Assembly: GCA_031490075.1 (NCBI GenBank)
Contig: GCA_031490075.1_4354.1
From: a phage
DNA length: 44,632 nucleotides
Reading direction: 5' to 3' (one strand)
Shown here: positions 1-44,632 of the stretch, in pieces
How positions within the stretch are numbered: position 1 is the stretch's first letter
How the letters are laid out: each line of letters starts with the position of its first letter
Made by a program: the position numbers and the translations under genes
Notes under the pieces: generated by a model
Database searches by the model: none
What the model saw: only the letters and a program-made list of their open reading frames with translations
What the model was told of the DNA's origin: nothing

Positions 1-10
1 AAAAAAAAAA

Positions 11-34
11 TCCCGGCTGGGTCAGGGCCGGGAT
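11..34 (-). terminator. Rho-independent terminator after the lysis cassette
   Basis: Hairpin TCCCGGC-N9-GCCGGGA preceded on the plus strand by A10, i.e. a U-run after the stem on the minus-strand transcript; lies just past the endolysin stop. Confidence 0.6.
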
Positions 35-98
35 AAAACTGGAGAGCAGAGGGATGGAGCAGGAGGTGATTTAAGTATCGTCGGATTAGTCTTATGTG

Positions 99-587
99 TC
101 AACCTTTCACCGCGCGCCCGATAGCCTCAGCCTCCTGCCACGGTTTACCGTCGAACAGCGCCAGACGACCGGCGGTACGACGACGCAGTCCAAGTATCGG
201 TTTGCCGTTCTGGTTGATGAACAGCGCCAGCTTAGCCCGCAGAGTCGTGACGTCACCAGAACGCAGTGCCTTACCTGTGCCAGTAGTAGCCGCAATCACA
301 CCGGCACCCGCGTTATACACCAGGTCGCACACTGCGTCGAACTGTGCCTGTGTCAATGAATGGTGTGCTGCTGCGTCAACCGCAGCTACGGCCTTAGCCA
401 TATCACGATTCAGTAACAGGAGTCCTTGTCCCGGGGTGATGGTCTGCCCCGCCTTAACATGCGGGCCATAGCTTCCATACCCAATAGTCAGGTACTTCTC
501 ATTCGGTGTAGCGCGATACGCGGTTCCGCGGAATCCCTCGAACGCGGCAGTGAATTTGATGCCATTATCTGAAATGTTTCGAGACAC
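99..587 (-). CDS. Endolysin, GH24 lysozyme (P22 gp19-like)
   Basis: Motifs NGIKF..EGFRGTAY..TIGYG and QAQFDAVCDLVYNAG..LRRRTAGRLALF resemble P22 gp19-type lysozymes. Start refined to GTG at 587 with GGAGGG 7 nt upstream; the longest ORF extends to 638. Confidence 0.8.
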   Translation of the reverse strand: MSRNISDNGIKFTAAFEGFRGTAYRATPNEKYLTIGYGSYGPHVKAGQTITPGQGLLLLNRDMAKAVAAVDAAAHHSLTQAQFDAVCDLVYNAGAGVIAATTGTGKALRSGDVTTLRAKLALFINQNGKPILGLRRRTAGRLALFDGKPWQEAEAIGRAVKG

Positions 588-837
588 GCTTATGCCCTCC
601 GTACGACAGCCACGACTGACGAATCTGTCGCAGCGCAACTAATGTGATTAATGTCTCAGGTAGCGTAGGTGACATGCTGCCCTGTAACAGGTGGATACAT
701 CCGGCGGCGCAGACAATAGCAGTCAGAATATAAAGCACACGCCCGAACAGCCAGTCGTCCACGTGTTCGTTATACACGTTGAACAGGGACGAAGCGCCCA
801 TTGAAAGCATTACGACAAACCAGAATAGCTCAGTCAT
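565..837 (-). CDS. Putative holin (small membrane protein)
   Basis: About 90 aa with two or three hydrophobic helices, immediately upstream of and overlapping the endolysin; ATG at 837 overlaps the stop of the upstream ORF. Confidence 0.5.
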   Translation of the reverse strand: MTELFWFVVMLSMGASSLFNVYNEHVDDWLFGRVLYILTAIVCAAGCIHLLQGSMSPTLPETLITLVALRQIRQSWLSYGGHKRVSKHFR

Positions 838-1138
838 GCGGTCCTCCTGGGCGGGCAATATCGCCGCCCGATACGATGCCAGAAAGGCGGGAATAGATAT
901 GCATCCAGAGAATAGCAATGATGAATCCGAGGCCAGCTATCTCGCGCTCGCCAGTAATACCAAACCATTGAGCGGCAAGAGGTGCGCCGAAAATGGCGCA
1001 CGCGAAGCCGGTGAGAAGAAATACCAGTCCGTCAATCGGCCCGGATATAGACTTTTTATGTTGTCTTAGTCCGACCAATCCACCGACCAGTGCGGCAGCG
1101 AGAAGCCACCCCGTCACTGTTTCAGTAAATTTACCCAA
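830..1138 (-). CDS. Putative holin/antiholin-like membrane protein
   Basis: 102 aa with about three hydrophobic segments; first gene of the lysis cassette. Confidence 0.45.
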   Translation of the reverse strand: MGKFTETVTGWLLAAALVGGLVGLRQHKKSISGPIDGLVFLLTGFACAIFGAPLAAQWFGITGEREIAGLGFIIAILWMHIYSRLSGIVSGGDIARPGGPHD

Positions 1139-1213
1139 GATGAATCCTCCAGGTGCGTATTAAGTATGCAGTAACTGGAGGATACCACGGGTAGGAATTA
1201 TCTTAATAACGGT

Positions 1214-1552
1214 TTATTTATGACGCCAGATGTATTGTCGTCTCTGCGGTTTAGTCGGAATATCATCGTATCCGAGCGATTTCCAGTAATTAAATAACCG
1301 ATTAGCGATTGCCGCGCGTTCCTGTGTTTTAAACTCTCCTAGATTCACGGCCTTTCCGTTCTGGAATCCACAGGCGCGGATAGCTTTACGCCGTTCTTGT
1401 ATCTCTGGGTACAGCACGTTACGGCGACGCTTGTGTATACGTGTCTTCGCTCTCGGTGACAGCGGCGCAAGGCCGCTTCGTTTCAGGATGTCAGTTGCTA
1501 ACGACATCACTCCACCCCCTCCACATGTGTAACCGACCCACAGTTCGCGCAC
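1214..1552 (-). CDS. Hypothetical basic protein
   Basis: ORF in the minus-strand left arm; Lys/Arg-rich; no family recognised. Confidence 0.35.
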   Translation of the reverse strand: MRELWVGYTCGGGGVMSLATDILKRSGLAPLSPRAKTRIHKRRRNVLYPEIQERRKAIRACGFQNGKAVNLGEFKTQERAAIANRLFNYWKSLGYDDIPTKPQRRQYIWRHK

Positions 1553-1695
1553 TCGACGTAATCAGGGTACTGGTCTTTGTATTTCTGTAACTCAGCTTCA
1601 AGTTTCGCGTAATCTTCGTAAAGCACTAACACGCCCTCAACATCAGGAGTAAACCCGAATATCTGGTCGTAGGTATATCTCTGCACCATAATCAC
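1507..1695 (-). CDS. Hypothetical protein
   Basis: ORF whose start overlaps the stop of the upstream ORF (ATGA). Confidence 0.4.
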   Translation of the reverse strand: MIMVQRYTYDQIFGFTPDVEGVLVLYEDYAKLEAELQKYKDQYPDYVECANCGSVTHVEGVE

Positions 1696-1910
1696 TTCTC
1701 CTGTTTACCAAGTCGCTTAGGTGAGCAGATAGCGCGTACCTCTGAATCGATGGGCTTGTTACCCTGAAACAGGAAGTGCGCGTTCTCTGCGGCGCGTGCC
1801 GCTGACTGGCACGCCTCCATTGAGTAAAACGTTTCTGATGCCGCGAGGTGCATCTGGCCCGCGGACAGTACCCAGATAAATAAGATGCTGGTCGTTTCTT
1901 TAACCCACAT
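1692..1910 (-). CDS. Hypothetical protein with hydrophobic N-terminus
   Basis: ORF translationally coupled to 1507..1695. Confidence 0.4.
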   Translation of the reverse strand: MWVKETTSILFIWVLSAGQMHLAASETFYSMEACQSAARAAENAHFLFQGNKPIDSEVRAICSPKRLGKQEK

Positions 1911-2285
1911 TTAATGCACATACATGGAAACCCGACTCCGTAAAATTGCCATTCGTGTTCACGCTGTTTCTCCTTCCACCGTACCCACATCCGCTGAACC
2001 TCTGGTTCAGCGTAGCCATTGTCTTTCCGGAGCCGGGGTGAACCCAAACCGGCTCCGGAACCATATTTCAAACTGCCGCAAAGTAAGTCTCACTTCCTGG
2101 TAACTTGAAGCCGTTTTCAGTTCTCACCACGTTCTACTCCATCCCGCCGTGGTACACAACCATGTCTTCTAAATCCAGGTCTATAATGGTTCCTACTTTG
2201 AAGATGCCTTTAGTCAGTTCACTGTCTCTTTTTGTAACTTTAACTTCTAACATTTCGTTTTCCTCTGTCTCGTCTGTGTAAATGA

Positions 2286-2314
2286 ATAGTAGCCTATTCT
2301 ATCTTAGTGTGCAA
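2286..2314 (-). promoter_or_regulatory. Sigma70-like promoter with embedded palindrome (TTGCAC-N17-TACTAT on minus strand)
   Basis: Read on the minus strand: TTGCAC, 17-bp spacer, TACTAT; contains AATAG-N4-CTATT at 2285-2298. Confidence 0.6.
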
Positions 2315-2408
2315 GTAAATTTTATTGGTGTTTGTATTGTTGCATTTCCTGCAATAGTCGCTTCGATTGTTGCGTTTGGTGGAATAGAACAAAAATGAGA
2401 AAAATGAT

Positions 2409-2428
2409 ACGCTGCTGTGTAGCAGCGT
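2409..2428 (-). terminator. Hairpin terminator (minus strand)
   Basis: ACGCTGCT-GTGT-AGCAGCGT 8-bp stem, followed on the minus strand by a T-run. Confidence 0.5.
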
Positions 2429-2925
2429 AAGTCACTCAGTAAAATCCCAAACTATTGAACATCACACCTCCGGCGGCTCAGGTAACGGCATCCAGTGCGT
2501 TATATCACCGTGATATAAACTCTTTGCAGGCCCCAGTAGCCATCTGAATTAACACGCATAACCTCACAGCCAACAAAACAATCAGTTACAAGAACGTATT
2601 CATAAGGCTCCGGCAGCATCTCACTACACTTAATCCACTCGCCCATAAATCACCCCTTATTCATCACAGCTTGCACACCAGCTTTCCACGCCCGCCACGC
2701 GAGACGTGTCTTAACGTTCAGGTACTCTTTCTTCGAACCCTTATTAACCGGCAGACCCTCGACGACGGCCCACCGTTCGAATGCTTCTCTCATACCAGAA
2801 CCTCGCATTCATCCCGATACACGAACAATAATGACCCTTTGTACTCAACCATAAAACCATAATGGTTGCTGCTGAACGTCAGAAAAACATCACCTACCGA
2901 GATACCGAAATCTATAAGCCTGCGG

Positions 2926-3165
2926 TCAGTTATTCGAATTTTCATTAACGGCAACCTCCCTCAGAGTCGTCGGCACGAGCATCATGATTAGATGCCGTTG
3001 TGTATATACCGGGACTGTGTATCTTCCTGTCTTAATCCACCAGCCATCCTCACAGGAATCCAGTACATTGAAAACATCACCCACATTTACGCCTATGCTT
3101 TCCAGAGTATCGTCGTCGTCTTTTTCGTAGGAAACTGTGTTATCTGTAATTATGATTTGCATCAC
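2926..3165 (-). CDS. Hypothetical protein
   Basis: ORF with acidic stretch; overlaps the next ORF. Confidence 0.4.
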   Translation of the reverse strand: MMQIIITDNTVSYEKDDDDTLESIGVNVGDVFNVLDSCEDGWWIKTGRYTVPVYTQRHLIMMLVPTTLREVAVNENSNN

Positions 3166-3359
3166 TTCGCCCCTTTGAATTTAAAATTGTTGCCGATGAG
3201 TTTTAACTCATTAGCTTCGTAATAAACCGAAGAAGTTAATCCGTCCCGCCTGATATAACGGATGATATAGGACCCTGGGTATACGACAGACTCTTTTCCG
3301 ACAACACCAAAGCCATATGCTGTTTTCACCAACTGACCCTTCTTAAACATAACCATCAC
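3162..3359 (-). CDS. Hypothetical protein
   Basis: ORF directly downstream of the minus-strand promoter at 3385-3413. Confidence 0.45.
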   Translation of the reverse strand: MMVMFKKGQLVKTAYGFGVVGKESVVYPGSYIIRYIRRDGLTSSVYYEANELKLIGNNFKFKGAK

Positions 3360-3384
3360 TCCTCTGTCTCGTTCCGATAAGTGA

Positions 3385-3413
3385 ATAGTATCCTATTATG
3401 TTGGGGTGTGCAA
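3385..3413 (-). promoter_or_regulatory. Sigma70-like promoter with embedded palindrome (TTGCAC-N17-TACTAT on minus strand)
   Basis: Read on the minus strand: TTGCAC, 17-bp spacer, TACTAT; AATAG-N4-CTATT at 3384-3397. The flanking sequence is closely similar to the promoter at 2286-2314. Confidence 0.6.
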
Positions 3414-3577
3414 GATAATAGTTACGTTGCCGTTGTGATTCTTTTGTTTCTTAAAAGAGTACGCAACGCAGTGGGTGGGCGTTAGCCCACCCCAGCGGAG
3501 TGAAGTACTCTCTACCTTGCTCACGGCAACTATAGAAACTTTTAATTATCAGTGACTTGGATATTTAGGCGGGATTA

Positions 3578-3722
3578 ACAATAGACTTTGACCCTTCCGA
3601 AAGCGTCAGCGGAACTACACTCAAGTGCCTAATGGCACGCGTTGCGTTCCCTGCCGCTCCGCGGTCGCTTGCGATATCTCACAAGCTCAGTGAAGCTTAG
3701 CATATTTTCAAGTAAAAGTCAA
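3578..3722 (+). repeat. Copy 1 of a ~145-bp imperfect direct repeat (partner at 36292..36434)
   Basis: Shared blocks cccttccgaa, gcgtcagcg, aactacactca, cgcggtcgcttg, cacaagctcag, catatttt, aaagtcaa in the same order and orientation. Confidence 0.7.
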
Positions 3723-3769
3723 TACCAGTAGCATCTTTTGTATTTTAGTAACTTTGCGTGGTGTTTTGG

Positions 3770-3798
3770 TTGCTTTTACAAAGTTACCGCCTTATACT
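3770..3798 (+). promoter_or_regulatory. Sigma70-like early promoter (TTGCTT-N17-TATACT)
   Basis: Consensus-like hexamers with 17-bp spacing upstream of the first plus-strand gene; no palindrome. Confidence 0.5.
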
Positions 3799-3827
3799 TC
3801 GATACATATTACACAGGAGAGCGCGAG

Positions 3828-3998
3828 ATGACTATCAATGAAGTTGCAGAATTAATCGGCGTCACCCGCCAGACGATCAATAACTGGATTAAGAGTGGAA
3901 AGTTTCCTGATTGCAGCGTTAAAGTAATGGGGCGCCGTTTACCAGGAACATTTGACCGTAATAAAGTTGAAGCGTGGATTAAGGAGAACGTGAAATGA
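3828..3998 (+). CDS. HTH DNA-binding protein (AlpA/excisionase-like fold)
   Basis: MTINEVAELIGVTRQTINNWIKSG is a typical helix-turn-helix; ATG at 3828 with GGAG upstream. The longest ORF starts at 3738 but that would overlap the promoter. Confidence 0.65.
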   Translation: MTINEVAELIGVTRQTINNWIKSGKFPDCSVKVMGRRLPGTFDRNKVEAWIKENVK

Positions 3999-4285
3999 AA
4001 GGTGTAATTTTCCACGATAAAGAAAATGACAGTGCTTATATGGTCTATTTAGTGCAAGGTGAGTATGCGTTGTGTTTTAACGTTTCCTGTAAACTGGACT
4101 CATATTTGCCGTTTTGCGTTACAGAAGAATTGCAGTTGATTAGTCTAAGAAGACTCAGCACAATGTCGGCTTCCATCGATGTCTCCGACCACCTATCCTA
4201 CGTTTATCAGTATTTCGGGGATGAGATTGTCGCAGATTATTACCGTAAGTACGCGCATTTGATGGAATGTCTGGCTAATAGATAA
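3995..4285 (+). CDS. Hypothetical protein
   Basis: ATGA-coupled to the upstream gene. Confidence 0.45.
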   Translation: MKGVIFHDKENDSAYMVYLVQGEYALCFNVSCKLDSYLPFCVTEELQLISLRRLSTMSASIDVSDHLSYVYQYFGDEIVADYYRKYAHLMECLANR

Positions 4286-4342
4286 AAGAAGGCCCCAGCG
4301 TTAGAGCGCCGAGGCCAAATTACTTGCTGAAGGAAATACAAC

Positions 4343-6628
4343 ATGTCCGATGTAATTTTATCCTACTCGTGGTCACGCCGCAACGCGCGGGCGGGAAAAA
4401 AGGATATAAATGTCAGAACCGCACACACGGCAACACTGGACGACCTGAAAGAGTTAATCCAGCCGCTCGATGCCGTTCGCGACGGGATTAACCCTAAGAC
4501 CGCGCCCGGTTATATCACCGCCGCGTGCGACTCAACGCACAGCACCGTAAAAGACCCGGAAACTGGAGACTTTAAGCAAGCGCGTAAAGGTTTTTTCTAC
4601 CGCTGCGATGCGTCTGTAAGCAAATCGTCGCTGGCCTATCTGGATTTCGACAGCACAACACCGGAAGAGTATCAGGAAGCGGTGCGCCTGGTTAAGCGCA
4701 GCCGCCGGGCTATGTGCCTCTATACTACGGCGTCACATACCGATGAGTCTCCGCGCTTTCGCGTCGTCATGCCGCTGGCCCGTCCTGTTGAAGGCGGCGA
4801 CATCATCCGCGTTCGCCATGGATTGTTGGAACACTTCTTCAAAGGCATGGGCGCTGACCGCAGCGGGTTCACTCTTTCACAACCGATGTACCTGCCGCCA
4901 GTTGGCTCTCAGGTTATCTGGTCACGCCGCAATGACCTGGTTAACCCTGACGAGTTACTGGAGGGCATACCGGATTACGAGGTGAGCAGCGCATCGGATT
5001 ACCAGATACCGGAAGAACTGCGCACCGCGTTTACGGATGCGTTCGAGGCACTCGCGTTCGAGTATGGCGGCGTCATGACACCGCGTGGCCTGAAAATGCC
5101 AGCTACGCCGGAACACGCAGAGAACTACAGCGACCCGACCCCGCGCCCGGATGACTTCCTGCTGTGCTTCCCGCGCGAGGGGTATGAAGCGCCTAACGTA
5201 ACCATGATCCACGACACTGACATCACGGCAACCGAAGGCATGTCGCCGAAAGAGGTGTGGAAATACGTGTGCGATGCGACCGGGCTGCCATTCAGTGAAG
5301 TGGCAGAGGCTATCGGATGGGGGGCGCGTGAATCTGTTTCATGCAGCCTCGACGACCTGGAAGACGACGAGGACCCAGAGGAAGATGAGTTACCGGAACC
5401 GGTAAAGGCTGATTTCGTCGTTGAGGGGTACATGCCGTCGGATTGCATCTGGGATATTGTCGGGGAATCTGGCACGTACAAATCGTTCTATACGCTGGGG
5501 ATGATGTACCTTAGCGCCGCCGGATACAGGTTTGCTGGGGCAGATACCCAGCGTTGCCATCACTTCTATATCGACGGTGAGGGTGGCGCCACCACACGAA
5601 CACGTATTGATGCACTCGCGGCTAAATATGGTGAGGAAGGTAAAGATTATGTACATGTCATCGATATGGGCGAAATACTCGCTACGCATGGTGATAAAAA
5701 AATTCCAGCTCTAATCCGCAGGATGCGCGAAACCGCAGTGGATGAACCTATTGGCATGGTTGCCTTCGACACCCTTAACCAGACGCTGGCCCTGACGATT
5801 GATAAGTTCGACGAGAACAGTTCATCAACGGCAATCGGTATGGGTAAAGTTATCGCCATCCTGAAAGAAGTGCGCGATGCAACTAAAGCCGCTGTCGGTG
5901 TCGTTCACCATACTCCGAAGGGCGGAAAGAAAGCCCGCGGCAGTGGAGCATTGTATGCGGGTGTCGACGTGGAACTGACAATCGAACGCGCTACCGACCG
6001 TCAGATAAACGTATACCACTCTAAATTTAAGCACGGGCCTCAGCAGAAGACGGTTGGCATGGTGCTGGAGTCGGTACAGTTCCGTGAAGCGCCGCCGCCT
6101 AAAGAATACCGAGCGGTTGAGTTCCTGGGTAGCACAGAGGAATACGGCACAATCGTAAACCTGGACCTGCCTGAACCACACAAGGCGCTTGTGTTGATGC
6201 CGTGGGGTTTCGAGCCGTTCAAAACTGACGAGGAGAAAGAGCGGGAAGAAGGGTTGACGAAAGAAGGTAAAGAAAATGTACGTAAAACCGTAGAGAACGC
6301 CGTCAACAGTTCGGAGGCCACGATACTCGCGGCGTTTGAACTGGCGGAAGGAACCTACAACGGCAACGAAGGCATCACAGTCGCCGCGGCGAATAAGCTC
6401 GCACAGTCAGACCCCAACGCAAAGGAGTTTAACTCCAAAGAAGCCATAGAACGCGGGAAGATTAAGAAAATGGTTGAGGCTGGGTATCTTGTTCCGGGTA
6501 CTGACGAAAACAATCAGATAATCCCAGGCCGTTACAGACTGAACACCATGATAACAGATAACAAGATTCCGAAGACAATATACGAACCGAATGAAATGCT
6601 GACAGTGACCGAGGAGGATTTGGAATGA
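4343..6628 (+). CDS. Replication protein with RecA-like ATPase domain (putative primase/helicase)
   Basis: 761 aa; Walker A-like GESGTYKS and downstream Walker B-like acidic motif in the C-terminal half; N-terminal domain of primase-like size; position in the replication module. Confidence 0.6.
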   Translation: MSDVILSYSWSRRNARAGKKDINVRTAHTATLDDLKELIQPLDAVRDGINPKTAPGYITAACDSTHSTVKDPETGDFKQARKGFFYRCDASVSKSSLAYLDFDSTTPEEYQEAVRLVKRSRRAMCLYTTASHTDESPRFRVVMPLARPVEGGDIIRVRHGLLEHFFKGMGADRSGFTLSQPMYLPPVGSQVIWSRRNDLVNPDELLEGIPDYEVSSASDYQIPEELRTAFTDAFEALAFEYGGVMTPRGLKMPATPEHAENYSDPTPRPDDFLLCFPREGYEAPNVTMIHDTDITATEGMSPKEVWKYVCDATGLPFSEVAEAIGWGARESVSCSLDDLEDDEDPEEDELPEPVKADFVVEGYMPSDCIWDIVGESGTYKSFYTLGMMYLSAAGYRFAGADTQRCHHFYIDGEGGATTRTRIDALAAKYGEEGKDYVHVIDMGEILATHGDKKIPALIRRMRETAVDEPIGMVAFDTLNQTLALTIDKFDENSSSTAIGMGKVIAILKEVRDATKAAVGVVHHTPKGGKKARGSGALYAGVDVELTIERATDRQINVYHSKFKHGPQQKTVGMVLESVQFREAPPPKEYRAVEFLGSTEEYGTIVNLDLPEPHKALVLMPWGFEPFKTDEEKEREEGLTKEGKENVRKTVENAVNSSEATILAAFELAEGTYNGNEGITVAAANKLAQSDPNAKEFNSKEAIERGKIKKMVEAGYLVPGTDENNQIIPGRYRLNTMITDNKIPKTIYEPNEMLTVTEEDLE

Positions 6629-6939
6629 ATATTTACGATTTTATAGATAACCCGTTTAAAGCAGTGAAGGCAGGATACCGCCCGTCATACCTGACATGTG
6701 TTTCCGCTGTAAGCAACAACTGGTGGACTTTTTGTGTGTATGCAGCGGGGATTTTTGCGGAGTTTAAAGACATTTTAGACATGACGCTGGCAGAGATTAT
6801 AAAGTGCCTTTTCAAATTAATTATATCGATAACTATTGTTATAAGTTTTCCTGTAAGTGCGTGGTTTCTCGCCTGGATTCAGTACCTGAACGTGCAACAC
6901 ACTATTAAGAATTTGGAAGAACTCGATAAGTTGCTATAA
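6625..6939 (+). CDS. Small membrane protein
   Basis: ATGA-coupled to the upstream gene; hydrophobic segments; AT-rich codon usage unlike its neighbours. Confidence 0.45.
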   Translation: MNIYDFIDNPFKAVKAGYRPSYLTCVSAVSNNWWTFCVYAAGIFAEFKDILDMTLAEIIKCLFKLIISITIVISFPVSAWFLAWIQYLNVQHTIKNLEELDKLL

Positions 6940-6944
6940 AAAGA

Positions 6945-6963
6945 AAGGGGCTTTAAGCCCCTT
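6945..6963 (-). terminator. Hairpin terminator, probably bidirectional
   Basis: AAGGGGCT-TTA-AGCCCCTT with a T-run on the minus strand; sits between the convergent genes 6625..6939 and 6953..7168. Confidence 0.5.
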
Positions 6964-7168
6964 CACCTAACGCCAGCCACTTGGCGTCTACTTCCAGAAC
7001 TTCCGCCAGTTTGAACAGCGTTGCCGGGCGGACGTCCTGAGTTACTCCAAGTGCCAGTTGGTTAATCGCGCCCTGGGAAACGCCGGTCAGGGCCGCCAAA
7101 CGGCGCTGGGAGATGCCGAGTTCTTTACGGCGTTGTTCTACACGGATACCTAGTTCAGATGGTTGCAT
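6953..7168 (-). CDS. XRE-family HTH transcriptional regulator (Cro/CI-like)
   Basis: GISQRRLAALTGVSQGAINQLALG is a canonical HTH_3 motif; 71 aa; divergently transcribed from the early operon. Confidence 0.8.
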   Translation of the reverse strand: MQPSELGIRVEQRRKELGISQRRLAALTGVSQGAINQLALGVTQDVRPATLFKLAEVLEVDAKWLALGEGA

Positions 7169-7198
7169 GTCAATTACTCCTTAGTCAGTTGATATGTG

Positions 7199-7228
7199 AA
7201 TAGTACCATATTAATTATTTTAGAAAAG
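7199..7228 (-). promoter_or_regulatory. Putative promoter of the XRE regulator gene with imperfect palindrome
   Basis: Minus-strand -10 TACTAT with weak -35; imperfect site AATAG-N4-ATATT at 7199-7212. Confidence 0.35.
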
Positions 7229-7232
7229 CCCA

Positions 7233-7261
7233 TTGACATGTGAATAGTTCGCTATTATAGT
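7233..7261 (+). promoter_or_regulatory. Sigma70-like promoter with embedded palindrome (TTGACA-N17-TATAGT)
   Basis: TTGACA, 17-bp spacer, TATAGT; spacer contains AATAG-N4-CTATT (7243-7256). Confidence 0.65.
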
Positions 7262-7289
7262 TAGCCCATACCAAACGAGAGGGGCGGAT

Positions 7290-7517
7290 ATGAACACAAT
7301 AACGGGAGCCATAGCTAAAGGTTTTCTAGCAATTTTCGGAGAATCGCAGGAAGTGTGCACAAAACATAAATTTGTACTTTCTTGCGTAGTCGGGGACGAG
7401 TTTGATGGGTTCGATAAACTTGTTGTCTGCGACCATTGCGGGCAAGAAGCTATTCAACACCCAAACGGTAAATTTGAATTAATAGACGATAGCCTTACAG
7501 AAGGCGACGGCGAGTAA
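7290..7517 (+). CDS. Hypothetical Cys-containing small protein
   Basis: GAGG upstream of ATG; CxxxxxxxC and CDHC suggest possible metal binding. Confidence 0.45.
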   Translation: MNTITGAIAKGFLAIFGESQEVCTKHKFVLSCVVGDEFDGFDKLVVCDHCGQEAIQHPNGKFELIDDSLTEGDGE

Positions 7518-7541
7518 CCCAAATAAACAGGAGAATAAATA

Positions 7542-8051
7542 ATGTTAGAGAAATTCTTAGTATTACTGGAACGTTTCGTAGTTGCGCATGAACTGATTGC
7601 TGCGAACAGTGCACGCCGTACTGAACTGCCGAAGGCTATCACGGCGCCATATGGTAAAGACGTCGACAGTGGTGTCGCAGAAACTGCAACAATCACGCCT
7701 ACTGTTGTAAAAGAAGAAACAAAAGAAATCCCGGTCGAGGGTGAAGACGTAGTTGACACTAAACCGGCGGAGGAAGATAAGCCAAAACGCAAGCCGCGTA
7801 AAGCTAAAGTAGAGGAACCTGCGCCAGAACCGGAAGAAGAGAAAGAAGAAGTCGATTACAAGTCTCTGCGTGACCAGATTCAGGCCATCGACGATGCAAT
7901 TAATGAAGGTCCTAGCGATGCCGCGTGCGATGATTCTGATGAACTGCTGGAAGAGTTCACAGGTAAGAAGATGAAGATTGCCGCGATTAAAGACGAAGAC
8001 CTGGTTGAGTACCTGGAACGCCTGACAGCAATCAAGAACAAGTATTTCTAA
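7542..8051 (+). CDS. Highly acidic hypothetical protein
   Basis: AGGAG upstream; long Glu/Asp/Lys-rich low-complexity region. Confidence 0.5.
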   Translation: MLEKFLVLLERFVVAHELIAANSARRTELPKAITAPYGKDVDSGVAETATITPTVVKEETKEIPVEGEDVVDTKPAEEDKPKRKPRKAKVEEPAPEPEEEKEEVDYKSLRDQIQAIDDAINEGPSDAACDDSDELLEEFTGKKMKIAAIKDEDLVEYLERLTAIKNKYF

Positions 8052-8067
8052 GAAGAATAACTATCTC

Positions 8068-8090
8068 GCGGCCTTCGGGCCGCTTTAACT
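8068..8090 (+). terminator. Hairpin terminator
   Basis: GCGGCC-TTCG-GGCCGC followed by TTTAACT. Confidence 0.45.
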
Positions 8091-8103
8091 GAGGGTCGGA
8101 ATT

Positions 8104-8376
8104 ATGATTTACCAACTCTACCGAGCCGTCGACAGGTGGGATAACACAGAGGCGCTATGGCTATTGCGTGCTCCGTCCGGTGCGCACCAGATGGAAGAGA
8201 TGGCGTACTTAGGAAAAGTACCACGGCCTAAAGATATAGGCCGTCACGTGTCGCGGATTAAACGCACGACATTCGCCAAGCCCGACTTTTATGTCTTCGA
8301 GTCGATGTATGGATGGGCCTTACATTGCGACCACAAGACACGGCATTTAATTGACCAGTGGGAGAACAGAGCATGA
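8104..8376 (+). CDS. Hypothetical protein
   Basis: ORF; stop overlaps the next start (ATGA). Confidence 0.4.
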   Translation: MIYQLYRAVDRWDNTEALWLLRAPSGAHQMEEMAYLGKVPRPKDIGRHVSRIKRTTFAKPDFYVFESMYGWALHCDHKTRHLIDQWENRA

Positions 8377-9614
8377 TTCTAAAAGAACGAGGCGGCAATA
8401 ATGATGTACACGCCTTACTGTCACCGTCAGGCGCTAAAAAGTGGCTGTCATGCGCTGCGTCGCTGGCGTGTGAAAAAGATATCCCTAACACGTCGGGTAA
8501 AGCCGCGGTATTAGGAACCGCCATGCACACCATAGCTGAGGTCCATCTCAACGCCTATATCCGCGGCACTGCGTTGCCGTTGGAGCGTGAAGTCGGCGCT
8601 TACGTACTGGATGAAGGCAAAGGTCAGATTAAGGCGCTAATCAGCCCGATGAAAGGCGCGGTACTGATTACGGCGGACATGATTGAGCAGGTGCGCAAGT
8701 ACACCGACTACTGCAAAGCGATTATAGACGTAGCGACTTACGCCAAGCTGGAAATGCGTGTCAATCTTACTGAGGTATTGCATCCGGGGTATGAAGGCGT
8801 TGAGACGTTCGGAACCGCTGACCTCGTTGCTGTCCAGGAACTGGCAAACACTGACGAGCACATGCTCATTATCGGCGACCTGAAAACCGGGCGGCATCGC
8901 ATCGAAGCGAAAGAAAACAAGCAGCTTATGCTTTACGCTCTCGGTGTTTATCGTCGACTCAAGAGACGTTATAACATAACAACCGTTCGTCTGGTCATCT
9001 TCCAGCCTTACGCTGGGGGCGCGACAGAGTGGGACATCTCGGTTGAAGGACTGGAACTGTTCGCTAAGTTCGCACAGAAACGCGCGCTGTTAGCGCTTGA
9101 TGCGTATTTCCGTGGCAAGAAGAACCTGAAAGCGTCGGACTTCAAGCCATCGGTAGATGGTTGTCAGTGGTGCCGGTTCTCTGAACAATGCGCTGCGCGT
9201 ACAAAGACGGTTAATTCTGTACTGGCGGAAGAACTGGAGGACGACTTTGCGCTGGAACTGACGCCTGAACAACTCGTAGCTGAGTATGAGAAGTTGCCGT
9301 TGTTGCGCCAGCACATCGACAAGGTTGAGAAAGCGATGGCGGCCTCGTTGCATTCCGGTAAGAAAGTGCCGGGGTACAAGCTGGTTGAAGGCCGCCCGGG
9401 TAATCGTGCGTGGGAAGATGCAGAGAAAGTGGCTGGCAAGTATGGCATAGCGCTAATGAAGCAAGTGCTCATGACGCCAACCGAAGCGGTTAAAGTCATA
9501 CCGGAAGAAGAACTGAAAGACTTCATTACCCGTAAGCCAGGCGCACCATGTGTTGCAACGGCAGACGACAAACGTCCTGAGTGGAATAGGGTAACAGAGG
9601 AGGATTTAGAATGA
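8373..9614 (+). CDS. PD-(D/E)XK exonuclease, Cas4-like
   Basis: GDLKTGR and QLMLYAL motifs; N-terminal Cys plus C-terminal CQWCRFSEQC (C-x2-C-x5-C) typical of the Cas4/AddB-type Fe-S nuclease domain. Start placed at ATG 8373; the longest ORF starts at GTG 8358. Confidence 0.75.
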   Translation: MILKERGGNNDVHALLSPSGAKKWLSCAASLACEKDIPNTSGKAAVLGTAMHTIAEVHLNAYIRGTALPLEREVGAYVLDEGKGQIKALISPMKGAVLITADMIEQVRKYTDYCKAIIDVATYAKLEMRVNLTEVLHPGYEGVETFGTADLVAVQELANTDEHMLIIGDLKTGRHRIEAKENKQLMLYALGVYRRLKRRYNITTVRLVIFQPYAGGATEWDISVEGLELFAKFAQKRALLALDAYFRGKKNLKASDFKPSVDGCQWCRFSEQCAARTKTVNSVLAEELEDDFALELTPEQLVAEYEKLPLLRQHIDKVEKAMAASLHSGKKVPGYKLVEGRPGNRAWEDAEKVAGKYGIALMKQVLMTPTEAVKVIPEEELKDFITRKPGAPCVATADDKRPEWNRVTEEDLE

Positions 9615-9814
9615 TTCAAGTAAATGAAATGCCCACAGATAAAGATTTTGTGATGATATGGCGCTGGGGCGGTTATATCCATTCGGAATCGTTTACGTTC
9701 CTGAACGGCACGATGGTGCGATACAACCATGTGGAGGATGAATTCGAACCCGTTGATATGAATGATTTCGAGAACATAGTCCGTATTGCGAAATTTTATT
9801 TGACACCTGAATAG
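9611..9814 (+). CDS. Hypothetical protein
   Basis: ATGA-coupled to the nuclease gene. Confidence 0.4.
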   Translation: MIQVNEMPTDKDFVMIWRWGGYIHSESFTFLNGTMVRYNHVEDEFEPVDMNDFENIVRIAKFYLTPE

Positions 9815-9828
9815 TTAGCTATTATAGT
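9800..9828 (+). promoter_or_regulatory. Sigma70-like promoter with embedded palindrome (TTGACA-N17-TATAGT)
   Basis: TTGACA, 17-bp spacer, TATAGT; AATAG-N4-CTATT at 9810-9823. Confidence 0.65.
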
Positions 9829-9896
9829 TCTAATCACTGACCGGGCAGCTTCCCGGAGTAAACTTTGAAATATAAACTGAAAAGCGAGAAATCACG

Positions 9897-10523
9897 ATGG
9901 GTATTAAACTGAATCTGCGTAAAGTAAACACTGCTTGGGTTAACGTATTCGAACGCGAAAAAGACCGTGAAAACGATGATGGCTCAATCACTAAAGGTCA
10001 GTACAGCGCAACCATTATCCTGCCGTCCGACCATGCTCAAATCGATGCGCTCTACGACACTGTTTACGCTGTAGTTGAAGAAGCGTTGGGTGCTGCCGCT
10101 GCCGAGAAATGGATGAAGTCCAACTACGGCGAAGGTAAGCACATGGATAAATGCGCGATTAAAGACATTGCCGAGCGCGACAATCCATTTGAAGACTTCC
10201 CGGAGGGCTTCTACTTCAAAGCGAAAGCACAAAAACAGCCGCTGATTGTAACCTCTAAAAAAGGTGAGACTCAGGTAGAACAGGACTTCAACGTAGACGG
10301 CGAACAGATTGAAGGTGAACAGGTTTACAGCGGATGCTTAGCTAACGTAAGCGTTGAAATCTGGTTCAGCCAGAAATACAAAGTCCTCGGCGTTAACCTG
10401 CTGGCGATTAAATACGTTGGCGAAGGCAAAGCGTTCGGCGGTTCTAAAGTCGCTGCGAGCGTCAATGACCTGGAAGACGACGAAGAAGATGAAGCACCGC
10501 GCCGCGAACGTCGTCGCCGCTAA
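9897..10523 (+). CDS. Putative ssDNA-binding protein (DUF2815-like)
   Basis: Position between a Cas4-like nuclease and a family A polymerase is a recurrent phage module; acidic C-terminal region. Family call is from memory and tentative. Confidence 0.45.
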   Translation: MGIKLNLRKVNTAWVNVFEREKDRENDDGSITKGQYSATIILPSDHAQIDALYDTVYAVVEEALGAAAAEKWMKSNYGEGKHMDKCAIKDIAERDNPFEDFPEGFYFKAKAQKQPLIVTSKKGETQVEQDFNVDGEQIEGEQVYSGCLANVSVEIWFSQKYKVLGVNLLAIKYVGEGKAFGGSKVAASVNDLEDDEEDEAPRRERRRR

Positions 10524-10542
10524 TATCTTAATCAATTTAACT

Positions 10543-10565
10543 AAGGCCCTTCATTGGGCCTTTTT
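10543..10565 (+). terminator. Rho-independent terminator
   Basis: AAGGCCC-TTCATT-GGGCCTT followed by TTTTT. Confidence 0.6.
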
Positions 10566-10734
10566 ACTAAGGGTCGAAAATAATGTTTTTCTGTAAACAC
10601 GTTTATCGCTATATGAAACCGCTTCCTTGGTACGCGGATGAGTACCGGGCCGGGTACAGGCATGTGTGGATTTGCCGTGATTGTATGAAAATAAGACTCA
10701 GCGAAACGAAGGCACTGGATTTAAGGAAAAAGAA

Positions 10735-12906
10735 ATGAGCTACTTATACCTGGACTTTGAAACATTCTCCGAAGCCGATTTAAAGAAAGTCGGTTCCTAC
10801 GCTTACGCCGAACACCCAACCACCGAAGTGCTTATCTGCACATATGCTTTTGACGACGAGCCTGTACAGGTATGGGATTGCACAGACGGCAGCGACATGC
10901 CGGGGGATTTGCACCGCGCACTGCGCCGCCTGGTGAAGCCGAACAGTCGTATTAAGACGGTGTGGCACAACGGCTCAATGTTCGACAGGCTCATCATGAA
11001 ACACTGCTGGGGCTTTGATATTCCCGTAAGCAACACCATTGATACGATGATTTGGGCGTTTCGTCACGCGCTGCCGGGTTCACTTGACGCATTGTGCGAA
11101 GTGCTTGGCGTGTCCGCCGACAACGCGAAAGACAAACGAGGCAAGGCGCTGATTCAGCGTTTCTCTAAACCGACGCCGAAGAACTACAAAATCCGCCGCT
11201 ACACCGCTGAAACACATCCCGATGAGTGGGCGCTGTTCATCAAGTATGCCGTTAGCGACATTACTGCGATGCGTGAAGTCTTCCATAAGCTGCCGCGGTG
11301 GGGTAACTCGGAGTTCGAAGACCGTGTACTGGAACTGGACCAGTTAATCAATGACCGTGGGTTTAAGGTTGACGTCGCGCTGGCGGAAGCTGCAATTGAA
11401 GCTGTGGAGAAACACAAGGCGCAGTTACAGGAAGAAGCCCAACGCAAATACGGCGGCTCACTTACCGGTAAAGACTTTCTGCCTATTCTGCGTGAACTCG
11501 CCCCCGCGCACCGCATCCACAATGCACAGAAGTCGACGCTGAATGACCTTCTTGCTGATGATGATTTACCGGACGACGCCCGGATGATTATCGAAATGCG
11601 CCTCGGGGCCGCGTCAACAGCGTCCACGAAATATAACCCGCTGCTGTTAGGCCGCTCGTCGGACGACCGACGCCGCGGTTGTATCCAGTACGGTGGGGCA
11701 AAGCGTACGTTACGGTTCGCGGGTAAAGGCTTCCAGCCACAGAACCTGGCGCGTGGGTACTATCACGATGATGAACTGGATAAAGGCATTTCAGCGTTAC
11801 TTAAGGGCCGGGCGCACCGCCGATTTGACGTAGCCAAGCTGACGGCATCGACCGTTCGTAGCTGCATCATACCGGAAGCAGGGCATAAGTTTGTCGTTGC
11901 CGATTACTCTAACGTCGAAGGCCGCGGTCTTGCGTGGCTGGCGGGTGAAGACGATTTAATCGAAGTATTTGTAAACGGGGTTGATGTGTATAAGAAACTC
12001 GCATCAACGGTGTTCAATGTTGCATATGAAGCCGTAACAAAGGACCAAAGACAAATAGCCAAAGCAATGGTTCTGGGACTCGGCTACGCGGGGGGCGTCG
12101 GTGCTTTCGTCACGTTTGCTAAAAACTTAGGTCTTGATTTGAATGACATGACTAACACTTTAGACGGTACATTCCCGGACCATATTTGGGCCGCTACCGC
12201 ACGCGGATACGAATGGGCGCGTATTCAGGAAGCCAAGCGACCACCACGTCCTGGTGAAAAAGATGACCGACCCTCATATATCCTTGATAAGAAAGTTTGG
12301 CGCACCTGTGACGCTTTAAAGCGCATGTACCGGGAAGCTAATCCTGCAATAGTCCAATTCTGGCGCGATATTGAAGACGCAGCTATGGCAGCAATCCGTA
12401 ATCCGGGGAAAGAGTTCACCGCTGGCCCTCGCGGGGTTAAGTTTTCTCGCAACGTAGAAACAGACAACAACGGCAACAAAGTCGCTGGTTGGTGGTTGCG
12501 CATGACGTTGCCGTCAGGTCGCGTTATGTCATACCCGGGCGTCGGATTAAGTGTGTCGAAAGAGACAGACGAAGATGGAAAGGTGTCTACTAACGTGCGC
12601 ATCAAGTACCAGGGCGAAAACCAGTTAACCCGGCAGTGGGGCTTCCAGTACACCTACTCTGGTAAACTGGTGGAAAACTGCACTCAGGCGTTGTGCCGTG
12701 ATTTGCTGGCCAACGCGCTGCTGAACGTAGAAGCAAACGGTTATCCAATTGTACTTCATGTCCACGATGAGATTATCTGCGAAACTCCAGATACGCCGGA
12801 ATACAATGTCGCAGAGCTTGAGCGATTGATGTGCGAATTACCAGAATGGGCGGAGGGGTTCCCTCTTGTAGCGGAAGGTCAGGAGTTAAAACGCTATGCT
12901 AAGTAA
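10735..12906 (+). CDS. DNA polymerase, family A, with 3'-5' exonuclease domain
   Basis: LDFETFS (exonuclease motif), DYSNVEGRGLAW (motif A), RQIAKAMVLGLGYAGG (motif B), VHDEI (motif C). ATG at 10735 with AAGGAAAAAG upstream; the longest ORF begins at TTG 10681. Confidence 0.9.
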   Translation: MSYLYLDFETFSEADLKKVGSYAYAEHPTTEVLICTYAFDDEPVQVWDCTDGSDMPGDLHRALRRLVKPNSRIKTVWHNGSMFDRLIMKHCWGFDIPVSNTIDTMIWAFRHALPGSLDALCEVLGVSADNAKDKRGKALIQRFSKPTPKNYKIRRYTAETHPDEWALFIKYAVSDITAMREVFHKLPRWGNSEFEDRVLELDQLINDRGFKVDVALAEAAIEAVEKHKAQLQEEAQRKYGGSLTGKDFLPILRELAPAHRIHNAQKSTLNDLLADDDLPDDARMIIEMRLGAASTASTKYNPLLLGRSSDDRRRGCIQYGGAKRTLRFAGKGFQPQNLARGYYHDDELDKGISALLKGRAHRRFDVAKLTASTVRSCIIPEAGHKFVVADYSNVEGRGLAWLAGEDDLIEVFVNGVDVYKKLASTVFNVAYEAVTKDQRQIAKAMVLGLGYAGGVGAFVTFAKNLGLDLNDMTNTLDGTFPDHIWAATARGYEWARIQEAKRPPRPGEKDDRPSYILDKKVWRTCDALKRMYREANPAIVQFWRDIEDAAMAAIRNPGKEFTAGPRGVKFSRNVETDNNGNKVAGWWLRMTLPSGRVMSYPGVGLSVSKETDEDGKVSTNVRIKYQGENQLTRQWGFQYTYSGKLVENCTQALCRDLLANALLNVEANGYPIVLHVHDEIICETPDTPEYNVAELERLMCELPEWAEGFPLVAEGQELKRYAK

Positions 12907-13027
12907 ACTGATTATCGCGGTACTGGCGGGATTTGCCGCAGGTGTCTACTGTCACGAGGGTCAATACGGCATGATGGTTGCCATATTGGGCATGTTCATC
13001 GCAATTTATCTGTGGGTGCTGGAATGA
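12896..13027 (+). CDS. Small hydrophobic peptide (43 aa)
   Basis: First of a chain of ATGA-coupled small ORFs leading into the VRR-NUC gene; below the 60-aa cutoff of the ORF track. Confidence 0.35.
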   Translation: MLSKLIIAVLAGFAAGVYCHEGQYGMMVAILGMFIAIYLWVLE

Positions 13028-13113
13028 AAATTTACCGGTTCTACGAAGAAGACTGTCGAATCTGCCCGCGCTGCGGTATTGAGCATACCAAACGTGAGGG
13101 GTGCGTGTTATGA
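13024..13113 (+). CDS. Small zinc-ribbon-like peptide (29 aa)
   Basis: CRICPRC...C motif; ATGA-coupled on both sides. Confidence 0.3.
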   Translation: MKIYRFYEEDCRICPRCGIEHTKREGCVL

Positions 13114-13262
13114 GAATGTTTGTATTCGGGTCGATAGTAACCATGCTCGCACTGTTACTCGGTGCGGGAATAGCTGCTATGTTCTGTTACGGCCTGTTCT
13201 TTCAGTTTGCCGGTGTTGCCCTTCTAGGCGGGGCTTTCCTTACCTGGATGCCGCGGTCATGA
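13110..13262 (+). CDS. Small hydrophobic peptide (50 aa)
   Basis: ATGA-coupled on both sides; predicted membrane helices. Confidence 0.35.
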   Translation: MRMFVFGSIVTMLALLLGAGIAAMFCYGLFFQFAGVALLGGAFLTWMPRS

Positions 13263-13543
13263 CTAAAGAGGGCCGCATCCAGAAATACGCAAAAGAGCGA
13301 TTTGAGGCCCTTGGGGGCCTCGTTCGTAAACTTTCCTACGAGGGGCGTTCCGGCGCTCCCGACCTGCTGGTAATTCTCCCTGGCGGCATCGTCTGGTTCG
13401 TCGAGGTGAAGAAAGACGAAAGCACGAAGCCTGACCCGCACCAGTTACGAGAGCACGAGCGGATGCGTAAGCGTGGTGCAAATGTTTTTGTAGTTGGTTC
13501 GTTCAAACAGGTTGACACCCTAATAGCGAACTATTATAGTTAG
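13259..13543 (+). CDS. VRR-NUC domain nuclease
   Basis: PDLLVIL...VWFVEVKK matches the PD-(D/E)xK core of VRR-NUC; size about 95 aa fits the domain. The longest ORF (from 13079) overlaps the coupled small ORFs. Confidence 0.7.
   Translation: MTKEGRIQKYAKERFEALGGLVRKLSYEGRSGAPDLLVILPGGIVWFVEVKKDESTKPDPHQLREHERMRKRGANVFVVGSFKQVDTLIANYYS
13512..13540 (+). promoter_or_regulatory. Sigma70-like promoter with embedded palindrome (TTGACA-N17-TATAGT)
   Basis: TTGACA, 17-bp spacer, TATAGT; AATAG-N4-CTATT at 13522-13535. Confidence 0.65.
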
Positions 13544-13573
13544 CCATACACCAACAATATAAGGAATTGAGAA

Positions 13574-13765
13574 ATGAAACACGAATATGACCGCAAGCCA
13601 GCACGTGACATCGTACCTGGCGACATGATTTTCAACGTTAAGACCCGCCAGCCTGTTGCCGTTGATACGGTGTTCGTCGAGTCGAACGGTAAACTGGTTA
13701 TCGAAGATGTAACTGGTAACGTTACGGCGTTCGGGCGTAAAGAGCTGGTGCTGGTGGCAAAATGA
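13574..13765 (+). CDS. Hypothetical protein
   Basis: AAGGA upstream; ATGA-coupled to the next gene. Confidence 0.45.
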   Translation: MKHEYDRKPARDIVPGDMIFNVKTRQPVAVDTVFVESNGKLVIEDVTGNVTAFGRKELVLVAK

Positions 13766-14445
13766 TTGTCTGGTCATTGTTTGACGGTTCGGGCCTTATG
13801 GCCCAACCGTGGGCAGAAGCGGGCCATACTTGCTATTGTTTCAACTACGACGGTGCCGACCACGGCGACTACGCGCGATTGGGCGCAAAAGTTGAACACG
13901 AGAACATCCACTATATAAACGCGTGGATTGATAATAAGTTCGACTTCGAGGTTTCGCCAGATATTATTTTTGCGTTCCCTCCTTGCACAGATTTAGCCGT
14001 TAGTGGTGCGGCGCATTTCGAAACGAAGCGTAAGAAGAACCCAACGTTTCAGGTAGAGGCTGTTATCACATGCAAAGTGGCGGCACGCCTGGCTAAAAGG
14101 TATAACGTACCTTATATGATTGAGAACCCAGTTAGCGTCCTCTCGTCTTTGTGGCGTAAGCCCGATTATGTGTTCAATCCTTACGAATACGGCGGCTATC
14201 TACCGGAAGACGATACGCATCCAATGTTCCCTGAATACATAAAACCCCGAGACGCGTACCCTAAAAAGACATGTCTTTGGACGGGTAATGGTTTCGTAAT
14301 GCCGGTTAAGTCAGGTGTTGCCGTGGGTGATGGGTATTCTGACCAGCACAACAAACTTGGCGGTAAATCAGTGCGGACAAAAACAATCCGCAGCCTTACT
14401 CCTCGGGGTTTCGCAAAAGCAGTTTACGAGGCTAATCATGTCTAA
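13762..14445 (+). CDS. Short C5-cytosine methyltransferase-like protein
   Basis: SLFDGSG (motif I-like), FPPCTDLAVSG (PC motif with Thr in place of the usual Gln), MIENP (ENV-like); only 227 aa, so no room for a normal target recognition domain. Confidence 0.55.
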   Translation: MIVWSLFDGSGLMAQPWAEAGHTCYCFNYDGADHGDYARLGAKVEHENIHYINAWIDNKFDFEVSPDIIFAFPPCTDLAVSGAAHFETKRKKNPTFQVEAVITCKVAARLAKRYNVPYMIENPVSVLSSLWRKPDYVFNPYEYGGYLPEDDTHPMFPEYIKPRDAYPKKTCLWTGNGFVMPVKSGVAVGDGYSDQHNKLGGKSVRTKTIRSLTPRGFAKAVYEANHV

Positions 14446-15862
14446 GTTTCAAAGACGCGAGTACCAGAAGCTCATGACCTCGTTCATGCTGCAACACCCG
14501 CGCTGTAATATCTGGTGCGGAATGGGGGGAGGTAAAACCTCCTCCACTATGTGGGTGCTCAACCGCCTGTTCCGCAACGGGCAGCTTACGGAAGAGGACC
14601 GCGTGTTAATCCTTGCCCCGTTACGTGTTGCGTCCGGTACGTGGCCCGCTGAACAAGAGAAATGGCAATTCCCTTGTCTGCGTGTCGTAGATGCAACTGG
14701 TTCGGAGAAGCGCCGCATCGCAGCGCTGGAGTCAGATGCTAACGTGGTGTGCACTAACTACGAAGTTATCGAGTGGCTAATTGACTACTACGGCAAAGAC
14801 GACTGGCCTTTTACGGTTATCGTTGCCGATGAAAGCACGAAGCTTAAATCGTTCCGCAGCCGTTCGGGTGGTAGCAAGCGGGCAAAGGCGCTCAGCAAGG
14901 TTGCGTTCGGAAAGGTTAAGCGTTTCATCAACCTGACAGGCACACCGTCACCAAACGGCCTCAAAGACTTGTGGGGTCAGAACTGGTTTATCGACGCTGG
15001 CGAGCGCCTCGGCTCTTCGTACACAGCATTCACCGACCGCTGGTTTAACTCGGTACAGAAAGGTAAATCGGCTATGGCCCGCGAGTATCATGCACGACCG
15101 GGTGCGGATAATGAGATTCATCAGAAGATGAAAGACATCAGCCTGACCATAGACCCTGCCGAGTGGTTTGGTTGTGAAGCGCCTGTTATCGTACCGGTGG
15201 AAATAGACCTGCCGAAGAAAGCGCGTCAGGCGTACATAGATATGGAGGAGAAGTTATTCGCAGAACTGGAGAGCGGGGAAGTTGAAGCGGCTAACGCTGC
15301 GGCGAAGACCTCAAAGTGCTTGCAGATTGCATCTGGTGCTGTATATGTATCCGGGCCAGACGGCGAAGCAACCAAAGAATGGGAGAAAGTGCACGACACG
15401 AAACTGGATGCGCTCGAGTCGATTGTTGAGGAGTTGCAGGGTGCGCCGTTGCTGGTAGCCTATCAGTTTAAACACGAACTGGAGCGTATCCTTAAGCGAT
15501 TCCCACAGGCACAGGCGTTCGCCAAAGGCGCCAGGGGGAACAAGCAGATGGAAGCGTGGAACCGTGGGGAAATCGAGATTTTATGCGTGCATCCTGCGTC
15601 AGCCGGGCATGGTTTGAATTTACAGGACGGGGGTCATCATCTGGCGTTCATCTCGCAAGGCTGGAACCTTGAGCACTATTTGCAGGTTGTTGAGCGCATA
15701 GGCCCAGTCCGCCAGAAACAGGCGGGTCACGAGCGCCCGGTGTTCCTTTATCACATCGTTGCTAAAGACACTCTGGACGAGGTTGTCGCCGCGCGTACCG
15801 ACGAGAAGAAATCGGTACAGGAAGAGTTGCTTAATTACATGAAGAGACGAGGTAAGAAATGA
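14438..15862 (+). CDS. Superfamily 2 helicase (SNF2/DEAD-like)
   Basis: Walker A GMGGGKTSS, DExx box VADEST, C-terminal helicase motifs; ATG at 14438 overlaps the upstream stop. Confidence 0.8.
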   Translation: MSKFQRREYQKLMTSFMLQHPRCNIWCGMGGGKTSSTMWVLNRLFRNGQLTEEDRVLILAPLRVASGTWPAEQEKWQFPCLRVVDATGSEKRRIAALESDANVVCTNYEVIEWLIDYYGKDDWPFTVIVADESTKLKSFRSRSGGSKRAKALSKVAFGKVKRFINLTGTPSPNGLKDLWGQNWFIDAGERLGSSYTAFTDRWFNSVQKGKSAMAREYHARPGADNEIHQKMKDISLTIDPAEWFGCEAPVIVPVEIDLPKKARQAYIDMEEKLFAELESGEVEAANAAAKTSKCLQIASGAVYVSGPDGEATKEWEKVHDTKLDALESIVEELQGAPLLVAYQFKHELERILKRFPQAQAFAKGARGNKQMEAWNRGEIEILCVHPASAGHGLNLQDGGHHLAFISQGWNLEHYLQVVERIGPVRQKQAGHERPVFLYHIVAKDTLDEVVAARTDEKKSVQEELLNYMKRRGKK

Positions 15863-16374
15863 TGGATTTCGAAGAGTTTCTACTTAAAGCTCATCTGCTG
15901 GCGCGTGGGTTTGACGCTGACCGTCTCCAGGTAGTCTTAGCCCCTGGAGTAGCTACGTTTTACCTGTGGGGGTTTGACGGTAGGCTTCGCGGATACCAGC
16001 ATTACAAACCACATGCCGAAAAGAACTGTAAAAACCCTAAAGACGCGCGGTACTTTACCAGAACAACAAGGCCGTGTTTATGGGGGCTTGAGTATTTGCC
16101 GGAAAGCGGGGTGGTATTTGTTACCGAAAGCATATTCAAAGCCGTAGCCTTGATGAATTGCGGGTTCAATGCTGTAAGCGCACTGGGGTCAAATATATCA
16201 ACAGACCTACGGCAGCAAATGTCACTTTTGCCGTATGACTGGGTGTGCGCTGGCGACAATGATAAAGCTGGATTAAAGTTCAGCAAAACATTCACCAGAG
16301 GATTTGTATCTAACGACCTTGATGAACTTTGTGAAGAAGAAATAACGTATCTTGCGAGGAAATTTACCAGATGA
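15859..16374 (+). CDS. Toprim domain protein (primase-like)
   Basis: VFVTESIFKAV ... AGDNDKAG resemble Toprim acidic motifs; ATGA-coupled to the helicase. Confidence 0.55.
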   Translation: MMDFEEFLLKAHLLARGFDADRLQVVLAPGVATFYLWGFDGRLRGYQHYKPHAEKNCKNPKDARYFTRTTRPCLWGLEYLPESGVVFVTESIFKAVALMNCGFNAVSALGSNISTDLRQQMSLLPYDWVCAGDNDKAGLKFSKTFTRGFVSNDLDELCEEEITYLARKFTR

Positions 16375-16508
16375 ACATCATAGCCCCAATTCCGGCATTG
16401 CAAAAACGTATCAAGGAACTCGAAGAAGAGGTTCTGCGGCTACGTCAGCAAAGAGACGCCGCTAATGCGCAACTGGCGTTTGTACTGGAGAAGTTATCAG
16501 AAGAGTAG
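16371..16508 (+). CDS. Small coiled-coil peptide (45 aa)
   Basis: ATGA-coupled; last gene before the convergent terminator. Confidence 0.3.
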   Translation: MNIIAPIPALQKRIKELEEEVLRLRQQRDAANAQLAFVLEKLSEE

Positions 16509-16514
16509 AGAAAA

Positions 16515-16540
16515 GGCCCCGTTTGGGGCCTTGTTTATTT
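16515..16540. terminator. Bidirectional rho-independent terminator between early and late modules
   Basis: GGCCCC-GTTT-GGGGCC flanked by AAAA on one side and TTGTTTATTT on the other. Confidence 0.7.
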
Positions 16541-18875
16541 AACTGTTTGTCAGGGTAGCCACTAATGTCTCAAGCGCTATAATCCTTTTCTCTAACTGAG
16601 CTGCTTTACGTCGCTGTAACGCAGCCTCTAATATCAATACCTCATCATAACGAATACCATACCACTCCCCTGCCGCCGTAGCTTTTGCTAATACTTCCCC
16701 AGATTCCTCATCAATAATTTCCGGAGACGCTTCCCACTTATTGTAGCACAGGAAACCGTACTTAGTCGCGTCCAACCCGTGCCGGGTAAACGCCTCAATT
16801 GCTCGTTGGGCTACTACTCCAAAGTGCCACCTAGCTGCATCCTCCCCCTTCTCTGCAACCCTATCCAGGTACTTATATTGAACTAAATTAACCTCGGCCC
16901 AAGCGTCTAACATAGCGTCAGTTAATTCCAGGGGTAGTGTCTTGGCTCTCTCGTCAGACGTAACCGTAAACGATGTTTGAGTGAATCCGCCGGACAAAGC
17001 GTGACTTGCCGACCCGATAGCGACGGTGTTTGCGCTGGATGGTGTAATAGCCGTCGGGGCTATTTGAATATACGCCGATGCGTCAGAGGCTAAGCGTAAA
17101 TTACCATTAACCAGAGAAATAGTTCGAGAAGTACTATCAGATGTGAGTAATTTTATCTGAGAGGTCGTACCTCCACCAATAGCCAAAGATGTAGCCCCAT
17201 CGGAAATTAGTCTGAATTTATCAGCTGTCACAAAAGGCAATGCAGAAGTATTTATATACTTAGTGAACCACTCAAACCTACCGGACATGGACCCTATGTA
17301 TTGTCCTATAGCGGGGGCGTGTACCACGTTACTGGTGGTAGTACCATCAATGCTAGAGGCCCCGGTTATAGTAGATAGTGAACTAAGAAGACTGTTCTTG
17401 GGTCCAGGGTGCTTTACTTCCACAAAGTTACGGGTAGTCCCTGTCTCTAGTGTAACAACCCCGGAAGCACTATACATAGGGAAAACCGATGCGTAGTTAT
17501 TACTAGCTCCGGCTAAAAACCTAATAGAAGTCGCGGTTTGCGTTTGCTTTAAACTATTAGTTCCGCTGCACCCAACCATTAGAATATTATCAGCGGCATT
17601 ATAGTTGCCTTGTAATGTAACGCCGTGTGCTTGCGTGGCCTCGGAGGAGGAGTAATCAGCTACAACATTTGTCACCAGATTACCTGAACCCTTGCCGGTG
17701 ACCACAGCGGCATACTTAGCGTTATTAGCAACAACATTACTGATAATATTACTGCTAGGGGCATTGGTCGTCTTGGTGCCATTATAAACAACGTGCTGAC
17801 AGCTTTGCCCAATGACGCCACTAACAACATTACATTTAGCATCTGTTTTCAACTCAACCGCCCCGAATTGGGGGTAGTTTCGGGCGATAACATCGTTGAT
17901 TATAGTATTACTTGCGGACTCAAACAGCACGCACCCCGCTGTTTTATTTGTAGCATACCCGGAGTAGTCGCCCCGTATGCCGCTTACAATGTATCCAGAC
18001 GGACCCCCATCATTAGGGTATGCTATTAAACTAAATCCAGTTCCCTTTGCATTTTTAAAATCAATACCTTTAATAGTAACGTCCTGCCCACCGGCGAAGG
18101 AAACCTGATGACCCTGTGTGAGGTCCGTTGCCTTATTTCCTACAATACTCAGGGTGCTAAGTAGCCCTCCTGCAGGTTTATCAAAGATTAAGTGGTTTCC
18201 AGAATCGTTTGATTGTTTTAAAACCCCACCCCCTGTTCCAAATAGAGAGCATGTCGGGTGGGAGAGTAGCGACGTACTATACTCCCCTTGCGGTACAAGC
18301 ACCCCGTTACTAGCTGTAAGCGCTCGGTTAAGGGCGTTTGTGTAATCAGGGTCAGTACCTAAATAGAAGTCCAGAACGGAAACTACTTCTCTATTTTTAT
18401 CGTGTTGCGTCCTGCCGACAGCGTCGGTAAATGGCTGTCGGACGCCGACCATGGCATCACCTAATGTCGCATTGTCTGTGCTGGATAAATCATTGCACAA
18501 ATCCGAGTCAGTCTGCGGCTTCCAGTTAGCGCTACCAACCGGGTTAAACGATGCGGGGACAACAACCGGCAGAGTCCCGGTATACGAGTACCACGTCTTG
18601 CTTACAGGGTCATACACCACTTTGTCGCGGTCATTAGCGGTTAACGTACCACCAGTGGAAAAGTCCCATGACACCGGAGAAAAACCAGCGTCACGCAACA
18701 CGGCTGGTAACGTCTTTTGGGTCTGTCCAGTAACCTGATTTGTCGCGTAATCGATATCAGCGCCACCAGCAACACCGCCGGATTTGCCGGTGATAACCTC
18801 GGCTTCGAAAATCTGGTGTTTCTTGGCGGTCTGTAAATCCGCCAGGCTTAAAACGTCACCGCATCCGCTTGACAT
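16539..18875 (-). CDS. Tailspike/tail fibre with C-terminal intramolecular chaperone (peptidase S74-like) domain
   Basis: 778 aa; Ser/Thr/Gly/Asn-rich central region typical of beta-helix spikes; C-terminal TSDERAK...ARWHFGVVAQRAIE...YGFLCYNKWE matches the self-cleaving chaperone domain of endosialidase-type fibres. Confidence 0.75.
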   Translation of the reverse strand: MSSGCGDVLSLADLQTAKKHQIFEAEVITGKSGGVAGGADIDYATNQVTGQTQKTLPAVLRDAGFSPVSWDFSTGGTLTANDRDKVVYDPVSKTWYSYTGTLPVVVPASFNPVGSANWKPQTDSDLCNDLSSTDNATLGDAMVGVRQPFTDAVGRTQHDKNREVVSVLDFYLGTDPDYTNALNRALTASNGVLVPQGEYSTSLLSHPTCSLFGTGGGVLKQSNDSGNHLIFDKPAGGLLSTLSIVGNKATDLTQGHQVSFAGGQDVTIKGIDFKNAKGTGFSLIAYPNDGGPSGYIVSGIRGDYSGYATNKTAGCVLFESASNTIINDVIARNYPQFGAVELKTDAKCNVVSGVIGQSCQHVVYNGTKTTNAPSSNIISNVVANNAKYAAVVTGKGSGNLVTNVVADYSSSEATQAHGVTLQGNYNAADNILMVGCSGTNSLKQTQTATSIRFLAGASNNYASVFPMYSASGVVTLETGTTRNFVEVKHPGPKNSLLSSLSTITGASSIDGTTTSNVVHAPAIGQYIGSMSGRFEWFTKYINTSALPFVTADKFRLISDGATSLAIGGGTTSQIKLLTSDSTSRTISLVNGNLRLASDASAYIQIAPTAITPSSANTVAIGSASHALSGGFTQTSFTVTSDERAKTLPLELTDAMLDAWAEVNLVQYKYLDRVAEKGEDAARWHFGVVAQRAIEAFTRHGLDATKYGFLCYNKWEASPEIIDEESGEVLAKATAAGEWYGIRYDEVLILEAALQRRKAAQLEKRIIALETLVATLTNS

Positions 18876-18887
18876 ATAGAGTCCTCT

Positions 18888-21455
18888 TTAATTAAAACCA
18901 TTGCTGAATCCGTCGGAGAAACCGCTACCGTATGGAGCGACGCCGTCGTATTTATAGAATCCGTCGTCATAGTTGTAGCCTGTAATCTTGACCGTGCGGT
19001 CGTCGCCCGGGTCGATTGAAGAAACAACTATCTTCTGTGCATTATGCCTTGCTTCGTTGCCGAATGAAAACTCAGTTTTTAGTGCGCTATTCCCCGTGTA
19101 TATTGCTTCCTCCGGCGCGGAGAGCATAATCACTTCGCGGTCGTGGCTTCCTTTGATAACAGAAATACTCTGCACAGAGCCGTCGCGCTTCTTAAGAATG
19201 ATGGAATGGTCATCACCAGGAGTAAACGTAACAGGCTGAGACAGCGTCAGCGTAAGGCCATTGACGGCAACAACATAACCATCCTGCGGCGCGATACGCG
19301 AGCCTTTAACCACACTGATTACGCCGCCGGGAGTAGCGAGAGCGCCTTCTTCGGTAGCTTCGAACTCTACGACAACTTTACTTAACGTGTTGCGCTGGTA
19401 GCGACGCCACGCCAGCCAGTACGCTTGCTGATAGTTACGTACACCCTTCGATTCGTACTCCTCGGTGTTCGCGCCGAGTTCTTCCGGGATATAAATCGTC
19501 TCCTGTACGTTTGTATCCGGGTCAATGTACGAGAACGACAGGCTATCGTAGGTTGTCGAATCGTTGAACGTGCGCGTCCATTTCTCCGTACCGGTAGTTT
19601 TGCTGCGGTGGGTGAAAACCATCTCAGGCCCCGCAACAGGACGGTCGAATCGCAGCATAATATCAGCACCTTTACGGTATGCCGTACAAAACACGGCTTC
19701 CGCGATGGTCTGAACGATGTCTTGCATGGTTGTGTCGTAGTCGTCGAATGTGTAGCAGAACTGCCCGGCTAATTCACTGCCAAAATATGACTCAATCTCT
19801 TCCTGCACCGCAAGTAACTTGTCCATATTTGCCGTTGTCAGTTCCAGATTACCCACCACAGGGTCACGCGCCAGCCTGATTAGCGACTGCACGGCCTGAG
19901 TGTTCGGTGTCATTACCGTATCGAATACGCCGTTACCTAAGTATTTGTAGCACATCTCGGTAGCAATCATGCGCAGTTCCGGTTCTGACACCTCGGCTGC
20001 ACGTGGGGTTTGTTTACGGGCGCAGTGTACGGTAGTACGGTTGCCGTAGTGGGGGGTTGTGTCCAGCGACTGCCCATACAGATTAGTGAAAGTAACCTCG
20101 TCGCTAACAGTACCTTCAAAATCTTTATCGGTGTCCGAAACACGACGCATACGGGCGCGGAATCTGGAAGCAGTTGGTAAACTTCCGTAAAGAGTAATCC
20201 CTGTGTAATCCGTGTTCCGACCTGTTACGGTTCCTCGTACGGTAAATATGTCACCTACAGGCTGTTTCAATTCATCTACCATCTGGTATTGCAGTTCGAC
20301 TGTCACTGAAGCGCGGTTATAGTCGCCGTTGTATTTGTACATGCCGTTGCTGGCAGCCACATTGGCTACAACACGGTCGACGGTTCCGCGGGTGATGTAC
20401 GCCCATTCAGAGAGGGAAGCCGCGTAAGTATCCGCCGGGCCTATAAGATGGTTGCCCTCTTCACCTATAAACCATACAGATGTTCCTAGCTGGTTCCATA
20501 TTGATTGATTTGTACTGACGTCCACAATAAGGGTCGTTTCACTAACAGAAAGAACCGTGTACCTCCCGTCCAGGTTAACCTCATTACCCAAAGACCCTGG
20601 GGTTGTATCTGCATATACGTTATCGAAGTATGCCAGGTCCCCGACCGCCAAAAACTCATCGAAACCAGCGTCATCGCCTACTACAACGCCGGTTGTTCCC
20701 TGCCGCTGGACAGTGTAGTCCTGCACGTCTATAGCGATATCATTAGGGGCGGGAAGAACAGCGCCATCGACATCGGCGTTTTTAAATGTAACGTACAATT
20801 TCTGGTCTATAGGGTCGCCGATATGCAATTGTGGTGTGCTGGTGTTATTCGGCGAAGTGTAAGGAGAATACACCGTCACCGACGAGCCAGTTATCTCGCT
20901 GATTCGGGTATCTGCCTCAGTTACACCGTCTTCCTCAATATGCAGATACCCTCGACCGGCGTCATAGTACGCATATTCAATAAGCGCCCCCGTGGCGTTA
21001 AACACCTTATACGTCTGCATCAGGTCATTGGGTATAGTCTGCACTGTCCCGCAGATGTCATAAGAACGTTCATAAGGACGTGGCTTGTTCGAGCGGTCAG
21101 TAAGACTGTTGTTAGGCGACGTAGCCTGATTGTTGGTAGCGGAATAATTAGCGTTAGCTGCTGTGTTTAGCCCGAACAATTTGGCAATTGGCTTAAGGAT
21201 GAAACTGAATACACTACCGATAGCGTCGCCGATACCACCGCCTGCACCCTCGATAATGTGGTACACGGCGTCCTCGTCTTTGAGCGCATTGAAGTCGTCT
21301 GTTACATCTGTATCATCGCCAATCTCACCGAGATAGACGCGCACAGGCACGCCGTAGGGAATACGGTTAACGACAAACTCCATCGGCATCCCGACGTGTT
21401 TTGTACGGTCGAAAGCGCCTTCAGCGTTTCGCGTGTAGTGCAGGATTATCGCCAA
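18888..21455 (-). CDS. Tail tip / central fibre protein (gpJ-like)
   Basis: 855-aa protein between the tail assembly genes and the tailspike; call is by size and position. Confidence 0.55.
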   Translation of the reverse strand: MAIILHYTRNAEGAFDRTKHVGMPMEFVVNRIPYGVPVRVYLGEIGDDTDVTDDFNALKDEDAVYHIIEGAGGGIGDAIGSVFSFILKPIAKLFGLNTAANANYSATNNQATSPNNSLTDRSNKPRPYERSYDICGTVQTIPNDLMQTYKVFNATGALIEYAYYDAGRGYLHIEEDGVTEADTRISEITGSSVTVYSPYTSPNNTSTPQLHIGDPIDQKLYVTFKNADVDGAVLPAPNDIAIDVQDYTVQRQGTTGVVVGDDAGFDEFLAVGDLAYFDNVYADTTPGSLGNEVNLDGRYTVLSVSETTLIVDVSTNQSIWNQLGTSVWFIGEEGNHLIGPADTYAASLSEWAYITRGTVDRVVANVAASNGMYKYNGDYNRASVTVELQYQMVDELKQPVGDIFTVRGTVTGRNTDYTGITLYGSLPTASRFRARMRRVSDTDKDFEGTVSDEVTFTNLYGQSLDTTPHYGNRTTVHCARKQTPRAAEVSEPELRMIATEMCYKYLGNGVFDTVMTPNTQAVQSLIRLARDPVVGNLELTTANMDKLLAVQEEIESYFGSELAGQFCYTFDDYDTTMQDIVQTIAEAVFCTAYRKGADIMLRFDRPVAGPEMVFTHRSKTTGTEKWTRTFNDSTTYDSLSFSYIDPDTNVQETIYIPEELGANTEEYESKGVRNYQQAYWLAWRRYQRNTLSKVVVEFEATEEGALATPGGVISVVKGSRIAPQDGYVVAVNGLTLTLSQPVTFTPGDDHSIILKKRDGSVQSISVIKGSHDREVIMLSAPEEAIYTGNSALKTEFSFGNEARHNAQKIVVSSIDPGDDRTVKITGYNYDDGFYKYDGVAPYGSGFSDGFSNGFN

Positions 21456-21811
21456 AATTCAATCTCCGTGTACGTGTCTCTGAGGTCCACCAGCCTGTCA
21501 AGCCGTACCTGACGGGATGCAAGCTCGCAATGACTCACCATCCCGTCGAAGTAAACTCCAGCGTGCCACACGATACGACCCCCGCGGCGATAACCCATAA
21601 GCACCGCGCAGAAGTTTTCAGGCTTATCAATTTTTGTAAGCCCCTTCGTGTCACGGTGGCCTTCGTCAAACGCTTCGTTAATTGCCGTTGGGCTTGTAAC
21701 GTCGAACGCAGGGGTTTCTAACCCGGCATCCGCGCGGACAATGCGCACGTGATGCCAGCAATTGCGCTTGCGAAAGTCGTAAGGTATGCCCGTGTAGTCG
21801 TTAATATTCAT
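21446..21811 (-). CDS. Tail assembly protein, NlpC/P60-like signature
   Basis: NCWHHV and later His residues consistent with a Cys/His hydrolase fold; position as in lambda K. Confidence 0.4.
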   Translation of the reverse strand: MNINDYTGIPYDFRKRNCWHHVRIVRADAGLETPAFDVTSPTAINEAFDEGHRDTKGLTKIDKPENFCAVLMGYRRGGRIVWHAGVYFDGMVSHCELASRQVRLDRLVDLRDTYTEIEFWR

Positions 21812-22338
21812 GTGGTCAACAGGCCGCGTAATAACGGTATCTCTTTAGGTGTCATCAGTATACCAGTGCTTCGCTGGTTCAGCATAGGTGTACCAACATC
21901 CGCGGAGAACTCGCCCTTCTCCTGGTTGATGGCCTGCAACTCATACATGACAGGACCGTCAGCCGGATAAGACAGGTCTGTGCTGACGTAACGACGGAAG
22001 ACGAACTTCGGCAACTCGGTGTTACTCATAGGGATTTTATCCATCTCATCGTCAAGTTGATTGAGAATATCCGGTAAAGTAAACGTAGTCGTCTGGTCCA
22101 TATCACTGTTGTTAGCCGCCCCCGACGCCTCCATCGGGGTTGGCTCGAACGTGATAATTTCGCCTGTCTCCAGTGTTGCCGTGAGTTCCTGTAACCCGCG
22201 CACAAGATAGTACGTCTTAGACAGCAACGGGTGGCTGATTTGCAACGTGACGTAGTCCATCTCGCCGTCGGGATTTGAGGCCAGCTTACGGCGATAGGCG
22301 GCTTCTACTGATTCCTGACTCATTGCATAGGGTCCCAA
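21808..22338 (-). CDS. Minor tail protein
   Basis: Position after the tape measure gene; overlapping gene junctions. Confidence 0.45.
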   Translation of the reverse strand: MGPYAMSQESVEAAYRRKLASNPDGEMDYVTLQISHPLLSKTYYLVRGLQELTATLETGEIITFEPTPMEASGAANNSDMDQTTTFTLPDILNQLDDEMDKIPMSNTELPKFVFRRYVSTDLSYPADGPVMYELQAINQEKGEFSADVGTPMLNQRSTGILMTPKEIPLLRGLLTT

Positions 22339-22820
22339 ATTCGTGGAAACGATGATTGTGCGGTCCCGTAGGCTTTAAGGAAACATCCCAGCCCGTCGCC
22401 ATAACAACCATACAAATCCGGCAGATTGTTAATCAGGCACTGGTTCTCAAGGTCCTGGAACGGTGATTTCTCGGCGGTTGCTGTGAAGGTAATTGTCCAG
22501 TTAATCCCGTCTTCGGTGGATTCCGCGATGGTTGACGTAATTGTTACCTGATAATCCTCGATACCCATGCCGAAGTCGTGTGCCATCCAGAAACTTGAAG
22601 CACCGCCGTCGACTTTCTCGAGGAACGACAGAAACGCCTGCCGCCCCATTGCGGATGTAATCAGGGTTACGCTTATCGGAAACACGTCGTAATATGTGTC
22701 ACGGCCCTGACGCACCCCGCCACCGGCTAAATCTACACTCCAGACGTTGTTACGTCTGGTCATTGAGTAGCCTTTCGATACCACCGGCTTAAGGCTACGT
22801 GGGAAATATAAGTCACCCAT
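22320..22820 (-). CDS. Minor tail protein
   Basis: First gene downstream of the tape measure gene on the minus strand. Confidence 0.45.
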   Translation of the reverse strand: MGDLYFPRSLKPVVSKGYSMTRRNNVWSVDLAGGGVRQGRDTYYDVFPISVTLITSAMGRQAFLSFLEKVDGGASSFWMAHDFGMGIEDYQVTITSTIAESTEDGINWTITFTATAEKSPFQDLENQCLINNLPDLYGCYGDGLGCFLKAYGTAQSSFPRIWDPMQ

Positions 22821-22894
22821 TATTAGAACCTCGATAGATTGGATGTTAAGGTCAATGTTACCATGGTGGGAAGCATAGCGTCACCGCGTTTAAG

Positions 22895-22929
22895 TTGCCA
22901 AACAGCGCGTCGTCGAATAGCATGCTATT
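22895..22929 (+). promoter_or_regulatory. Putative promoter with palindrome upstream of the endonuclease gene
   Basis: TTGCCA-N17-TAGCAT with AATAG-N4-CTATT at 22916-22929. Confidence 0.45.
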
Positions 22930-22952
22930 AAAACAAGGCGAGCGAGGTAGGT

Positions 22953-23699
22953 ATGAGCGTTAAAATTGGTTGGGAAGAACGGAAGAAAATGGTCGAGTTA
23001 GATTTAAAGAAACACGGCGGGAAGTACACAATATCCACAAGTTATGACGGTAGTGAGTACATCGACTCGACTAGCAAGATTAGACTTATTTGCCCATCCC
23101 ACGGTGAATTTTCAGCTATAGCCCGTAGCATCTCTGGAGGACATGGGTGTATGAAATGCAGTCGAGAAGCTGCGGCTGCTGCATACCGCAAGAATACAGA
23201 TGCCGTTATTGAGCAAATAAAATCCGCGGATGCTCGATATACGTTCGTTGGTTTTGAAGGCGGCGCGTACCTAAACAAAAACTCCAAAGCGATACGTGCA
23301 TGTAATGACCACGGGTTGTTTGGTACAGGGGTTAATAATATTTTAGTGCACGGGCATGGTTGCCCGTCGTGCGCCAGACACGGCTACGATTCTAACAAAC
23401 CAGGGTACATTTACGGACTTCTTTCTGCATGCGGTAAATATCTTAAAATAGGTATTACTAACAAGTTAAAGCAACGACTTGCTCAACTGGAGCGCTCCAC
23501 TCCATTTGAGTTCCATGTGCTTAGTGTATACCGAGACGCTAATGGTGCTCGTTGCCGTATGTTGGAGCGATACTTTCACCGCGCACACATATCGGCGGAG
23601 CTAAGCAACTTTGACGGGGCCAGTGAGTGGATGGTGGCTAATAGCGAGATAATAGCCGAGTTCACGGAGCTATGTAACGGAAAAGTGCGCAATGAGTGA
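22953..23699 (+). CDS. GIY-YIG / T5orf172-like endonuclease (homing endonuclease-like)
   Basis: PGYIYGL...YLKIGIT...R matches a GIY-(about 10 aa)-YIG core; N-terminal duplicated Cys/His motifs; opposite strand to the surrounding tail genes. Confidence 0.6.
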   Translation: MSVKIGWEERKKMVELDLKKHGGKYTISTSYDGSEYIDSTSKIRLICPSHGEFSAIARSISGGHGCMKCSREAAAAAYRKNTDAVIEQIKSADARYTFVGFEGGAYLNKNSKAIRACNDHGLFGTGVNNILVHGHGCPSCARHGYDSNKPGYIYGLLSACGKYLKIGITNKLKQRLAQLERSTPFEFHVLSVYRDANGARCRMLERYFHRAHISAELSNFDGASEWMVANSEIIAEFTELCNGKVRNE

Positions 23700-23724
23700 A
23701 TTATGGCCCGAAAGGGCCATATTA

Positions 23725-26013
23725 TTACTTGAAACCCGGCGCATTTCTTGTGGCCTTGCGGGCCTTGCTAATCTTACTGTTACTGTTCTGCAAAGAGGCA
23801 GCCACTTGCTCCTCGATGATGATACGCAAACGGCCTTCATCATCCTGCTCGGTGGATACGTTGCCGATTTGCGAACTCGTGTTGTTTACGATGGTAACAT
23901 TAGACGGTCCGGAAGAAGACCCGTTTTGCCCCATAATTTCTTTCATCTGCTGTGCGGTGCGTACACGTGACGCACCAGCGGGCATGATAACTTCTGGTTT
24001 ACCGCGTTCGGCGATGGTTGAAGCCTGCCCCGCGGATAACTGTCCGCCCTGTTCACGTGCGGACCTGATAGCGGAAATCTGCGCCATACCCGCCCCAACG
24101 GCAGCAGCGGCAGCTACAGGAGCCAGGAACGGGCCAACTACAGGGATAGCCGCCGTGGACTTGTACGCCTCGATAGCCGCGGTGTAAGTGGCTATGGTGG
24201 CCTGTACGATAGCGAATGCCTTATACGCACCAGAGGCCTCGCCCAACGCAGACCCGATGTTTGAGGCCATGTTACCGAAGGCGGTTGCCGTTGCGTCGGC
24301 ACGCTTGGTTGCGTATTGCTCATTGATGGCGTTAAGCGCGGCCTGATACTGCTTCTCACTAATAAGACCCTGCTCACGGTACTTATCGGCTACCGCCAGT
24401 TTCTGCTGTTCCTGGATGTCGAGAAGCTCAAGCTCAGTAGCGTTCTGGCCCATAATCTGAGCCATGAAGTCGTCGCCTTTCTGCTTTTTCTCCTGCCGTT
24501 CTTTCTCGCGCTTATCCAATTCATCTTGCCGTTTTTGCCCGGCTTCGAGGACGATAGCTGTTTTAGCTTGTTCATATTCTTTCAGGGACAACGCGCCCTG
24601 GCTGTAGAACTCTTTTGCCTTAGCCAGTTTCTGCTGTTCCTGCGCGTCGATAGCCTTTAACTCGTCGTTGTTCTGACGGGCCAAAGTGTCGAGGTAATCT
24701 TGCGCCTGATTCCGCAATTGCTCTGCTTTCTTGGCGGCGGCTTTTGCTGCTTTATCGTCGGCGTTTCCGGTGCTGCCAGTTCCGCCCTTTTTATTAACAA
24801 GGCTGGCTAAGTCAATTTCTTGCTTCTTACGCTCGTCGTACTGCTTGCGCTGTTCCTCAATTTCTTTCTTACGCTGCTTAGACCTGTCGGTAATGGCTTG
24901 GGATTCGGCCTCTGCACGTTTTATACTGGCGTCGTATGCGGCATCAGCCTCTGCAGTCAGTTTTTTAAATGTGAGCGCCGCCGTTTTGCTCGGGTCAAAC
25001 ACATCAGCAAGGGTCTGGCCTAACGCTACCGCGTAGCCGTCAATGCGCTGGAACCACGCAATAACCTCGTGGAATGTCTGCTGGATATCCGGCAACCACT
25101 CACGGATGGCATCCGGTATATCCCCCAGCGAGTCGGACATATCAACAGATTTGTCCTCGGTATCAAATGCCAGGTCATTCAGGGCATCAGAAATAAACTT
25201 GAACGACTCATTGAACAGTGTCACCCAATCCTGGAGCGTGGCGGAGATCTCATTGGACGCGATGGCGTCGGTGAGTGCGGTGATAGCATCTTCCGCTGTT
25301 GCCGCTTGTTCGCCTACGGCATCGCCAAAACCGGATTGCGCTACTGCAAGAACAAGACCATCGAAAGAGTCCGCCAGGCTGGATAACTGACCGTCTAAGG
25401 TCTTCGAGCGCGTCTCCATCGCCCCAGCGAAATCAGTGTTACCGATGTTTAGCAGGTATTTCTGAATCTCTTCGGAGTTCTTCTTAACAGTAGTCGTTAC
25501 GCCACGGAACGTGAAAGAAACCGTATCCGCCTGTTGCGACGACTTGATGCCGAACTCTTTTAAGCGCTCAAATTCAAATGTACTGGCGTCGGCAACTGCC
25601 TCAATCATCTGATTAAGGTCTTTACCCATAGCAGCCGCGGTGTTGCCGTAGGAGATTAATGCCTCTTTGCTGGGGTTCAGGCCGAGGGCTACAAGTTTAG
25701 TGAAGCCCTCAACCGCCTGGTTAAGCCCGTATGGAGTCTCTTTTGCGAACTGTTGCAGGACGCTGAAAGCCTTAGCCGCGTTCTCGGCGCTCCCAGTCAT
25801 TGTGATGAGGCCGGAGTTCAGTTTATCGAAGTTGCGCTGGGAGTCCACCAGCGCACTGAACACCTGCTTCGCGGTTTCCAGACTGACGACGGCAGCAGCA
25901 GCGGCCCCAGCCGCCTTAGTAAGCCCGTTCAGTTGTGATGTGGTTTTATCGACGCCGGTCGATGATACTCGTACTATCAAGCTAGCGGTATCAGCCATGA
26001 TTTCTACCTTCAA
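23725..26013 (-). CDS. Tail tape measure protein
   Basis: 762 aa, Ala/Gln/Glu-rich coiled-coil composition; position downstream of the chaperone pair. Confidence 0.85.
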   Translation of the reverse strand: MKVEIMADTASLIVRVSSTGVDKTTSQLNGLTKAAGAAAAAVVSLETAKQVFSALVDSQRNFDKLNSGLITMTGSAENAAKAFSVLQQFAKETPYGLNQAVEGFTKLVALGLNPSKEALISYGNTAAAMGKDLNQMIEAVADASTFEFERLKEFGIKSSQQADTVSFTFRGVTTTVKKNSEEIQKYLLNIGNTDFAGAMETRSKTLDGQLSSLADSFDGLVLAVAQSGFGDAVGEQAATAEDAITALTDAIASNEISATLQDWVTLFNESFKFISDALNDLAFDTEDKSVDMSDSLGDIPDAIREWLPDIQQTFHEVIAWFQRIDGYAVALGQTLADVFDPSKTAALTFKKLTAEADAAYDASIKRAEAESQAITDRSKQRKKEIEEQRKQYDERKKQEIDLASLVNKKGGTGSTGNADDKAAKAAAKKAEQLRNQAQDYLDTLARQNNDELKAIDAQEQQKLAKAKEFYSQGALSLKEYEQAKTAIVLEAGQKRQDELDKREKERQEKKQKGDDFMAQIMGQNATELELLDIQEQQKLAVADKYREQGLISEKQYQAALNAINEQYATKRADATATAFGNMASNIGSALGEASGAYKAFAIVQATIATYTAAIEAYKSTAAIPVVGPFLAPVAAAAAVGAGMAQISAIRSAREQGGQLSAGQASTIAERGKPEVIMPAGASRVRTAQQMKEIMGQNGSSSGPSNVTIVNNTSSQIGNVSTEQDDEGRLRIIIEEQVAASLQNSNSKISKARKATRNAPGFK

Positions 26014-26323
26014 AGATTGCTTCTAAGCCCATGATAATGTCTATCTCGAAAAGGCTAAGCTGTTTTTGCGTAACATCGAGATAGGCTTTCAGGTCTTGCC
26101 ACGTAACGGATTCTCTTGCGAACAATACTACAGCGTCCTCGCGCACGTGTCGCGTAAACTTAATGTCACAGTACGTCTCAAAGGTGGATATAAAAAGGGG
26201 CGGGCATTCTGGCCCACCCCGTCGCGCTGCACGTTTTTTCTTATCGATTACACCCATCGCGATAAGCGCCTGTTCGTGTCCGTCGGCTATAGAATCAAAC
26301 TCTCTGATTTTATGCTTATCCAC
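25991..26323 (-). CDS. Tail assembly chaperone, downstream frame (possible frameshift extension)
   Basis: Open frame is -1 relative to 26356..26775 and stays open across the junction; the only start in the track is a GTG. Confidence 0.5.
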   Translation of the reverse strand: MDKHKIREFDSIADGHEQALIAMGVIDKKKRAARRGGPECPPLFISTFETYCDIKFTRHVREDAVVLFARESVTWQDLKAYLDVTQKQLSLFEIDIIMGLEAIFEGRNHG

Positions 26324-26355
26324 AAACTCGTAGGTGGCGAACCTGTACAGCGCGT

Positions 26356-26775
26356 CTACTTTTCCTGTAATGCTTTACGTTCAGCGTTATGAAACGCCGC
26401 TACTTGTGTCCCAAGCCCTTTGAACTGGTCGAGCAATTTGTTAAACGCTTCCTTAGAGAAAGGCTCGTCGTCAAAGCTCCAGCCGTTTACGACTTCTGCC
26501 GCGAGTTGTCGGTTGAGGTCTTCCGCCAGTTCGTTAACCGACAGGTTGTACTCAGTATAGTCGCCGGATTCTTTGGCGGCTTTTTCCAGTTCTTCAAAGC
26601 GCGCCAACCCGCGACGGTACGCGATAATGAAAGCACGCCCCGCTTTAACGGCAGCATCTGCATCCGGGCTTACAACATTAAGCCACTCGCCAGAGTCTTC
26701 GCCGTTTGGTAGCAGAATCGGCATCTTCTTGCCTACCAGTGCTTTCTCTTCGTAATAAAAATCAGAAAGTTTCAT
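26356..26775 (-). CDS. Tail assembly chaperone (gpG-like)
   Basis: Position between the major tail gene and the tape measure gene; ends in GGAAAAG-TAG. Confidence 0.55.
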   Translation of the reverse strand: MKLSDFYYEEKALVGKKMPILLPNGEDSGEWLNVVSPDADAAVKAGRAFIIAYRRGLARFEELEKAAKESGDYTEYNLSVNELAEDLNRQLAAEVVNGWSFDDEPFSKEAFNKLLDQFKGLGTQVAAFHNAERKALQEK

Positions 26776-26884
26776 TCTTTAATCCTTTGGTTAAGAGGTT
26801 ACGGGTTAACGATAAATGCGCCAGACGGGAACCACCCGCTTTTCGTGTGCGACACTAGGCGCAAAAATTATTCTACCACAATAC

Positions 26885-26913
26885 TTGCACACCCCAATAT
26901 AATAGGGTACTAT
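26885..26913 (+). promoter_or_regulatory. Sigma70-like promoter with embedded palindrome (TTGCAC-N17-TACTAT)
   Basis: TTGCAC, 17-bp spacer, TACTAT; AATAG-N4-CTATT at 26901-26914; GGAGGGG SD follows. Confidence 0.65.
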
Positions 26914-26943
26914 TCACTTACACCAACAATGGAGGGGTTTAAA

Positions 26944-27135
26944 ATGTCCAGTTTACCAGTTTCCTTAATTCTGTTTGCACTGCTCGCTTATTTCGCGCCT
27001 TTCCTGGTTGCGTATTTCCGTAACCATAAAGCGAAATTAGCGATATTCATGGCTAATCTGTTTCTTGGATGGGTTCTGCTGCCGTGGGTATTTATTTTAA
27101 TCTGGGCTTGCAACTCGAATGTCAAAGAGAAGTGA
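26944..27135 (+). CDS. Small membrane protein (two predicted helices)
   Basis: 63 aa, mostly hydrophobic; start placed at ATG 26944 downstream of the promoter (the longest ORF from 26845 would include the promoter). Confidence 0.5.
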   Translation: MSSLPVSLILFALLAYFAPFLVAYFRNHKAKLAIFMANLFLGWVLLPWVFILIWACNSNVKEK

Positions 27136-27172
27136 GCTAGTATAGGACAAATCCTAAGCACGAGGAATAAAC

Positions 27173-28303
27173 ATGGCCCGGAAGAAAATAACCGACGAAC
27201 AGTTGCAGGAAGAATTGAACGCCGGTATGAAGAATGTAGATATCGCCCGTAAATACGGCATCTCAGACCGCGTAATTCGTATCCGTAAAGCGAAGCTGGC
27301 TAAGAAAGGCGTGGGCCACGGGCGCGACGTTAGCCACCTTGTGCCAGACGGCTACAAGATTAAAGGAACGTCGTCACTTGTGGACGAGTTCGGCAACACT
27401 AAGTTGCAATGGGTTAAGACTGATACCGACGCCGAACGTCAGGTTGAATTGATGAAAGCCGTAATAGAGGGCATGAAGTCAGAGATTACGCCCGTTGCGC
27501 CTGTTAAAGCGGCGCGCGCCAAACGTGACGACAAGCTACTCAATCTTTACACTGTATCTGATTTCCATCTCGGTATGCTGGCATGGGCCGATGAGAGCGG
27601 CGACGACTGGGACATGAAGATTGCAGAAGACCTGTTCTCTCGGTGGTTCGACGCGGCGTTTCAGAAAGCACCGGATGCAGGAACAGGAGTTATTAACCTG
27701 CTTGGGGACTTCGCACACTTCGATAGTCTTGATGCCGTTACCCCCGAGTAGCGCCATGTATTAGATGCGGATACTCGCTATCAGAAACTGGTACGTTACA
27801 TGATTCGTATGGTCCGCCGTGTTGTTGATATGGCGCTGGTTAAGCATCACACAGTAAAACTTTTAATCGTTCAAGGTAACCACGACCCTGTTGGCTCCGT
27901 ATGGCTTGCTGAAATGTTCACGGTTTTATACTCAAACGACAGCCGAGTGATTGTTGATACGTCGCCGGATGTTTACAAGATGGTGCAACACGGCAAAACG
28001 ACGCTGTTCTTCCATCACGGGCATAAAGCACGATTCGACGCTATCGAACCGGTTATGATTGCCAAGTTCCGTAAAGCGTTCGGCGAGAGTGTTTACAGCT
28101 ACGCCCACGTAGGCCATCTGCACCACCAGAAGATTGTAGAAAGCCGTAACATGATTGTTGAGCAACACCGCACCTTAGCGGCTAAAGACGCCTACGCCTC
28201 TCGCGGCGGATGGATGTCGGGCCGCAGTGCAAATGTAATTACTTATAGCGCCGAATATGGCGAGGTCGCACGTTTAACTATTTCACCGGAGATGCTGGGA
28301 TGA
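27173..28303 (+). CDS. Calcineurin-like metallophosphoesterase with N-terminal HTH-like region, interrupted by an in-frame TAG at 27749-27751
   Basis: Track ORFs 27173..27751 and 27800..28303 are in the same frame with a single TAG between them. Motifs SDFHLG and LLGDFAHFD lie upstream of the stop; QGNHD, HHGH and GHLHH lie downstream. Confidence 0.65.
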
Positions 28304-28788
28304 AAGATATTGTAATTTTCGATTTAGACGGGACATTGGCCGACGGTACCCATCGCTTACACCTGTTACCAAAAGATAACTACGGAGAAACGTGGGCGTG
28401 GAAGCCATTTAACATGGCCTGCAAAGATGACGCTCCGATATACGACAATATCCATTTGTGTAGCGTACTGTGGCATTCCGGACTTACTATAATTATCCTT
28501 ACCGGGCGAAGTGATGACGCTGAGGAGGAGACTCGCGAATGGTTACGAGAGAATAACGTTAGGTTTGACACGCTAATCATGCGCAGCAAACACGACAACA
28601 GAAAAGACATCGTAATTAAAGAAGAGGTGTTGCGTGCTTTCGGACTGGAAAGAATCTTGTGTGCGTTCGACGACTCTCCAGCGGTAATAAAGCATTTCCG
28701 TGACCTCGGCATAACCGCACACGCAGTTACCGAATACGACTGTAACGGGAACTCTACACACTTAAAACCACACGGGAGCGATAAATAA
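28300..28788 (+). CDS. HAD-superfamily phosphatase (nucleotidase or polynucleotide 3'-phosphatase-like)
   Basis: N-terminal FDLDGTL is the HAD motif I; start overlaps the upstream stop. Confidence 0.7.
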   Translation: MKDIVIFDLDGTLADGTHRLHLLPKDNYGETWAWKPFNMACKDDAPIYDNIHLCSVLWHSGLTIIILTGRSDDAEEETREWLRENNVRFDTLIMRSKHDNRKDIVIKEEVLRAFGLERILCAFDDSPAVIKHFRDLGITAHAVTEYDCNGNSTHLKPHGSDK

Positions 28789-29342
28789 TGGCTAAGGTAA
28801 TTATTCTTAATGGCCCTGCGGGTTGCGGGAAAGACACGCTTGCTATGGCGCTGGTAGAAATGGGCTTTGCGAAAGGAACTACCAGTTTCAAGAATCCAAT
28901 GTTCAATATTGCTTTGGCAGCGTTAGGCCAGGATGCTTACCACGAATTTCTCGACGGCTACGACGACCGGGCGCGGAAAGAAAAACCAGAGGGTTTTCTT
29001 AATGGGTTGTCCCGCCGCCAGTTAATGATTGCCATTTCTGAGCAATTCATTAAACCGGTATTCGGCGATGATTATTTCGGTAAGTATCTTGCTGAAAACT
29101 TGCCTGACGGCGACGAAGTTTTTGTAGTGTCCGATGGTGGATTCGCCAGTGAAGTTGCCCCTATCGTCGCCGCGGGGCATGACGTGCGAATCGTCCGCCT
29201 CCATCGTGACGGCTATACGTTCATCTGCGATAGCCGTGGCTATCTGTACGATGTTAGTGGTGTAAAAGATTACGACACCTACATCATACCGGGTGACGTT
29301 AAATCGAACGTTATAGACATTGCTTTAAAATTAGGTTTGTAA
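28788..29342 (+). CDS. P-loop kinase (dNMP kinase-like)
   Basis: N-terminal VIILNGPAGCGKDT Walker A with the GKDT variant, which I recall from T4-type dNMP kinases. Confidence 0.55.
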   Translation: MAKVIILNGPAGCGKDTLAMALVEMGFAKGTTSFKNPMFNIALAALGQDAYHEFLDGYDDRARKEKPEGFLNGLSRRQLMIAISEQFIKPVFGDDYFGKYLAENLPDGDEVFVVSDGGFASEVAPIVAAGHDVRIVRLHRDGYTFICDSRGYLYDVSGVKDYDTYIIPGDVKSNVIDIALKLGL

Positions 29343-29348
29343 GAAAAA

Positions 29349-29370
29349 GGCCCCGAAAGGGGCCTTAGTT
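29349..29370. terminator. Bidirectional terminator
   Basis: GGCCCC-GAAA-GGGGCC flanked by A-run and T-run; between convergent genes. Confidence 0.7.
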
Positions 29371-30543
29371 TTATGCGTAGGTGATACGTTGAATTACGAT
29401 AGACGACTGGTACTGATTGCCGGTAGCCTGGCCTTCAATGGACTGAGTGATTGACTCAGGCCCACCAATCTCAGGTGTAACCGCCGTAAGCTCTGCACGT
29501 TTCAAACTGAAAGACATAGCCCCGTTTACCCCTGCCAGAATAGAGTTAATCTCTACCTGCTGCTCGTTGATAAACTTCTGAATCATCGCCATGTCGTACA
29601 GCTTGCCAGAGATAGAGAATGTGTTAGCTGCGCGTCCACGTTCGACGAACGCCACGCTACTGTTACCGAGTTCGAACTGCGCGGAAGCTCCGTTGTCGTT
29701 GGTGATGGTGAGAGTATCGCAACGCAACGGCGTGGAGCCATCGAACACCGACACATCTACCGACGAGAACGGCTCATCGGTGAACGTAACCTGAGAGAAA
29801 TCAGAGCCAGACGGCTGCGCGGTAAGAATCTCCTGACTCAGGCCGATGAACGGGAAGCTGCCGGTGACCATGGCGTTAACCGCCTGCTCTACGGTAAAGC
29901 CAGAGATTTCCACACCTTTGGTCAGCATGTACGCGTCCGGGTTACCACGCCGGCCCTTGAACCACGTCAGGATGGAGAACGTCTTACACGCGTTACCGGT
30001 TTCCAGCTTGTCGCCAGTTTTTGCGTCAGTGGTTACTGTCTCTGCTGTCAGCGTGTGCTGAATACCTGCGCCCGTAACTACCAGAGCGGAAACCGCGGTC
30101 ACGATAAACGGTTTTGCGTTGTCGCCGGCTAAGTCGGTGAACGCAATAAGGTCGCCAACTTCTACACCGTCAGTAATGAAGCTACCAGCAGCGCGGGTGA
30201 ATGTTTTACCTGCTGGGGTGACCGTAATTTCGGCGCCAGTAATCTCTACCCCAGCTTGCCACGTAGAAGCCATCGCTCCCGCAAGGAAATCATCCTGGCT
30301 ACGAGAGCTAAGTTCGATGGCGTACTCCCCGCTAACCTGTTTGTTGCCGGTTCGGATGGATGTAGTTTCACGGCTGCCGTCCAGTTCGTTGGAAGTCAGT
30401 GCATCGCGGGTTACAGCGGGAACGCCGCCCGTGTTACGCAACGGCGACCATACCGGGTTAGTCGGTGTTACGCCAGGGGTATTTTCCGCCACATAGAATT
30501 GCGCGGTATTCGCGCCCTTAAAAGGAGTTGTAGCCATATTCAC
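29371..30543 (-). CDS. Major tail protein
   Basis: 390 aa, Thr/Gly/Ala-rich; position immediately upstream (in transcription order) of the chaperones and tape measure. Confidence 0.65.
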   Translation of the reverse strand: MNMATTPFKGANTAQFYVAENTPGVTPTNPVWSPLRNTGGVPAVTRDALTSNELDGSRETTSIRTGNKQVSGEYAIELSSRSQDDFLAGAMASTWQAGVEITGAEITVTPAGKTFTRAAGSFITDGVEVGDLIAFTDLAGDNAKPFIVTAVSALVVTGAGIQHTLTAETVTTDAKTGDKLETGNACKTFSILTWFKGRRGNPDAYMLTKGVEISGFTVEQAVNAMVTGSFPFIGLSQEILTAQPSGSDFSQVTFTDEPFSSVDVSVFDGSTPLRCDTLTITNDNGASAQFELGNSSVAFVERGRAANTFSISGKLYDMAMIQKFINEQQVEINSILAGVNGAMSFSLKRAELTAVTPEIGGPESITQSIEGQATGNQYQSSIVIQRITYA

Positions 30544-30956
30544 AGCCTCTTGGTGAATGCAATAAAGTTAATTGACAATGGTCGTTTGGCCCATCCGTTT
30601 TCTACAATCAGCGGCCCCAGGCTAACCGATTGAACCTCGGCGCAGATGTCGTTACGCGAAAATGCCTTACCTGATTTAAACGCCGTGTTAAGTAAGTCTG
30701 CCATTTTATTGATTGGCGCGCTACCTTTCACCGATGCGTAGTTAATGTCTATCTGATAGACACCGGCGCGTTGTTCCGTGAAGAATAAGTCAGCCTGCTC
30801 GGTATCCGCCAGCAACATGTAACTTGCCAGATACGGCGTATCTGTTGACGTCGGCGCGTCGATGTTTTCAAGCGCTACCTTGATGCCGTTGGTGGTTCCG
30901 AAGGCTACCAGCGGCACATCAAACGCTTTTGTTAAGTCCTCAAAGTAGCCCATCAT
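30540..30956 (-). CDS. Tail terminator / tail completion protein (by position)
   Basis: Gene immediately preceding the major tail gene; overlapping junctions. Confidence 0.45.
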   Translation of the reverse strand: MMGYFEDLTKAFDVPLVAFGTTNGIKVALENIDAPTSTDTPYLASYMLLADTEQADLFFTEQRAGVYQIDINYASVKGSAPINKMADLLNTAFKSGKAFSRNDICAEVQSVSLGPLIVENGWAKRPLSINFIAFTKRL

Positions 30957-31348
30957 CTCACCTTGCTAGCTTCTTCGTTAATGAGTTGCTGGAAGCGGGA
31001 CACGTTAGTCCTGACGAATCCTTGCGGGGCCTGTTGCGACCAGCCATACTCAAGCCGTTGTGCATACGGCAGGTTATTTGTCAGCGTGAACTCATGCCAG
31101 TCGGTGGCTTTCAGCACGAAACTTGTAGCGTTTCCGGTTGCTGTGTTTCCTGATTTATCCGTAGCATCCGTAATCCCGGAAGCAGGAGTACCGCCAGATG
31201 CCATCCAGTTCATGCGAAACCGACCAGTATCTACCGGACTCGCCTTTATAATAGCGGAAAACAGCTTGATAGACACCTGACGCATCACCTTCTCAGGGTT
31301 CTTCTTCGCCTTTTCCACGAACTTAGAGACGTCCAGCGCGAAACTCAT
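30953..31348 (-). CDS. HK97 gp10-like neck/tail completion protein
   Basis: SPVDTGRFRMNW resembles the conserved P-x-DTG-x-LR motif of the HK97 gp10 family. Confidence 0.55.
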   Translation of the reverse strand: MSFALDVSKFVEKAKKNPEKVMRQVSIKLFSAIIKASPVDTGRFRMNWMASGGTPASGITDATDKSGNTATGNATSFVLKATDWHEFTLTNNLPYAQRLEYGWSQQAPQGFVRTNVSRFQQLINEEASKVR

Positions 31349-31704
31349 TTTCTCACCTGAATAAAGTAGGCCACAACATCATCGTTAACCACCTTCTTCT
31401 CAATGGCTACGACGGACCATTGCTCGCCGCCGAATTGCACCTTGTCTTCCATCTTCGGAACTACGCTGTAATCGGCTTTAACAATCATGTCACCCGCCTG
31501 AATCGTCGTACCGTTCACCAGTCCCACGTTTACAGGAACCGGAACGGCCTTCAACGGCAACACTTCATCCGCAGACCAGACGTATTCACCGAGAACTTCA
31601 TCCCACACTTTCGAGCCAGCGCGAACAAGAGACACCGTACTACCGAATTTGGTTAGCAGGCGTGTGCCGACGCCTTGCATACGTTTACTGAAAGCGGTGC
31701 TCAT
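31345..31704 (-). CDS. Head-tail connector protein (by position)
   Basis: Start placed at ATG 31704, coupled to the small ORF upstream; the longest ORF extends to 31791. Confidence 0.4.
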   Translation of the reverse strand: MSTAFSKRMQGVGTRLLTKFGSTVSLVRAGSKVWDEVLGEYVWSADEVLPLKAVPVPVNVGLVNGTTIQAGDMIVKADYSVVPKMEDKVQFGGEQWSVVAIEKKVVNDDVVAYFIQVRK

Positions 31705-31832
31705 GTTGACTCCCCGCAAACCGCTAAAAATATAATTAGAGCTGTTGTTGATACCAGCGCAAACACTGATACCAAAAATTCGTACTTCCACAAAAAATCA
31801 GAGTTAATCCACATATTAATTATTTTACGCAT
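31701..31832 (-). CDS. Small hydrophobic peptide nested between neck genes
   Basis: 43 aa; start overlaps the stop of 31832..32446 and its stop overlaps the ATG at 31704. Confidence 0.35.
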   Translation of the reverse strand: MRKIINMWINSDFLWKYEFLVSVFALVSTTALIIFLAVCGEST

Positions 31833-32446
31833 TACACGGCCTCCAGTCTCGAAATAACCAGTAGCGCGGACGGTGCCGTGCCCCATGCAGTTACAGTAGC
31901 CACCTGCGGATATACGCCTCCGAAGTTAGTCCCGGCGCTATCTCGCATAATCTGAACGGCGAATGTTTGCCCGGCGGTTGGGTTAATCACTACACGGGAT
32001 TCAATAGGGATGGTGGTTTCCGAGCTAACAAGTTTCGTAGCTGCTGGTGAGCCGTACTGAGCGCCGTTAATGAGGATACGCGACAACAGGATAGGCGTTC
32101 CGCTAGCGCCGGAGCGACCGGCCTGTAACTTGATGCGAACGGCATAGTTACCCGCGGTGTTGAATGTAACCAGCCCCGCAGCATTAATCATTACCGGGTC
32201 AGATGCACTACCCTGAGCAGAGCCGAACGATACCTGCAACGCCGTATCTACTGCGGTAGGTGCTTGCGCTACTGTCGACGCAGCGCGGAGAACTTCAACC
32301 TCTTTAACACCCGGAGTGGCGTAAATAGGTGAGTCAGCCATCTGGGTTAATACCCCGCGCAACTTCGCAGGCGTAATAAGTCCGGTCGTGTTGTCCGGTA
32401 GCTCGGAACCGATTAGCGTGAATATCTCTGATTTAGTCTTCGCCAT
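31832..32446 (-). CDS. Structural protein of the head-tail junction (unassigned)
   Basis: Position in neck gene block. Confidence 0.4.
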   Translation of the reverse strand: MAKTKSEIFTLIGSELPDNTTGLITPAKLRGVLTQMADSPIYATPGVKEVEVLRAASTVAQAPTAVDTALQVSFGSAQGSASDPVMINAAGLVTFNTAGNYAVRIKLQAGRSGASGTPILLSRILINGAQYGSPAATKLVSSETTIPIESRVVINPTAGQTFAVQIMRDSAGTNFGGVYPQVATVTAWGTAPSALLVISRLEAV

Positions 32447-32448
32447 TT

Positions 32449-32961
32449 TTAACCCCGGTACACGTTAAACGAGAAACCATTGTTAAGACCGCCACACAAT
32501 AACGGGCGTAAAGCGTCGTCAGCAGCGGTAATCGCGGTCGTAGCGCCACTGTTGCCATTGTTGAAGTAGGTCACTGTTACCGCACCCTCGACACGCTCAG
32601 TCTGCACGGCGCGACCGTCTGAGTTAGCCCGGACTTCGGTGCCCTCGCCATATGTAGCGGCAGCGATTACCTGCGCAAGAATCACCTGTTTCGGAATGGC
32701 GTTGTTGACCACCGGGAACCCGTTTAACGTAACGCCGGTGCGGGGGTATGCAAGAGACTGTTCGGCGGATACTCGACGACCGCACATCTGCGGTTCTGCA
32801 AGCCCTACATAAGTAGCACCGTTGCGTAAGGCCACCTCTGCTGCGGTATCGTCTTCCGGCAGCTCAAGGCCATAATTAGCCGCTAACGCGCGGGCGTCAG
32901 CCAGACTAATGTAACTGTCGGCATTTGGGACGATCACCCCAGTTTCCACGATTAGCGGCAT
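32449..32961 (-). CDS. Structural protein of the head-tail junction (unassigned)
   Basis: Position in neck gene block. Confidence 0.4.
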   Translation of the reverse strand: MPLIVETGVIVPNADSYISLADARALAANYGLELPEDDTAAEVALRNGATYVGLAEPQMCGRRVSAEQSLAYPRTGVTLNGFPVVNNAIPKQVILAQVIAAATYGEGTEVRANSDGRAVQTERVEGAVTVTYFNNGNSGATTAITAADDALRPLLCGGLNNGFSFNVYRG

Positions 32962-33180
32962 AAATTATTCCTCTGACTTACGGCGACGACGCTTAGTACC
33001 ACCGCCGTTGTTGTGCGCTTCTTCATTGTCTGGTTGGGTTGCAACCAGTTCATCCGCTTCTACCACACCGCGAACAGGCATCACCTGTCCGTCAACGATA
33101 TCAACGTGGGTATACTTTTCGCGGATTACGTAATTATCTGCCATGACCTTTCCTTATTACAGCCCCGAAGGGCCGTTGTA

Positions 33181-33531
33181 TTAAGACACAGTTGCTACGG
33201 TGCTGCTGGAGATAATATTACCATACACATCGTGAACAACCACTTTATACGTGCCTGAATCTGCGGTAGTAGTGGACGCCTTCGCATAGGTAGCTGCGGT
33301 GGCTCCGTCGATGGCGTTGTTATCTTTGTACCACTGGTAGGAATACGGCTCCAGACCGCCAGTTACCACTACGGTAAGAGTCATAGTCTGCCCCACCTTA
33401 ACTGCGGTGGTAGCCGCAAGCGCGGTAGAAAAAGACGCTGGCGAGATATTCGCCATATCGATTTCAACCTGACCATCGGCAGGAGAATCATCAGAAACAC
33501 CGGTAATGCGACGTTTGATTACATCAACCAT
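33181..33531 (-). CDS. Ig-like domain protein (possible capsid decoration)
   Basis: LEPYSYQWYKDNNAI...DSGTYKVVV resembles immunoglobulin-like (I-set type) repeats. Confidence 0.5.
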   Translation of the reverse strand: MVDVIKRRITGVSDDSPADGQVEIDMANISPASFSTALAATTAVKVGQTMTLTVVVTGGLEPYSYQWYKDNNAIDGATAATYAKASTTTADSGTYKVVVHDVYGNIISSSTVATVS

Positions 33532-33565
33532 TTTTAAGCTCCTTTAGCTTACAGTTCCTGCGTCT

Positions 33566-33790
33566 TTAAGCGCAGTCACCAGATTTGCTACGGTAGTGCG
33601 CAGCGCGGTAACATCGGTTCGGAGTTTGTTGTACCCCGGCGGCGGCGGTAATGGCCGCAGGTGCAGCCACAGTAGCTGACTTTTTAACCCCACCAACTAC
33701 GCTGGTAGTAGCAGGCGTGACTGGGATATCAAAGTCACCGAAGTCGACATTCTGAAGGCTGCGCGGCAAGCCTTTTCCGGTCTTAGCCAT
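33566..33790 (-). CDS. Hypothetical small protein
   Basis: ORF just downstream of the capsid gene. Confidence 0.35.
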   Translation of the reverse strand: MAKTGKGLPRSLQNVDFGDFDIPVTPATTSVVGGVKKSATVAAPAAITAAAGVQQTPNRCYRAAHYRSKSGDCA

Positions 33791-33849
33791 AATTTACCTC
33801 TTAGTAAATGAAAAGAGGGACCGAAGTCCCTCTCGATTATAGCTTAACC

Positions 33850-34899
33850 TTAAGCACCAACACCAGTTACCAGGAAGGCAATCGGTACGTGCTTGCGGTC
33901 AACCACACGGTTCCAGTTGGAGGCGTTCGCCAGGTCCTGCCAGGAAGCAGAGCGCGGGGTAGTCTCGGTGCCGTTGCCAGTGATTACTGCACTGGTGAAG
34001 CTGTAACCAAACGGATGTAGCAACCAGGTCTTACGGGTCCACAGGGTTTCAACGCCGCCGCCGTTGCCGCGGGACGCTTCGCGCTCGTATTCCAGCGGGT
34101 TGGACGGAGAACCTTCACCGTAACCGATAGCGCCGTTGCCGAAGATGATGGAGATGAACTTACTGGTCGAGCCAGTGACGACTACGGTCATGCTGTCGTC
34201 AACAATCACGCGGTAGCCCTGGTAGGTGGCGAACATGGTGTTGTTGTCCGCGTCACGGATGAAGTCGATAAGCTGCTGCTTACGTGCCTGCGCATAAACG
34301 AAGCTATGCATCGCGATAGCCCCCCGCACTTCACCGCCGTTGCCCATCAGAGCATCGCCCATAGTCTGGGTAGCGTCGATGAACGCGCCCGCATCGAAGC
34401 CCAGAGTAGCAGACACGTCGATTACCATGTCATTCCGCTCGTGGTATGCGTCGGTAGCGGCTACGTTGTCATTGTACAGCCCGAGCGCGGTAGCAATCAG
34501 ACGGCGTTGTGCCTGACGCTGCCAGAAGTTATCCAGACGTGACGCTACGGATTGCAGCGGGTTCTGGCTGGTCAGTTCAACGGTCAAATCCGCCTGACCG
34601 AAACCTTCGTTCAGGTACGCAACGCGCGCCATCATCTCGCCGGTCTGCACGTTACGCGGGGTGGCGATGTCCTGGTATACGTCGTTCGAGTAGTTCGGCT
34701 CGATAGAGGTATCAATCGCTTTCCAGAAAGGAATATTAGCGACGTTGGACGGGCCGCGGGCAATCTCGGCAGCGTACGGGGTCGGGGTCAGAATACCAGA
34801 CTGGAAGAACGCGGTTTTTTCTACCGGGTCCTCGGTCATATAAGACGCCAGGACCGGGATGTTGCCAGTTACGATATCGCCGATAGTGGTAATTGCCAT
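33850..34899 (-). CDS. Major capsid protein
   Basis: 349 aa, directly after the scaffold-like gene; GAGGAAA SD; composition typical of capsid proteins. Confidence 0.65.
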   Translation of the reverse strand: MAITTIGDIVTGNIPVLASYMTEDPVEKTAFFQSGILTPTPYAAEIARGPSNVANIPFWKAIDTSIEPNYSNDVYQDIATPRNVQTGEMMARVAYLNEGFGQADLTVELTSQNPLQSVASRLDNFWQRQAQRRLIATALGLYNDNVAATDAYHERNDMVIDVSATLGFDAGAFIDATQTMGDALMGNGGEVRGAIAMHSFVYAQARKQQLIDFIRDADNNTMFATYQGYRVIVDDSMTVVVTGSTSKFISIIFGNGAIGYGEGSPSNPLEYEREASRGNGGGVETLWTRKTWLLHPFGYSFTSAVITGNGTETTPRSASWQDLANASNWNRVVDRKHVPIAFLVTGVGA

Positions 34900-34901
34900 T
34901 A

Positions 34902-35603
34902 TTATTTCCTCAGGGCTTTAAGTTGCCGTTCAAATTCGGCAGGGTTCGATTTATACAGGGCTAAACGCTCTGCTTCACTCATGTCTTTAAACGCTGGTGC
35001 GGCCCCGCCGCCTTTGCTACCGGAAGCCCCGCCGCCGGAAGCTGCATTTGCTTTGATCAAATGCGAAAACGCCTTGTGTTCGCGCAGGTATTTGCGGAAC
35101 TGTTCCGGGTCAGTCGTGATTACGTTACCGTCTGCACCAACAAACTTAGTAACCACATCATCGCCTTCGAACTCAGTCTTAACGAACGGCGCAAGAATGT
35201 CCACTGCTTCTGGGGTAATAAAGTCACCCGCGAAAGAGCCTAGCACCGCTTTACGTTCGCTGCCGAGGATACGCTCTGCCATTCTGGAGATGCGACCGTC
35301 TTTCTCGGCTAACACAGGGTCGTACTGGCTACGAATCGTCTTTTCGAACTCATCCATCTTACCAGCGGCTTTTAACGCCTCCTGGTGCGCGCGCTGCCGT
35401 TCTTCTTCGGCCTCTTTTGCTTTGCGAGCGGCTTCTTTCTTCTCCGCCAACAATGCTTCCTGATTAGCCTTAAGCCCGGCAACTTCTTTCTCAATCAGCG
35501 CCTGAACTTCTTCAGCGGTGAACATTTTAGGAGCGTCACCGCCACCAGCTTTATCTTCTGCCCCAGCTTCTTCCTGGAACGGATAACGTAAAAAACGATT
35601 CAT
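34902..35603 (-). CDS. Head scaffolding protein
   Basis: Glu/Lys/Ala-rich coiled-coil protein immediately upstream of the capsid gene; ATG 35603 with GGGGA SD. Confidence 0.55.
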   Translation of the reverse strand: MNRFLRYPFQEEAGAEDKAGGGDAPKMFTAEEVQALIEKEVAGLKANQEALLAEKKEAARKAKEAEEERQRAHQEALKAAGKMDEFEKTIRSQYDPVLAEKDGRISRMAERILGSERKAVLGSFAGDFITPEAVDILAPFVKTEFEGDDVVTKFVGADGNVITTDPEQFRKYLREHKAFSHLIKANAASGGGASGSKGGGAAPAFKDMSEAERLALYKSNPAEFERQLKALRK

Positions 35604-35685
35604 AGTCAGTATGTCCCCTGGACGTTGGAACCCGGGCCACCCGGATTTACATGTCAAGAATAAATTATTCCAACATGCAAGGCAA

Positions 35686-35949
35686 CTATTCCAGAATATT
35701 CCTCACGTAATCCTGCAACATGAACACTTTCAGCCGCAGCTGCCGTACGCATTCAGCATTCTGAACGTCGACGGCCAAATCCTCATCAGCGTCGCTACTT
35801 GGCTGCGCCAGTTTGCACGGCGGCTGCATCATCGTCGTATCCGGGGATGGAATTGGCGTTGGCGACGGCGCGGGACTTGAGCTGCACGCGCTCAGGGTCA
35901 AAAGTGCACACGCTGCGACCAGGCGTTTTAATGTACTTAACGACTTCAC
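35686..35949 (-). CDS. Outer-membrane spanin component (Rz1-like lipoprotein)
   Basis: Signal peptide ending in the lipobox LSAC, then a Pro-rich segment; starts inside the Rz-like gene in a different frame. Confidence 0.5.
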   Translation of the reverse strand: MKSLSTLKRLVAACALLTLSACSSSPAPSPTPIPSPDTTMMQPPCKLAQPSSDADEDLAVDVQNAECVRQLRLKVFMLQDYVRNILE

Positions 35950-36181
35950 GGGTAATCACCTCTGATTTCGTCTTGCCTTCGTTGTCAGCGGCGGCGGCCT
36001 TCGATTCATCCTGCTGCTGCCGTTGTGTTTTCTTCGCTAACTCAGCCTGTGCTTTCTGCTGTTGCTGCGAAACGAGATTAGCCCGGCCTTCGTTCCATCC
36101 GCTGCGATACTGGTAGATGCCGTGTGCGTAAACCAGGATGATGAAACATGCTCCTGCTACGACAGTTGCTTTAAGATTCAT
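35795..36181 (-). CDS. Inner-membrane spanin component (Rz-like)
   Basis: N-terminal transmembrane helix followed by a Gln/Ala/Lys-rich coiled coil; contains the lipoprotein ORF. Confidence 0.55.
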   Translation of the reverse strand: MNLKATVVAGACFIILVYAHGIYQYRSGWNEGRANLVSQQQQKAQAELAKKTQRQQQDESKAAAADNEGKTKSEVITREVVKYIKTPGRSVCTFDPERVQLKSRAVANANSIPGYDDDAAAVQTGAAK

Positions 36182-36291
36182 GTTTCCCCTTTCTCGATAA
36201 GTAAAGCCCCGCCATAAAGCGGGGCGCTAGTCCTTATCATTTAAACATAGAAACGGCGTAATCTCAGTAAACCAGTTACTTTTTACACAAG

Positions 36292-36434
36292 CAATAGAGT
36301 ATGGCCCTTCCGAACGCGTCAGCGTAACTACACTCAGGACTTACGTCCCGCTCCGTTACCTGCCCGCGCCGCGGTCGCTTGTTCATACTTCACAAGCTCA
36401 GGTGGAGCTTATCATATTTTTAGTGAAAAGTCAA
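36292..36434 (+). repeat. Copy 2 of the ~145-bp imperfect direct repeat (partner at 3578..3722)
   Basis: Same conserved blocks in the same order as copy 1. Confidence 0.7.
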
Positions 36435-36500
36435 CTATTCGAATAGTTTATTCCAACATTTACAATTTAGTGGAATAACTGGAATACATAAACAAATAGT

Positions 36501-36529
36501 TTGCGCACCCCGATATAATAGGGTACTAT
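36501..36529 (+). promoter_or_regulatory. Sigma70-like promoter with embedded palindrome (TTGCGC-N17-TACTAT)
   Basis: TTGCGC, 17-bp spacer, TACTAT; AATAG-N4-CTATT at 36517-36530; GAGGAGG SD follows. Confidence 0.65.
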
Positions 36530-36556
36530 TCATTCTATCGAACCGAGGAGGCCGCC

Positions 36557-36637
36557 ATGTTAGTCGTTATTTCAGTAGTAATTGCAGTTGATGCGGTGAT
36601 GTTTCTTTGGGCTTGTAGTGGTATTGGTGAACTATGA
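36557..36637 (+). CDS. Small hydrophobic peptide (26 aa)
   Basis: Strong SD; stop overlaps the lipoprotein start. Confidence 0.3.
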   Translation: MLVVISVVIAVDAVMFLWACSGIGEL

Positions 36638-36978
36638 AATATATTAAATTAGCAGTAGCGGGTGTTGTAGCCGTCTGTTTGAGTGGTTGCGTAAGGTCGT
36701 TGCCAGACCCAGCTTTACAGGTTTATCAGGCAGGGGATACAACGGCAACATGTAATCAGTTACTATCGAGAATCGCCACGACAAAACAAGCTCAAGCCAA
36801 CGCTACGCACCGTGTTAATAAGCAAATAGGTACTAACGTTGTACTCGGTGTTACAGGCGCATTCCTGATTGTTCCGCTGTTCTTTATGGACACGGGCGCC
36901 GGGCCTTCTATGGACGAGATGACAGCCGGTAATCGTCTGTCGCAGTTACAACAAACATACGACGAGAAATGCAAATGA
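36634..36978 (+). CDS. Lipoprotein with additional hydrophobic segment
   Basis: Signal peptide with lipobox LSGC; later hydrophobic stretch VVLGVTGAFLIVPLFF; plus strand inside the minus-strand head module. Confidence 0.65.
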   Translation: MKYIKLAVAGVVAVCLSGCVRSLPDPALQVYQAGDTTATCNQLLSRIATTKQAQANATHRVNKQIGTNVVLGVTGAFLIVPLFFMDTGAGPSMDEMTAGNRLSQLQQTYDEKCK

Positions 36979-37051
36979 CAAATAGTGTGATGTTTTATGT
37001 TGTTTTGTTGGTATCGGCTGCGGTTATCACCGCGATGTTCATACAAAAATA

Positions 37052-37073
37052 AAGCCCCGTAAGGGGCTTTTTA
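37052..37073 (+). terminator. Rho-independent terminator
   Basis: AGCCCC-GTAA-GGGGCT followed by TTTTT. Confidence 0.6.
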
Positions 37074-37096
37074 TCATTCCGGCTTTTTATCATTCC
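37065..37096. repeat. Tandem duplication of a 16-bp unit (GGCTTTTTATCATTCC x2)
   Basis: Two identical adjacent copies; the first overlaps the terminator stem and the second reaches the stop codon region of the minus gene 37090..37551. Confidence 0.7.
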
Positions 37097-37551
37097 GGCT
37101 TAGTAACCTTCGCCGCTTTACTGACGGCCTCTACCCCATCGGCATCAGTAACTTTAACGAAGCATTCGCTGACCGCATTAACCGTCAGAGACAGAGCCTC
37201 CTCAGGCACATTCACCACTTCCTTACCGTCTTTGTACCAGGTCAGAGAATACGGCGCTTTGCCTGCCTTAACCTCGACAGTGATGGTTGCGCTGCCGCCC
37301 GCCAGTTCAGCGTCCTGCGGTTGCGCAGAGAAATACACGTCGCCAGCGTCCGCCAGATACGGAATTTCATAAAGCATACCGGCGGCGGGCAACGCAATAC
37401 CGGTTTTATCTGCAAACGGCATATCATCTACCGGTGTACCGAGTACACTTTCGTCCCCAATAAATACCACGTTCTCGCCAGAGCCAGACACGCGGGCGTA
37501 CTGGACTACGCGACGAGACGGTACGTCAGTTACTTTGAAAAAGCCCATCAT
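37090..37551 (-). CDS. Hypothetical protein with C-terminal Ig-like region
   Basis: APYSLTWYKDGKEV resembles Ig-like repeats; downstream of the head morphogenesis gene. Confidence 0.45.
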   Translation of the reverse strand: MMGFFKVTDVPSRRVVQYARVSGSGENVVFIGDESVLGTPVDDMPFADKTGIALPAAGMLYEIPYLADAGDVYFSAQPQDAELAGGSATITVEVKAGKAPYSLTWYKDGKEVVNVPEEALSLTVNAVSECFVKVTDADGVEAVSKAAKVTKPE

Positions 37552-38594
37552 TATTCCCCTTTCAGATAATCAGCAACACGTTTATCGAGTTCCGCCATCT
37601 GCTTAAGCGTGAGCGGATTCCCGAAACCATCTACAGATATTACGCGAAACTCTTCCGGCGATATACCGCTGTTACGGAAAATCTTACCTCGCACCGGGCC
37701 GAGCGCCTGGTCCTGAAACCACGCCGGTTGTTGTTTAAGGAACTCATAATAGGTGGTATCTGCGCTTACCTGAGTACCTCCGTCCGCACCCTTAGCCGCG
37801 CGTTTTGCACCTTTATCGAGGAAGTCGAACCCCGAACTGATTACTGGCGCAGTAGTACTCCGGCAATTCGGATGTGCTGGCGGCATCGGCCCCTTACCGA
37901 TTTCCCACGTCATTCCGTCTCGGGCCCTGCAAATCGTACTGGTGCGGCTATCCAGCGTTGACACCCACTCGTACTTCTCGATGATGTCGTCGTTCTGGCG
38001 GTACGTCTCGTTACGGGCTTCGTTGGATACATGCGACAGCGCAGTGCGGATTACTGTAGCCGCATATTTCTCAGACACGTCAGCAAGCCCACCCTTACCT
38101 ACTACTTCTTTAACAATCTGCTGTGTAGTCTTGCCCTGAACAAAGCCCATCTTAACGCCAGTTACCAGGCGCGCGACTTCTGTTTCACCCCAACCTGACA
38201 TCAGCTTGGTGAAATCGACGGGCTTGTCACTCAATGATAGTGGCTGAAACTCGGCAGCGGCCCACACCTGTTCTGCGGTAGGCGTAACAAATTCCGCGTT
38301 AACGTTGGCGGTAAGTGTCTTTACGTTCCACTCTGCTTCATACGCCGCCAGTTCCTTAAGGTCTTCTGTCAGCTTTGTCTGCCAGTCACCTGTAAGTCCG
38401 GTTAGTGCTTCTTCGAGGTCGCGTAACAGTTTATTCAGCCGCGCGGTGCTTCGCCCGTCGTCGCCGAATAACAGCACCTGCCGTTTGATTTCGTCCCGCA
38501 TTTCCTGAATGAACGGTGCTAGGTCTTTCACTTCACCAGATGCGGTGCGTTGCAGCCAAATCTGGTGGCTGATTAGTGATGTCAGTAAGCTCAT
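37551..38594 (-). CDS. Head morphogenesis protein (Mu F / SPP1 gp7 family)
   Basis: WVSTLDSRTSTICRARDGMTW...PPAHPNCRST is the characteristic conserved region of this family. Confidence 0.85.
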   Translation of the reverse strand: MSLLTSLISHQIWLQRTASGEVKDLAPFIQEMRDEIKRQVLLFGDDGRSTARLNKLLRDLEEALTGLTGDWQTKLTEDLKELAAYEAEWNVKTLTANVNAEFVTPTAEQVWAAAEFQPLSLSDKPVDFTKLMSGWGETEVARLVTGVKMGFVQGKTTQQIVKEVVGKGGLADVSEKYAATVIRTALSHVSNEARNETYRQNDDIIEKYEWVSTLDSRTSTICRARDGMTWEIGKGPMPPAHPNCRSTTAPVISSGFDFLDKGAKRAAKGADGGTQVSADTTYYEFLKQQPAWFQDQALGPVRGKIFRNSGISPEEFRVISVDGFGNPLTLKQMAELDKRVADYLKGE

Positions 38595-38675
38595 ATACCC
38601 TCCTGTTTCGATATGACAATCATATCAGTCGGTAACGTATTGGCATAATCATACGCATTTAAGGTTAAAAAGAGC

Positions 38676-38708
38676 TTGATTAAATTCTACATTCAAATGT
38701 AGAATTTA
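38676..38708 (+). promoter_or_regulatory. Promoter with perfect 12-bp inverted repeat operator
   Basis: TTGATT, 18-bp spacer, TAGAAT; TAAATTCTACAT-TCAA-ATGTAGAATTTA (38681-38708) overlaps the spacer and -10. Confidence 0.55.
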
Positions 38709-38736
38709 AACGTACACTTAAACAGGAGAAATACAC

Positions 38737-39390
38737 ATGAAACTGCAAACATTAGAGTTCCCTTATGGAGAAATCACTTTTGACCGTGAAAACTTTATTA
38801 ACGTAAACGAGCTGGTTGACCAGATGAACCGTTGGCGTTTAGACAACGGCATGGGGGCCAGAGAGCTTCGCCAGGTCATGGCAACGGATGGCTTCAAGAT
38901 TTTCAAGGAGGAATGCGAAAAACAACTCGGAATCGAGAATGCCATAAGGGCGACGAAAGGCCGAAACGGTCGCACCTTTGCATGTCTCCATCTGGCAGTA
39001 TATATTGCTGAGCAATACAGCGCCTATTTCCATTTCCTCGTTATAGACCGCTTTATCACACAACGGCAGGTAGAACTACGAAACATTGGCGCGGTGAGCT
39101 TTGTCGAGCTTAACGCTGCCGTTAGTCGAATGATCGAGCGCACGGAGGGAAGAATTGGCCACAGTGGACACTTCATACAGGTGGCTAAAGCGGTAAAGGA
39201 ATCCGTAGATATCCGCGACGTAACGGGTTTCGATACATGGGACTCTCAGGATGCGAAGACCAATCAGTTGCGAAGTGACATCCAGAAAGCTCTGGTGACG
39301 CTTCTTGACATGGAGGCCGTTAATACATGGGGTGAACTGAAAGAGGCGATACCTCGGGTTGTGCGTAAATGTGCGGCTAATATACGTTAA
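38737..39390 (+). CDS. KilA-N domain protein
   Basis: N-terminal GEITFDRENFINVNELVDQMNRWRL resembles the KilA-N pattern (FDENGR...N...L...RFDNWLRL) of P1 KilA-type proteins; GGAG SD. Confidence 0.55.
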   Translation: MKLQTLEFPYGEITFDRENFINVNELVDQMNRWRLDNGMGARELRQVMATDGFKIFKEECEKQLGIENAIRATKGRNGRTFACLHLAVYIAEQYSAYFHFLVIDRFITQRQVELRNIGAVSFVELNAAVSRMIERTEGRIGHSGHFIQVAKAVKESVDIRDVTGFDTWDSQDAKTNQLRSDIQKALVTLLDMEAVNTWGELKEAIPRVVRKCAANIR

Positions 39391-39396
39391 AACTAA

Positions 39397-39420
39397 GGCC
39401 CCTAGCGGGGCCTTTCTATT
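39397..39420 (+). terminator. Rho-independent terminator
   Basis: GGCCCC-TAGC-GGGGCC followed by TTTCTATTT. Confidence 0.6.
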
Positions 39421-40889
39421 TACTCCTGTTGTTGCGCGGACTGCGGAATTTCTCCTGCTACCTGAGCAACCGCACCCAACGGCAGCGGTGCGTCCCCAAT
39501 AGCGTTCTGAATGTCCTCATCGGTCCAGTCGGTTACGCCAGCCTTACGCAACGCGGCGTAGTAAGCAGTAGCCGGTAGCAGGCCAGCGTTAATGTCCACC
39601 ATCCACTGAGCGCGGTCCTGAGCTGTCATCGGTTGCAGGAAGAACTCCATGTTCAGCTTGAATTCAATCTCTGTGTCTTCGCGCAACCCTAGCATCGCCG
39701 CTACCCAGCGCAATGCCTCGGTATACGCCATACTTACGTTACGTGCGATTGTCGCCATAACAGACGTATCCGCGCCACGTTGCAGGCGGGCGGATTCGGC
39801 GGTGATTTGCTGCGTCGGGGTGATAAGCTGCGCACCAATCTGAATGGCCTGATTCTCTTTATCCAGCATATTCTGTTTGGCGAGGTTGTTCTCTCCTGCC
39901 TGAACAAGAAATGCATTGCCGCCGTAACCGATGTTATGGCCCGAACGCGACCCCATGCGCACGCCGTGAGGGTTGGCTTCTTTCCACTGTTCCATGCTCA
40001 TGTTCTCGCCAGGGGCGATGAACAGAGTAGGCTGGCCCACAACGAAGCTGGATTCCTCGTTGTCCGCGCTGTTGCGGAAATGCCCGATATTAAGCTCAGC
40101 TAACGGCAGCAAAGGTGCATCATCAATGGTCACATCGTTGTTGCTTGCCCCAATGAACGTGAACGGGATTTTGCCCCGTAACTGTTCGCCAAGTTCCGGG
40201 AATATTTCGATTACATCATCCTGAGCGCCACCTTCGGCATCGAAGCGATAGATTCGCTGGCGGTAGCGCCCGTCAATCAAATCGAGAACGCGGTATTGTT
40301 CACCGAACTTTGTTTCGAACTCAGCGCCTGGTTCCGAGTATTCCCACACCTCACGTAACACGACCATCGTCACACGGTTCACTGAGCCGATGCGGGTCAG
40401 TCGCCAGTTGATGATGTTCTCAGCAGTGTAGAATGCAATGACCGGGTTTAGTAACCCCGCGTTCTGTTCGGCTGCCGTTGCCGCGGCTGTCTCCGGGGCG
40501 TCCACCAGCAACCCGCCACGACCCACCGAATCAATCTCCATTAGCGTATCCTGTGCGTGCTGCCACAGCCCGACACCAGAACCGTCCGCGTTACGTAACA
40601 GGTACTCCAGTTCAGGCGGTATAATCTGCTCGGGGTCTTTGTGCATGACACTGCCGACCATCCCCACCAGCGTGCGTTTGGTGAAATTGTAACAGATAGC
40701 GCCGTTCTCGTATTCTTCCTGGCGCTGTGCCGCGTAGGTCGGGTCCGGCTCATTCTTCCCAACGTTGCGCAGATAGCGGATAAGGTCGCCTTCCAGCGCG
40801 TGGCGCACCTTCTGCCATTTATCGAAGTGATGCAGCCATTCCCGGTGTTTTGTCTTAACACCCTGATTCTGACCGTTCATAGTTAACAT
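39420..40889 (-). CDS. Portal protein
   Basis: 489-aa protein immediately after the large terminase gene; size and position. Confidence 0.75.
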   Translation of the reverse strand: MLTMNGQNQGVKTKHREWLHHFDKWQKVRHALEGDLIRYLRNVGKNEPDPTYAAQRQEEYENGAICYNFTKRTLVGMVGSVMHKDPEQIIPPELEYLLRNADGSGVGLWQHAQDTLMEIDSVGRGGLLVDAPETAAATAAEQNAGLLNPVIAFYTAENIINWRLTRIGSVNRVTMVVLREVWEYSEPGAEFETKFGEQYRVLDLIDGRYRQRIYRFDAEGGAQDDVIEIFPELGEQLRGKIPFTFIGASNNDVTIDDAPLLPLAELNIGHFRNSADNEESSFVVGQPTLFIAPGENMSMEQWKEANPHGVRMGSRSGHNIGYGGNAFLVQAGENNLAKQNMLDKENQAIQIGAQLITPTQQITAESARLQRGADTSVMATIARNVSMAYTEALRWVAAMLGLREDTEIEFKLNMEFFLQPMTAQDRAQWMVDINAGLLPATAYYAALRKAGVTDWTDEDIQNAIGDAPLPLGAVAQVAGEIPQSAQQQE

Positions 40890-40901
40890 TGAATAATCCT
40901 C

Positions 40902-42173
40902 TTAAAGTGCGAAAGTCACCGGGACATTAATAACTGGTTTGCGAATCGGCATTTCATACGCGATAGGATATGTGGTCCCGTCGTTCTGGTGGTCCACACC
41001 ACCCGATTTATCCGGTTCGCCGTTCTTGTCGTAAGCCTGTTGCTCCAGGCATCGCGCGGTAACCGGGCAAGCCTGCTCATTAATCATGACCATACCAGAT
41101 TCAAGCGCCTTATTCATCGCCGCTACGCGGTCTTTAACCGGTGGGTTTGTCGATTTAGCGCGCACTTCGAAGCCGGCCTGCTGTAACTGGGCAATATCAG
41201 ATGTGCTGGCGTTGTTACTTTTACGGTTTTTACCGCTTGCGTCGGGGTACATAACGATATAGTGACCCTTACTTTTCCAGCGCTCTGTTACGGCTCTCAC
41301 CACATCGGGCGTATCGAACATATCCACCAACTCGGCGACTGCATGCCAGACTTTGCCACGTTGCACGTAAACTGTACTAGCCATGTGGCCTACGTTAAAG
41401 TCCTGCCCGATATACAGAGTCTCGCCTGGTTTTATTGTTTCGCGGCTGCTGTTTTTCCTGCGGTCATAGGCGTAATAGACAGTCCCCGCCGTCAGGTTGA
41501 CGAACTCGCCGTTGATGTAGGCGTCAATCAACTGACCTGGGTATGTGTCGCGTAACGACTGCACATAATCTTCTGGCAGGAACGGGTTAGACAGGGTGGA
41601 CGCCTGAATCATCTCGTAGCCTGGATTCTTTTTGACTACCCAGCGGTCATGTACGAAACGGAATCCTTCCGGGGTAGTGAACACGGAAACGGTATTAGCA
41701 GGTTTCGGTGTAATAGGTTTATATGTCCGCGGCAACTGGCGGTTACGGGCGATGACTTTGTTCCACGCGTGCTCGGCGTGCTCCATGTTAAGGGTGTCCA
41801 ACTCGTCGATTTTCGCACGAAACGATTCGTAGCCAACGATTCGTGCTGGATTATCAAGTGTACGCAGAACAAAATCCCCAAATTGCCCGGAAGACGTATA
41901 GATTATGTTGTCAGACTTGTTGTATTTGTACCGGATACCCCAGTCGGTGAGCTTTTCTTCCATACGCGGTGCAAGGATGAGGCGCACCAGGTCATAAGTC
42001 GGCTCATACATGGCGATGATAGAATCGCTACCACCTTCCATGCTGTCGAGTAGTGCAGAGTTGCACATAACTTCGGATTTACCCGTACCGAAGCCAGCTA
42101 CGAATGCCGGAAACTTGCAATGCATACCGAGAAACGCGCCTTGCGGCTCCGTTGCCGTGATATTAACGTTCAC
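40902..42173 (-). CDS. Terminase large subunit
   Basis: N-terminal Walker A AGFGTGKS; C-terminal nuclease-like region with conserved acidic residues (YPDASG); 423 aa. Confidence 0.85.
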   Translation of the reverse strand: MNVNITATEPQGAFLGMHCKFPAFVAGFGTGKSEVMCNSALLDSMEGGSDSIIAMYEPTYDLVRLILAPRMEEKLTDWGIRYKYNKSDNIIYTSSGQFGDFVLRTLDNPARIVGYESFRAKIDELDTLNMEHAEHAWNKVIARNRQLPRTYKPITPKPANTVSVFTTPEGFRFVHDRWVVKKNPGYEMIQASTLSNPFLPEDYVQSLRDTYPGQLIDAYINGEFVNLTAGTVYYAYDRRKNSSRETIKPGETLYIGQDFNVGHMASTVYVQRGKVWHAVAELVDMFDTPDVVRAVTERWKSKGHYIVMYPDASGKNRKSNNASTSDIAQLQQAGFEVRAKSTNPPVKDRVAAMNKALESGMVMINEQACPVTARCLEQQAYDKNGEPDKSGGVDHQNDGTTYPIAYEMPIRKPVINVPVTFAL

Positions 42174-42672
42174 CGGACACCACCTTAATTGTTACTTCGC
42201 TGATTGGCTCGTCGCGTACTTCTTCGGCGACAACTGTTTTATTCAGGCCCAGTTTCGCGGCAGCAAACGTAGCAGAGATGCCCGCGGCCCCCGTTTCAGT
42301 GAAGTATGCCTCTTCCAGCGCCTGTGCTGTCTCCCAGGCTTCTGCAAATGCGGGAATCTCACGCAGCCAAAGCTTAATAATAGGGATAGTGACGCCGATG
42401 TGTAAGGCGAAGCGGGCCAGTGACGGGGGTTTATCCTGAATCAGCGGGCGTTCGTCACCCTTAGACGTAGGCACAAGCTCCCACGACGTGCGGTCGAAGA
42501 ACTCGATTAGTGCATCGCAATAGCCCGGGTCCCACAACGCGGCGGAATTACGGGATGATTGATAAAGGCTCTGTTTACCGCGCGGTCGTTTACGGCGACG
42601 GTTTGCGCTAACAGCTTCTTCATGTGCAGCTTGTACCACCTCTGGCGATGGCTGCTTAAGTTTCAGCTTCAT
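42163..42672 (-). CDS. Putative terminase small subunit
   Basis: Overlaps the start of the large terminase gene; basic N-terminal region; ATG 42672 with GGGGA SD (the longest ORF extends to 42711). Call is by position only. Confidence 0.45.
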   Translation of the reverse strand: MKLKLKQPSPEVVQAAHEEAVSANRRRKRPRGKQSLYQSSRNSAALWDPGYCDALIEFFDRTSWELVPTSKGDERPLIQDKPPSLARFALHIGVTIPIIKLWLREIPAFAEAWETAQALEEAYFTETGAAGISATFAAAKLGLNKTVVAEEVRDEPISEVTIKVVSGER

Positions 42673-43117
42673 AGAATCCCCTTGCATATGCGTCTGACCA
42701 TCAGAGCGCACCAGACGCGCCCTACGCGTCTAAAGGGATTATATAAGGGGATTGGGCGGGATGTACAGAAAAGCCCTCCGTAGAGGGCTTGTATCAGTTA
42801 TATAGGCCGTGGCGTGGCGCTCGTTTACCGTCGCCGCCGTAATGGTCGTTAGCTACAGCGATAGCCCAGGCATTCGGAAAGACTAAAAGTTGCATTAAAT
42901 TCCTCAAGGTCTATTTTACGAATACATGGTGAAAGGCAATCAGCGAAAACCAACTCACCAGAATCGATAACGACGAATCACCAGCCTTTGAATATGTTCT
43001 CGGAAATACCCTCCGCAACTTCGCGTACATTAGGCATGTGTTCTGGGAAATCGTGGAAGTTTCTGGACAAAAATTCAAGTGCCTCACACCGGTTTATGTG
43101 GTAGTTATCATATTCAA

Positions 43118-43378
43118 TCATTCCCCGCTCTCCTCTCGCGCAATGCGTTGCTCTGTTTTAGTTATACCCCGGCGCGTGAATAACACCGGGCTTGTCTTAA
43201 CATGTGTCATCAGACGGTTGTTATAAATTACGTGGCGCTCGCAGTTCACGTCGTTGCGGTACTTGGCAATCGTCATTTCGTTGATGCCGGTTTGCCGACA
43301 TGTCTCCGCCATCGTGCCAAATTCTTTAATCAGGTTCGGAATGCTGGTAATCATCCTAAGAAATTCCTTGTTGTCCAC
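43118..43378 (-). CDS. Hypothetical protein with HTH-like segment
   Basis: GTMAETCRQTGINEMTIAKYRND resembles a helix-turn-helix. Confidence 0.35.
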   Translation of the reverse strand: MDNKEFLRMITSIPNLIKEFGTMAETCRQTGINEMTIAKYRNDVNCERHVIYNNRLMTHVKTSPVLFTRRGITKTEQRIAREESGE

Positions 43379-43607
43379 ATCGCATTCGGATATTTGTTAT
43401 CACGGTCCTGCACCACAGCAATCATGTTGCCGCGTTGCACCAGGCAGAAGTGCCGCTGCTGCTCTCCGTTGTAGCGGCGCCAGATTGCCTCTTCGATTGC
43501 TGCGTTGATGTCACTGAACACTGTCTCTACCCCACATAAACCCAATCAATACGCCGATAAAATAACCTGCTGCTACAAGGCCAATAACCACCTCGAGACT
43601 CATACTC

Positions 43608-43808
43608 TTACCCCACTATCTCATCACCGAGCCACGCCGTTTCTCGTATATCGTCTACCACACAAGCGGCGTGCTCTCGGCTAATTGCAAAAATGTAGAA
43701 GCTGAACTTCTTCCCGTCGGCGTCGATGTGGTTAACCGAGTAAGGTTTCCACAGGACGCCATCAATAACTACCGGCTTAGGCGCTTTCATCTTCTGGTCC
43801 GACAACAT
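43608..43808 (-). CDS. Hypothetical protein
   Basis: ORF in right-arm minus-strand block. Confidence 0.3.
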   Translation of the reverse strand: MLSDQKMKAPKPVVIDGVLWKPYSVNHIDADGKKFSFYIFAISREHAACVVDDIRETAWLGDEIVG

Positions 43809-43826
43809 TGTCGTACAGCGGGATTA

Positions 43827-44078
43827 TCACATCAGCCCCATCCTTTGAAGCTGCGGTTGCCGTGTTGTGTAATAAGCCAGCGAAGAACTGTCTTCACCGA
43901 CGAACAACCCCGCGTACACGTTCGGTTCTTGCGTCTTAATAGCCAGTAACTCCTTAAACGCCTCCAGTTGAAACTCACCGTTAATTGACAGTTGCCCGCC
44001 TAACGTCTGTTTCTCTGACTCAAGGACCAGAATACGACGCTCAAGTGACGCGATTGTGATTTTAGGCATTGGTATCAC
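43827..44078 (-). CDS. Hypothetical protein
   Basis: ORF; stop overlaps region of next gene start. Confidence 0.35.
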   Translation of the reverse strand: MIPMPKITIASLERRILVLESEKQTLGGQLSINGEFQLEAFKELLAIKTQEPNVYAGLFVGEDSSSLAYYTTRQPQLQRMGLM

Positions 44079-44247
44079 CTTTGTTCAGGTTGAAGCGGTT
44101 AATCAGTTCACGGCGTGTCTCGTAGAGCGACTCTACCATTTGCTCGGCTACCGCGATTTTAGTATTCAGGACGTGCATCACGTGGCTAATGTCTACGCCG
44201 CCTTTAACGGCCTCAACCATCATCTTTTCGTATTCACGGTCAGTCAT
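44062..44247 (-). CDS. Hypothetical protein
   Basis: ORF coupled to a 52-aa ORF upstream (start near 44402). Confidence 0.35.
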   Translation of the reverse strand: MTDREYEKMMVEAVKGGVDISHVMHVLNTKIAVAEQMVESLYETRRELINRFNLNKGDTNA

Positions 44248-44398
44248 TCTTTACGCTCTCCCCACATGCGATTGAGATACTTGTTCTTGTCTGGCCCAGG
44301 GAAACTGTTACGTTTCATCCGTTCCTCGCGTGTCGGGAACGGGGTGTGACTGACTTTATGGCCTACTCGTAATGGTTGGCTTACTTGACCTTGTTTGC

Positions 44399-44547
44399 TC
44401 ATTTCTTCTCTCCTGCATAAGCTGCTTTAAGTGTCTGCATCGCAGCGAACCAGAACGCGTCCGCTGGAATGCTGTTGCTCAGGTTACTAACTGCGATGCG
44501 CGCCATCAGTTGCGCGTCTTTGAATGCTTCGGTATCTGTGATTTTCA
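44399..44547 (-). CDS. Hypothetical small protein (49 aa)
   Basis: GGAG SD upstream of ATG 44547; first gene after the right-end minus-strand promoter; below the ORF-track cutoff. Confidence 0.35.
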
Positions 44548-44581
44548 TTTTCTCTACTCCGTTCTCGTTGTCGATGAAGTA

Positions 44582-44610
44582 AATATAATAGGGTCGAGGA
44601 TAATAGTCAA
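44582..44610 (-). promoter_or_regulatory. Sigma70-like promoter (TTGACT-N17-TATATT on minus strand)
   Basis: Consensus-like hexamers with 17-bp spacing reading leftward into the small-gene block. Confidence 0.5.
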
Positions 44611-44632
44611 CTAGTCATCACAGAAAATAGAT

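Follow-up and report, generated by a model that had tools for sequence, protein, structure and literature searches.

We identified a palindrome, AATAG-N4-CTATT, that overlaps almost all recognisable promoters along the window, a 44,632-nucleotide stretch of DNA from a Kagunavirus (Guernseyvirinae), a virulent siphophage that infects E. coli. We consider it likely that this palindrome is the operator of a phage-encoded dimeric HTH repressor, most probably the 71-aa 434-Cro-like HTH_3 (XRE) protein encoded at 6953-7168. The motif itself is not new, as it was published before as a PHIRE consensus (PMC9825357) and has been labelled a "phage RNA polymerase promoter" in earlier papers. The mode of gene control proposed here is ordinary in kind.

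To count the palindrome, we scanned the whole window and found 8 perfect copies, starting at 2285, 3384, 7243, 9810, 13522, 22916, 26901 and 36517, compared with 0.02 expected and a maximum of 1 in 100 dinucleotide shuffles. A preliminary description of this DNA had placed all eight correctly, and the imperfect copy that it reported at 7199-7212 is real (AATAGTACCATATT). The 8 perfect copies contain 7 different N4 sequences. At one mismatch or fewer there were 11 sites against 1.05 expected, and at two mismatches there was no excess (15 observed, 15.8 expected). The 8 perfect and 2 conserved one-mismatch copies are spread from 2285 to 44615, which is the distribution of a dispersed operator. 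Enrichment in intergenic over coding DNA, which the same description had raised as a check, was borne out by a genome-wide scan: all copies lie within or at the edge of the non-coding 8.2% of the genome, or at gene ends, with gene boundaries taken from a crude mechanical ORF call. Site 13522 is inside the last 22 nt of the upstream ORF and site 9810 overlaps a stop codon; the others are intergenic. The 26901 site is called coding only through the mechanical ORF 26845-27135, whose GTG start is upstream of the likely ATG at 26944.

The promoter hexamers were verified base by base. Each copy overlaps the -35, the spacer or the -10 of a sigma70-type -35/-10 pair, in agreement with the earlier claim that every copy sits inside such a promoter. 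The putative operators and their promoters are as follows:

2285-2298: operator copy AATAGTAGCCTATT; class-B TTGCAC(2314-2309)-N17-TACTAT(2291-2286), minus strand; promoter of small early-left genes running down from 2253
3384-3397: operator copy; class-B TTGCAC(3413-3408)-N17-TACTAT(3390-3385), minus strand; drives the ORF starting at 3350
7199-7212: imperfect operator immediately 5' of the XRE gene; overlaps TACTAT (7205-7200) or sits around +1 of the alternative TTCACA-N16-TAAAAT (7244-7217)
7243-7256: perfect operator; class-A TTGACA(7233)-N17-TATAGT(7261), plus strand (PR), facing away from XRE; the operator overlaps the putative XRE -35 (TTCACA) as well
9810-9823: operator; class-A 9800-9828, plus strand; upstream of the genes for a Gp2.5/Enc34-type ssDNA-binding protein and DNA polymerase
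13522-13535: operator; class-A 13512-13540, plus strand; upstream of a 63-aa protein, a 227-aa ORF (13762-14445, in a region annotated as methyltransferase in relatives) and a helicase gene
22916-22929: operator covering the -10 and start region of TTGCCA(22895)-N17-TAGCAT(22923), plus strand; a T5orf172/GIY-YIG-type homing endonuclease gene (22953-23699) follows downstream
26901-26914: operator; class-B 26885-26913, plus strand; upstream of the superinfection-immunity (Imm) gene (26944-27135) and an insert operon up to 29342
36517-36530: operator; class-B 36501-36529, plus strand; a 26-aa membrane peptide and a 114-aa lipoprotein are encoded downstream
44602-44615: conserved one-mismatch palindrome ACTAGTTGACTATT (minus strand); covers the -35 of TTGACT(44610)-N17-TATATT(44582), minus strand, 44610-44582

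The class-A promoters (TTGACA-N17-TATAGT at 7233, 9800 and 13512, plus strand) are the top three sigma70 matches in the scan, with 11/12 each. Class B (TTGCAC or TTGCGC-N17-TACTAT) comprises 2314-2286(-), 3413-3385(-), 26885-26913(+) and 36501-36529(+). The palindrome spans -25 to -12 in class A versus -19 to -6 in class B, so the two previously described classes with a shift of about 6 bp are both real, but that list was incomplete. At the weaker TTGCCA-N17-TAGCAT promoter, present at 22895-22923(+) as had been noted, the palindrome takes a third offset with its centre at -7.5, and the 44602-44615 copy lies over the -35 of a tenth promoter, a strong one added here. Altogether, the palindrome centre occupies four offsets relative to the -10 element (-33.5, -18.5, -12.5 and -7.5). 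The flanks in class A read TGAATAG...CTATTAT, giving an extended site, TGAATAG-N4-CTATTAT, of 18 bp; class B carries them in reverse orientation. The XRE gene may use TTCACA-N16-TAAAAT (7244-7217, 10/12) rather than a class-B promoter. Two conserved sigma70 promoters have no palindrome, namely 3770-3798 of the primase operon and 38676-38705 of the KilA-N gene. The earlier notion of a phage-wide regulon is fair as a description, except that these two promoters fall outside it. A duplicated, structured leader-like RNA element is also present in the window.

Comparison with related phage genomes revealed that the sites are conserved. Among 5+N+5 palindromes, AATAG-N4-CTATT ranks first or joint first by frequency in 37/37 Kagunavirus and 11/11 Jerseyvirus loci, and it is also top in the window itself. 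The orthologous SSB, p63 and PR promoters were chosen for comparison irrespective of the motif. In some 50 loci of related phages, their half-sites are retained in almost all Kagunavirus and Jerseyvirus sequences and the central N4 varies (TTAG, CAAG, TTGG, CGAG, TACT and others). The outer flank is GAATAG/TAATAG in Kagunavirus versus TAATAG on both sides in Jerseyvirus. The PR operator (7243-7256) is perfect in 37/37 Kagunavirus loci, and the imperfect operator at 7199-7212 is kept, mismatch included, in almost every Kagunavirus sequence examined. Both are located in the interval 7169-7289 between the XRE gene and PR, a layout conserved in Kagunavirus and found in variant form in Jerseyvirus and Cornellvirus.

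The four offsets, the flipped orientation, the fixed half-sites with a variable centre, and the conserved palindrome-free promoters support an operator for a dimeric regulator rather than a promoter element, as the preliminary description had argued. In the paper on Kagunavirus fBC-Eco01, the same sequence motif, at seven places per genome, was read instead as the promoter of a phage-encoded RNA polymerase, and two HTH proteins were noted but not linked to it (PMC9825357). According to this alternative, the motif would be an intrinsic 'phage-specific promoter' read directly by a phage-encoded polymerase or a modified host enzyme, with no separate regulator. The motif does always coincide with promoters, and CTATTATAGT includes the class-A -10 element. 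PHIRE on fBC-Eco01 gave seven 'phage promoters' with the consensus tgAATAGTa-ccTATTat-T (PMC9825357), and seven PHIRE promoters were reported for phage Golestan (PMC7203180). However, the motif is two-fold symmetric with a free centre, and relative to canonical sigma70 pairs with 17-bp spacing neither its position nor its orientation is fixed, the flanks being inverted between classes A and B. A Pfam scan of ten plus-strand ORFs from the replication region and the inserts gave no RNA polymerase domain, the matches being to helicase-primase, PD-(D/E)XK nuclease, DNA pol A, SNF2 helicase, Toprim and other families; in annotated relatives the remaining large ORFs have tape measure, tailspike, tail, portal and terminase genes as their counterparts. 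We therefore rejected a promoter specific to a phage RNA polymerase, and we regard direct reading by any polymerase as very unlikely. Part of the class-A right half-site may be promoter context, since the 44610 promoter likewise carries CTATTATA(G/T)T at its -10, with no left half-site.

To predict which protein reads the operator, we examined the following genes:

6953-7168, minus strand: 71-aa HTH_3 (XRE) protein, 434-Cro-like, proposed operator-binding repressor (Pfam, PDB sequence search, AF2 model)
3828-3998, plus strand: 56-aa HTH_17 (AlpA/excisionase-type) protein, the rival candidate for binding, with a promoter of its own (3770-3798) that lacks an operator

The XRE protein matches Pfam HTH_3 (E=3.9e-13), and its best PDB matches by phmmer are 434 Cro (8.5e-6) and 434 repressor, with E about 1e-5. 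Its AF2 model has five helices (pLDDT 77), and the best Foldseek match is 2cro (434 Cro), with TM 0.75/0.81 and 40% of the aligned residues identical; R-M controller proteins, SinR and HipB come next, and P22 c2 ranks lower. In the recognition helix SQGAINQ, residues 31-33 and 35-37 are invariant and A34 is nearly so among 12 close relatives. The gene is divergent from PR, and its promoter region holds one perfect and one imperfect operator. Using the recognition-helix pattern, we found 8 distant loci encoding CI-like proteins of 150-230 aa and a 72-aa protein. There, A[AT]TAG-N4/5-CTA[AT]T occurs 16 times in about 95 kb, in 6 of the 8 loci, whereas by our own estimate roughly 0.7 would be expected by chance. 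Each of these sites lies either no more than 100 bp upstream of the gene for the homologue or 0.7-2.4 kb downstream in a second cluster. Because of the 434 Cro fold, the flanking operators and the same type of operator beside the genes of distant homologues, the XRE protein is the best candidate binder on sequence and model evidence.

The HTH_17 protein could bind the operator instead, either as a repressor or as an AlpA-like factor loaded at promoters. It is present in Kagunavirus and Jerseyvirus, which both have AATAG-N4-CTATT, and absent in Cornellvirus, where the motif is different, so its distribution matches the motif as well as that of XRE does. It is also 79% identical between Kagunavirus and Jerseyvirus, compared with 48% for XRE, and is thus the better match to an unchanged core motif. 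The XRE recognition helix changes from SQGAINQ in Kagunavirus to SQSLITH in Jerseyvirus with the AATAG core kept in both, which a strict co-variation argument would not predict. On the other hand, the HTH_17 recognition helix itself varies within Kagunavirus (TRQTINN versus SPMTLNR in K1G) with the operators unchanged, and its own promoter has no operator. No HTH_17 homologue was found in the distant XRE/CI-homologue loci, yet these homologues are flanked by the same operator type. Two-fold symmetric 14-bp sites are not the usual targets of small HTH_17/Xis-type proteins. Cornellvirus has no HTH_17 but keeps an XRE orthologue (about 41% identity), and in its SSB and PR promoters ATTAG-N4-GTA[AT]T replaces AATAG-N4-CTATT at the same positions as in Kagunavirus. 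This related, only partly symmetric site is also found in other Cornellvirus promoters at other offsets. Taken together, binding by HTH_17 appears unlikely.

The same comparison bears on a host origin of the binder, in which the palindrome would be the site of an E. coli or Salmonella transcription factor, exploited to sense the host state. The motif is common to phages of two related hosts, and in being AT-rich and of this length it resembles many enterobacterial operator types. But Jerseyvirus and Cornellvirus share the host Salmonella enterica and only Jerseyvirus has the motif; moreover, in unrelated phages the motif type goes along with the phage protein family. The palindrome also appears to depart, in spacing or sequence, from the consensus sites of ArgR, Fur and OxyR. 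We give a host factor even less credence than direct reading by a polymerase. With a shared host, XRE kept, HTH_17 absent and the motif altered, the Cornellvirus sequences argue for a phage-encoded binder that tracks the XRE lineage.

From these observations, we infer that XRE dimers bind the sites and repress the promoters. An HTH-domain gene was among four early genes in an RNA-seq time course of a Kagunavirus (PMC12645636), and by gene order this is probably the XRE gene. XRE would be expressed early, from a weak promoter adjacent to the strongest early one. With rising XRE levels, two monomers would occupy the two half-sites, and the bound protein would be expected to block E. coli RNA polymerase at host sigma70 promoters, since every operator overlaps a -35, spacer or -10. 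Ten or so promoters would be turned down together: the three replication-module promoters, the early-left promoters, XRE's own, and those of the opposite-strand inserts (the Imm operon, the lipoprotein unit and the homing endonuclease). Differences in their sensitivity could come from the four central bp, which are predicted to be uncontacted, from the copies with one mismatch and from the offsets. The operator-free promoters of the primase operon and the KilA-N gene would escape.

XRE might also bind without being a uniform repressor, repressing class A while activating or tuning the other promoters, or serving mainly to exclude related superinfecting phages. Offsets from -33.5 to -7.5 leave room for class-specific effects. 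So do the coarse RNA-seq classes, in which most replication genes are 'middle' and Imm is 'late' (PMC12645636), and which do not obviously fit a simple early shut-off. However, every offset puts the protein where it would normally block RNA polymerase, and the promoters already have 17-bp spacers and workable hexamers. We therefore consider these alternatives improbable and favor repression by XRE.

We compared the proposed XRE system with known regulators. The HTH_3 fold, the symmetric operator with a variable centre, the overlap with promoters and the adjacent divergent regulator gene are all features of the 434 Cro/P22 c2 type. XRE has the length of 434 Cro (71 aa) and its five-helix fold, the 14-bp two-fold symmetric site overlaps promoter elements like the 14-bp OR/OL of 434, and in both cases the regulator gene and the regulated early promoter point in opposite directions. 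The half-sites are unlike in sequence and spacing, 5-N4-5 here and ACAA-N6-TTGT in the 434 operator, and ten or so dispersed operators replace the two triplets of 434. There is also no partner cI/cro pair, integrase or lysogeny here; the relatives are described as lytic, without lysogeny genes (PMC7203180). A cI/cro bistable switch was not found, as the window yielded only one HTH_3 protein. Downstream of PR, the gene at 7290-7517 gave no HTH or Pfam match, and K1G and Jersey lack it.

P1 C1 and the 'stoperators' of mycobacteriophage L5 gp71 are cases of one repressor acting at many operators genome-wide to co-control unrelated operons. The many dispersed copies and the proposed single repressor are alike. 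In contrast to those asymmetric sites of temperate-phage immunity repressors, which in L5 act within transcription units, the sites here are palindromic, lie on core promoters and belong to a group reported as virulent, and a lysogeny repressor of this type was rejected. R-M controller proteins such as C.BclI and C.AhdI resemble the XRE fold. A controller/C-box system was rejected as well, because the gene is not beside the methyltransferase region of relatives, no endonuclease partner was seen, and the site differs from the C-box type (GACT...AGTC, upstream of the controller's own operon).

P22 c2 differs in half-site sequence, and XRE is without its C-terminal dimerisation/cleavage domain and belongs to a virulent phage. 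The N-terminal domain of P22 c2 is among the matches to the XRE fold (TM 0.78). In the 18-bp symmetric operators bound by the P22 repressor, the four central bp are neither contacted nor conserved, and they tune affinity (PMC4267663). We found the same rotational symmetry, conserved outer positions and four unconserved central bp in TGAATAG-N4-CTATTAT, which shares the 7-N4-7 layout.

A pattern search of the window recovered all eight perfect copies of AATAG-N4-CTATT that had been claimed (starting at 2285, 3384, 7243, 9810, 13522, 22916, 26901 and 36517), against 0.02 expected from 100 dinucleotide-preserving shuffles. Allowing one mismatch raises the count to 11 (1.05 expected) and adds the sites at 7199, 36426 and 44602; two-mismatch sites are at chance level (15 observed, 15.8 expected). 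This is the commonest 5+N+5 palindrome of the window, and terminator stems come next. Every copy was found between genes or at gene ends, with 8.2% of the genome non-coding according to a crude gene call. The copy at 26901 was scored as coding solely because a mechanical ORF (26845-27135) opens at a GTG that precedes the likely start codon, the ATG at 26944. All promoter hexamers named in the preliminary description were confirmed base by base. The promoters that carry the palindrome are:

7233, 9800 and 13512, plus strand: class A promoters, TTGACA-N17-TATAGT, 11/12 matches, the top three sigma70 matches of the scan
2314-2286 and 3413-3385, minus strand, and 26885-26913 and 36501-36529, plus strand: class B promoters, TTGCAC/TTGCGC-N17-TACTAT
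22895-22923, plus strand: TTGCCA-N17-TAGCAT promoter carrying the copy at 22916
44610-44582, minus strand: TTGACT-N17-TATATT promoter, its -35 covered by the conserved one-mismatch copy at 44602

The palindrome had been read as an operator and not as a promoter element, and this is supported by its variable offsets, inverted flanks, free centre and conservation, and by promoters that lack it. It spans -25 to -12 in class A, -19 to -6 in class B and -14 to -1 at 22916. Counting the one-mismatch copy at 44602, its centre takes four offsets (-33.5, -18.5, -12.5 and -7.5), all on core promoter elements. The flanking bases make the site asymmetric (TGAATAG...CTATTAT), in a sense that is reversed between the two classes relative to transcription.

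Related phages were compared in 60 loci around homologues of XRE (the 71-aa protein encoded at 6953-7168, minus strand) from IMG/VR and in six full genomes. AATAG-N4-CTATT ranks first among the palindromes, outright or tied, in 37/37 Kagunavirus and 11/11 Jerseyvirus loci, and the copy in PR, the class A promoter at 7233 divergent from XRE, is perfect in all 37 Kagunavirus loci. Orthologous promoters were also picked blind to the motif, by using tblastn to find the genes for SSB, p63 and p169 and taking the regions upstream of them. Here nearly all Kagunavirus and Jerseyvirus sequences keep both half-sites intact, and the central four bases differ (TTAG, CAAG, TTGG, TAAG, CGAG, CAAA, TAGA, TACT and others). 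A one-mismatch count of every 5-N4-5 palindrome per genome was uninformative, being swamped by GC-rich coding repeats.

The description as a phage-wide regulon is fair, except that the promoter of the HTH_17 and primase genes and that of the KilA-N gene are not covered. Both exceptions are conserved sigma70 promoters:

3770-3798, plus strand: HTH_17/primase promoter, TTGCTT-N17-TATACT, without the palindrome
38676-38705, plus strand: KilA-N promoter, TTGATT-N18-TAGAAT, without the palindrome and with its own 12-2-12 inverted repeat

The repeat at the KilA-N promoter (38676-38707) is perfect, AAATTCTACATT-CA-AATGTAGAATTT, and spans the spacer and the -10. It suggests a second, separate operator-regulator pair.

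The window shares ~90-96% identity with genomes of Kagunavirus (Guernseyvirinae) such as vB_EcoS-22664BS2, phiEc3/4, XY1 and K1ind, E. coli siphophages that are reported to be lytic and without lysogeny genes (PMC7203180). Its minus strand holds small early, lysis and structural genes and is broken up by short plus-strand inserts. The main features are:

3828-16508, plus strand: replication module (HTH_17, helicase-primase, PD-(D/E)XK nuclease, Gp2.5/Enc34-type SSB, DNA polymerase A, SNF2 helicase)
13762-14445, plus strand: 227-aa ORF, located where a methyltransferase is annotated in relatives
22953-23699, plus strand: insert, T5orf172/GIY-YIG-type homing endonuclease, on the opposite strand within the tail-gene block
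26944-29342, plus strand: insert, operon of Imm, phosphoesterase and kinase
36557-36978, plus strand: insert, membrane peptide and lipoprotein
38737, plus strand: insert, KilA-N protein
29347-29366, 37051-37070, 39395-39414 and 16513-16532: GC-rich hairpins of one family, AAGGCCCC-N4-GGGGCCTT, at the ends of the plus-strand inserts and the replication module

The homing endonuclease gene has its own promoter with a perfect operator at an offset found nowhere else, so this mobile gene appears wired into the phage control circuit. At the corresponding place in the closest relative, 22664BS2, the operator copy is absent. The class B promoter-operator units and their 5' leaders are mutual direct repeats with 75-78% identity over 51-60 nt (families D2 and D3: 26885-26935 and 36501-36551; 2261-2320 and 3360-3419), suggesting that the cassette was copied together with the genes it drives. 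Terminator scores were obtained on both strands for two of the four hairpins (29347-29366 and 37051-37070). Late transcripts of the minus strand would have to cross these hairpins, in keeping with a need for antitermination.

The palindrome is likely to be the operator of a dimeric HTH repressor of the phage, for which XRE is the foremost candidate. XRE matches HTH_3, and among solved structures its sequence comes closest to 434 Cro and to the DNA-binding domain of the 434 repressor (E ~1e-5), with P22 c2 weaker. Its AlphaFold2 model (pLDDT 77, five helices) has 434 Cro as top fold match (TM 0.75/0.81), followed by restriction-modification (R-M) controller proteins, SinR and HipB, with P22 c2 lower in the list. 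A role as R-M controller, raised by these fold matches, was rejected on gene context. The XRE gene is divergent from PR over a 121-bp region that contains the perfect copy at 7243 and the imperfect one at 7199, whose mismatch is retained in almost every Kagunavirus sequence examined. The best architectural precedent is the P22 repressor, whose symmetric 18-bp operators are contacted at positions 2-7 and 12-17, around an uncontacted central 4 bp that tunes affinity (PMC4267663).

The strongest argument for XRE as the predicted binder comes from the operator type found beside its distant homologues. The recognition helix SQGAINQ is invariant at residues 31-33 and 35-37 and nearly so at A34, and eight distant loci were retrieved by the common helix pattern. 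We found A[AT]TAG-N4/5-CTA[AT]T 16 times in ~95 kb, in 6/8 of these loci, with ~0.7 estimated by chance. As in the classic OR/OL pattern, the sites fall into two groups, one within 100 bp upstream of the homologue gene and the other clustered 0.7-2.4 kb downstream, with none elsewhere. The homologues comprise CI-like proteins of 150-230 aa, of which some carry a LexA-type C-terminal domain, and a single 72-aa protein. One distant CI-like homologue, L061, was considered as the source of a known operator. The closest relatives of L061 come from Variovorax and Burkholderia phages and are uncharacterised, with 434 cI next at 31%, so there is no experimentally defined operator to borrow.

Cornellvirus keeps an XRE orthologue (~41% identity), and AATAG-N4-CTATT is wholly absent from it. 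Its promoters carry ATTAG-N4-GTA[AT]T, at the Kagunavirus palindrome positions for the SSB and PR copies and at other offsets elsewhere. Since Cornellvirus and Jerseyvirus share Salmonella as host, the variant motif makes a host factor less likely and favours a binder of the XRE lineage. The sites of the host factors ArgR, Fur and OxyR probably do not fit the palindrome in spacing or sequence. The weak spot of the case for XRE is that Kagunavirus and Jerseyvirus have different recognition helices (SQGAINQ and SQSLITH, respectively) under the same AATAG core; the operators of the two genera differ only in the outer flank.

The main rival is the 56-aa HTH_17 protein (3828-3998, plus strand). It is limited to Kagunavirus and Jerseyvirus (443 records) and absent from Cornellvirus, so its distribution fits the motif as well as that of XRE, and between the two genera it is the better conserved of the two proteins (79% vs 48%). 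However, no HTH_17 homologue accompanies the related sites of Cornellvirus or those next to the distant XRE homologues, the HTH_17 recognition helix is variable among Kagunavirus phages with constant operators, its own promoter has no operator, and it may have another job in the leader element or antitermination. We thus consider it quite improbable that HTH_17 binds the palindrome. Two other small proteins were rejected as regulators: the 75-aa protein encoded after PR matches neither an HTH nor any Pfam family and is missing from K1G and Jersey, and p63, the 63-aa product of the first gene after the 13512 promoter, resembles a small beta-rich protein.

As a sequence, the motif was known before. 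In at least one genome paper, that on fBC-Eco01, it appears as a PHIRE consensus (tgAATAGTa-ccTATTat-T) and is ascribed to promoters of a phage RNA polymerase, and two HTH proteins are noted without being connected to it (PMC9825357). The genome does not appear to encode such an RNA polymerase. Seven PHIRE promoters were described in phage Golestan (PMC7203180). In the window, Pfam revealed no RNA polymerase domain in the ten plus-strand ORFs that were scanned, and the other large ORFs are counterparts of structural and packaging genes in relatives. Our literature searches found no publication with the operator reading and no direct counterpart of Cro-like early shut-off in virulent phages, and the motif as a literal string in full text returned merely primer and eukaryotic noise.

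The two longest intergenic regions each hold one copy of a ~150-nt non-coding element, ~83% identical:

3575-3735, minus strand: copy 1, followed by a GC hairpin and then the class B promoter at 3413
36290-36435, minus strand: copy 2, followed by a terminator (36225-36206) and then the late gene block

The element occurs in 23 of the sequences searched, and in two copies only in the window and 22664BS2. At its 5' end is an invariant promoter-like box, TTGACT-N17-TAAGCT (3722-3694 and 36434-36406). In the structured segment that follows, one basal pair is A-U, U-A or C-G among variants, the apical hairpin takes five different complementary stems, and the G-U pairs are compatible with the minus strand only. 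This covariation was recovered by anchored extraction of the element; RNAalifold on a plain MAFFT alignment detected none, with the variable hairpin misaligned. Rfam gave no match in the window at the gathering threshold, and with E up to 1 the sole match in the two leader-like regions was to the terminator hairpin 36206-36225, at chance level (E = 0.63). The layout recalls lambda PR'/6S and HK022 put, late-promoter, leader and terminator arrangements that need antitermination, and the element may be of this type. HTH_17 belongs to the AlpA family, which includes an antiterminator; a link between HTH_17 and leader antitermination is speculation.

In the proposed mechanism, XRE would be produced early in infection. 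An RNA-seq series on Kagunavirus described four early genes, one of them an HTH gene (PMC12645636), which by gene order is probably XRE. The dimer would sit on operators overlapping the -35, spacer or -10, presumably excluding sigma70 RNA polymerase. The replication-module, early-left and insert promoters and that of XRE itself would be turned down, in an order that would depend on mismatches in the operator, on its central 4 bp and on its offset, and the primase operon and the KilA-N gene would escape. The proposed pair is of the 434/P22 type, and its genome-wide deployment in a virulent phage resembles the P1 C1 regulon. More tentatively, and with some doubt, Kagunavirus and Jerseyvirus might be timed by a Cro-size repressor domain from a temperate CI-like ancestor, with graded operators on at least ten promoters acting as a single-protein clock. 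Morons and the homing endonuclease would be wired in via the promoter-operator cassette, and late genes would escape via a separate promoter, structured leader RNA and terminator read-through (3575-3735 and 36290-36435).

More than 400 Kagunavirus and Jerseyvirus genomes have been sequenced, and these phages are widely isolated for E. coli and Salmonella therapy and biocontrol, but their gene regulation is scarcely studied. A single repressor would give a concrete and cheaply testable map of about ten co-regulated promoters and those that escape, with a possible ranking by the central 4 bp. It would also offer a compact orthogonal repressor/operator pair for phage engineering, and would tie the inserts (superinfection immunity, lipoprotein, homing endonuclease) to the phage control circuit. 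As a Cro-like dimer blocking sigma70 promoters is textbook logic, the finding is useful but not surprising.

A further perfect copy, GGTGTAACAGGTCAATAGGTTACTATTT, is present in seven IMG/VR Kagunavirus loci (L012, L013, L014, L017, L024, L029 and L032) and probably also in 22664BS2; locus L001, at 43435, is listed with these. It has no recognisable -35. In the window, its counterpart (2443-2460) has lost the right half-site (CAATAGTTTGGGATTTT). The extra copy lies at the 3' end of an early-left gene, directly ahead of the terminator hairpin TACGCTGCTACACAGCAGCGTA.

Follow-up and report, generated by a model that had tools for sequence, protein, structure and literature searches.

Why does a phage genome carry the same noncoding segment twice, each time at a point where minus-strand transcription gives way to a plus-strand unit? 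A sequence-only reading of the window (the whole 44,632-nucleotide stretch of phage DNA analyzed here) had described an imperfect direct repeat of about 145 bp at two such points, and had offered as candidates a structured noncoding RNA, an insulator or origin-like element, the boundary of a duplicated mobile cassette, and a substrate for recombination. The window is a Kagunavirus (Guernseyvirinae) genome: its region 3400–3830 shares 99% identity with Escherichia phages vB_Eco_K-02, phiEc3, and phiEc4, and 228 phage records match it, all of them Kagunavirus or Jersey-like siphoviruses with E. coli, Salmonella, Raoultella, Shigella, or Klebsiella as hosts. The complete genomes of K1G and SETP13, to which we refer below, are classified under Guernseyvirinae.

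The Repeat Pair and Its Surroundings

The direct repeat is real. Pairwise alignment by blastn of copy 1 with the whole window matched 3579–3722 to 36292–36434 with 78.9% identity over 147 columns (E=1.2e-26), a similarity far above chance, the next-best match in the window having an E-value of 0.11. All the conserved blocks that had been listed were found in both copies, which lie as described in one orientation, in intergenic DNA between divergently transcribed units. The diverged stretches said to separate these blocks proved to be mainly the P3 and P4 arms of the RNA described below, plus the helix-proximal parts of P2 and P1. A weaker similarity runs about 45 bp further left, to ~3528 and ~36246, and includes ATAGAAAC and TCAGT blocks; the longest exact run common to both copies in the window is 13 nt. 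Scanned with a covariance model of the element, the window gave two matches and no more, each on the minus strand (table 1). The position of the repeat beside plus-strand promoters was correctly noted, but it carries no meaning beyond the geometry of a divergent promoter region, because the leftward operons have the element as their 5′ leader.

Other repeat families of the window are also listed in table 1. One is made up of near-consensus sigma70 promoters (e.g., TTGACA-17-TATAGT) whose spacer holds an AATAGT..CTATT palindrome, probably the operator of a phage regulator; in work on phage fBC-Eco01, this motif was presented as the consensus of a "phage RNA polymerase promoter" (PMC9825357). 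Another consists of terminator hairpins, among which a terminator scan flagged 29347–29366 and 37051–37070 on both strands, and 16513–16532 and 39395–39414 on the plus strand only.

Table 1. Coordinates of the leader RNA, its promoters, and neighboring features in the window
Feature	Position	Strand	Description
Leader RNA, copy 1	3579–3690	-	Covariance-model match, 85 bits, E=1.7e-19
Copy 1, helix P1	3686–3667	-	GCUUGUGA/UCGCAAGC
Copy 1, P2-P3-P4	3664–3597	-	Long bulged hairpin
Copy 1, 3′ tail	3596–3579	-	Conserved
Promoter P_E1	3694–3722	-	-35 TTGACT 3722–3717, 17-nt spacer, TG 3702–3701, -10 TAAGCT 3699–3694; predicted from sequence
GC-rich hairpin	3473–3492	-	GGGUGGGC-UAAC-GCCCACCC, ~95 nt downstream of copy 1, lacks canonical U-tract
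Second, gene-proximal promoter	3385–3413	-	TTGCAC-17-TACTAT, AATAG..CTATT palindrome in spacer; repeat families D1/D2/I2
Transcription unit 1, proximal part	1–3359	-	Small genes, then holins, endolysin
Leader RNA, copy 2	36292–36401	-	Covariance-model match, 140 bits, E=4.8e-34
Copy 2, helix P1	36397–36377	-	
Copy 2, P2-P3-P4	36374–36310	-	Long hairpin
Copy 2, 3′ tail	36309–36292	-	
Promoter P_E2	36406–36434	-	-35 TTGACT 36434–36429, 17-nt spacer, TG 36414–36413, -10 TAAGCT 36411–36406
Perfect 16-bp palindrome	36433–36448		AACTATTCGAATAGTT, abuts -35 of P_E2; read off the sequence
Leader spacer	36226–36291	-	Between copy 2 element and terminator
Intrinsic terminator t1	36196–36225	-	GCCCCGC-UUUAUG-GCGGGGC, then UUUACUUAUC; terminator scan
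Transcription unit 2	29371–36181	-	Rz-like gene, scaffold, major capsid, connectors/head-tail, tail-tube genes
AATAGT..CTATT promoter family	7189–7218, 7233–7262, 9800–9829, 13512–13541, 26885–26935, 36501–36551	+	
AATAGT..CTATT promoter family	2261–2320, 3360–3419	-	
Terminator hairpin family	16511–16532, 29345–29366, 37049–37070, 10539–10566, 39391–39418		AAAAGGCCCC-N4-GGGGCCTTTT and variants, at operon ends

A Folded Minus-Strand RNA behind a Dedicated Promoter

We are highly confident that each copy encodes a minus-strand structured leader RNA with a promoter of its own. The RNA, about 110 nt long, opens with a 5′ hairpin, P1 (GCUUGU...ACAAGC), which is followed by a GA linker, a long bulged hairpin (P2-P3-P4), and a conserved tail (UUCGGAAGGGCC...GUCUAUUG). 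P2 is made of CCG/CGG plus GGCGCG/CGCGUU, with two conserved G·U pairs, and P3 of CAG/CUG, a bulged G, and GUAAC/GUUAC; the asymmetric internal loop has GGAG on its 5′ side and a conserved GAGUGUAG on its 3′ side. The apical stem P4 is variable, being GUGCC/GGCAC, GGAC/GUCC, GGUGC/GCAC, GGGGC/GCCC, or CACGUC/GACGUG in different variants. The same architecture was obtained from every variant folded singly, and the MFE fold of copy 1 has a z-score of -3.0.

Plain MAFFT alignment scrambled the apical stem, and a covariance-model alignment was used instead, the model being derived from a length-homogeneous seed in which one row received one inserted G for register. With the caveat that the alignment is fitted to the model and that the sequences are related, 97.3% of 844 helix cells were paired in 31 distinct sequences, versus 33–36% when partners were slid by 1–3 columns; in the same sequences, double-sided changes affected seven pairs (57 cells), and the covariation score was 0.197 versus 0.076 in shuffles, a value that none of 500 shuffles reached. 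A screen of all column pairs for pseudoknot or tertiary covariation returned the annotated helices only, with no convincing pseudoknot. The helices hold 84 G·U cells versus 4 A·C cells on the minus strand, and pairing would drop to 87.8% if the element were read as the plus strand; the functional molecule is therefore the minus-strand RNA, and a plus-strand RNA, with its weaker fold and the loss of the 84 G·U pairs, was rejected. The structured RNA proposed by the sequence-only reading thus gains strong support from covariation, but it is transcribed from the minus rather than the plus strand and has another anatomy.

The RNA had no counterpart in the collections searched: Rfam 15 gave zero matches at gathering score in the whole window and zero at E≤10 in 3400–3760, and a tRNA/tmRNA scan found nothing. 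We consider it a previously undescribed RNA family of a known general kind, that of cis-regulatory leaders, and probably an antitermination signal.

Each element is preceded by a string, TTGACT-17-TGnTAAGCT, that is the conservation signature of a predicted extended -10 sigma70 promoter: a -35 element, a 17-nt spacer, the TGn motif, and a -10 hexamer with A2 and T6 are all present. Comparison of 56 distinct genuine copies, taken from GenBank, IMG/VR, and metagenomes, shows no change in the TG, the -10 hexamer, or the 17-nt length of the spacer, and the -35 TTGACT departs only once, with a C at one position in a single copy; the variable positions are the N of TGn (C, A, or G) and several in the spacer. 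A consensus promoter scanner missed P_E because TAAGCT matches the consensus at only three of six positions. The -10 element lies 5–6 nt from GAGCUUGUG, which places the predicted start 1–2 nt ahead of the first helix, at G3688 or A3687 for P_E1 and at G36399 or A36398 for P_E2, on the minus strand. No sigma-dependent pause element common to both copies was found, the P1 loop reading AAGTAT (-10-like) in copy 2 and AGATAT in copy 1. A published Kagunavirus time course gives gene-level classes only, without start sites or leader coverage.

The small AAGCT..AGCTT hairpin that had been singled out in each copy exists as sequence, but one of its arms belongs to the minus-strand promoter (the -10 hexamer) and the other to P1 (the 5′ strand of that helix), and it is not a hairpin of the leftward RNA. 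It is not a credible plus-strand terminator either, a candidate rejected for its 5–6 bp stem with 2–3 G-C pairs as well as for the identity of its arms. The -10 hexamer (TAAGCTC) complements the first residues of P1 (GAGCUU), 3694–3699 matching 3683–3688 and 36406–36411 matching 36394–36399. Speculatively, in a transcript that enters from further upstream, these bases could pair in an alternative hairpin and so withhold the P1 5′ arm from its helix, a possible way to limit correct folding to transcripts from the dedicated promoter.

Two Operons, a Constant Copy and an Optional One

Copy 2 fronts the head and tail genes (unit 2), which were assigned from their open reading frames (ORFs), the annotation of K1G and SETP13 orthologs, and a PHROG match. 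About 70 nt downstream of the element stands the terminator t1 (hairpin 36225–36206 plus the tail UUUACUUAUC), whose U-tract is interrupted and whose stem shows a compensatory change, GCCCTGC/GCAGGGC, in two relatives (L004 and L012). The first start codon follows ~25 nt past t1, which leaves no room for another promoter in between. Element and t1 fold independently and have no conserved alternative pairing. The terminator scan also placed a terminator-like hairpin inside unit 2, after the capsid gene (33834–33813), and a bidirectional terminator at its end (29366–29347). The order element, t1, gene recurs in K1G, in which the preceding operon has its own terminator and the sole promoter before the capsid operon is that of the element; transcripts of the capsid operon therefore begin with the element RNA and must pass t1.

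The palindrome AACTATTCGAATAGTT is present only at the copy 2 locus and is absent at copy 1. Its center, at about -41.5 of P_E2, is the classic position of a class II activator, and, in everted form, its half-sites are those of the AATAGT..CTATT operator palindrome. The leader spacer of copy 2 is partly similar to that of copy 1 (ACUGAnAnUUA...GUUUCUAU).

At the copy 1 locus, the GC-rich hairpin downstream of the element is replaced in other copy 1 variants by a different GC-rich hairpin in the same place, terminator-like in ST20, a phage that carries both copies and is a near relative of vB_Eco_K1B4. On the circular map, unit 1 continues from the proximal genes listed in table 1 to small genes (44402–43118) and then to the terminase, portal, and head-morphogenesis genes (42711–37090), as deduced from the ORFs, the vB_Eco_K-02 annotation, the K1G gene order, and synteny across the window ends in two sequences (L276 and L289). 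A plus-strand ORF at 38737–39390 breaks this run and has a hairpin of the terminator family at its right (39391–39418; D13/I3), so that a single uninterrupted unit 1 transcript is not established. Copy 1 is moreover optional: K1G and SETP13 each have one covariance-model match and lack copy 1, and at this locus they carry a plain consensus promoter, TTGACA-16/17-TAAAAT or TAAGTT (36650–36720 in K1G, L002; 35990–36030 in SETP13, L003). K1G nevertheless has, further downstream, both the ACTGATAATTAAAAGTTTCTATAGTT block and the GGGGTGGGC hairpin, which are therefore modules separate from the RNA element.

Several observations concern the genes and motifs around copy 1. The first gene after it (3162–3359, minus strand) encodes a conserved 65-aa basic protein of pI 9.9 (MFKKGQLVK...LIGNNFKFKG; PHROG 12538) for which no Pfam match was found; should the RNA depend on a factor from the phage, this protein would be a candidate. 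The divergent early 56-aa gene at 3828–3998 matches HTH_17, an excisionase-like family, with no sequence match to the solved AlpA structure. No obvious protein site common to both copies was seen in their shared part. Just past the downstream hairpin, UACUCUUUUAAGAA at 3449–3462 (minus strand) loosely resembles an rrn-type boxA, in the order hairpin then boxA; it has an extra U, fails a formal boxA search at three or fewer mismatches, and is not conserved in Golestan-type leaders. In vB_Eco_K-02 (L001), published hypothetical-protein ORFs overlie the RNA element and its leader (5243–5332, plus strand; 4997–5125, minus strand), and they are very probably spurious, given the covariation and the presence of indels that are not multiples of three.

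Related phages were searched for the 259-nt leader of copy 2: 181 phage records contain it, 179 of them with a full-length identity of at least 95%; the same records hold 230 leader places, a second place being present in about a quarter. The copy 2 element is 97–99% identical in K1G and SETP13, versus 74–95% for the neighboring genes. In the comparison with Salmonella phage SETP13, identity is 97.3% for the RNA element, 100% for the leader spacer, 95.5% for the terminator and ribosome-binding site, and 74–83% for the three downstream genes. No match was found in 5,426 complete E. coli genomes. Scans of genome and metagenome contigs used a pattern with 17 specified bases and returned mostly chance matches; after filtering there remained Guernseyvirinae-like contigs only, one of them mis-binned in a "Bacillota" MAG. 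The element is the most conserved noncoding segment found in these genomes; it is restricted to Guernseyvirinae and under very strong purifying selection.

Exchange between the loci is suggested by mosaic variants, in which some copy 1 elements have a copy 2-type promoter and P1 (E2010), and which also suggest that the two copies are functionally interchangeable. In Golestan-type phages, the two copies have 38 identical nucleotides in common. The metagenome contig OIHY01001419.1 (L279, 5212 nt) carries at ~2137–2280 a hybrid element that joins the upstream flank of copy 2 to the downstream flank of copy 1, with the crossover inside that 38-nt stretch, and represents either a real deletion between the repeats or a repeat-induced assembly chimera. 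The idea that the repeats mediate recombination has this one ambiguous case in its favor, the contig being equally readable both ways; the exact runs shared in the window, of at most 13 nt, are too short for efficient homologous recombination.

Possible Functions of the Leader

The best-fitting known logic would be processive antitermination by a leader RNA, which is favored because a dedicated promoter, a folded 5′ RNA, and a terminator to be traversed precede long late operons. The extended -10 sigma70 promoter would fire leftward, and the transcript would start 1–2 nt before the structured RNA. This RNA would fold on emerging from RNA polymerase, alone in the manner of put or with a phage or host factor in the manner of nut, and would make polymerases coming from P_E resistant to t1 and to internal terminators, giving full-length transcripts of unit 2 (head and tail) and of unit 1 (small genes, lysis, packaging). 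We tentatively prefer this interpretation of the element as a cis-acting processive antitermination leader, put- or nut-like in organization. It is consistent with the second terminator-like hairpin after the capsid gene and with the two copies heading two long operons, and the independent folding of element and t1, their separation by ~70 nt, and the lack of alternative pairing argue for an effect on the polymerase rather than for terminator-specific attenuation. On the other hand, similarity to put (at most 5.2 bits) and a boxA are lacking; the interrupted U-tract of t1 means that passive read-through might suffice; the copy 1 hairpin is noncanonical as a terminator in the window and is separated from the genes by a second promoter; and the element is dispensable for unit 1, since K1G and SETP13 lack copy 1 and use a plain promoter. 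Nor do the terminal terminators of the operons have unusually long stems, a feature described in certain antitermination operons (PMC10325885).

In organization, the put RNAs of phage HK022 appear to be the closest analogue. They occur in two copies, putL begins at +2/+3 after a sigma70 promoter and has terminators downstream, and they act independently of proteins, on terminators more than 10 kb away (PMC9378689). The element follows the same layout: a structured RNA of stem-loops borne by the nascent transcript, at about +2/+3 directly after a sigma70 promoter, in two copies that each head a long operon containing terminators. It differs from put in length (~110 versus ~70 nt), in anatomy (a short hairpin plus a long bulged hairpin, versus two comparable stems with a triplex), and in setting, as the late operons of a virulent siphovirus are concerned here and the early operons of a temperate lambdoid phage in HK022. 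Homology to put was rejected: with filters off, the best score of the covariance model (R1) in HK022 27000–31000 was 5.2 bits (E>2), away from the put sites. It is a rather doubtful, though more specific, proposal that the element would represent a second class of antiterminator RNA, factor-free like put but of independent evolutionary origin, binding host RNA polymerase directly and driving the late operons of virulent Guernseyvirinae. The palindrome formed by the -10 hexamer and P1 would then ensure correct folding only in transcripts from the dedicated promoter.

Other antitermination systems offer partial parallels. In lambda (P_R′-qut-t_R′), the late promoter is followed by a leader of ~200 nt (6S RNA) that ends in an intrinsic terminator, and t_R′ must be read through, by Q antitermination, for the lysis and morphogenesis genes to be expressed. 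The succession of late promoter, leader, and terminator ahead of lysis or morphogenesis genes is similar here, but Q systems depend on a site in the DNA and on a sigma-dependent pause close to the promoter, whereas the element is a conserved RNA fold. The nut sites of lambda and P22 and the boxB-boxA-boxC signals of rrn leaders, which assemble terminator-resistant elongation complexes, resemble the element as RNA signals in the leaders of two operons; the element is, however, far larger than the 15-nt boxB hairpin, and no N-like protein was identified. In the annotations of vB_Eco_K-02, K1G, and SETP13, there is neither an N- or Q-type antiterminator protein nor a phage RNA polymerase. A boxA (GCUCUUUAACAA-like) was searched for and rejected, with none within three mismatches in 3357–3690 or 36182–36400 and window-wide matches at chance level (35 versus 39 expected). 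The RfaH ops/JUMPstart motif GGCGGTAGnnTG was likewise rejected: the sole matches in the repeat (CGCGGTCGCTTG, two mismatches) lie on the plus strand, the template for the leftward RNA, and counts are again at chance (38 versus 38.9).

It is unlikely, in our estimation, that the element instead stabilizes or processes the mRNA, P1 shielding it from 5′-end-dependent RNase E decay and the long hairpin acting as an RNase III site that sets the stability or stoichiometry of the late messages. Such a role would agree with the location of P1 just 1–2 nt from the predicted 5′ end, with the optional nature of the element at locus 1, and with the lower stem, asymmetric internal loop, and upper stem of P2-P4, a layout that resembles the RNase III sites of T7 mRNAs, irregular hairpins also repeated in the phage genome. 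T7 sites are intergenic, whereas the element stands at +3 of a dedicated promoter, and RNase III sites tolerate much sequence change, whereas the loop sequences of the element are much more conserved than these sites require. Stabilization would leave unexplained the terminator between element and genes, the near invariance of loop and tail across E. coli and Salmonella phages, and the constant pairing of the element with its own promoter.

A stand-alone small RNA of ~195 nt (copy 2) or ~215 nt (copy 1), abundant and acting in trans on targets of the host or the phage while the operon is expressed by leaky read-through, is less probable still. Promoter, structured RNA, and terminator do form a complete small transcription unit, and the whole copy 2 leader is extremely conserved, spacer included; yet the capsid operon has no other promoter and would need substantial read-through anyway, the copy 1 hairpin has no U-tract in the window, and an unsystematic look for target complementarity identified none. 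We regard as very improbable a conditional attenuator or riboswitch-like sensor, in which a metabolite or a phage protein would decide on termination at t1 specifically. The order leader, structured domain, terminator, gene is classic for riboswitches and the unpaired nucleotides of the internal loop and tail are strongly conserved, but element and terminator lie ~70–100 nt apart and fold independently with no conserved antiterminator pairing, the terminators differ between loci and among variants, and no Rfam riboswitch matched even at E≤10. As for a role at the DNA level, whether in replication (an origin), in insulation or protein binding, or as the boundary of a recombination event or a mobile cassette, we hold it to be extremely improbable: the copies do lie in divergent promoter regions, copy 1 beside replication genes, and the hybrid element of contig L279 links the two loci, but compensatory changes keep helices and strand-specific G·U pairs that double-stranded DNA sites do not need, conservation follows the promoter and the RNA helices, the universally conserved copy fronts the capsid operon rather than replication genes, there are neither flanking mobility genes nor copies in E. 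coli genomes, and L279 is a short contig whose crossover in a 38-nt identical stretch is typical of assembly chimeras.

To our knowledge, control of transcription elongation by RNA alone is represented so far by essentially one system, the put RNAs of HK022. If the factor-free reading of the antitermination leader were true, an unrelated and larger RNA would provide a second example of a nascent RNA that reprograms RNA polymerase. Guernseyvirinae are virulent phages that are widely isolated for use against E. coli and Salmonella in therapy and biocontrol, and such a leader would explain how they express late operons of 7–11 kb without a phage RNA polymerase or a recognized antiterminator. Whatever its mechanism, the element defines a new RNA family that genome annotations have missed or hidden under spurious small ORFs.

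Follow-up and report, generated by a model that had tools for sequence, protein, structure and literature searches.

The locus described here lies in a stretch of phage DNA of 44,632 nucleotides (NCBI GenBank assembly GCA_031490075.1), which was analysed at its full length and is called the window below. It consists of a leftward gene encoding a small protein of the XRE family (XRE), a divergent rightward gene, and the 121 bp between them (7169–7289; see Table 1), with a hairpin standing between the XRE gene and a convergent rightward gene (6625–6939). An earlier note on this DNA had described a divergent region of about 120 bp with two palindromes and a strong plus-strand early promoter, and the description is accurate: the palindrome that we call O2 has perfect arms around a non-palindromic centre of 4 bp, the one that we call O1 has a single mismatch, and the promoter is an 11/12 match. 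Both palindromes fall inside the copies of a 25-nt direct repeat (7189–7213 and 7233–7257; 84% identity, 44-bp spacing). Whichever candidate promoter serves XRE, its −10 or start region is overlapped by O1. The best-scoring of these candidates is placed back-to-back with the −35 of the plus-strand promoter, and its TTCACA −35 is not conserved among relatives; an alternative −10 is offered by TACTAT, which reads as the reverse complement of 7200–7205 within O1, and the counterpart promoter in Jerseyvirus SE2, read by eye as TTGCGT-17-TACTAT, overlaps the equivalent of O1. The divergent neighbour of XRE is a 75-aa or a 169-aa protein, and not a CI-type repressor. An Rfam scan of 3300–7400 returned no matches.

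Its nucleotide identity to named members, and its synteny with them, place the window in the genus Kagunavirus (Guernseyvirinae), a group of glycan-dependent small siphoviruses (PMC11990801) to which a strictly lytic lifestyle is ascribed (PMC11990801, PMC9787291). Well over 100 Kagunavirus records match positions 6600–7600 at 85–99% (up to 100%) identity, and the 1-kb region around the XRE locus has a 100% match in Escherichia phage vB_EcoM_SHAK7858 (OR594183.1). That the window and OR594183.1 are the same genome could be ruled out: the full match is merely local and, with an identity of ~88–99% in blocks (about 95% overall) genome-wide, the window is a related but distinct Kagunavirus genome, so that the OR594183.1 annotation served purely as a guide to the window genes. 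A rightward replication arm runs from ~3828 to 16374, with the single leftward XRE gene as its sole interruption; the lysis, packaging, head and tail genes lie, together with small genes, in a long leftward arm, and the gene order is common to the window and SE2.

Table 1. The XRE locus, the putative operators and the reverse-oriented inserts of the window.
Position	Strand	Feature	Basis
2285–2298	.	Putative operator over the −10 of the second leftward class B promoter	
3384–3397	.	Putative operator over the −10 (TACTAT) of a leftward class B promoter, TTGCAC at 3413–3408	
~3828–3998 (ORF 3738–3998)	+	Second HTH protein (HTH_17), rival candidate binder, outside the proposed circuit	Pfam
6944–6964	.	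G+C-rich hairpin with T-runs, likely bidirectional terminator, overlaps the XRE stop codon	Terminator scan
6953–7168	−	XRE/HTH_3 protein, 71 aa, 434-Cro-like, proposed repressor	ORF, Pfam, PDB, predicted fold
7177–7182	−	AAGGAG, XRE ribosome-binding site	Sequence; kept in 37/37 related loci
7189–7213	+	25-nt direct repeat copy 1, TTGAyATGTGAATAGTnnnnTATTA; promoter–operator module with degenerate −10	Repeat search
7199–7212	.	Putative operator O1, AATAGTACCATATT, XRE-proximal, single mismatch in one arm (7208, A in place of C)	Motif search
7217–7244	−	Candidate XRE promoter TTCACA-16-TAAAAT, 10/12	Promoter scan
7233–7261	+	Early promoter TTGACA (7233–7238)-17-TATAGT (7256–7261), 11/12; includes repeat copy 2; drives 7290 onwards	Promoter scan
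7243–7256	.	Putative operator O2, AATAGTTCGCTATT, perfect 5-bp arms, in the spacer of the plus-strand early promoter	Motif search
7290–7517	+	Opens the rightward operon; 75 aa, phrog_32657	ORF; in a subset of relatives only
9810–9823	.	Putative operator in the spacer of TTGACA (9800)-17-TATAGT; upstream of ssDNA-binding and DNA polymerase genes	
13522–13535	.	Putative operator in the spacer of TTGACA (13512)-17-TATAGT; precedes the resolvase/helicase block	
22916–22929	.	Putative operator, promoter of reverse insert gene 22953–23699 (T5orf172/CapR endonuclease-like)	
22953–23970		Reverse-oriented insert	
26901–26914	.	Putative operator over a class B −10, reverse insert (superinfection-immunity protein, phosphoesterase, PNK phosphatase, others)	
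~26944–29342		Reverse-oriented insert	
36426–36439	.	One-mismatch site overlapping a minus-strand TTGACT −35	
36517–36530	.	Putative operator over a class B −10, insert around 36557–36978	
~36557–36978		Reverse-oriented insert	
38737–39390		Reverse-oriented insert	
44602–44615	.	AATAGTCAACTAGT, one mismatch; encloses the −35 of TTGACT-17-TATATT (minus strand, 10/12), ahead of packaging genes	

The 71-aa product, which had been taken from its sequence for a Cro/CI-type regulator, is indeed one. It matches Pfam HTH_3 (PF01381) with 49.7 bits (cutoff 23, E 3.9e-13) as well as PHROG transcriptional-repressor families, and in a phmmer search of the PDB the top matches were 434 Cro and the N-terminal domain of the 434 repressor (E 5e-6 to 1e-5, full length), in an alignment that shares the Gln opening the recognition helix and the Arg-Pro behind it. 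The AlphaFold2 model (mean pLDDT 77) has five helices (residues 5–17, 21–28, 32–39, 48–57 and 62–66), and Foldseek placed 2cro first (40% identity, TM 0.70–0.75, rmsd 2.1 Å), followed by SinR, HipB, C.AhdI and P22 C2. The likeness to phage 434 Cro thus covers the length of 71 aa, the five-helix HTH_3 fold, an identity of 36–40% over 60–70 aligned columns, and the initial Gln of the recognition helix with the Arg-Pro behind it; XRE differs by a two-residue insertion in the loop between helices 3 and 4. The recognition helix, GVSQGAINQLALG, stays unchanged among homologues as far as 77% identity. Outside the subfamily Guernseyvirinae, gp29 of Hafnia phage Meifeng comes nearest in sequence (44% identity), and no close XRE homologue was found in 185,579 GTDB representative genomes. 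The protein had further been called the only recognisable regulator of this type, which is correct, as no XRE paralogue was found in the window. It is not the only HTH protein, however: a second one of the HTH_17 family (Xis/MerR-like; Pfam E 1e-9) is encoded at the start of the replication arm. A reading of XRE as a toxin–antitoxin or restriction–modification controller was dropped because neither a toxin nor a restriction–modification gene adjoins it. In many records the XRE gene already bears the label ‘transcriptional repressor’, ‘Cro’ or ‘DicA’.

The palindrome at O2 belongs to a family of sites. The perfect dyad AATAG-N4-CTATT occurs in eight copies in the window as compared to 0.035 expected (200 shuffles, maximum 1), and 11 copies are found at one mismatch or fewer (1.05 expected), with the count at two mismatches being background (15 versus 15.9 expected). 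In an unbiased enumeration of all 5+5 dyads it ranks first, and the remaining enriched dyads are G+C-rich terminator stems. It is the dyad, and not the direct repeat, that carries the signal: the word ATGTGAATAGT from the direct repeat shows no enrichment in the window (12 copies versus 9.8 expected).

Nearly all copies of the dyad overlap promoter cores. In the promoters that we refer to as class A (TTGACA-n4-AATAGnnnnCTATT-ATAGT, at 7233, 9800 and 13512) the dyad sits in the spacer; no other sigma-70 match in the whole window scores as high as these three, and all of them bear it. In class B, the dyad lies over the putative −10 (TACTAT) of a conserved element of ~35 nt, cTTGCrCACCCCrAyATAATAGGnTACTATTCAy, found at 3384 and 2285 on the minus strand and at 26901 and 36517 on the plus strand, with a similar element at 22916 (plus strand). 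At the one-mismatch sites 44602 and 36426 it is a minus-strand TTGACT −35 that is enclosed or overlapped, and in SE2 a like site, AATAGTTGACTAGT, encloses a TTGACT −35 located 3′ of the endolysin gene. The earlier note had seen that promoters of the insert genes share the site, as they do at 22916, 26901 and 36517; the set is, however, wider and takes in the main promoters of the replication arm (7233, 9800 and 13512) and the leftward promoters 3384 and 2285. In the operon 3828–6939, which encodes the HTH_17 protein and the helicase-primase, we found neither a sigma-70-like promoter nor a dyad. As a separate observation, the site at 36426–36439 overlaps an everted palindrome, ACTATTCGAATAGT (36434–36447).

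Conservation was followed in 37 IMG/VR Kagunavirus contigs which, together with the window, make up a footprint set of 38 sequences for three sites (O1, O2 and 9800). All three sites are present wherever a contig covers them, and the imperfect arm of O1 is identical in 37/37 related loci. The minor-allele fraction is 0.000–0.003 in the arms as compared to 0.01–0.12 in the central four bases, and the stretch from the −35 to the left arm varies among relatives, a 1-nt indel included. In SE2, where XRE is 48% identical and synteny is conserved, there are three perfect dyads (0.03 expected) and four with one mismatch (1.3 expected); at least four SE2 dyads precede blocks equivalent to those of the window, namely the early operon, the ssDNA-binding/polymerase genes, the resolvase and the superinfection-immunity insert, and one of these conserved dyads is that of the early promoter adjoining XRE.

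Cornellvirus VSiA and the related SE1 have an XRE protein of 40–43% identity with a different recognition helix (TQSAISH), which heads the helicase-primase operon. AATAG-N4-CTATT is absent from both genomes. Both carry AWTAS-N4-STAWT, a related dyad whose half-sites are mostly ATTAS (4–5 copies versus about 0.5 expected), at the equivalent position in sigma-70-like promoters, among them the XRE-adjacent orthologue of the early promoter, although the XRE-proximal copy fits only a looser, one-sided ATTAS-N4-GTAT (3–4 copies versus 0.4–0.7 expected). The HTH_17 gene, present in Kagunavirus and Jerseyvirus, has no homologue in VSiA and SE1, and the diverged dyad therefore follows XRE where the rival binder is missing. 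The dyad of the Cornellviruses is no more than pseudo-symmetric. Since its motif was defined post hoc from the data, we regard this evidence as supportive rather than decisive. One-mismatch enumeration of dyads genome-wide was swamped by GC-rich k-mers in SE2 and the Cornellviruses, and a targeted comparison of promoters was used instead. Two more distant XRE homologues (L039 and L040) differ in both their recognition helices and their repeats, and therefore provide no test of specificity.

Taken together, these observations make it probable, in our judgement, that XRE is a 434-Cro-like, dimeric and negatively autoregulated global repressor that acts via AATAG-N4-CTATT in a Cro-only circuit, with neither a CI partner nor lysogeny. 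XRE would bind the dyads, repress by binding and thereby set the timing of transcription. After infection, host sigma-70 RNA polymerase would fire the near-consensus class A phage promoters along with the XRE promoter; accumulating XRE dimers would then fill the perfect dyads and occlude the polymerase by covering the spacer (7233, 9800, 13512), the −10 (3384, 2285, 26901, 36517, 22916) or the −35 (44602, 36426), with the expected outcome that transcription in the early and middle phases is throttled, as is that of the insert (moron) genes. At the divergent region itself, an XRE dimer on O1 and O2 would be placed to block both promoters. Because O1 overlaps XRE’s own candidate promoters, XRE would limit its own synthesis, and the weaker, conserved-imperfect O1 may do so only at a higher XRE concentration.

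The architecture of the sites is in keeping with this. The 434 operator is 14 bp long (ACAA-N6-TTGT); its outer bases are conserved, and its centre varies and is not contacted. The putative operator described here, with its 14 bp, conserved outer arms and free centre, matches the 434-type geometry. As in phage 434, whose Cro represses its own and divergent transcription, the sites overlap core promoters. The differences from 434 lie in the half-site (AATAG-N4 as opposed to ACAA-N6), in the distribution of the sites, which are scattered over 8–11 or more promoters of a virulent genome and not gathered in two operator clusters, and in the lack of a CI partner, of the OR1–OR3 tripartite operator and of lysogeny. 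This last difference bears on the suggestion, made in the earlier note, that the region has the geometry of an autoregulated genetic switch: the sites are indeed placed to block both divergent promoters, but no CI gene opposes XRE and the clustered tripartite operators of the lambdoid switch are replaced by two sites 44 bp apart and, without partner repressor and tripartite operator, XRE is not part of a bistable CI/Cro switch.

Published data speak on both sides of this model. In the RNA-seq study of Kagunavirus K1B4, an HTH-domain gene, which we equate with XRE by gene order only, is among just four early genes in a time course that is coarse (PMC12645636). The same study classes the immunity gene, which is driven by a class B promoter, as ‘late’ (PMC12645636), and this counts against the model. 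So do the lack of a recognisable promoter or dyad for the operon 3828–6939, the unconserved −35 of the candidate XRE promoter, and the co-occurrence of the HTH_17 protein with the dyad. Moreover, as promoters of lysis and structural genes also carry sites, the model needs another route to late expression, which could be partial repression, readthrough, activation at some of the sites, or another factor.

The co-occurrence of HTH_17 and dyad deserves weight: HTH_17 is found in exactly those genera in which AATAG-N4-CTATT is enriched (Kagunavirus and Jerseyvirus) and not in Cornellvirus, and the dyad at 3384 stands at the far end of a long non-coding stretch upstream of the HTH_17 gene. The dyad might accordingly be a true operator that is bound by the HTH_17 protein or by a host regulator, with XRE recognising something else or its own promoter only. 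We consider this unlikely. It is the XRE gene itself that is flanked by two dyads, and genomes of the Cornellvirus type retain a related dyad at orthologous promoters without an HTH_17 homologue. Proteins of the HTH_17/Xis type, in the form of monomers or filaments, usually bind to repeats that are direct or phased, and not to 14-bp dyads in 17-bp spacers; spacer binding by MerR-type regulators goes with spacers of 19–20 bp, which are not observed here. As for the host, we know of no E. coli regulator with the consensus AATAG-N4-CTATT. A reading that dispenses with a regulator altogether, and takes the dyad for the inherited sequence of a duplicated promoter family, can point to the class A promoters, which are alike beyond the dyad (TTGACA...GAATAG...CTATTATAGTT), and to the position of O1 and O2 within a 25-nt direct repeat that resembles a duplication. 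Yet the dyad is symmetric and is found in two to three otherwise unrelated promoter classes; since its register to the −10 differs between two of these, promoter ancestry alone is not a sufficient explanation. Furthermore, its arms stay fixed within promoters although both the centre and the neighbouring spacer bases change, in spacer positions on which sigma-70 places no constraint, and it is conserved across genera whose XRE proteins are about 50% identical. We thus hold inheritance without a regulator to be very improbable.

The remaining question is whether repression by XRE might go as far as silencing the phage. Dyads are present at essentially all recognisable promoters, and XRE could be an immunity-type repressor of the whole genome that maintains a non-integrated carrier or pseudolysogenic (episomal) state and forms a rudimentary switch with HTH_17, a proposal to which we give little credence. 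Immunity repressors normally diversify (heteroimmunity). The invariance of the recognition helix and of the operator arms across 38 phages, common to two genera, therefore argues against an immunity function of XRE, which, with its 71 aa, also has no cleavable or oligomerising C-terminal domain. No CI-like gene accompanies it, and the remark of the earlier note that no integrase or partition gene is visible holds up: neither these nor plasmid-maintenance genes were detected by Pfam and PHROG scans of 36 of the window ORFs, and the annotations of SHAK7858, SE2, VSiA and SE1 list no integrase or partition genes. A search of 5,426 complete E. coli genomes for Kagunavirus DNA gave no match. There is, on the other hand, a circular 44-kb ‘plasmid’ record from a blood isolate (CP088689.1, PLSDB) that is a complete Kagunavirus genome, although this record could be a culture contamination. 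A carrier state is also favoured by Jerseyvirus SGP-C, for which turbid plaques and immune, possibly episomal ‘lysogens’ are reported, and homologues are called Cro and cI-like (PMC8790156); against this stands the description of the group as strictly lytic (PMC11990801, PMC9787291). That XRE, with a site in every promoter and a weak site of its own, lets an integrase-less and nominally virulent phage enter a reversible, silenced episomal state is, in our view, improbable.

The Cro-only repressor circuit that we favour has partial parallels elsewhere. Hafnia phage vB_HpaM_Meifeng likewise has a small Cro divergent from its neighbour and 14-bp intergenic dyads; these read ACAG-N6-CTGT and form three clustered copies between gp29 (Cro) and a CI-like gene, and both the 226-aa CI-like partner and the cluster of three operators are lacking in the window. 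The C proteins C.AhdI, C.BclI and C.Esp1396I of restriction–modification systems are small dimers of the XRE family and resemble the predicted fold of XRE (1y7y and 2b5a, TM about 0.7). They bind two adjacent dyads of unequal affinity in their own promoter, which results in delayed, self-limiting expression. C proteins, however, activate and then repress one operon, while here one dyad recurs in many promoters and there are no restriction–modification genes. Functionally, the proposed role of XRE is analogous to that of p4 and p6 of phi29, early DNA-binding proteins which shut off strong early promoters of the host polymerase in a phage without lysogeny. Their folds and DNA architecture are unrelated to those described here, and p4 also activates the late promoter, which goes beyond the role proposed for XRE.

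In the literature on Jerseyvirinae, Guernseyvirinae and Kagunavirus we found gene annotations only, and no description of an operator, a promoter class or a regulon. As the mechanism is of the standard Cro type, the conceptual gain is modest unless the phage does enter a carrier state; a silenced episomal state, if true, would explain both the clinical Kagunavirus ‘plasmid’ and the turbid-plaque Jerseyvirus ‘lysogens’. For therapy and biocontrol of E. coli and Salmonella, the Guernseyvirinae (Kagunavirus, Jerseyvirus) rank among the most frequently isolated small siphoviruses, and safety screens repeatedly flag or ignore their ‘repressor/Cro/DicA’ gene with no functional model to go by. The operator map offers an explanation for a repressor-like gene in a lytic phage. 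It may also provide compact, orthogonal repressor–promoter parts for the engineering of 41–45-kb genomes. AATAG-N4-CTATT and the map of 8–11 operator-bearing promoters thus amount to a testable account of how transcription could be timed in these phages with the host polymerase alone.

The helicase-primase segment is inverted in the Cornellvirus-type phage VSiA and the related SE1 (34210-37005 and 4112-7147 of the respective genomes) as compared to Kagunavirus and Jerseyvirus, so that in these two phages the gene for their counterpart of XRE, the 71-aa Cro-like protein of the window that we propose as repressor, becomes the first gene of an operon running on into helicase-primase. In GenBank record OR594183.1 (phage vB_EcoM_SHAK7858) the XRE gene is left unannotated at 32743-32955 (window 6953-7168), where the sequence is otherwise identical; what is called in its place is a wrong-strand ORF of 31 aa (plus strand, window 7058-7153). 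This record is filed under Autographiviridae/Kayfunavirus, while the genome itself is that of a Kagunavirus siphovirus.

A 3-kb query (window 6600-9600), XRE gene included, matched pC16EC0033-2 (PLSDB; CP088689.1, locus 2414-8396) with 97.6% identity. The entry is listed as a circular, non-mobilizable 44,086-bp plasmid of an E. coli blood isolate. Its size and local gene content are those of a complete Kagunavirus genome, and a carrier state or contamination could be its source.

Within the window, approximately 430 bp of non-coding DNA containing several inverted repeats (3398-3827) separates the leftward promoter at 3384 from the gene for the second helix-turn-helix protein, HTH_17. We found neither a sigma-70-like promoter nor an Rfam match in 3398-3827, and the operon at 3828-6939 (HTH_17 and helicase-primase) is therefore left with no identified promoter. 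An origin or a pac site could be located here, as could a promoter of unusual type.

Four copies of a conserved element of ~35 nt, class B (cTTGCrCACCCCrAyATAATAGGnTACTATTCAy), are present in the window. While its sigma-70 match is only 7/12, its conservation is far above what a promoter requires, and the GCACACCCC portion may be the site of another factor.

Coordinates of the features in the window
Feature	Window position	Description
Class B copies	2278-2325, 3377-3420, 26880-26925, 36497-36540	
First gene after early promoter	7290-7517	75 aa, four Cys, phrog_32657
Reverse-oriented insert gene, tail module	22953-23699	T5orf172/MUG113 and CapR-domain endonuclease-like protein
Two overlapping dyads	36426-36447	AAAAGTCAACTATT and everted perfect palindrome ACTATTCGAATAGT

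The overlapping dyads adjoin an insert at ~36557-36978; the half-sites of the everted palindrome ACTATTCGAATAGT point in opposite orientation. The insert gene of the tail module has its own promoter, which bears the dyad of the putative XRE operator, and SHAK7858 lacks this gene at the corresponding position. Only some relatives have a counterpart of the 75-aa gene that the early promoter reaches first; in the majority, the 169-aa gene (window 7542-8051) comes straight after that promoter. This position is a variable cargo slot directly 3′ of a promoter with a putative operator.

Follow-up and report, generated by a model that had tools for sequence, protein, structure and literature searches.

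The question raised by this locus was what kind of enzyme is encoded by a 227-codon open reading frame in a phage contig of 44,632 nt (GenBank assembly GCA_031490075.1, contig GCA_031490075.1_4354.1; the whole stretch is referred to as the window). The source phage is a Kagunavirus (Guernseyvirinae). The frame was confirmed on the + strand at 13762..14445, with an ATG start and a product of 227 aa. A sequence-only reading had proposed either a minimal cytosine methylase or an enzyme acting on nucleotides or hypermodified bases. The first option was supported by the predicted fold, by invariant catalytic residues and by a 57%-identical ortholog that raises 5-methylcytosine (5mC). On these grounds, the most probable product of the gene is an active DNA cytosine-C5 methyltransferase that uses SAM and belongs to the phage 'mini-Dcm' family, phrog_757 (probability about 0.82). 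For the window protein itself, we infer activity, target sequence and biological benefit.

The immediate 5' neighbour is a 63-aa ORF with no assigned function (phrog_4879; 13574..13765, + strand), whose stop codon overlaps the methyltransferase start as ATGA. The claimed ATGA coupling therefore stood, with this ORF as the partner, and the claimed direct adjacency to the VRR-NUC nuclease gene did not. The latter gene (13259..13543, + strand, ATG at 13259, 94 aa) lies 5' of the ORF; in the profile scan its product gave a weak match to Pfam VRR_NUC, a match to the phrog_93 endonuclease (2.8e-31) and another to the phrog_5702 Holliday junction resolvase (1.3e-19). On the 3' side, an SNF2-type helicase gene (14438..15862, + strand; Pfam SNF2-rel_dom, 6.7e-13; phrog_62, 1.3e-166) adjoins the methyltransferase as had been stated. 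This junction is not an ATGA but an 8-nt overlap of the methyltransferase stop with the helicase start at ATG 14438 (ATGTCTAA). A Toprim primase gene (15859..16374, + strand; Pfam Toprim_2; phrog_849, 2.7e-48) belongs to the same co-directional string of overlapping genes as the methyltransferase and the helicase. A putative sigma-70-like promoter (TTGACA-17-TATAGT; 13512..13540, + strand), called by consensus match only (11/12), adjoins the 63-aa ORF on its 5' side. The same hexamers recur at 9800-9828. A putative intrinsic-terminator-like hairpin found by pattern match (16513..16532, + strand; 8-bp stem with 6 G-C pairs, T-rich tail) lies 3' of a 45-aa ORF and probably ends the rightward unit.

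The methyltransferase gene is an accessory cassette. It is absent from the closely related phages XY1 and SHAK7858, with flanks 93-96% identical to those of the window. In XY1 the 63-aa ORF is kept at 98% identity and is joined to the helicase through the same ATGA. The cassette boundaries are clean and fall exactly at the ATGA junction of the 63-aa ORF and the helicase. Observed/expected ratios of sequence motifs were compared between the window and XY1 as a guess at specificity and were uninformative for that purpose: CCWGG gave 0.70 in the window and 0.74 in XY1, and none of the motifs containing C differed.

Structure prediction, proposed earlier as a check against C5-methyltransferases, returned the three-dimensional fold of this enzyme type for the 227-aa protein. 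AlphaFold run on the single sequence gave a pLDDT of 30.7 and was unusable; the model used was built from a 71-sequence alignment. The closest solved fold was the DNMT3 catalytic domain (DNMT3A/DNMT3B, PDB 6u8p and 6f57), at 13-17% identity only. The DNMT3 enzymes are eukaryotic, carry motif X and a target recognition domain (TRD) of roughly 70 residues and act as a DNMT3L-assisted tetramer, whereas the window protein has no motif X. Pfam DNA_methylase (PF00145) matched residues 3-100 only, with 17.1 bits (E 0.0039) where the cut-off is 22, and was found in only 9/71 relatives at E <= 0.01. Sequence and profile HMM searches of the PDB with alignments A1, A2 and A3 gave no C5-methyltransferase match, and a search of NCBIfam gave no match for the protein. 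With hhalign, the N-terminal half alone was aligned to the single HhaI and DNMT3A sequences. The motifs were collinear with HhaI over residues 1-128 (hhalign). A HhaI-like profile was made from 80 sequences from viral contigs, and its local hhalign alignment to the protein was weak. M.HhaI and M.HaeIII (PF00145) share with the protein its fold and the order in which motifs I-VI, and a possible motif IX, follow one another; their chemistry is presumably the same. The window protein is about 100 residues shorter than the bacterial type II C5-methyltransferases, without motif X, and has PCT, ENP and KK where PCQ, ENV and RxR are invariant in the 80 HhaI-like sequences. E. coli Dcm is the functional model for 'Dcm-like' annotations and for the retron study described below. 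It is about twice as long as the mini enzyme and has a large TRD.

Conservation was read from alignment A3, which holds 79 cluster representatives. All three motifs named in the sequence-only reading were found at the claimed places: SLFDGSG at residues 5-11, FPPCTDL at 72-78 and ENP at 121-123. Motif I (SLFDGSG; 13774..13794, + strand) is the SAM-binding loop and aligns with FAGLGG of M.HhaI (hhalign) and LSLFDGIATG of DNMT3A; within it F/Y7 and G11 are conserved, and 74/79 representatives have S/T10. Motif IV (FPPCTDL; 13975..13995, + strand) holds the catalytic Cys75 (nt 13984-13986) and is aligned to PC in HhaI and in DNMT3A, with C75 in 79/79 and T76 in 71/79. The Gln after the catalytic Cys, described earlier as near-invariant, is indeed found in 80/80 HhaI-like enzymes, but not in DNMT3A; since the latter has PCND, Thr at this place is an unusual yet precedented non-Gln residue. 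Motif VI (ENP; 14122..14130, + strand) supplies Glu121, the cytosine-N3 protonating residue. It aligns with ENV of HhaI, its third residue being Pro, not Val; E121 and P123 are found in 79/79 and N122 in 77/79. As the representatives are only 35-62% identical to the query, motifs conserved among them are not due to chance.

The C-terminal part is more divergent. A motif VIII-like strand, KKTCLW (residues 168-173; 14263..14280, + strand), was assigned from conservation (K168 in 78/79, T170 in 77/79, W173 in 79/79) and from a predicted strand at 170-175. The Q-x-R-x-R of motif VIII is absent, and Y-P-K-K-T without arginines stands instead; in the HhaI-like enzymes R163 and R165 are present in 80/80. 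By eye only, KKTCLW resembles RARYFWGN of DNMT3A. A motif IX-like segment, RSLTPRGF (residues 210-217; 14389..14412, + strand), marks the beginning of the C-terminal helix. R210 is found in 78/79, G216 in 77/79, and P214 is conserved; residues 193-219 were placed on HhaI 252-281 (TRKLHPRECAR) by a weak hhalign match (E 0.089). The protein ends 10 residues past RSLTPRGF, 17 past the start of this segment, and no hhalign alignment to HhaI 303-327 was found that would give a counterpart of motif X. The motif VII helix is absent, and the motif II position has Asn in place of Asp in the clade of the protein. From KKT (168) to RSLTPR (210) there are 42 residues, compared with 71 in DNMT3A and 109 in M.HhaI. 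In the AF2 model the K168-R210 stretch consists of a loop and one short helix, and the place of the TRD is taken by about 35 residues only. With 42 residues between the motif VIII-like and IX-like segments, the earlier statement that a conventional TRD would not fit is borne out. A likeness by eye between SVRTKTIRS (203-211) and the DNMT3A TRD loop KVRTITTRS (829-837) was treated as coincidence, as V204 and R205 are unconserved in the family (A3) and hhalign puts the segment on motif IX.

Over residues 1-226, the protein matched PHROG 757 'DNA methyltransferase' with E 1.7e-87. This family is present in 1,553/50,697 phage records. More than 7,797 homologues were scored, and 120/120 among the matches listed are 210-252 aa long; clustering at 50% identity divides the family into 2,022 groups, nearly all with proteins of 200-260 aa. 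The family-invariant residues C75, E121, P123, P140, Y166, W173 and P181 are all present in the window protein, as are the nearly invariant K168, T170 and R210. The dN/dS of the methyltransferase is 0.044, the same as that of the neighbouring helicase (0.041). Two further links to DNA methylation support the assignment: a family member occurs as a fusion with a D12 N6-adenine DNA methyltransferase, and in phage GZ7 the family homologue overlaps a Dam-like gene. The relative in JSSK01, with 96% amino-acid identity, carries the annotation DNA cytosine methyltransferase. The gene has nothing exceptional within its family, which is very large, has been annotated before and consists of phage DNA cytosine-C5 methyltransferases of unusually small size.

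An ortholog of the gene has been studied experimentally. The product of bas06_0055 from phage KarlJaspers/Bas06 (QXV82308.1, 'Dcm-like C5 cytosine methyltransferase') is 57% identical over the full length (E 2e-97). It has 236 aa, compared with 227 aa in the window protein, and an identical architecture. The catalytic Cys and Glu, the Lys-Lys pair and the FNYD.ADHG motif II region are common to both. Bas06 belongs to the Drexlerviridae and its gene sits among small hypothetical genes, whereas the window gene lies in a replication string. The remaining 43% of residues differ, notably in loop 176-200, which might be the seat of specificity. The K42 ortholog (711 bp) raises 5mC on the msDNA of retron Ec86, as measured by LC-MS, and triggers the Ec86 defence; the mutant C82A/E128A/K175A/K176A shows no 5mC rise and has lost function (preprint, bioRxiv 10.1101/2023.08.16.553469). 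The mutated residues C82, E128, K175 and K176 correspond to C75, E121, K168 and K169 of the window protein (offset +7). A CCTGG site in the msDNA was required, and host Dcm was no substitute for the phage enzyme, leaving the msDNA largely unmethylated; CCWGG specificity was assumed in that paper from E. coli Dcm and not mapped (bioRxiv 10.1101/2023.08.16.553469). Because a 57%-identical relative puts 5mC on DNA experimentally, the methylase finding is real but not new. The gene is already known, being annotated in many deposited relatives and having an experimentally studied family member.

In the proposed mechanism, which follows established C5-methyltransferase chemistry, the target cytosine would first be flipped out of the helix. 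The Cys75 thiolate would then attack C6, with Glu121 protonating N3. SAM, bound by the SLFDGSG loop together with Asn28 and Asp57, would donate its methyl group to C5, and the enzyme would be released by beta-elimination. Lys168 and Lys169 may take over the grip on the cytosine and the backbone that the arginines of motif VIII provide. The enzyme would amount to a stripped-down core with motifs I-VI, a motif VIII variant and a possible motif IX. The gene is probably transcribed together with the replication genes, and phage DNA would in this way be methylated during synthesis.

Unusual DNA recognition is conceivable because about 35 residues stand in for a TRD, motif X is missing, and the ortholog methylates an msDNA stem-loop. 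It is a tentative and rather unlikely proposal that the mini family reads DNA unlike any characterised C5-methyltransferase, as a DNMT3-like dimer or on hairpin or nascent-fork DNA, with very short or structure-dependent specificity. If true, no smaller DNA C5-methyltransferase would be known, and the recognition logic would be peculiar to it. Less probable again is an active enzyme whose substrate is single-stranded, hairpin or replication-fork DNA, or RNA (Dnmt2-like), with little sequence specificity.

The absence of motif X and of the motif VII helix, the Asn for Asp at motif II and the score below the Pfam threshold could be taken as signs of a relic that has lost catalysis, or of a binder without enzymatic function, e.g. 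a SAM sponge or DNA-binding decoy. However, every relative examined has the catalytic Cys and Glu, and the dN/dS value argues against decay. The active Bas06/K42 ortholog has the same Asn and DHG region, and it loses function when its catalytic residues are mutated. A dead protein is therefore considered very improbable.

An active DNA C5-methyltransferase was also preferred over an enzyme acting on nucleotides or in a hypermodification pathway. A dNMP-kinase-like gene is present in the window as had been pointed out (28788..29342; phrog_139), next to a polynucleotide-kinase-like gene (28300..28788), and both might suggest such a pathway. They lie 14 kb from the methyltransferase, however, and XY1, which has no methyltransferase, retains them at 93% (polynucleotide-kinase-like) and 87% (dNMP-kinase-like) identity. 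The pathway reading is contradicted by this presence/absence pattern: the dNMP-kinase-like gene occurs with or without the methyltransferase, and therefore no modified-base pathway is indicated. No base-modification gene, including glycosyl-, amino- or hydroxymethyl-transferase genes, was found among the window genes scanned against PHROGs or Pfam, a set outside which many small ORFs fell; the other scanned genes are for replication, repair, kinase and lysis functions. The predicted fold is that of a DNA C5-methyltransferase and not ThyA-like. ThyA-like enzymes, which modify dCMP or dUMP, have a different fold. This option of the sequence-only reading was accordingly dropped as extremely unlikely.

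Equally far-fetched is a carboxymethyltransferase that makes 5-carboxymethylcytosine from carboxy-SAM like phage CmoX, whose selectivity depends on Arg in the position of the Asn of motif X (PMC12783734): the phrog_757 family has no motif X counterpart, the sole candidate basic position, 219, is unconserved (K14, R14, Q10, I10, L9, E8 of 79), neither cmoA nor a cmoY-like ligase is among the window genes scanned, the ortholog raises 5mC, and SpCmoX (PDB 8yf3) has a far longer chain of 372 aa with a Cx-SAM-binding Arg350 in motif X, SPPC where the window protein has FPPC, and CmoA and CmoY alongside.

For the preferred reading, a DNA cytosine-C5 methyltransferase, an anti-restriction purpose is plausible. 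The likely benefit of methylation would be a shield against 5mC-sensitive restriction, and the likely costs would be that 5mC-dependent restriction enzymes and sensors, retron Ec86 among them, could act on the phage. Such a balance of benefit and cost would explain why the gene is found in only a minority of relatives. High sensitivity to RM systems is described for the Kagunavirus isolates of BASEL (PMC11990801), and in the Drexlerviridae no simple link of these methyltransferase genes to restriction resistance was found in the BASEL study (PMC8594841).

For the family, these results describe phrog_757 as a minimal C5-methyltransferase of roughly 225 residues. Since Kagunavirus genomes that are otherwise nearly identical either have the cassette or cleanly lack it, nature already supplies an isogenic pair for comparison. 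For the phage, the gene probably marks it as a producer of 5mC DNA. This status matters for host range: some restriction enzymes are blocked by 5mC, whereas those of the McrBC type are attracted by it, and retron Ec86 can be set off.

The gene for mini-Dcm, the 227-aa putative cytosine methyltransferase, was located at 13762..14445 (+) with an ATG start. All motifs read from the sequence alone were found in it: SLFDGSG (residues 5-11), FPPCTDL (residues 72-78, containing Cys75) and ENP (residues 121-123). An upstream ATGA overlap exists, but its partner is orf63, a 63-aa ORF (13574..13765, phrog_4879), and not the proposed VRR-NUC gene, which ends at 13543 (most likely start ATG 13259). The SF2 helicase expected downstream does adjoin (SNF2-related domain, start 14438) and overlaps mini-Dcm by 8 nt (ATGTCTAA). 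A promoter-like TTGACA-17-TATAGT site 5' of orf63 (13512-13540, +) and a strong terminator-like hairpin (16513-16532), both pattern matches only, plausibly bound one unit of orf63, mini-Dcm, helicase, primase and orf45. A second promoter-like site with identical hexamers and spacing lies 5' of the gp2.5-like SSB gene (9800-9828, +). Both sites score 11/12, and promoter-like matches across the region were in total no more numerous than expected from shuffling.

In the phage-specific PHROG library, phrog_757 'DNA methyltransferase' matched residues 1-226 (E 1.7e-87). Pfam DNA_methylase matched residues 3-100 only, with 17.1 bits (E 0.0039) against a cut-off of 22 bits, and reached E <= 0.01 in just 9 of 71 relatives. 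NCBIfam gave no match, and no solved C5-methyltransferase was matched by the sequence or by three family profiles. More than 7,797 homologs were found at E <= 0.001. All 120 listed were 210-252 aa long, and nearly all of 2,022 clusters at 50% identity were 200-260 aa. Shortness is thus typical of the family and does not reflect truncation. By tblastn, 1,553 of 50,697 phage records matched. Sampled sources were T1-like Drexlerviridae, Dhillonvirus-like 44-45 kb siphoviruses, Webervirus and large (135-170 kb) myoviruses of E. coli, Salmonella and Enterobacter; remoter matches came from Vibrio, Xanthomonas and Rhizobium phages. Gene neighbourhoods were quite different in KarlJaspers, a Rhizobium phage and GZ7, where the homolog overlaps a Dam-like gene. 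A few relatives are fusions: to a D12 N6-adenine DNA methyltransferase (563 aa) and to an HNH nuclease (348 aa), in members P0373 and P0378, and within a 1,397-aa helicase-containing protein (BFVD A0A6J5SE15_1).

A confident model of mini-Dcm was predicted from a 71-sequence alignment (pLDDT 91.7, pTM 0.90). Structure comparison returned C5-methyltransferases (M.MpeI, M.HaeIII, EhMeth), with DNMT3A as best match, and not an unrelated Rossmann family. HhaI and DNMT3A reference sequences matched the PDB at 100%. A HhaI-like profile of 80 sequences, built from viral contigs, was aligned with hhalign. Residues 1-128 fell on HhaI 12-126, covering motifs I-VI (FDGSG/FAGLGG, PPCT/FPCQ, ENP/ENV; weak, E 0.013), and residues 193-219 on HhaI 252-281, covering motif IX (IRSLTPRGFAK/TRKLHPRECAR; weak, E 0.089). 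The two alignments were collinear. No part of mini-Dcm aligned to motif X, and the C-terminus lies 17 residues past the start of motif IX. As had been proposed, there is no room for a conventional target recognition domain (TRD): 42 residues separate the motif VIII-like KKT (168) from motif IX (210), compared with 71 in DNMT3A and 109 in HhaI. The predicted model has just a loop and a short helix in this interval and lacks the motif VII helix. Q82, R163, R165 and N304, invariant in the 80 HhaI-like sequences, are Thr, Lys, Lys or Thr, and absent in mini-Dcm, respectively. The Gln after the catalytic Cys had been called near-invariant; this holds for the HhaI-like set but not for DNMT3A (PCND), which shares with mini-Dcm the missing Gln, an SLFDG motif I and a 46-residue Cys-ENV spacing. 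These features fit DNMT3A as best structural match. By alignment and model, mini-Dcm is a predicted stripped-down C5-methyltransferase core, in which fold and catalytic Cys and Glu are kept and several classical motif definitions fail.

An ortholog has been studied experimentally in phage K42, a phage with 95.4% identity to BASEL phage KarlJaspers (Bas06), by selecting K42 mutants that escape retron Ec86 (bioRxiv 10.1101/2023.08.16.553469, preprint). According to this preprint, 4/4 escapers were hit inside, or immediately 5' of, a 'Dcm-like' gene of 711 bp, which was toxic on expression only with the retron present and raised 5mC in msDNA (LC-MS); a C82A/E128A/K175A/K176A mutant gave neither effect. 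Subsequent papers cite the study in peer-reviewed form, as 'DNA methylation activates retron Ec86 filaments...'. The KarlJaspers gene bas06_0055 (711 bp, 'Dcm-like C5 cytosine methyltransferase') aligned with mini-Dcm over the whole length (57% identity, E 2e-97). In this alignment the positions changed in the quadruple mutant fall exactly on C75/E121/K168/K169 (offset +7). Both proteins have the DHG motif and, at the motif II position, an Asn specific to their clade; since the active ortholog has this Asn too, the difference from the Asp of the wider family is no argument against activity.

Among 79 cluster representatives (35-62% identical to mini-Dcm), C75, E121, P123, P140, Y166, W173 and P181 were invariant, K168, T170, R210, P214, G216 and N122 were at least 90% conserved, and position 76 was Thr in 71. 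Compared with the homolog of relative JSSK01 (96% protein identity), dS was 0.39, dN 0.017 and dN/dS 0.044, close to the 0.041 of the adjoining helicase; strong purifying selection thus acts on mini-Dcm. A minimal cytosine methylase, as first suggested, is supported by the fold, the invariant Cys and Glu and, by analogy, the 57%-identical ortholog that raises 5mC.

For the K42 enzyme, the CCWGG target was assumed from E. coli Dcm; changing CC of the msDNA CCTGG to AA, AC or CA abolished defence (bioRxiv 10.1101/2023.08.16.553469). In dcm+ MG1655 the msDNA was poorly methylated before expression of the phage enzyme, which would therefore not be simply redundant with host Dcm. Its expression was tolerated by McrBC+ MG1655 (same preprint), which argues against widespread RmC methylation. 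Motif frequencies in the window and in the Kagunavirus XY1, which lacks mini-Dcm, pointed to no particular target sequence (observed/expected for CCWGG, 0.70 vs 0.74).

The replication block (13000-16500) was 97% identical to Escherichia phage vB_EcoS-22664BS2 and matched 454 phage records, mostly of Salmonella and Escherichia phages. Inspected matches were Guernseyvirinae (Kagunavirus), except one record filed as Autographiviridae. This record, vB_EcoM_SHAK7858 (OR594183.1; Autographiviridae; Studiervirinae; Kayfunavirus), is probably misclassified, because its block is 95.8% identical to the window with the same gene order. In JSSK01 and similar relatives the gene is annotated 'DNA cytosine methyltransferase'. 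In XY1 and SHAK7858 (flanks 93-96% identical), orf63 is directly followed by the helicase; the gene is optional. No trace of it was found in XY1 by tblastn; orf63 (no function assigned in phrog_4879) is 98% identical there and the helicase 99%. At the XY1 junction, ...GGCAAAATGAGTAAGTTTCAAAG, the stop codon of orf63 overlaps the start of the helicase; that of the window reads ...GGCAAAATGATTGTC...[methyltransferase]...AATCATGTCTAAGTTTCAAAG. orf63 is thus ATGA-coupled to the next gene in both phages. Cassette boundaries are exact relative to XY1; the cassette therefore takes the ATG that serves as helicase start in relatives and recreates a coupled helicase start. Near-full-length copies occur in about 76 records, set against 454 that match the flanking block; carriers are thus in the minority.

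An anti-restriction role is the conventional reading and may fit an accessory gene co-expressed with replication. In the BASEL study, methyltransferases of this kind showed no simple link to restriction resistance in Drexlerviridae (PMC8594841). BASEL isolates of Kagunavirus are highly RM-sensitive (PMC11990801). The window phage itself appears to lean heavily on site avoidance: GATC occurs 6 times vs about 150 expected (maximal-order Markov model, O/E 0.04; XY1, 9 vs 159), GAGCTC 0 vs 3.2, GGTACC 1 vs 10.2, CTGCAG 2 vs 10.5 and CAGCTG 2 vs 11.0; CTAG has an O/E of 0.35.

A modified-base pathway had been considered for a dNMP-kinase-like gene. The gene is present (28788..29342, phrog_139) beside a polynucleotide-kinase-like gene, but the link was rejected, as XY1 keeps both (87% and 93%) without mini-Dcm; they are core genes. 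Carboxymethylation, prompted by a CmoX match, is very unlikely: CmoX selectivity depends on Arg in place of the motif X Asn, with CmoA and CmoY accompanying it (PMC12783734), whereas mini-Dcm has no motif X, its sole candidate basic site (position 219) is not conserved, and no CmoA/CmoY-like genes were found among the window genes scanned.

Near the kinase genes, a single in-frame TAG (27749-27751) divides a phrog_704 gene (27173-28303, +), a 'DNA repair exonuclease' of SbcD/calcineurin-like type, into two same-frame ORFs (192 and 167 aa). In the closest relative, 22664BS2, one protein is annotated at this place, and the 301 nt around the TAG differ by 1 nt; BASEL phage Bas71 has an intact 'DNA repair exonuclease' annotated. 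Possible explanations are a nonsense mutation, a sequencing error or readthrough. XY1 carries at 9462-11195 a 384-aa 'recombination endonuclease subunit' 59% identical to the split gene, and a separate 187-aa calcineurin-like ORF with residues 58-187 95% identical to its C-terminal half; the locus is thus mosaic or rearranged between these close relatives.

Costs of carrying mini-Dcm would include triggering of retron Ec86, which is known, and sensitivity to 5mC-dependent nucleases, which is expected; they could reasonably account for the patchy distribution. The sequence-only reading was essentially correct, and the gene is a member of an abundant, already annotated phage family, one protein of which has been characterised experimentally.

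Follow-up and report, generated by a model that had tools for sequence, protein, structure and literature searches.

The 904-bp segment between the minor tail and tape measure genes of the phage studied here is most likely a free-standing homing-endonuclease cassette, inserted exactly at the junction of the tape measure stop codon and the minor tail start codon. The DNA that carries it (hereafter the window, 44,632 nucleotides in all) is that of a K1G-like Kagunavirus (Guernseyvirinae) of E. coli. The protein encoded by the cassette belongs clearly to a described class and is an ordinary member of it; its novelty is low, given that the class is already in the literature and that its GenBank homologues are flagged 'GIY-YIG_SF'. 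What the locus offers is an exact insertion point, together with related genomes that hold the same junction in its empty, occupied and scarred states. The features of the locus are collected in Table 1.

Table 1. Features of the cassette, its flanks and the related promoter motifs, in window coordinates.
Feature	Position	Strand	Details
Whole cassette	22821..23724	+	904 bp, from minor tail start codon to tape measure stop codon
Minor tail/virion protein gene	22320..22820	-	166 aa; PHROG 384
Minor tail start, altered	22812..22820	-	ATG GGT GAC; ATG AGC/ACC/ACT GA at all other sites
Minor tail start codon	22818-22820	-	Flanking codon of the cassette
Minor-tail-proximal cassette end	22821..22849	-	Degenerate duplicate of the tape measure 3′ end
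Predicted sigma-70-like promoter	22895..22923	+	-35 TTGCCA, 17-nt spacer, -10 TAGCAT
Palindrome	22916..22929		AATAGCATGCTATT; overlaps the -10 element TAGCAT
Endonuclease ORF	22953..23699	+	248 aa, ATG start, intact
Zinc-finger repeat 1 (putative)	23001..23168	+	aa 17-72; C47, H50, C66, C69
Zinc-finger repeat 2 (putative), CapR homology domain	23214..23375	+	aa 88-141; C117, H120, C137, C140
T5orf172/MUG113 nuclease domain	23382..23675	+	aa 144-241; Y154, K165, G167, R175, E205, E225
GC-rich hairpin	23702..23721	+	Terminator-like on + strand RNA; tail AUUAUUACUU
Tape measure stop codon	23725-23727	-	Flanking codon of the cassette
Tape measure last codons, recoded	23725..23739	-	CCG GGT TTC AAG TAA
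Tape measure gene	23725..26013	-	762 aa
AATAG-N4-CTATT, form TTGCAC-10 nt-AATAGGnTACTATTCA	26901, 36517	+	
AATAG-N4-CTATT, form TTGCAC-10 nt-AATAGGnTACTATTCA	2285, 3384	-	
AATAG-N4-CTATT, form TTGACA-4 nt-AATAGnnnnCTATTATAGTTAGCC	7243, 9810, 13522		

The initial annotation of this DNA, made from the sequence alone, placed the gene on the strand opposite to its neighbours and convergent with the tape measure gene, and the coordinates of the open reading frames agree. Both neighbours are encoded on the minus strand, and the endonuclease gene therefore converges with the tape measure gene; a 25-nt gap, in which the hairpin TATGGCCCGAAAGGGCCATA lies, separates their stop codons. A GAGG ribosome-binding site is located 6-9 nt 5′ of the endonuclease ATG. 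The tape measure ORF scores slightly under the cut-off of the Pfam TMP_3 model, and its homologues carry the tape measure annotation in K1G, fFiEco02 and others. A search of the window against Rfam returned zero families, and the gene lies between two intact ORFs of the other strand, which led us to reject an intron or intein context. The minor tail gene exists in a 465-466-aa form in other Kagunaviruses (L002 1028-2428 in K1ind1, L003 1028-2425 in DUEC01 and L015 3001-4398), with the extra C-terminal ~300 amino acids matching PHROG 11600 and a tail-protein family.

A GIY-YIG-type core preceded by two Cys/His-rich repeats had been proposed for the protein, and both elements are borne out. The quoted core motifs are found as GYIYGL (aa 151-156) and YLKIGIT (aa 163-169), and the C-terminal 100 residues exceed the Pfam cut-offs of MUG113 (PF13455, 35.5 versus 22.3 bits) and T5orf172 (PF10544, 27.5 versus 20 bits). 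The canonical GIY-YIG model PF01541 falls below its cut-off (13.8 versus 22.6 bits, E 0.07). The protein matches PHROG 681 'endonuclease' at 3e-48, sequence and profile searches of the PDB recovered no nuclease and gave weak zinc-ribbon and L37ae-like matches only, and an NCBIfam search gave no useful match. When modelled alone, the C-terminal domain reaches a pLDDT of 93 and a pTM of 0.84, and the solved structures that it matches best all belong to GIY-YIG nucleases: three SLX1 entries (6.3, 6.1 and 5.8), EF2693 (5.6), I-TevI (4.9), PD-T4-3 (4.8), AtGRXS16 (4.8), UvrC (4.5), Eco29kI (4.1) and T4 EndoII (3.9). Its beta-beta-alpha-beta-alpha core superposes on solved GIY-YIG domains, and membership of the superfamily is thus evident at the level of fold. 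Among viral models there are 236 structural matches, named T5orf172, CapR-homology, GIY-YIG or homing endonuclease, and the family is very large, with 17,465 representatives of clusters found at E≤1e-3, of which 7,684 reach E≤1e-10.

Six residues of the domain (G167, I168, R175, E205, G222 and E225) are invariant among 24 diverse homologues. By pattern and fold, R175 and E205 appear to correspond to the catalytic-type Arg/Glu pair of such nucleases, that of the ICP1 nuclease Odn included. A comparison by hhalign of the domain alignment with an I-TevI sequence gave no significant match, and the equation of R175/E205 with I-TevI R27/E75 is accordingly drawn from fold and pattern. For Odn, mutation of the conserved glutamate (E180A) abolishes cleavage both in vitro and in vivo (PMC8263062).

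Each of the two N-terminal repeats carries four putative zinc ligands in the arrangement CxxH…CxxC, and these are conserved across 32 homologues, with all six cysteines invariant and both histidines nearly so (H50 in at least 90%). Alignment of the same homologues reveals a repeated module, ...Y.Y....Y......I.C..HG.F.......G.GC..C, that is present in two to four copies and is followed by the nuclease domain; in an exhaustive search, as many as 10 stretches of a single protein are matched. Relatives of 318-323 aa carry one repeat more than the 248-aa form. A profile search of these repeats, as had been recommended, brings repeat 2 above the cut-off of the CapR homology domain (PF21817, 31.3 versus 24.2 bits, 2.4e-7, aa 93-141), and PHROG 559 and 4605 match the stretch of repeat 1. 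Judging from profile and ligands, the N-terminal portion is a CapR-type zinc-finger module (PF21817/DUF723/DUF4379) and a putative zinc and DNA binder. More exactly, then, the protein falls outside the canonical GIY-YIG family and into the T5orf172 subfamily, with zinc fingers of the CapR/DUF723 type.

Genes of this kind have been described in ICP1 and many other phages, where T5orf172 endonucleases with repeated N-terminal CapR/DUF723/DUF4379 zinc fingers are encoded next to essential genes, tape measure genes included, and where homing of the zinc-finger/T5orf172 class was noted to be without experimental verification (Barth, Dunham & Seed 2023, PMC10448857). The protein of the window has the same order of N-terminal repeats and C-terminal T5orf172 domain, and members of the published class likewise vary among close relatives, differ in repeat number and are replaced at a locus by other classes of endonuclease. 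The present example differs in its Kagunavirus host lineage and in having only two repeats, and the published pattern is extended here by a precise point of insertion, a duplication at the junction, scars and a motif in the promoter. Its ligand arrangement, CxxH…CxxC, also departs from the CxxC…CxC reported for CapR of the Vibrio cholerae satellite PLE, with which it shares the zinc-finger module PF21817 (PMC8096241). CapR represses phage capsid genes, whereas the window protein keeps a full nuclease domain. Relative to the T4 Seg proteins and I-TevI the order of the parts is reversed, with the nuclease domain C-terminal and the DNA-binding modules N-terminal, and the second motif reads KIG instead of YIG. 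A 'Hef-like homing endonuclease' of T4-related phages is a structural match to the window protein in BFVD (E 4.7e-14). Hef is reported to cleave near its own gene (Sandegren et al. 2005).

Comparison of synteny with relatives, which the initial annotation had called for, defines the insertion site to the nucleotide. Most relatives lack the gene, and in these the stop codon of the tape measure gene overlaps the start codon of the minor tail gene as TAATG (…GGG TTY AAR TAATG AGC…), and this empty junction is present in K1G, K1ind1 and 18 of the 25 relatives from IMG/VR. In the window, the end of the cassette that adjoins the minor tail gene repeats the tape measure 3′ end in degenerate form, as evident from junction alignments in which the duplicate CGAGGTTCTAATA and the tape measure 3′ end CGGGGTTTAAATA each run up to ATG; written more fully, the cassette-end copy is …ATCGAGGTTCTAATA before ATG, as against …GCCGGGGTTTAAATA before ATG. 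Within this 29-nt duplicate lies a GAGG ribosome-binding site (the complement of 22830-22833) for the minor tail gene, which is uncoupled from the tape measure gene by the insertion. The duplicated junction thus allows the tape measure gene to keep its stop codon while supplying the minor tail gene with a ribosome-binding site and a start.

Carriers of the cassette also differ from empty genomes in a few bases on either side. The last tape measure codons read CCG GGG TTY AAR TAA at the empty site and specify the same amino acids; the synonymous change of GGG to GGT occurs in cassette-bearing genomes only. On the other side, codon 2 of the minor tail gene is changed from AGC, ACC or ACT to GGT in carriers. 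These carrier-specific variants reach only ~12 nt from each junction, so that no long co-conversion tract speaks for homing. The flanks are mosaics, with recombination breakpoints immediately at either end of the cassette.

The cassette is rare among close relatives. A DNA search identified ~95 GenBank records that hold the cassette flanks at at least 80% identity (80-95%), and the cassette itself is found in just two GenBank phages, fFiEco02 and DUEC01. It is also present in one of the 25 relatives from IMG/VR (contig L020). The three cassettes of L003, L004 and L020 are 99.0-99.6% identical to one another, and the tape measure and minor tail DNA next to them is 52-96% identical; the window cassette is 95.6-96.2% identical to these three, with flanks at 54-95%. 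The backgrounds of the carriers differ, as DUEC01 has a minor tail protein of 466 aa and the window and fFiEco02 have one of 166 aa. The ORF is intact in all four carrier genomes, with dN/dS values of 0.07-0.28, about 0.1, and the four alleles are under purifying selection. The gene is therefore not universal among relatives, as an immobile gene might be; it occurs or is missing at one precise site and is more conserved than the DNA around it, the pattern expected of a homing endonuclease gene.

More distant alleles, of 51-57% identity, also abut tape measure homologues, and a 39%-identical allele lies backwards in the head-tail module of another phage. In contig L032 (Logan SRR14057252, 10.4 kb), a 51%-identical allele, P0005, is situated between replication-type genes and a tape measure homologue, and where minor tail genes would normally follow the tape measure gene there is only a 90-aa ORF. 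This layout is unusual and could be that of a satellite or of a rearranged phage.

One could suppose that the nuclease is a weapon against competitors that cuts the DNA of co-infecting phages or satellites and does not copy itself. Such a use is on record for Odn (ICP1 Gp88), a T5orf172 nuclease and the one case in which cleavage by this domain, and its need for the conserved glutamate, have been demonstrated (PMC8263062); the possibly satellite-like setting of P0005 and a short and weak match to the candidate defence protein PADLOC PDC-S57 (2.8e-6) are in keeping with such a role. Odn is nevertheless unlike the window protein in that it has a RepA_N DNA-binding domain, targets a satellite replication origin, serves against a parasite and is not inserted at a junction. 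Moreover, conservation of the cassette greatly exceeds that of its flanks, and genomes of different background carry it at a single, precise junction, a pattern that shows that the gene itself moves. We consider a purely anti-competitor function improbable, although exclusion and homing are compatible because cutting the empty allele would accomplish both.

The junction has had other occupants, all in the same backward orientation. Contig L015 (IMGVR_UViG_3300045988_026856) encodes there a 323-aa three-finger T5orf172 paralogue that is 42-44% identical to the window protein, next to a minor tail protein with 93% identity to that of the window. In fEg-Eco19 the site is filled by an unrelated gene (L031 1357-2050) for gp47, a protein of 216 aa with a C-terminal AP2 domain. 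At the 3′ end of the gp47 gene an out-of-frame remnant of the last codons of a T5orf172 gene (…EGR*PRGWRK*) can be recognized, followed by the hairpin. This remnant and the similar hairpin suggest that one endonuclease gene has replaced another.

Other genomes show that the gene can also be lost. Scars of 45 bp, built from the two cassette ends, occupy the junction in L005 (384-428), L026 (2956-3000) and L035 (1122-1166, UTI89UKE1), and 29 nt of the minor-tail-proximal cassette end survive in the scars of L005 and L026. In all three scarred genomes the tape measure 3′ end has many synonymous differences and a TGA stop. These scars show a precise-looking loss of the endonuclease gene. With the sporadic distribution, the conservation of the cassette beyond that of its flanks and the alternative occupants, they sustain the original proposal of a mobile gene of the homing-endonuclease type.

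Loss of this kind, the position of the breakpoints right at the cassette ends, the mosaic flanks and the missing repeat of the 248-aa form could also be read as signs of an inactive hitch-hiker, the product of an old insertion, which has lost its cutting activity and owes its spread and loss solely to ordinary phage recombination. Such a passenger would hardly be expected to leave four intact copies with dN/dS of about 0.1 and conserved catalytic-type residues, and cassettes that are 99-99.6% identical in backgrounds with identities as low as 52-80% point to recent directed spread. We regard this explanation as very unlikely, and favour an active homing-endonuclease cassette.

How such a cassette might work can be sketched from its parts. 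The protein is built like beads on a string, in which two treble-clef-type CapR/DUF723 zinc fingers would read a DNA site and the C-terminal T5orf172 domain, a branch of the GIY-YIG superfamily, would cut near it. In a co-infecting relative that lacks the cassette, the fingers would bind the conserved 3′ end of the tape measure gene and the junction, or a site close by. In a mixed infection the enzyme would then cut the empty TAATG junction of that relative, and repair of the break by recombination with the cassette-bearing genome would copy the cassette in. The few changed junction bases of a carrier may guard it against its own enzyme. The L015 carrier retains an intact 23-nt stretch of wild-type junction sequence adjoining its minor tail gene, and the target thus cannot be that stretch alone, but must reach into the coding side of the tape measure gene or be contained in it. 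In L015, L005 and L026 this coding side shows heavy recoding at synonymous positions.

The arrangement of signals around the gene may help to explain why it is tolerated in a late operon. The hairpin between the convergent genes folds with -19 kcal/mol (z = -4.7) on the plus strand and -13.9 on the minus strand, where no U-tract follows it, and a comparable hairpin is found 3′ of the L015 and fEg-Eco19 genes. Because the hairpin is terminator-like only in the direction of the endonuclease gene, late transcription of the tail operon can read through it. The endonuclease gene would be transcribed from its own promoter in the early or middle phase of infection, probably as far as the hairpin, and late tail-operon transcription would cross the cassette antisense and silence the gene. 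We make no claim for a leftward minor tail promoter (TTGGCA-18-TATGCT), as it is not conserved in the L015 cassette.

The predicted endonuclease promoter matches the consensus at 9 of 12 positions, and the 323-aa allele of L015 has a promoter of the same geometry (TTGACC-17-TAGTAT). In the scan for promoter and terminator consensus sequences, sites in this region were no commoner than in shuffled sequence. The palindrome overlapping the -10 element had been described at the outset as shared. Exact 14-mer and 10-mer versions have no second copy in the window, and a shared motif, AATAG-N4-CTATT, emerged only once any base was allowed at the four central positions. In this form the claim stands, with eight copies in the window versus 0.055 expected (150-fold), all in promoter-like contexts. 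A further site, with one mismatch, is located at 7199. The seven sites outside the cassette fall into two families of promoter-like sequences that are strongly conserved; they are retained in fFiEco02, where they lie 5′ of replication-type genes, small early-type genes and backward-facing gene islands. The motif also recurs with at most one mismatch 5′ of the diverged alleles in L015, L034 and L032, although the surrounding sequence has diverged. Its central four bases are themselves palindromic, CATG in the window and TATA in L015, and differ by a complementary pair of changes. It is plausible on these grounds that the gene has been placed under the phage's own regulatory scheme, and the sharing of its palindrome with seven early/middle-type promoters suggests the same schedule, with antisense silencing late.

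The palindrome could in principle act as an RNA hairpin, but we rejected this role since there is no stable fold (z = 0.33). Its register relative to the -35 and -10 elements varies between sites, and two copies are located between the start of a gene for a 71-aa HTH-XRE (DicA/Cro-like) protein (6953..7168, minus strand) and the divergent gene at 7290 (+). The varied registers, the lack of an RNA hairpin and the copies flanking the HTH-XRE start would fit the operator of a dimeric regulator. We tentatively raise the possibility, which we hold to be less likely than not, that the palindrome is the operator of a phage-encoded dimeric repressor, with the 71-aa HTH protein as the candidate. Several diverged cassette lineages would then have captured or kept the operator, so that a selfish gene is switched together with the early and middle genes, and the junction would be a long-lived landing pad at which T5orf172 and AP2-type genes displace each other.

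The protein might instead be a domesticated DNA-binding regulator, whose zinc fingers bind a phage promoter so that it represses or modulates transcription and does not act as a nuclease. It does contain a CapR homology domain, the repressor activity of CapR, a zinc-finger protein that stems from this endonuclease lineage, is proven, and I-TevI doubles as an autorepressor (PMC8096241 and work cited there). Against this, the T5orf172 domain is complete, with R175, E205 and E225 invariant, and is under purifying selection. A useful regulator would not be expected in just ~3-4% of relatives, nor would its replacement by unrelated endonuclease-type genes or by scars. The motif AATAG-N4-CTATT is equally present at the other promoters of fFiEco02, which are homologous to those of the window, and hence belongs to the phage promoters and not to the cassette. 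A regulator in place of a nuclease thus seems quite remote, and the homing-endonuclease cassette remains our preferred interpretation.

The structural block of the window contains a second backward-facing gene (38737..39390, plus strand, in region 38680..39390), which encodes 217 aa and is situated between the portal and head-morphogenesis genes. Its product resembles PHROG 6095 'amidase' (9e-121) and, weakly, KilA-N, and a 30-bp palindrome, TTAAATTCTACATTCAAATGTAGAATTTAA, lies 5′ of it. In fFiEco02, gp05 and gp21 (L030 3983-4552 and 12934-13566) are depositor-annotated HNH/I-HmuI-like genes in the structural module. Given these two genes, there may be several endonuclease-type insertions in Kagunavirus structural operons.

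The locus leaves the current understanding of the T5orf172 class unaltered, and allows the 'hypothetical protein' of fFiEco02 and DUEC01 to be named. It shows that a backward gene can be tolerated in a late structural operon, by means of a duplicated junction and a predicted one-direction terminator. In closely related and easily grown coliphages, it presents a natural cycle of gain, replacement and loss of a selfish nuclease gene, with empty sites, two T5orf172 alleles, an AP2-type replacement and 45-bp scars all on hand. K1G-like phages with and without the cassette would therefore be a convenient system for a first experimental test of homing in this class.

Follow-up and report, generated by a model that had tools for sequence, protein, structure and literature searches.

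A conserved Kagunavirus accessory operon with a possible role in host-DNA breakdown and dNMP salvage, and an amber codon in its metallophosphoesterase gene

The phages T1 and TLS break down the DNA of their host and reuse its nucleotides, and the genes responsible have not been identified (PMC11447400). A functional precedent is offered by phage T5, in which A1, a predicted metallophosphatase with an N-terminal helix-turn-helix (HTH)-like region, is necessary and sufficient for the degradation of host DNA (10.64898/2026.04.02.716235). The C-terminal region of A1 carries DxH, NHD, and GHxH motifs. Among the Drexlerviridae, a metallophosphoesterase (MPE) gene is present in 508 of 522 genomes and is followed in a subset of them by PNK and dNMP kinase genes (PMC13164509). 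The paper on phage KanT1, noting that these two genes lie directly after a “DNA repair exonuclease,” suggested that they boost nucleotide supply (PMC13164509). Our literature search found no functional study of the corresponding Guernseyvirinae genes and no assay for PHROG 704 or for the HAD phosphatase and kinase subgroups described below.

Here we describe four genes in a 44,632-nucleotide stretch of phage DNA (GenBank assembly GCA_031490075.1, contig GCA_031490075.1_4354.1), the whole of which is referred to as the window. The region is 97.7% identical to that of vB_EcoS-22664BS2 (MZ234010), and the genome is that of a Kagunavirus (Guernseyvirinae).

A conserved locus within the tail module

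The four genes lie on the plus strand, between minus-strand genes for tail assembly chaperones and the tail tube, as follows:

25991-26323, minus strand: tail assembly chaperone gene (PF23812)
26356-26775, minus strand: tail assembly chaperone gene (PF08748)
26885-26913, plus strand: putative sigma-70 promoter, with a -35 hexamer TTGCAC (26885-26890), a 17-nt spacer, and a -10 hexamer TACTAT (26908-26913)
26944-27135, plus strand: superinfection immunity protein (Imm), 63 aa, with a GGAGGGG ribosome-binding site 5' of the gene
27173-28303, plus strand: HTH-fused binuclear MPE (phrog_704), 376 codons, with an in-frame amber codon
28300-28788, plus strand: stand-alone HAD phosphatase of the T4 Pnkp 3'-phosphatase clade, 162 aa, its start overlapping the MPE stop (ATGA)
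28788-29342, plus strand: P-loop nucleotide kinase, phage dNMP-kinase-like, 184 aa, with LNGPAGCGKDT, its start overlapping the HAD stop (TAATG)
29347-29366, both strands: bidirectional intrinsic terminator, AAGGCCCC-GAAA-GGGGCCTT, serving the cassette and the tail tube gene that converges on it
29371-30543, minus strand: tail tube gene (PF18906), convergent with the cassette

A preliminary description of this DNA had placed a cassette of co-oriented plus-strand genes between the tail chaperone and major tail genes, a layout that the open reading frames and the PF08748, PF23812, and PF18906 neighbors bear out, and had named the gene products essentially correctly (PF14373, an HTH plus calcineurin-like phosphoesterase, PF25109, and a P-loop kinase with GPAGCGKDT). 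The bidirectional terminator that it proposed was also recovered, a terminator scan having found the GC-rich hairpin on both strands, with 8 pairs (6 of them GC) and T-rich tails on each side. The palindrome-bearing promoter survives in part. The putative promoter matches 7 of 12 consensus positions and is absent from the output of a promoter scan; both hexamers and their spacing, however, are kept in five relatives, among them Salmonella phage SE124_3H4, which has TTGCAT-17 nt-TATTAT with a differing spacer sequence. Because the hexamers are kept even where the spacer differs, a promoter at 26885-26913 is plausible. The palindrome, with the operator it might have formed, was rejected, since a search of the spacer found no inverted repeat and close relatives differ in its right arm (AGGG, AGTG, and AGCG). 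A 37-aa intergenic ORF upstream, annotated in some records, was rejected as coding because frame-breaking indels occur in it between relatives.

By sequence comparison, the cassette is a known, conserved accessory operon of Kagunavirus and T1-like phages. Its combination and placement, first thought unusual, are shared by about 50 published Kagunavirus-type genomes with an identical arrangement. The Kagunaviruses 22664BS2 (MZ234010), K1G, K1ind1-3, Golestan, and vB_Eco_K-02 have the same four genes, order, strand, and flanks, at 88 to 97.7% nucleotide identity over the whole locus, and their records carry the annotations superinfection immunity protein, DNA repair exonuclease/metallophosphoesterase, polynucleotide kinase, and dNMP kinase. 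Apart from its amber codon, the locus is routine, with annotation already present in Kagunavirus genomes. The GC content of the cassette (0.47 to 0.49) is only slightly lower than that of the flanks (0.50 to 0.56), a gap too small to support a recent foreign origin.

Comparison with relatives also showed that the locus is subfamily-wide, with a constant MPE gene and swappable neighbors, so that “self-contained” overstated the case. The first position is taken by Imm or by a 108-aa protein unrelated to it, and vB_VIPECOTPH05A has another gene in the imm position. On the 3' side of MPE, HAD and kinase can be replaced by three small ORFs, or by genes for a 76-aa protein and a 223-aa Ant-like protein, to which an HNH gene is added in some cases. 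The imm/TAC/TMP block of the window is a different mosaic allele (51.9 to 73% identity) from that of the published Kagunavirus genomes. Imm is 73% identical to its counterpart in the closest genome, whereas the MPE-HAD-kinase trio is 99.5 to 100% identical, a mosaic junction which indicates that imm has a history unlike that of the trio. Imm itself matches PF14373 (Imm_superinfect) over profile positions 2 to 42 of 42, scoring 48.6 bits (cut-off 27.9; E 7.5e-13), and phrog_1039, “immunity to superinfection” (E 1.4e-22), and its 63-aa sequence shows two hydrophobic segments.

The trio recurs in the same order in a second phage lineage, the T1-like phages (L004, L006, and Webervirus IMGroot), at 43%, 50%, and 51% identity. 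These Drexlerviridae trios (IMGroot gp38-40 and phage TR1-type contigs) are orthologous to the one described here but lie in the replication/lysis region, after helicase, VRR-NUC, and Dam, rather than in the tail module, and have no imm gene in front. Recurrence of the order at such divergence suggests that the trio behaves as a linked module, and its retention at another location in those genomes is an argument that the genes are functionally linked. These observations bear on the possibility that the four genes are not one pathway at all and that the site is an insertion-tolerant hot spot, with independent accessory genes (for exclusion, a nuclease, and nucleotide enzymes) transcribed from one promoter. 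The swappable genes on both sides of a constant MPE, the mosaic junction, and the occurrence of the kinase family alone in many large phages are what such a hot spot would predict; the order kept across Guernseyvirinae and Drexlerviridae, and the start-stop overlaps ATGA (28300-28303) and TAATG (28786-28790), by which translation of MPE, HAD, and kinase is coupled, are not, and we regard this explanation as unlikely.

The metallophosphoesterase and its amber codon

The MPE matches phrog_704, “DNA repair exonuclease,” over its full length (E 1.2e-162), while its Pfam matches fall below their cut-offs (Metallophos_2, 22.0 against 27; Metallophos, 17.2 against 21.5). Across 56 family members at 33 to 50% identity, the five metallophosphoesterase motifs (D130-x-H132, G178-D179, G235-N236-H237-D238, H282, and G314-H315-x-H317) are invariant or nearly so, the invariant residues being D130, H132, G178, D179, N236, H237, H282, and H317. 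An AF2 model of the intact allele (P0001; pLDDT 92.5) matched many metallophosphoesterase structures with a probability of 1.00 and E values down to 1e-8, and the top Foldseek matches were the PolD DP1 exonuclease, Rv0805, and Mre11. The motifs and the modeled fold together place the protein, as predicted, in the binuclear (calcineurin-like) metallophosphoesterase superfamily. Rv0805 (a cyclic-nucleotide phosphodiesterase), YfcE, and GpdQ are also among its fold neighbors, so the fold does not fix the substrate. Single-sequence and profile searches against PDB sequences gave nothing significant, the family profile reaching Thermotoga maritima Mre11/SbcD at a nonsignificant E value of 0.5 to 2.8.

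The binuclear metallophosphoesterase fold and motifs are common to the MPE and its top structural or weak profile matches, Mre11/SbcD, archaeal PolD DP1, and P. putida MPE. Similarity to the Mre11/PolD DP1 type nucleases is limited to a TM score of about 0.4 (about 0.43 for Mre11/SbcD) and 12 to 15% identity, and among these proteins an N-terminal HTH plus beta-hairpin module is unique to the phage enzyme, which, unlike PolD DP1, has no polymerase partner. The HTH, a weak GerE/LuxR-type match, is kept across the MPE family.

Two changes in 1,131 nt separate the MPE gene of the window from that of MZ234010, and one of them is a nonsense change: Ser193, TCG in MZ234010, is replaced by an in-frame TAG at 27749-27751. 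The preliminary description was right that the phosphoesterase gene is present in the four-gene cassette but missed this interruption. All five motifs are encoded in the window, separated by the amber codon, which leaves a 192-aa N-terminal product with the HTH and motifs I and II and a 167-aa ORF (27800-28303) with motifs III to V. In each of the best 120 database relatives listed, the MPE is an uninterrupted protein of 376 aa, and among the Kagunavirus relatives compared, the amber codon was seen only in this window. The exact allele was not found in IMG/VR, and a single Logan assembly (SRR24751126) is recorded as carrying it, so a recurrent variant cannot be claimed. A second disrupted gene was sought as a sign of a low-quality assembly, and only a trivial stop, 3 codons early in an unrelated gene, was found. 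With an amber codon in its putative nuclease gene, the module in this genome is probably crippled, provided that the base call is right and that the host is not an amber suppressor, and under the same provisos the coupled genes 3' of the codon may be subject to polarity. That an assembled and apparently complete phage genome has a null allele fits a nonessential takeover function. Other natural loss-of-function alleles of the MPE were seen as in-frame deletions (P0217 and P0251) and as split genes in several published phages.

An enzyme of this kind might serve replication or recombination of the phage itself, with the MPE acting like SbcD/Mre11 on phage intermediates, the HAD enzyme cleaning blocked 3' ends, and the kinase having a general precursor role. 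The exonuclease annotations of PHROG 704 and phrog_284, the structural neighbors Mre11 and DP1, and the replication-region setting of the T1-like trio all point in this direction, as does the P. putida MPE, which is reported to be a repair-operon nuclease, of this superfamily, that leaves mixed 3'-PO4 and 3'-OH ends (PMC7826289); such ends would call for a 3'-phosphatase. A Rad50/SbcC-like partner would be expected for such a role; none is annotated in the close relative K-02, and the large ORFs of the window all map to other functions. The replication module already contains a separate 412-aa exonuclease, and the nonsense mutation is tolerated in an apparently complete genome. We therefore give processing of phage DNA ends a low probability, comparable to that of the hot-spot explanation.

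The HAD phosphatase and the P-loop kinase

The HAD protein matches PF25109 (HAD_PNKP) over profile positions 2 to 140 of 143, scoring 73.1 bits (cut-off 27.6; E 3.3e-20), and phrog_415 (E 3e-64). Its DLDGT motif is at residues 8 to 12, and its TGRS, DNRKD, and FDDS align to SGRE, DTRKD, and IDDR of T4 Pnkp. Among solved structures, its relatives are Pnkp1 (4xrp, E 4e-6) and the phosphatase domain of T4 Pnkp (5uj0 and 1ltq). The alignment covers only that domain (T4 residues 194 to 297); the kinase domain is absent, so the protein matches the phosphatase domain family of T4 Pnkp (pseT) but is unfused to a Pnk kinase. The clade is chiefly known for healing the ends of RNA and DNA.

The kinase matches phrog_139, “deoxynucleoside monophosphate kinase” (E 2.1e-44), and in Pfam only AAA_18, below threshold. 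Its AF2 model (pLDDT 93.9) is closest in the PDB to T4 dNMP kinase, 1DEK (E 1.6e-5, TM 0.65), and then to adenylate-kinase-like enzymes; T4 Pnkp was not among the top 50 structural matches. Although T4 gp1 is the best structural match, identity to it is 19% and hhalign similarity (65% probability) is restricted to the N-terminal 73 columns. The P-loop and modeled fold are those of a phage dNMP kinase (T4 gp1/PHROG 139), and the substrate is predicted accordingly. Distant homologues of the kinase adjoin genes for dCMP deaminase, ThyX, thymidylate synthase, and ribonucleotide reductase. T4 gene 1 is also located among morphogenesis genes.

These assignments weigh against the second hypothesis of the preliminary description, an RNA (tRNA) end-healing system that counters anticodon nucleases, in which the MPE would open 2',3'-cyclic phosphates, the HAD enzyme remove 3'-phosphates, and the kinase act on 5'-OH ends for sealing by a host ligase. 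Its appeal lies in the nearest solved relatives of the HAD protein, which are RNA-repair enzymes (Pnkp1 and T4 Pnkp), and in bacterial Pnkp, which, according to two reports, pairs a metallophosphoesterase domain (a 2',3'-phosphoesterase) with a P-loop kinase (PMC2190708, PMC3675462). Here, however, sequence and modeled structure indicate no Pnk-type 5'-kinase either fused to the HAD protein or partnered with it, the kinase being of the nucleotide-kinase type (T4 gp1 and adenylate kinases). No ligase is annotated in K-02 or 22664BS2, to whose genes the ORFs of the window map, and a search for tRNA genes found none. The MPE has a predicted DNA-binding-type HTH and nuclease-type neighbors and usually occurs without HAD and kinase. 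With no ligase, no tRNA gene, and a kinase of this type, RNA repair is very unlikely.

A further explanation is counter-defense through nucleotide signals or pools: the MPE would hydrolyze cyclic or other signaling nucleotides, or the HAD enzyme and kinase would buffer dNMP/dNTP pools or clear m6dAMP-like alarms. Bacterial defenses do couple a calcineurin-like enzyme with a HAD phosphatase acting on nucleotides and sense m6dAMP, and the position of Rv0805 among the top fold matches of the MPE suits such a role. The conserved HTH argues instead for a DNA-bound enzyme, the HAD protein is of the PNKP type and not the defense type (PF13419), and none of the four proteins matched a PADLOC defense-system model at an E value of ≤0.01. 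We consider this the least probable of the explanations, marginally below RNA repair.

A proposed role in host-DNA breakdown and dNMP salvage

The reading that we tentatively prefer, at somewhat less than even probability, is that the cassette is an early operon whose products degrade host DNA and salvage the dNMPs. In this model, host RNA polymerase would transcribe, probably early, an accessory operon lying antisense within the tail module of a virulent Kagunavirus. Located in the inner membrane, Imm would block superinfecting phage. The MPE would be a Mn2+/metal-dependent DNA nuclease, its N-terminal HTH binding DNA, with the host chromosome as its most likely target. The Pnkp-type HAD enzyme would take the 3'-phosphate off the ends so produced, or off 3'-dNMPs, which would allow degradation to continue, and the dNMP-kinase-like enzyme would convert 5'-dNMPs to dNDPs, feeding phage DNA synthesis. 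The closeness of the kinase to the T4 dNMP kinase structure, the nucleotide-metabolism neighborhoods of its homologues, and the structural neighbors DP1 and Mre11 of the MPE make this the better supported of the two hypotheses first advanced, which had likened the cassette to T5 A1/dmp.

The T5 analogy itself holds only in outline. The structural relatives that the authors of the A1 study named are double-strand-break-repair nucleases and polymerase proofreading subunits, the same classes as the neighbors of the MPE; some A1 relatives (45 to 49% identity, on contigs of other sizes) bear N-terminal HTH Pfam domains and so have the HTH-plus-MPE architecture seen here, and the two proteins are locally alike around motif III (SNHDLALSRWL vs GNHDPVGSVWL). 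Homology beyond the superfamily level was rejected, however, because profile-profile comparison left the catalytic domains unaligned: hhalign of the MPE against T5 A1 gave 19 columns around NHD at 20% probability, and with a 28-sequence A1 alignment in its place the match was confined to the N-terminal HTH region, at 34.5% probability. From these sequence comparisons, A1 is best regarded as a functional analogue or superfamily relative of the MPE and not as a member of the same family. A1, at 556 aa, is essential; the MPE has 376 aa and can evidently be dispensed with. The cassette kinase would conserve the 5'-dNMPs that T5 Dmp destroys, and the HAD enzyme is of the 3'-phosphatase type; the logic here would be one of salvage and not of disposal.

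The MPE is present without HAD and kinase in Jerseyvirus-like phages, Dhillonvirus, and some Kagunaviruses, which make up most MPE-bearing phages, so it does not need either partner. As roughly 2,000 of 50,697 phage records contain the family and our search found no assay of it, it is a concrete candidate for the T1-type host-DNA degradation and recycling genes, and the conserved MPE-HAD-kinase synteny translates into a testable three-step pathway. The natural nonsense allele is a ready-made experimental control, for example, against newly described defenses that sense host-DNA degradation. A bolder conjecture, which we hold to be improbable and a little more so than the hot-spot explanation, is that the PHROG 704 MPE is the long-sought host-chromosome nuclease of T1-like, Dhillonvirus, and Guernseyvirinae phages, the counterpart of T5 A1, with HAD and dNMP kinase as an optional salvage arm, and that natural null alleles could be escapes from defenses sensing host-DNA breakdown products. 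The defenses meant are m6dAMP sensors such as Metis and PUA-Cal-HAD, and a parallel to such escapes is provided by the denA-null escapers of T4, T6, and T2.

Gene content and conservation of the locus

A megablast search with window positions 26800-29400 matched 318 phage records. The best of these, Escherichia phage vB_EcoS-22664BS2 (Guernseyvirinae, Kagunavirus; MZ234010), aligns across the whole query (100%) at 97.7% identity, and many Kagunavirus genomes rank behind it at 88-93%. The cassette is a known, subfamily-wide locus; a preliminary description from sequence alone had called its gene combination and placement unusual, which they are not. Among Logan assemblies, the counterpart of the window is a 44.7-kb contig of run SRR24751126. 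The plus-strand genes do lie within the tail module, as that description stated, with minus-strand chaperone genes on one side and the minus-strand tail tube gene on the other.

Features of the cassette and its flanks
25991-26323, minus, tail assembly chaperone (TAC) gene
26356-26775, minus, tail assembly chaperone (TAC) gene
26944-27135, plus, imm ORF
27173-27751, plus, upstream ORF of the metallophosphoesterase (MPE) gene
27800-28303, plus, downstream ORF of the MPE gene
28300-28788, plus, HAD phosphatase ORF
28788-29342, plus, kinase ORF
29371-30543, minus, tail tube gene

In the well-annotated relative vB_Eco_K-02, the structural genes are all on one strand and the replication genes on the other, and the cassette is the main block of the structural module oriented like the replication genes. 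The MPE-HAD-kinase order is also kept, at 43%, 50%, and 51% identity, in T1-like contigs and Webervirus IMGroot, where the trio lies in the replication/lysis region, whereas in Kagunavirus it lies in the tail module. Elsewhere the MPE gene is found with other downstream genes (a Jerseyvirus-like Salmonella phage, Kagunavirus JSSK01, and vB_VIPECOTPH05A) or alone (Dhillonvirus HK578). The comparison with relatives for variable presence, suggested earlier, therefore indicates that MPE is the constant core of the locus, with HAD and kinase as a variable, optional pair that has repeatedly traveled with it. The retained order speaks against, and the absences speak for, the alternative that these are unrelated accessory genes that are cotranscribed, which we consider unlikely. 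A 2026 survey of 522 Drexlerviridae found the exonuclease in 508 genomes, in a subset of them immediately followed by genes for PNK and dNMP kinase, which the authors suggested might serve nucleotide supply (PMC13164509).

Enzyme families and a candidate pathway

The gene identities first assigned from sequence were correct. MPE aligns along its entire length to phrog_704 (“DNA repair exonuclease”; E = 1.2e-162), and its matches to Pfam metallophosphoesterase families fall below threshold. An exhaustive search placed 4,584 cluster representatives in the family, mostly of 370-400 aa, and members occur in 2,015 of 50,697 phage records. Across 56 aligned members (33-50% identity), the five canonical metallophosphoesterase motifs show no or almost no variation. 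An AlphaFold model built from that alignment (pLDDT 92.5) has an N-terminal domain of three helices (residues 8-44), a beta-hairpin with a helix (61-102), and the catalytic sandwich. Against the PDB, Foldseek ranked highest the archaeal PolD DP1 proofreading exonuclease, Rv0805, and the Mre11 proteins of T. maritima and M. jannaschii; YfcE and GpdQ came lower. The N terminus weakly matches a GerE/LuxR-type helix-turn-helix (HTH) and is named a winged-HTH or sigma-70 region 4 domain in source annotations. The modeled fold is that of a phosphodiesterase, with structural neighbors that lean toward nucleases and an HTH that points to DNA as the putative substrate.

HAD belongs to PF25109 (HAD_PNKP; 73.1 bits against a cutoff of 27.6), resembles Pnkp1 (4xrp) and the phosphatase domain of T4 Pnkp in sequence, and carries DLDGT plus PNKP-type RKD and DD motifs. 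Because this 162-aa protein has no kinase domain, its database label “polynucleotide kinase” is an over-annotation. The separate kinase matches phrog_139 (“dNMP kinase”; E = 2.1e-44) and no Pfam family above threshold. Its AlphaFold model (pLDDT 93.9) was built on 52 diverse aligned sequences, the most distant at 33% identity. The best PDB match of this model is T4 dNMP kinase (1DEK; TM 0.65), adenylate-kinase-like enzymes come next, and the top 50 structural matches do not include T4 Pnkp. In hhalign, the match to T4 gp1 has 65% probability and spans the N-terminal 73 columns only. The family occurs in 1,535 phage records, and its distant members adjoin dCMP deaminase and ThyX, or thymidylate synthase and ribonucleotide reductase. 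RNA repair seems an improbable role for the cassette.

Phages T1 and TLS break down host DNA and recycle its nucleotides, through genes still to be named (PMC11447400). For chromosome degradation by T5, the predicted metallophosphatase A1 is both required and sufficient, and the authors of that work likened it to double-strand-break-repair nucleases and polymerase proofreading subunits (10.64898/2026.04.02.716235). A1 has the same structural neighbors as MPE, its sequence contains DxH, NHD, and GHxH motifs, and some of its relatives at 45-49% identity have N-terminal HTH Pfam domains. Profile-profile comparison gave no alignment between the catalytic domains of the MPE and A1 families, and the relation lies at the level of architecture and superfamily rather than family.

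Taken together, the host-genome reuse by T1 and TLS, the T5 A1 precedent, and the A1-like motifs and HTH architecture lead us to favor, tentatively, a three-step pathway in which MPE would attack host DNA as a nuclease, HAD would clean the DNA ends as a 3'-phosphatase, and the kinase would salvage dNMPs, with Imm as a cotranscribed exclusion function. Of the two hypotheses raised earlier, host-DNA degradation with dNMP salvage is better supported than end repair of the PNKP type. Processing of phage DNA ends is an unlikely alternative. New here are a nonsense codon in the core gene, the synteny that the trio shares with its T1-like counterparts, and the parallel in architecture between MPE and T5 A1.

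An amber codon in the core gene

The preliminary description overlooked an in-frame TAG at 27749-27751, which parts 27173-27751 from 27800-28303 in the same frame. In 22664BS2 the MPE gene is a single 376-codon ORF, from which the window differs at 2 of 1,131 positions, one being TCG to TAG at Ser193. In the family alignment this residue falls in a loop that joins metal-binding motifs II and III and is conserved as VTPxSGHxLDAD, and neither fragment contains a complete active site. MPE is intact, at 376 aa or N-terminally extended, in all of the 120 best relatives among the matches listed. A tblastn search of the window with the 53 annotated proteins of 22664BS2 revealed no second disrupted gene, the sole other such difference being a stop three codons early in an unrelated gene. 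The latter encodes an acidic 169-aa protein (7542-8051; TAA at 8049-8051, three codons before the stop of the 22664BS2 homolog) with an indel-rich N-terminal third, a trivial length variant.

The exact 192-aa product is recorded in a single sample (SRR24751126), and the allele is absent from IMG/VR. Since the relatives are intact and the allele comes from one sample only, it is either a recent, genuine nonsense mutation or a single base-call error. The window contains no tRNA genes and hence no phage-encoded suppressor. Since the start of the HAD ORF shares ATGA with the regular MPE stop, we infer that early termination could reduce expression of both HAD and kinase as well.

Natural in-frame deletions occur in two MPE homologs, P0217 (98% identical; residues ~153-320 missing) and P0251 (residues ~208-320 missing); both remove motifs III-V and rejoin at a short QKI/MKI repeat. 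The gene is present as fragments in several published phages in BFVD (Salmonella phage 36, phiJLA23, KpV79, and RDJL Phi 1). Amber codon, deletions, and fragments together suggest recurrent loss of MPE function or recurrent sequencing or annotation artifacts.

The defense systems Metis and PUA-Cal-HAD sense m6dAMP freed by phage-driven chromosome degradation, and phages escape them through null mutations in the nuclease gene denA (two 2025-26 preprints). Should MPE prove to be a nuclease of host DNA, its nulls, the amber codon among them, could conceivably be selected as those of denA are. It is speculation that this allele, a singleton, is a defense escape, and equally that the deletions and split genes could be further nulls of the escape type. 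That the cassette itself acts as counter-defense against a nucleotide signal we regard as very improbable.

Mosaic boundary and control regions

The imm product belongs to PF14373 (Imm_superinfect; 48.6 bits against a cutoff of 27.9) and matches phrog_1039 (“immunity to superinfection”). It is only 73% identical to its counterpart in the closest genome, whereas MPE, HAD, and kinase are 99.5-100% identical; the tape measure (TMP) gene, both chaperone ORFs, and imm (23725-27135) range over 51.9-73%, in sharp contrast to 27173-29342. This step in identity indicates that a recombination junction must lie between imm and MPE, at ~27135-27173. In vB_VIPECOTPH05A an unrelated 108-aa protein takes the place of imm. 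Further mosaic replacements are a helicase-primase-like gene (5417-6625), with a C-terminal half only 32% identical to the closest genome, and the tailspike (18195-18875), which matches over the N-terminal 233 residues only (62%), a change that probably reflects a different host receptor.

The bidirectional terminator described earlier was recovered by a terminator scan as an 8-bp hairpin with six GC pairs (29347-29366), detected on both strands. The palindrome-bearing promoter fared less evenly. The putative promoter TTGCAC-17 nt-TACTAT matches 7 of 12 consensus positions and is absent from the promoter scan output. Both hexamers and their spacing are kept in an alignment with five relatives, and Salmonella phage SE124_3H4 has TTGCAT-17 nt-TATTAT with a different spacer sequence, which makes a promoter upstream of the cassette plausible. 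The palindrome did not stand: a repeat finder did not report it, and its right arm differs among close relatives.

The region between cassette and tail chaperone is almost invariant across Guernseyvirinae. Positions 26801-26865, minus strand, match the Rfam int-alpA RNA motif (RF02996) across the full model at 31.9 bits (E = 5e-4), below the gathering score of 35.8; relatives score 35.8 (vB_VIPECOTPH05A) and 31.6 bits (22664BS2), and counterparts lie at 2668-2732 and 3001-3065 in two related loci (L011 and L001). Folding energy alone is unexceptional (z = 0.5). On the minus strand, the TAC and TMP genes come after the bidirectional terminator, and the element, just upstream of them, may by this position be part of the 5' leader or control of their late operon. 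Several published relatives annotate a 37-aa “hypothetical protein” at 26787-26900, plus strand (L001 2988-3101). Because single-base indels among the relatives break its frame, while the stretch does not otherwise vary, this is probably a spurious ORF in conserved noncoding sequence.
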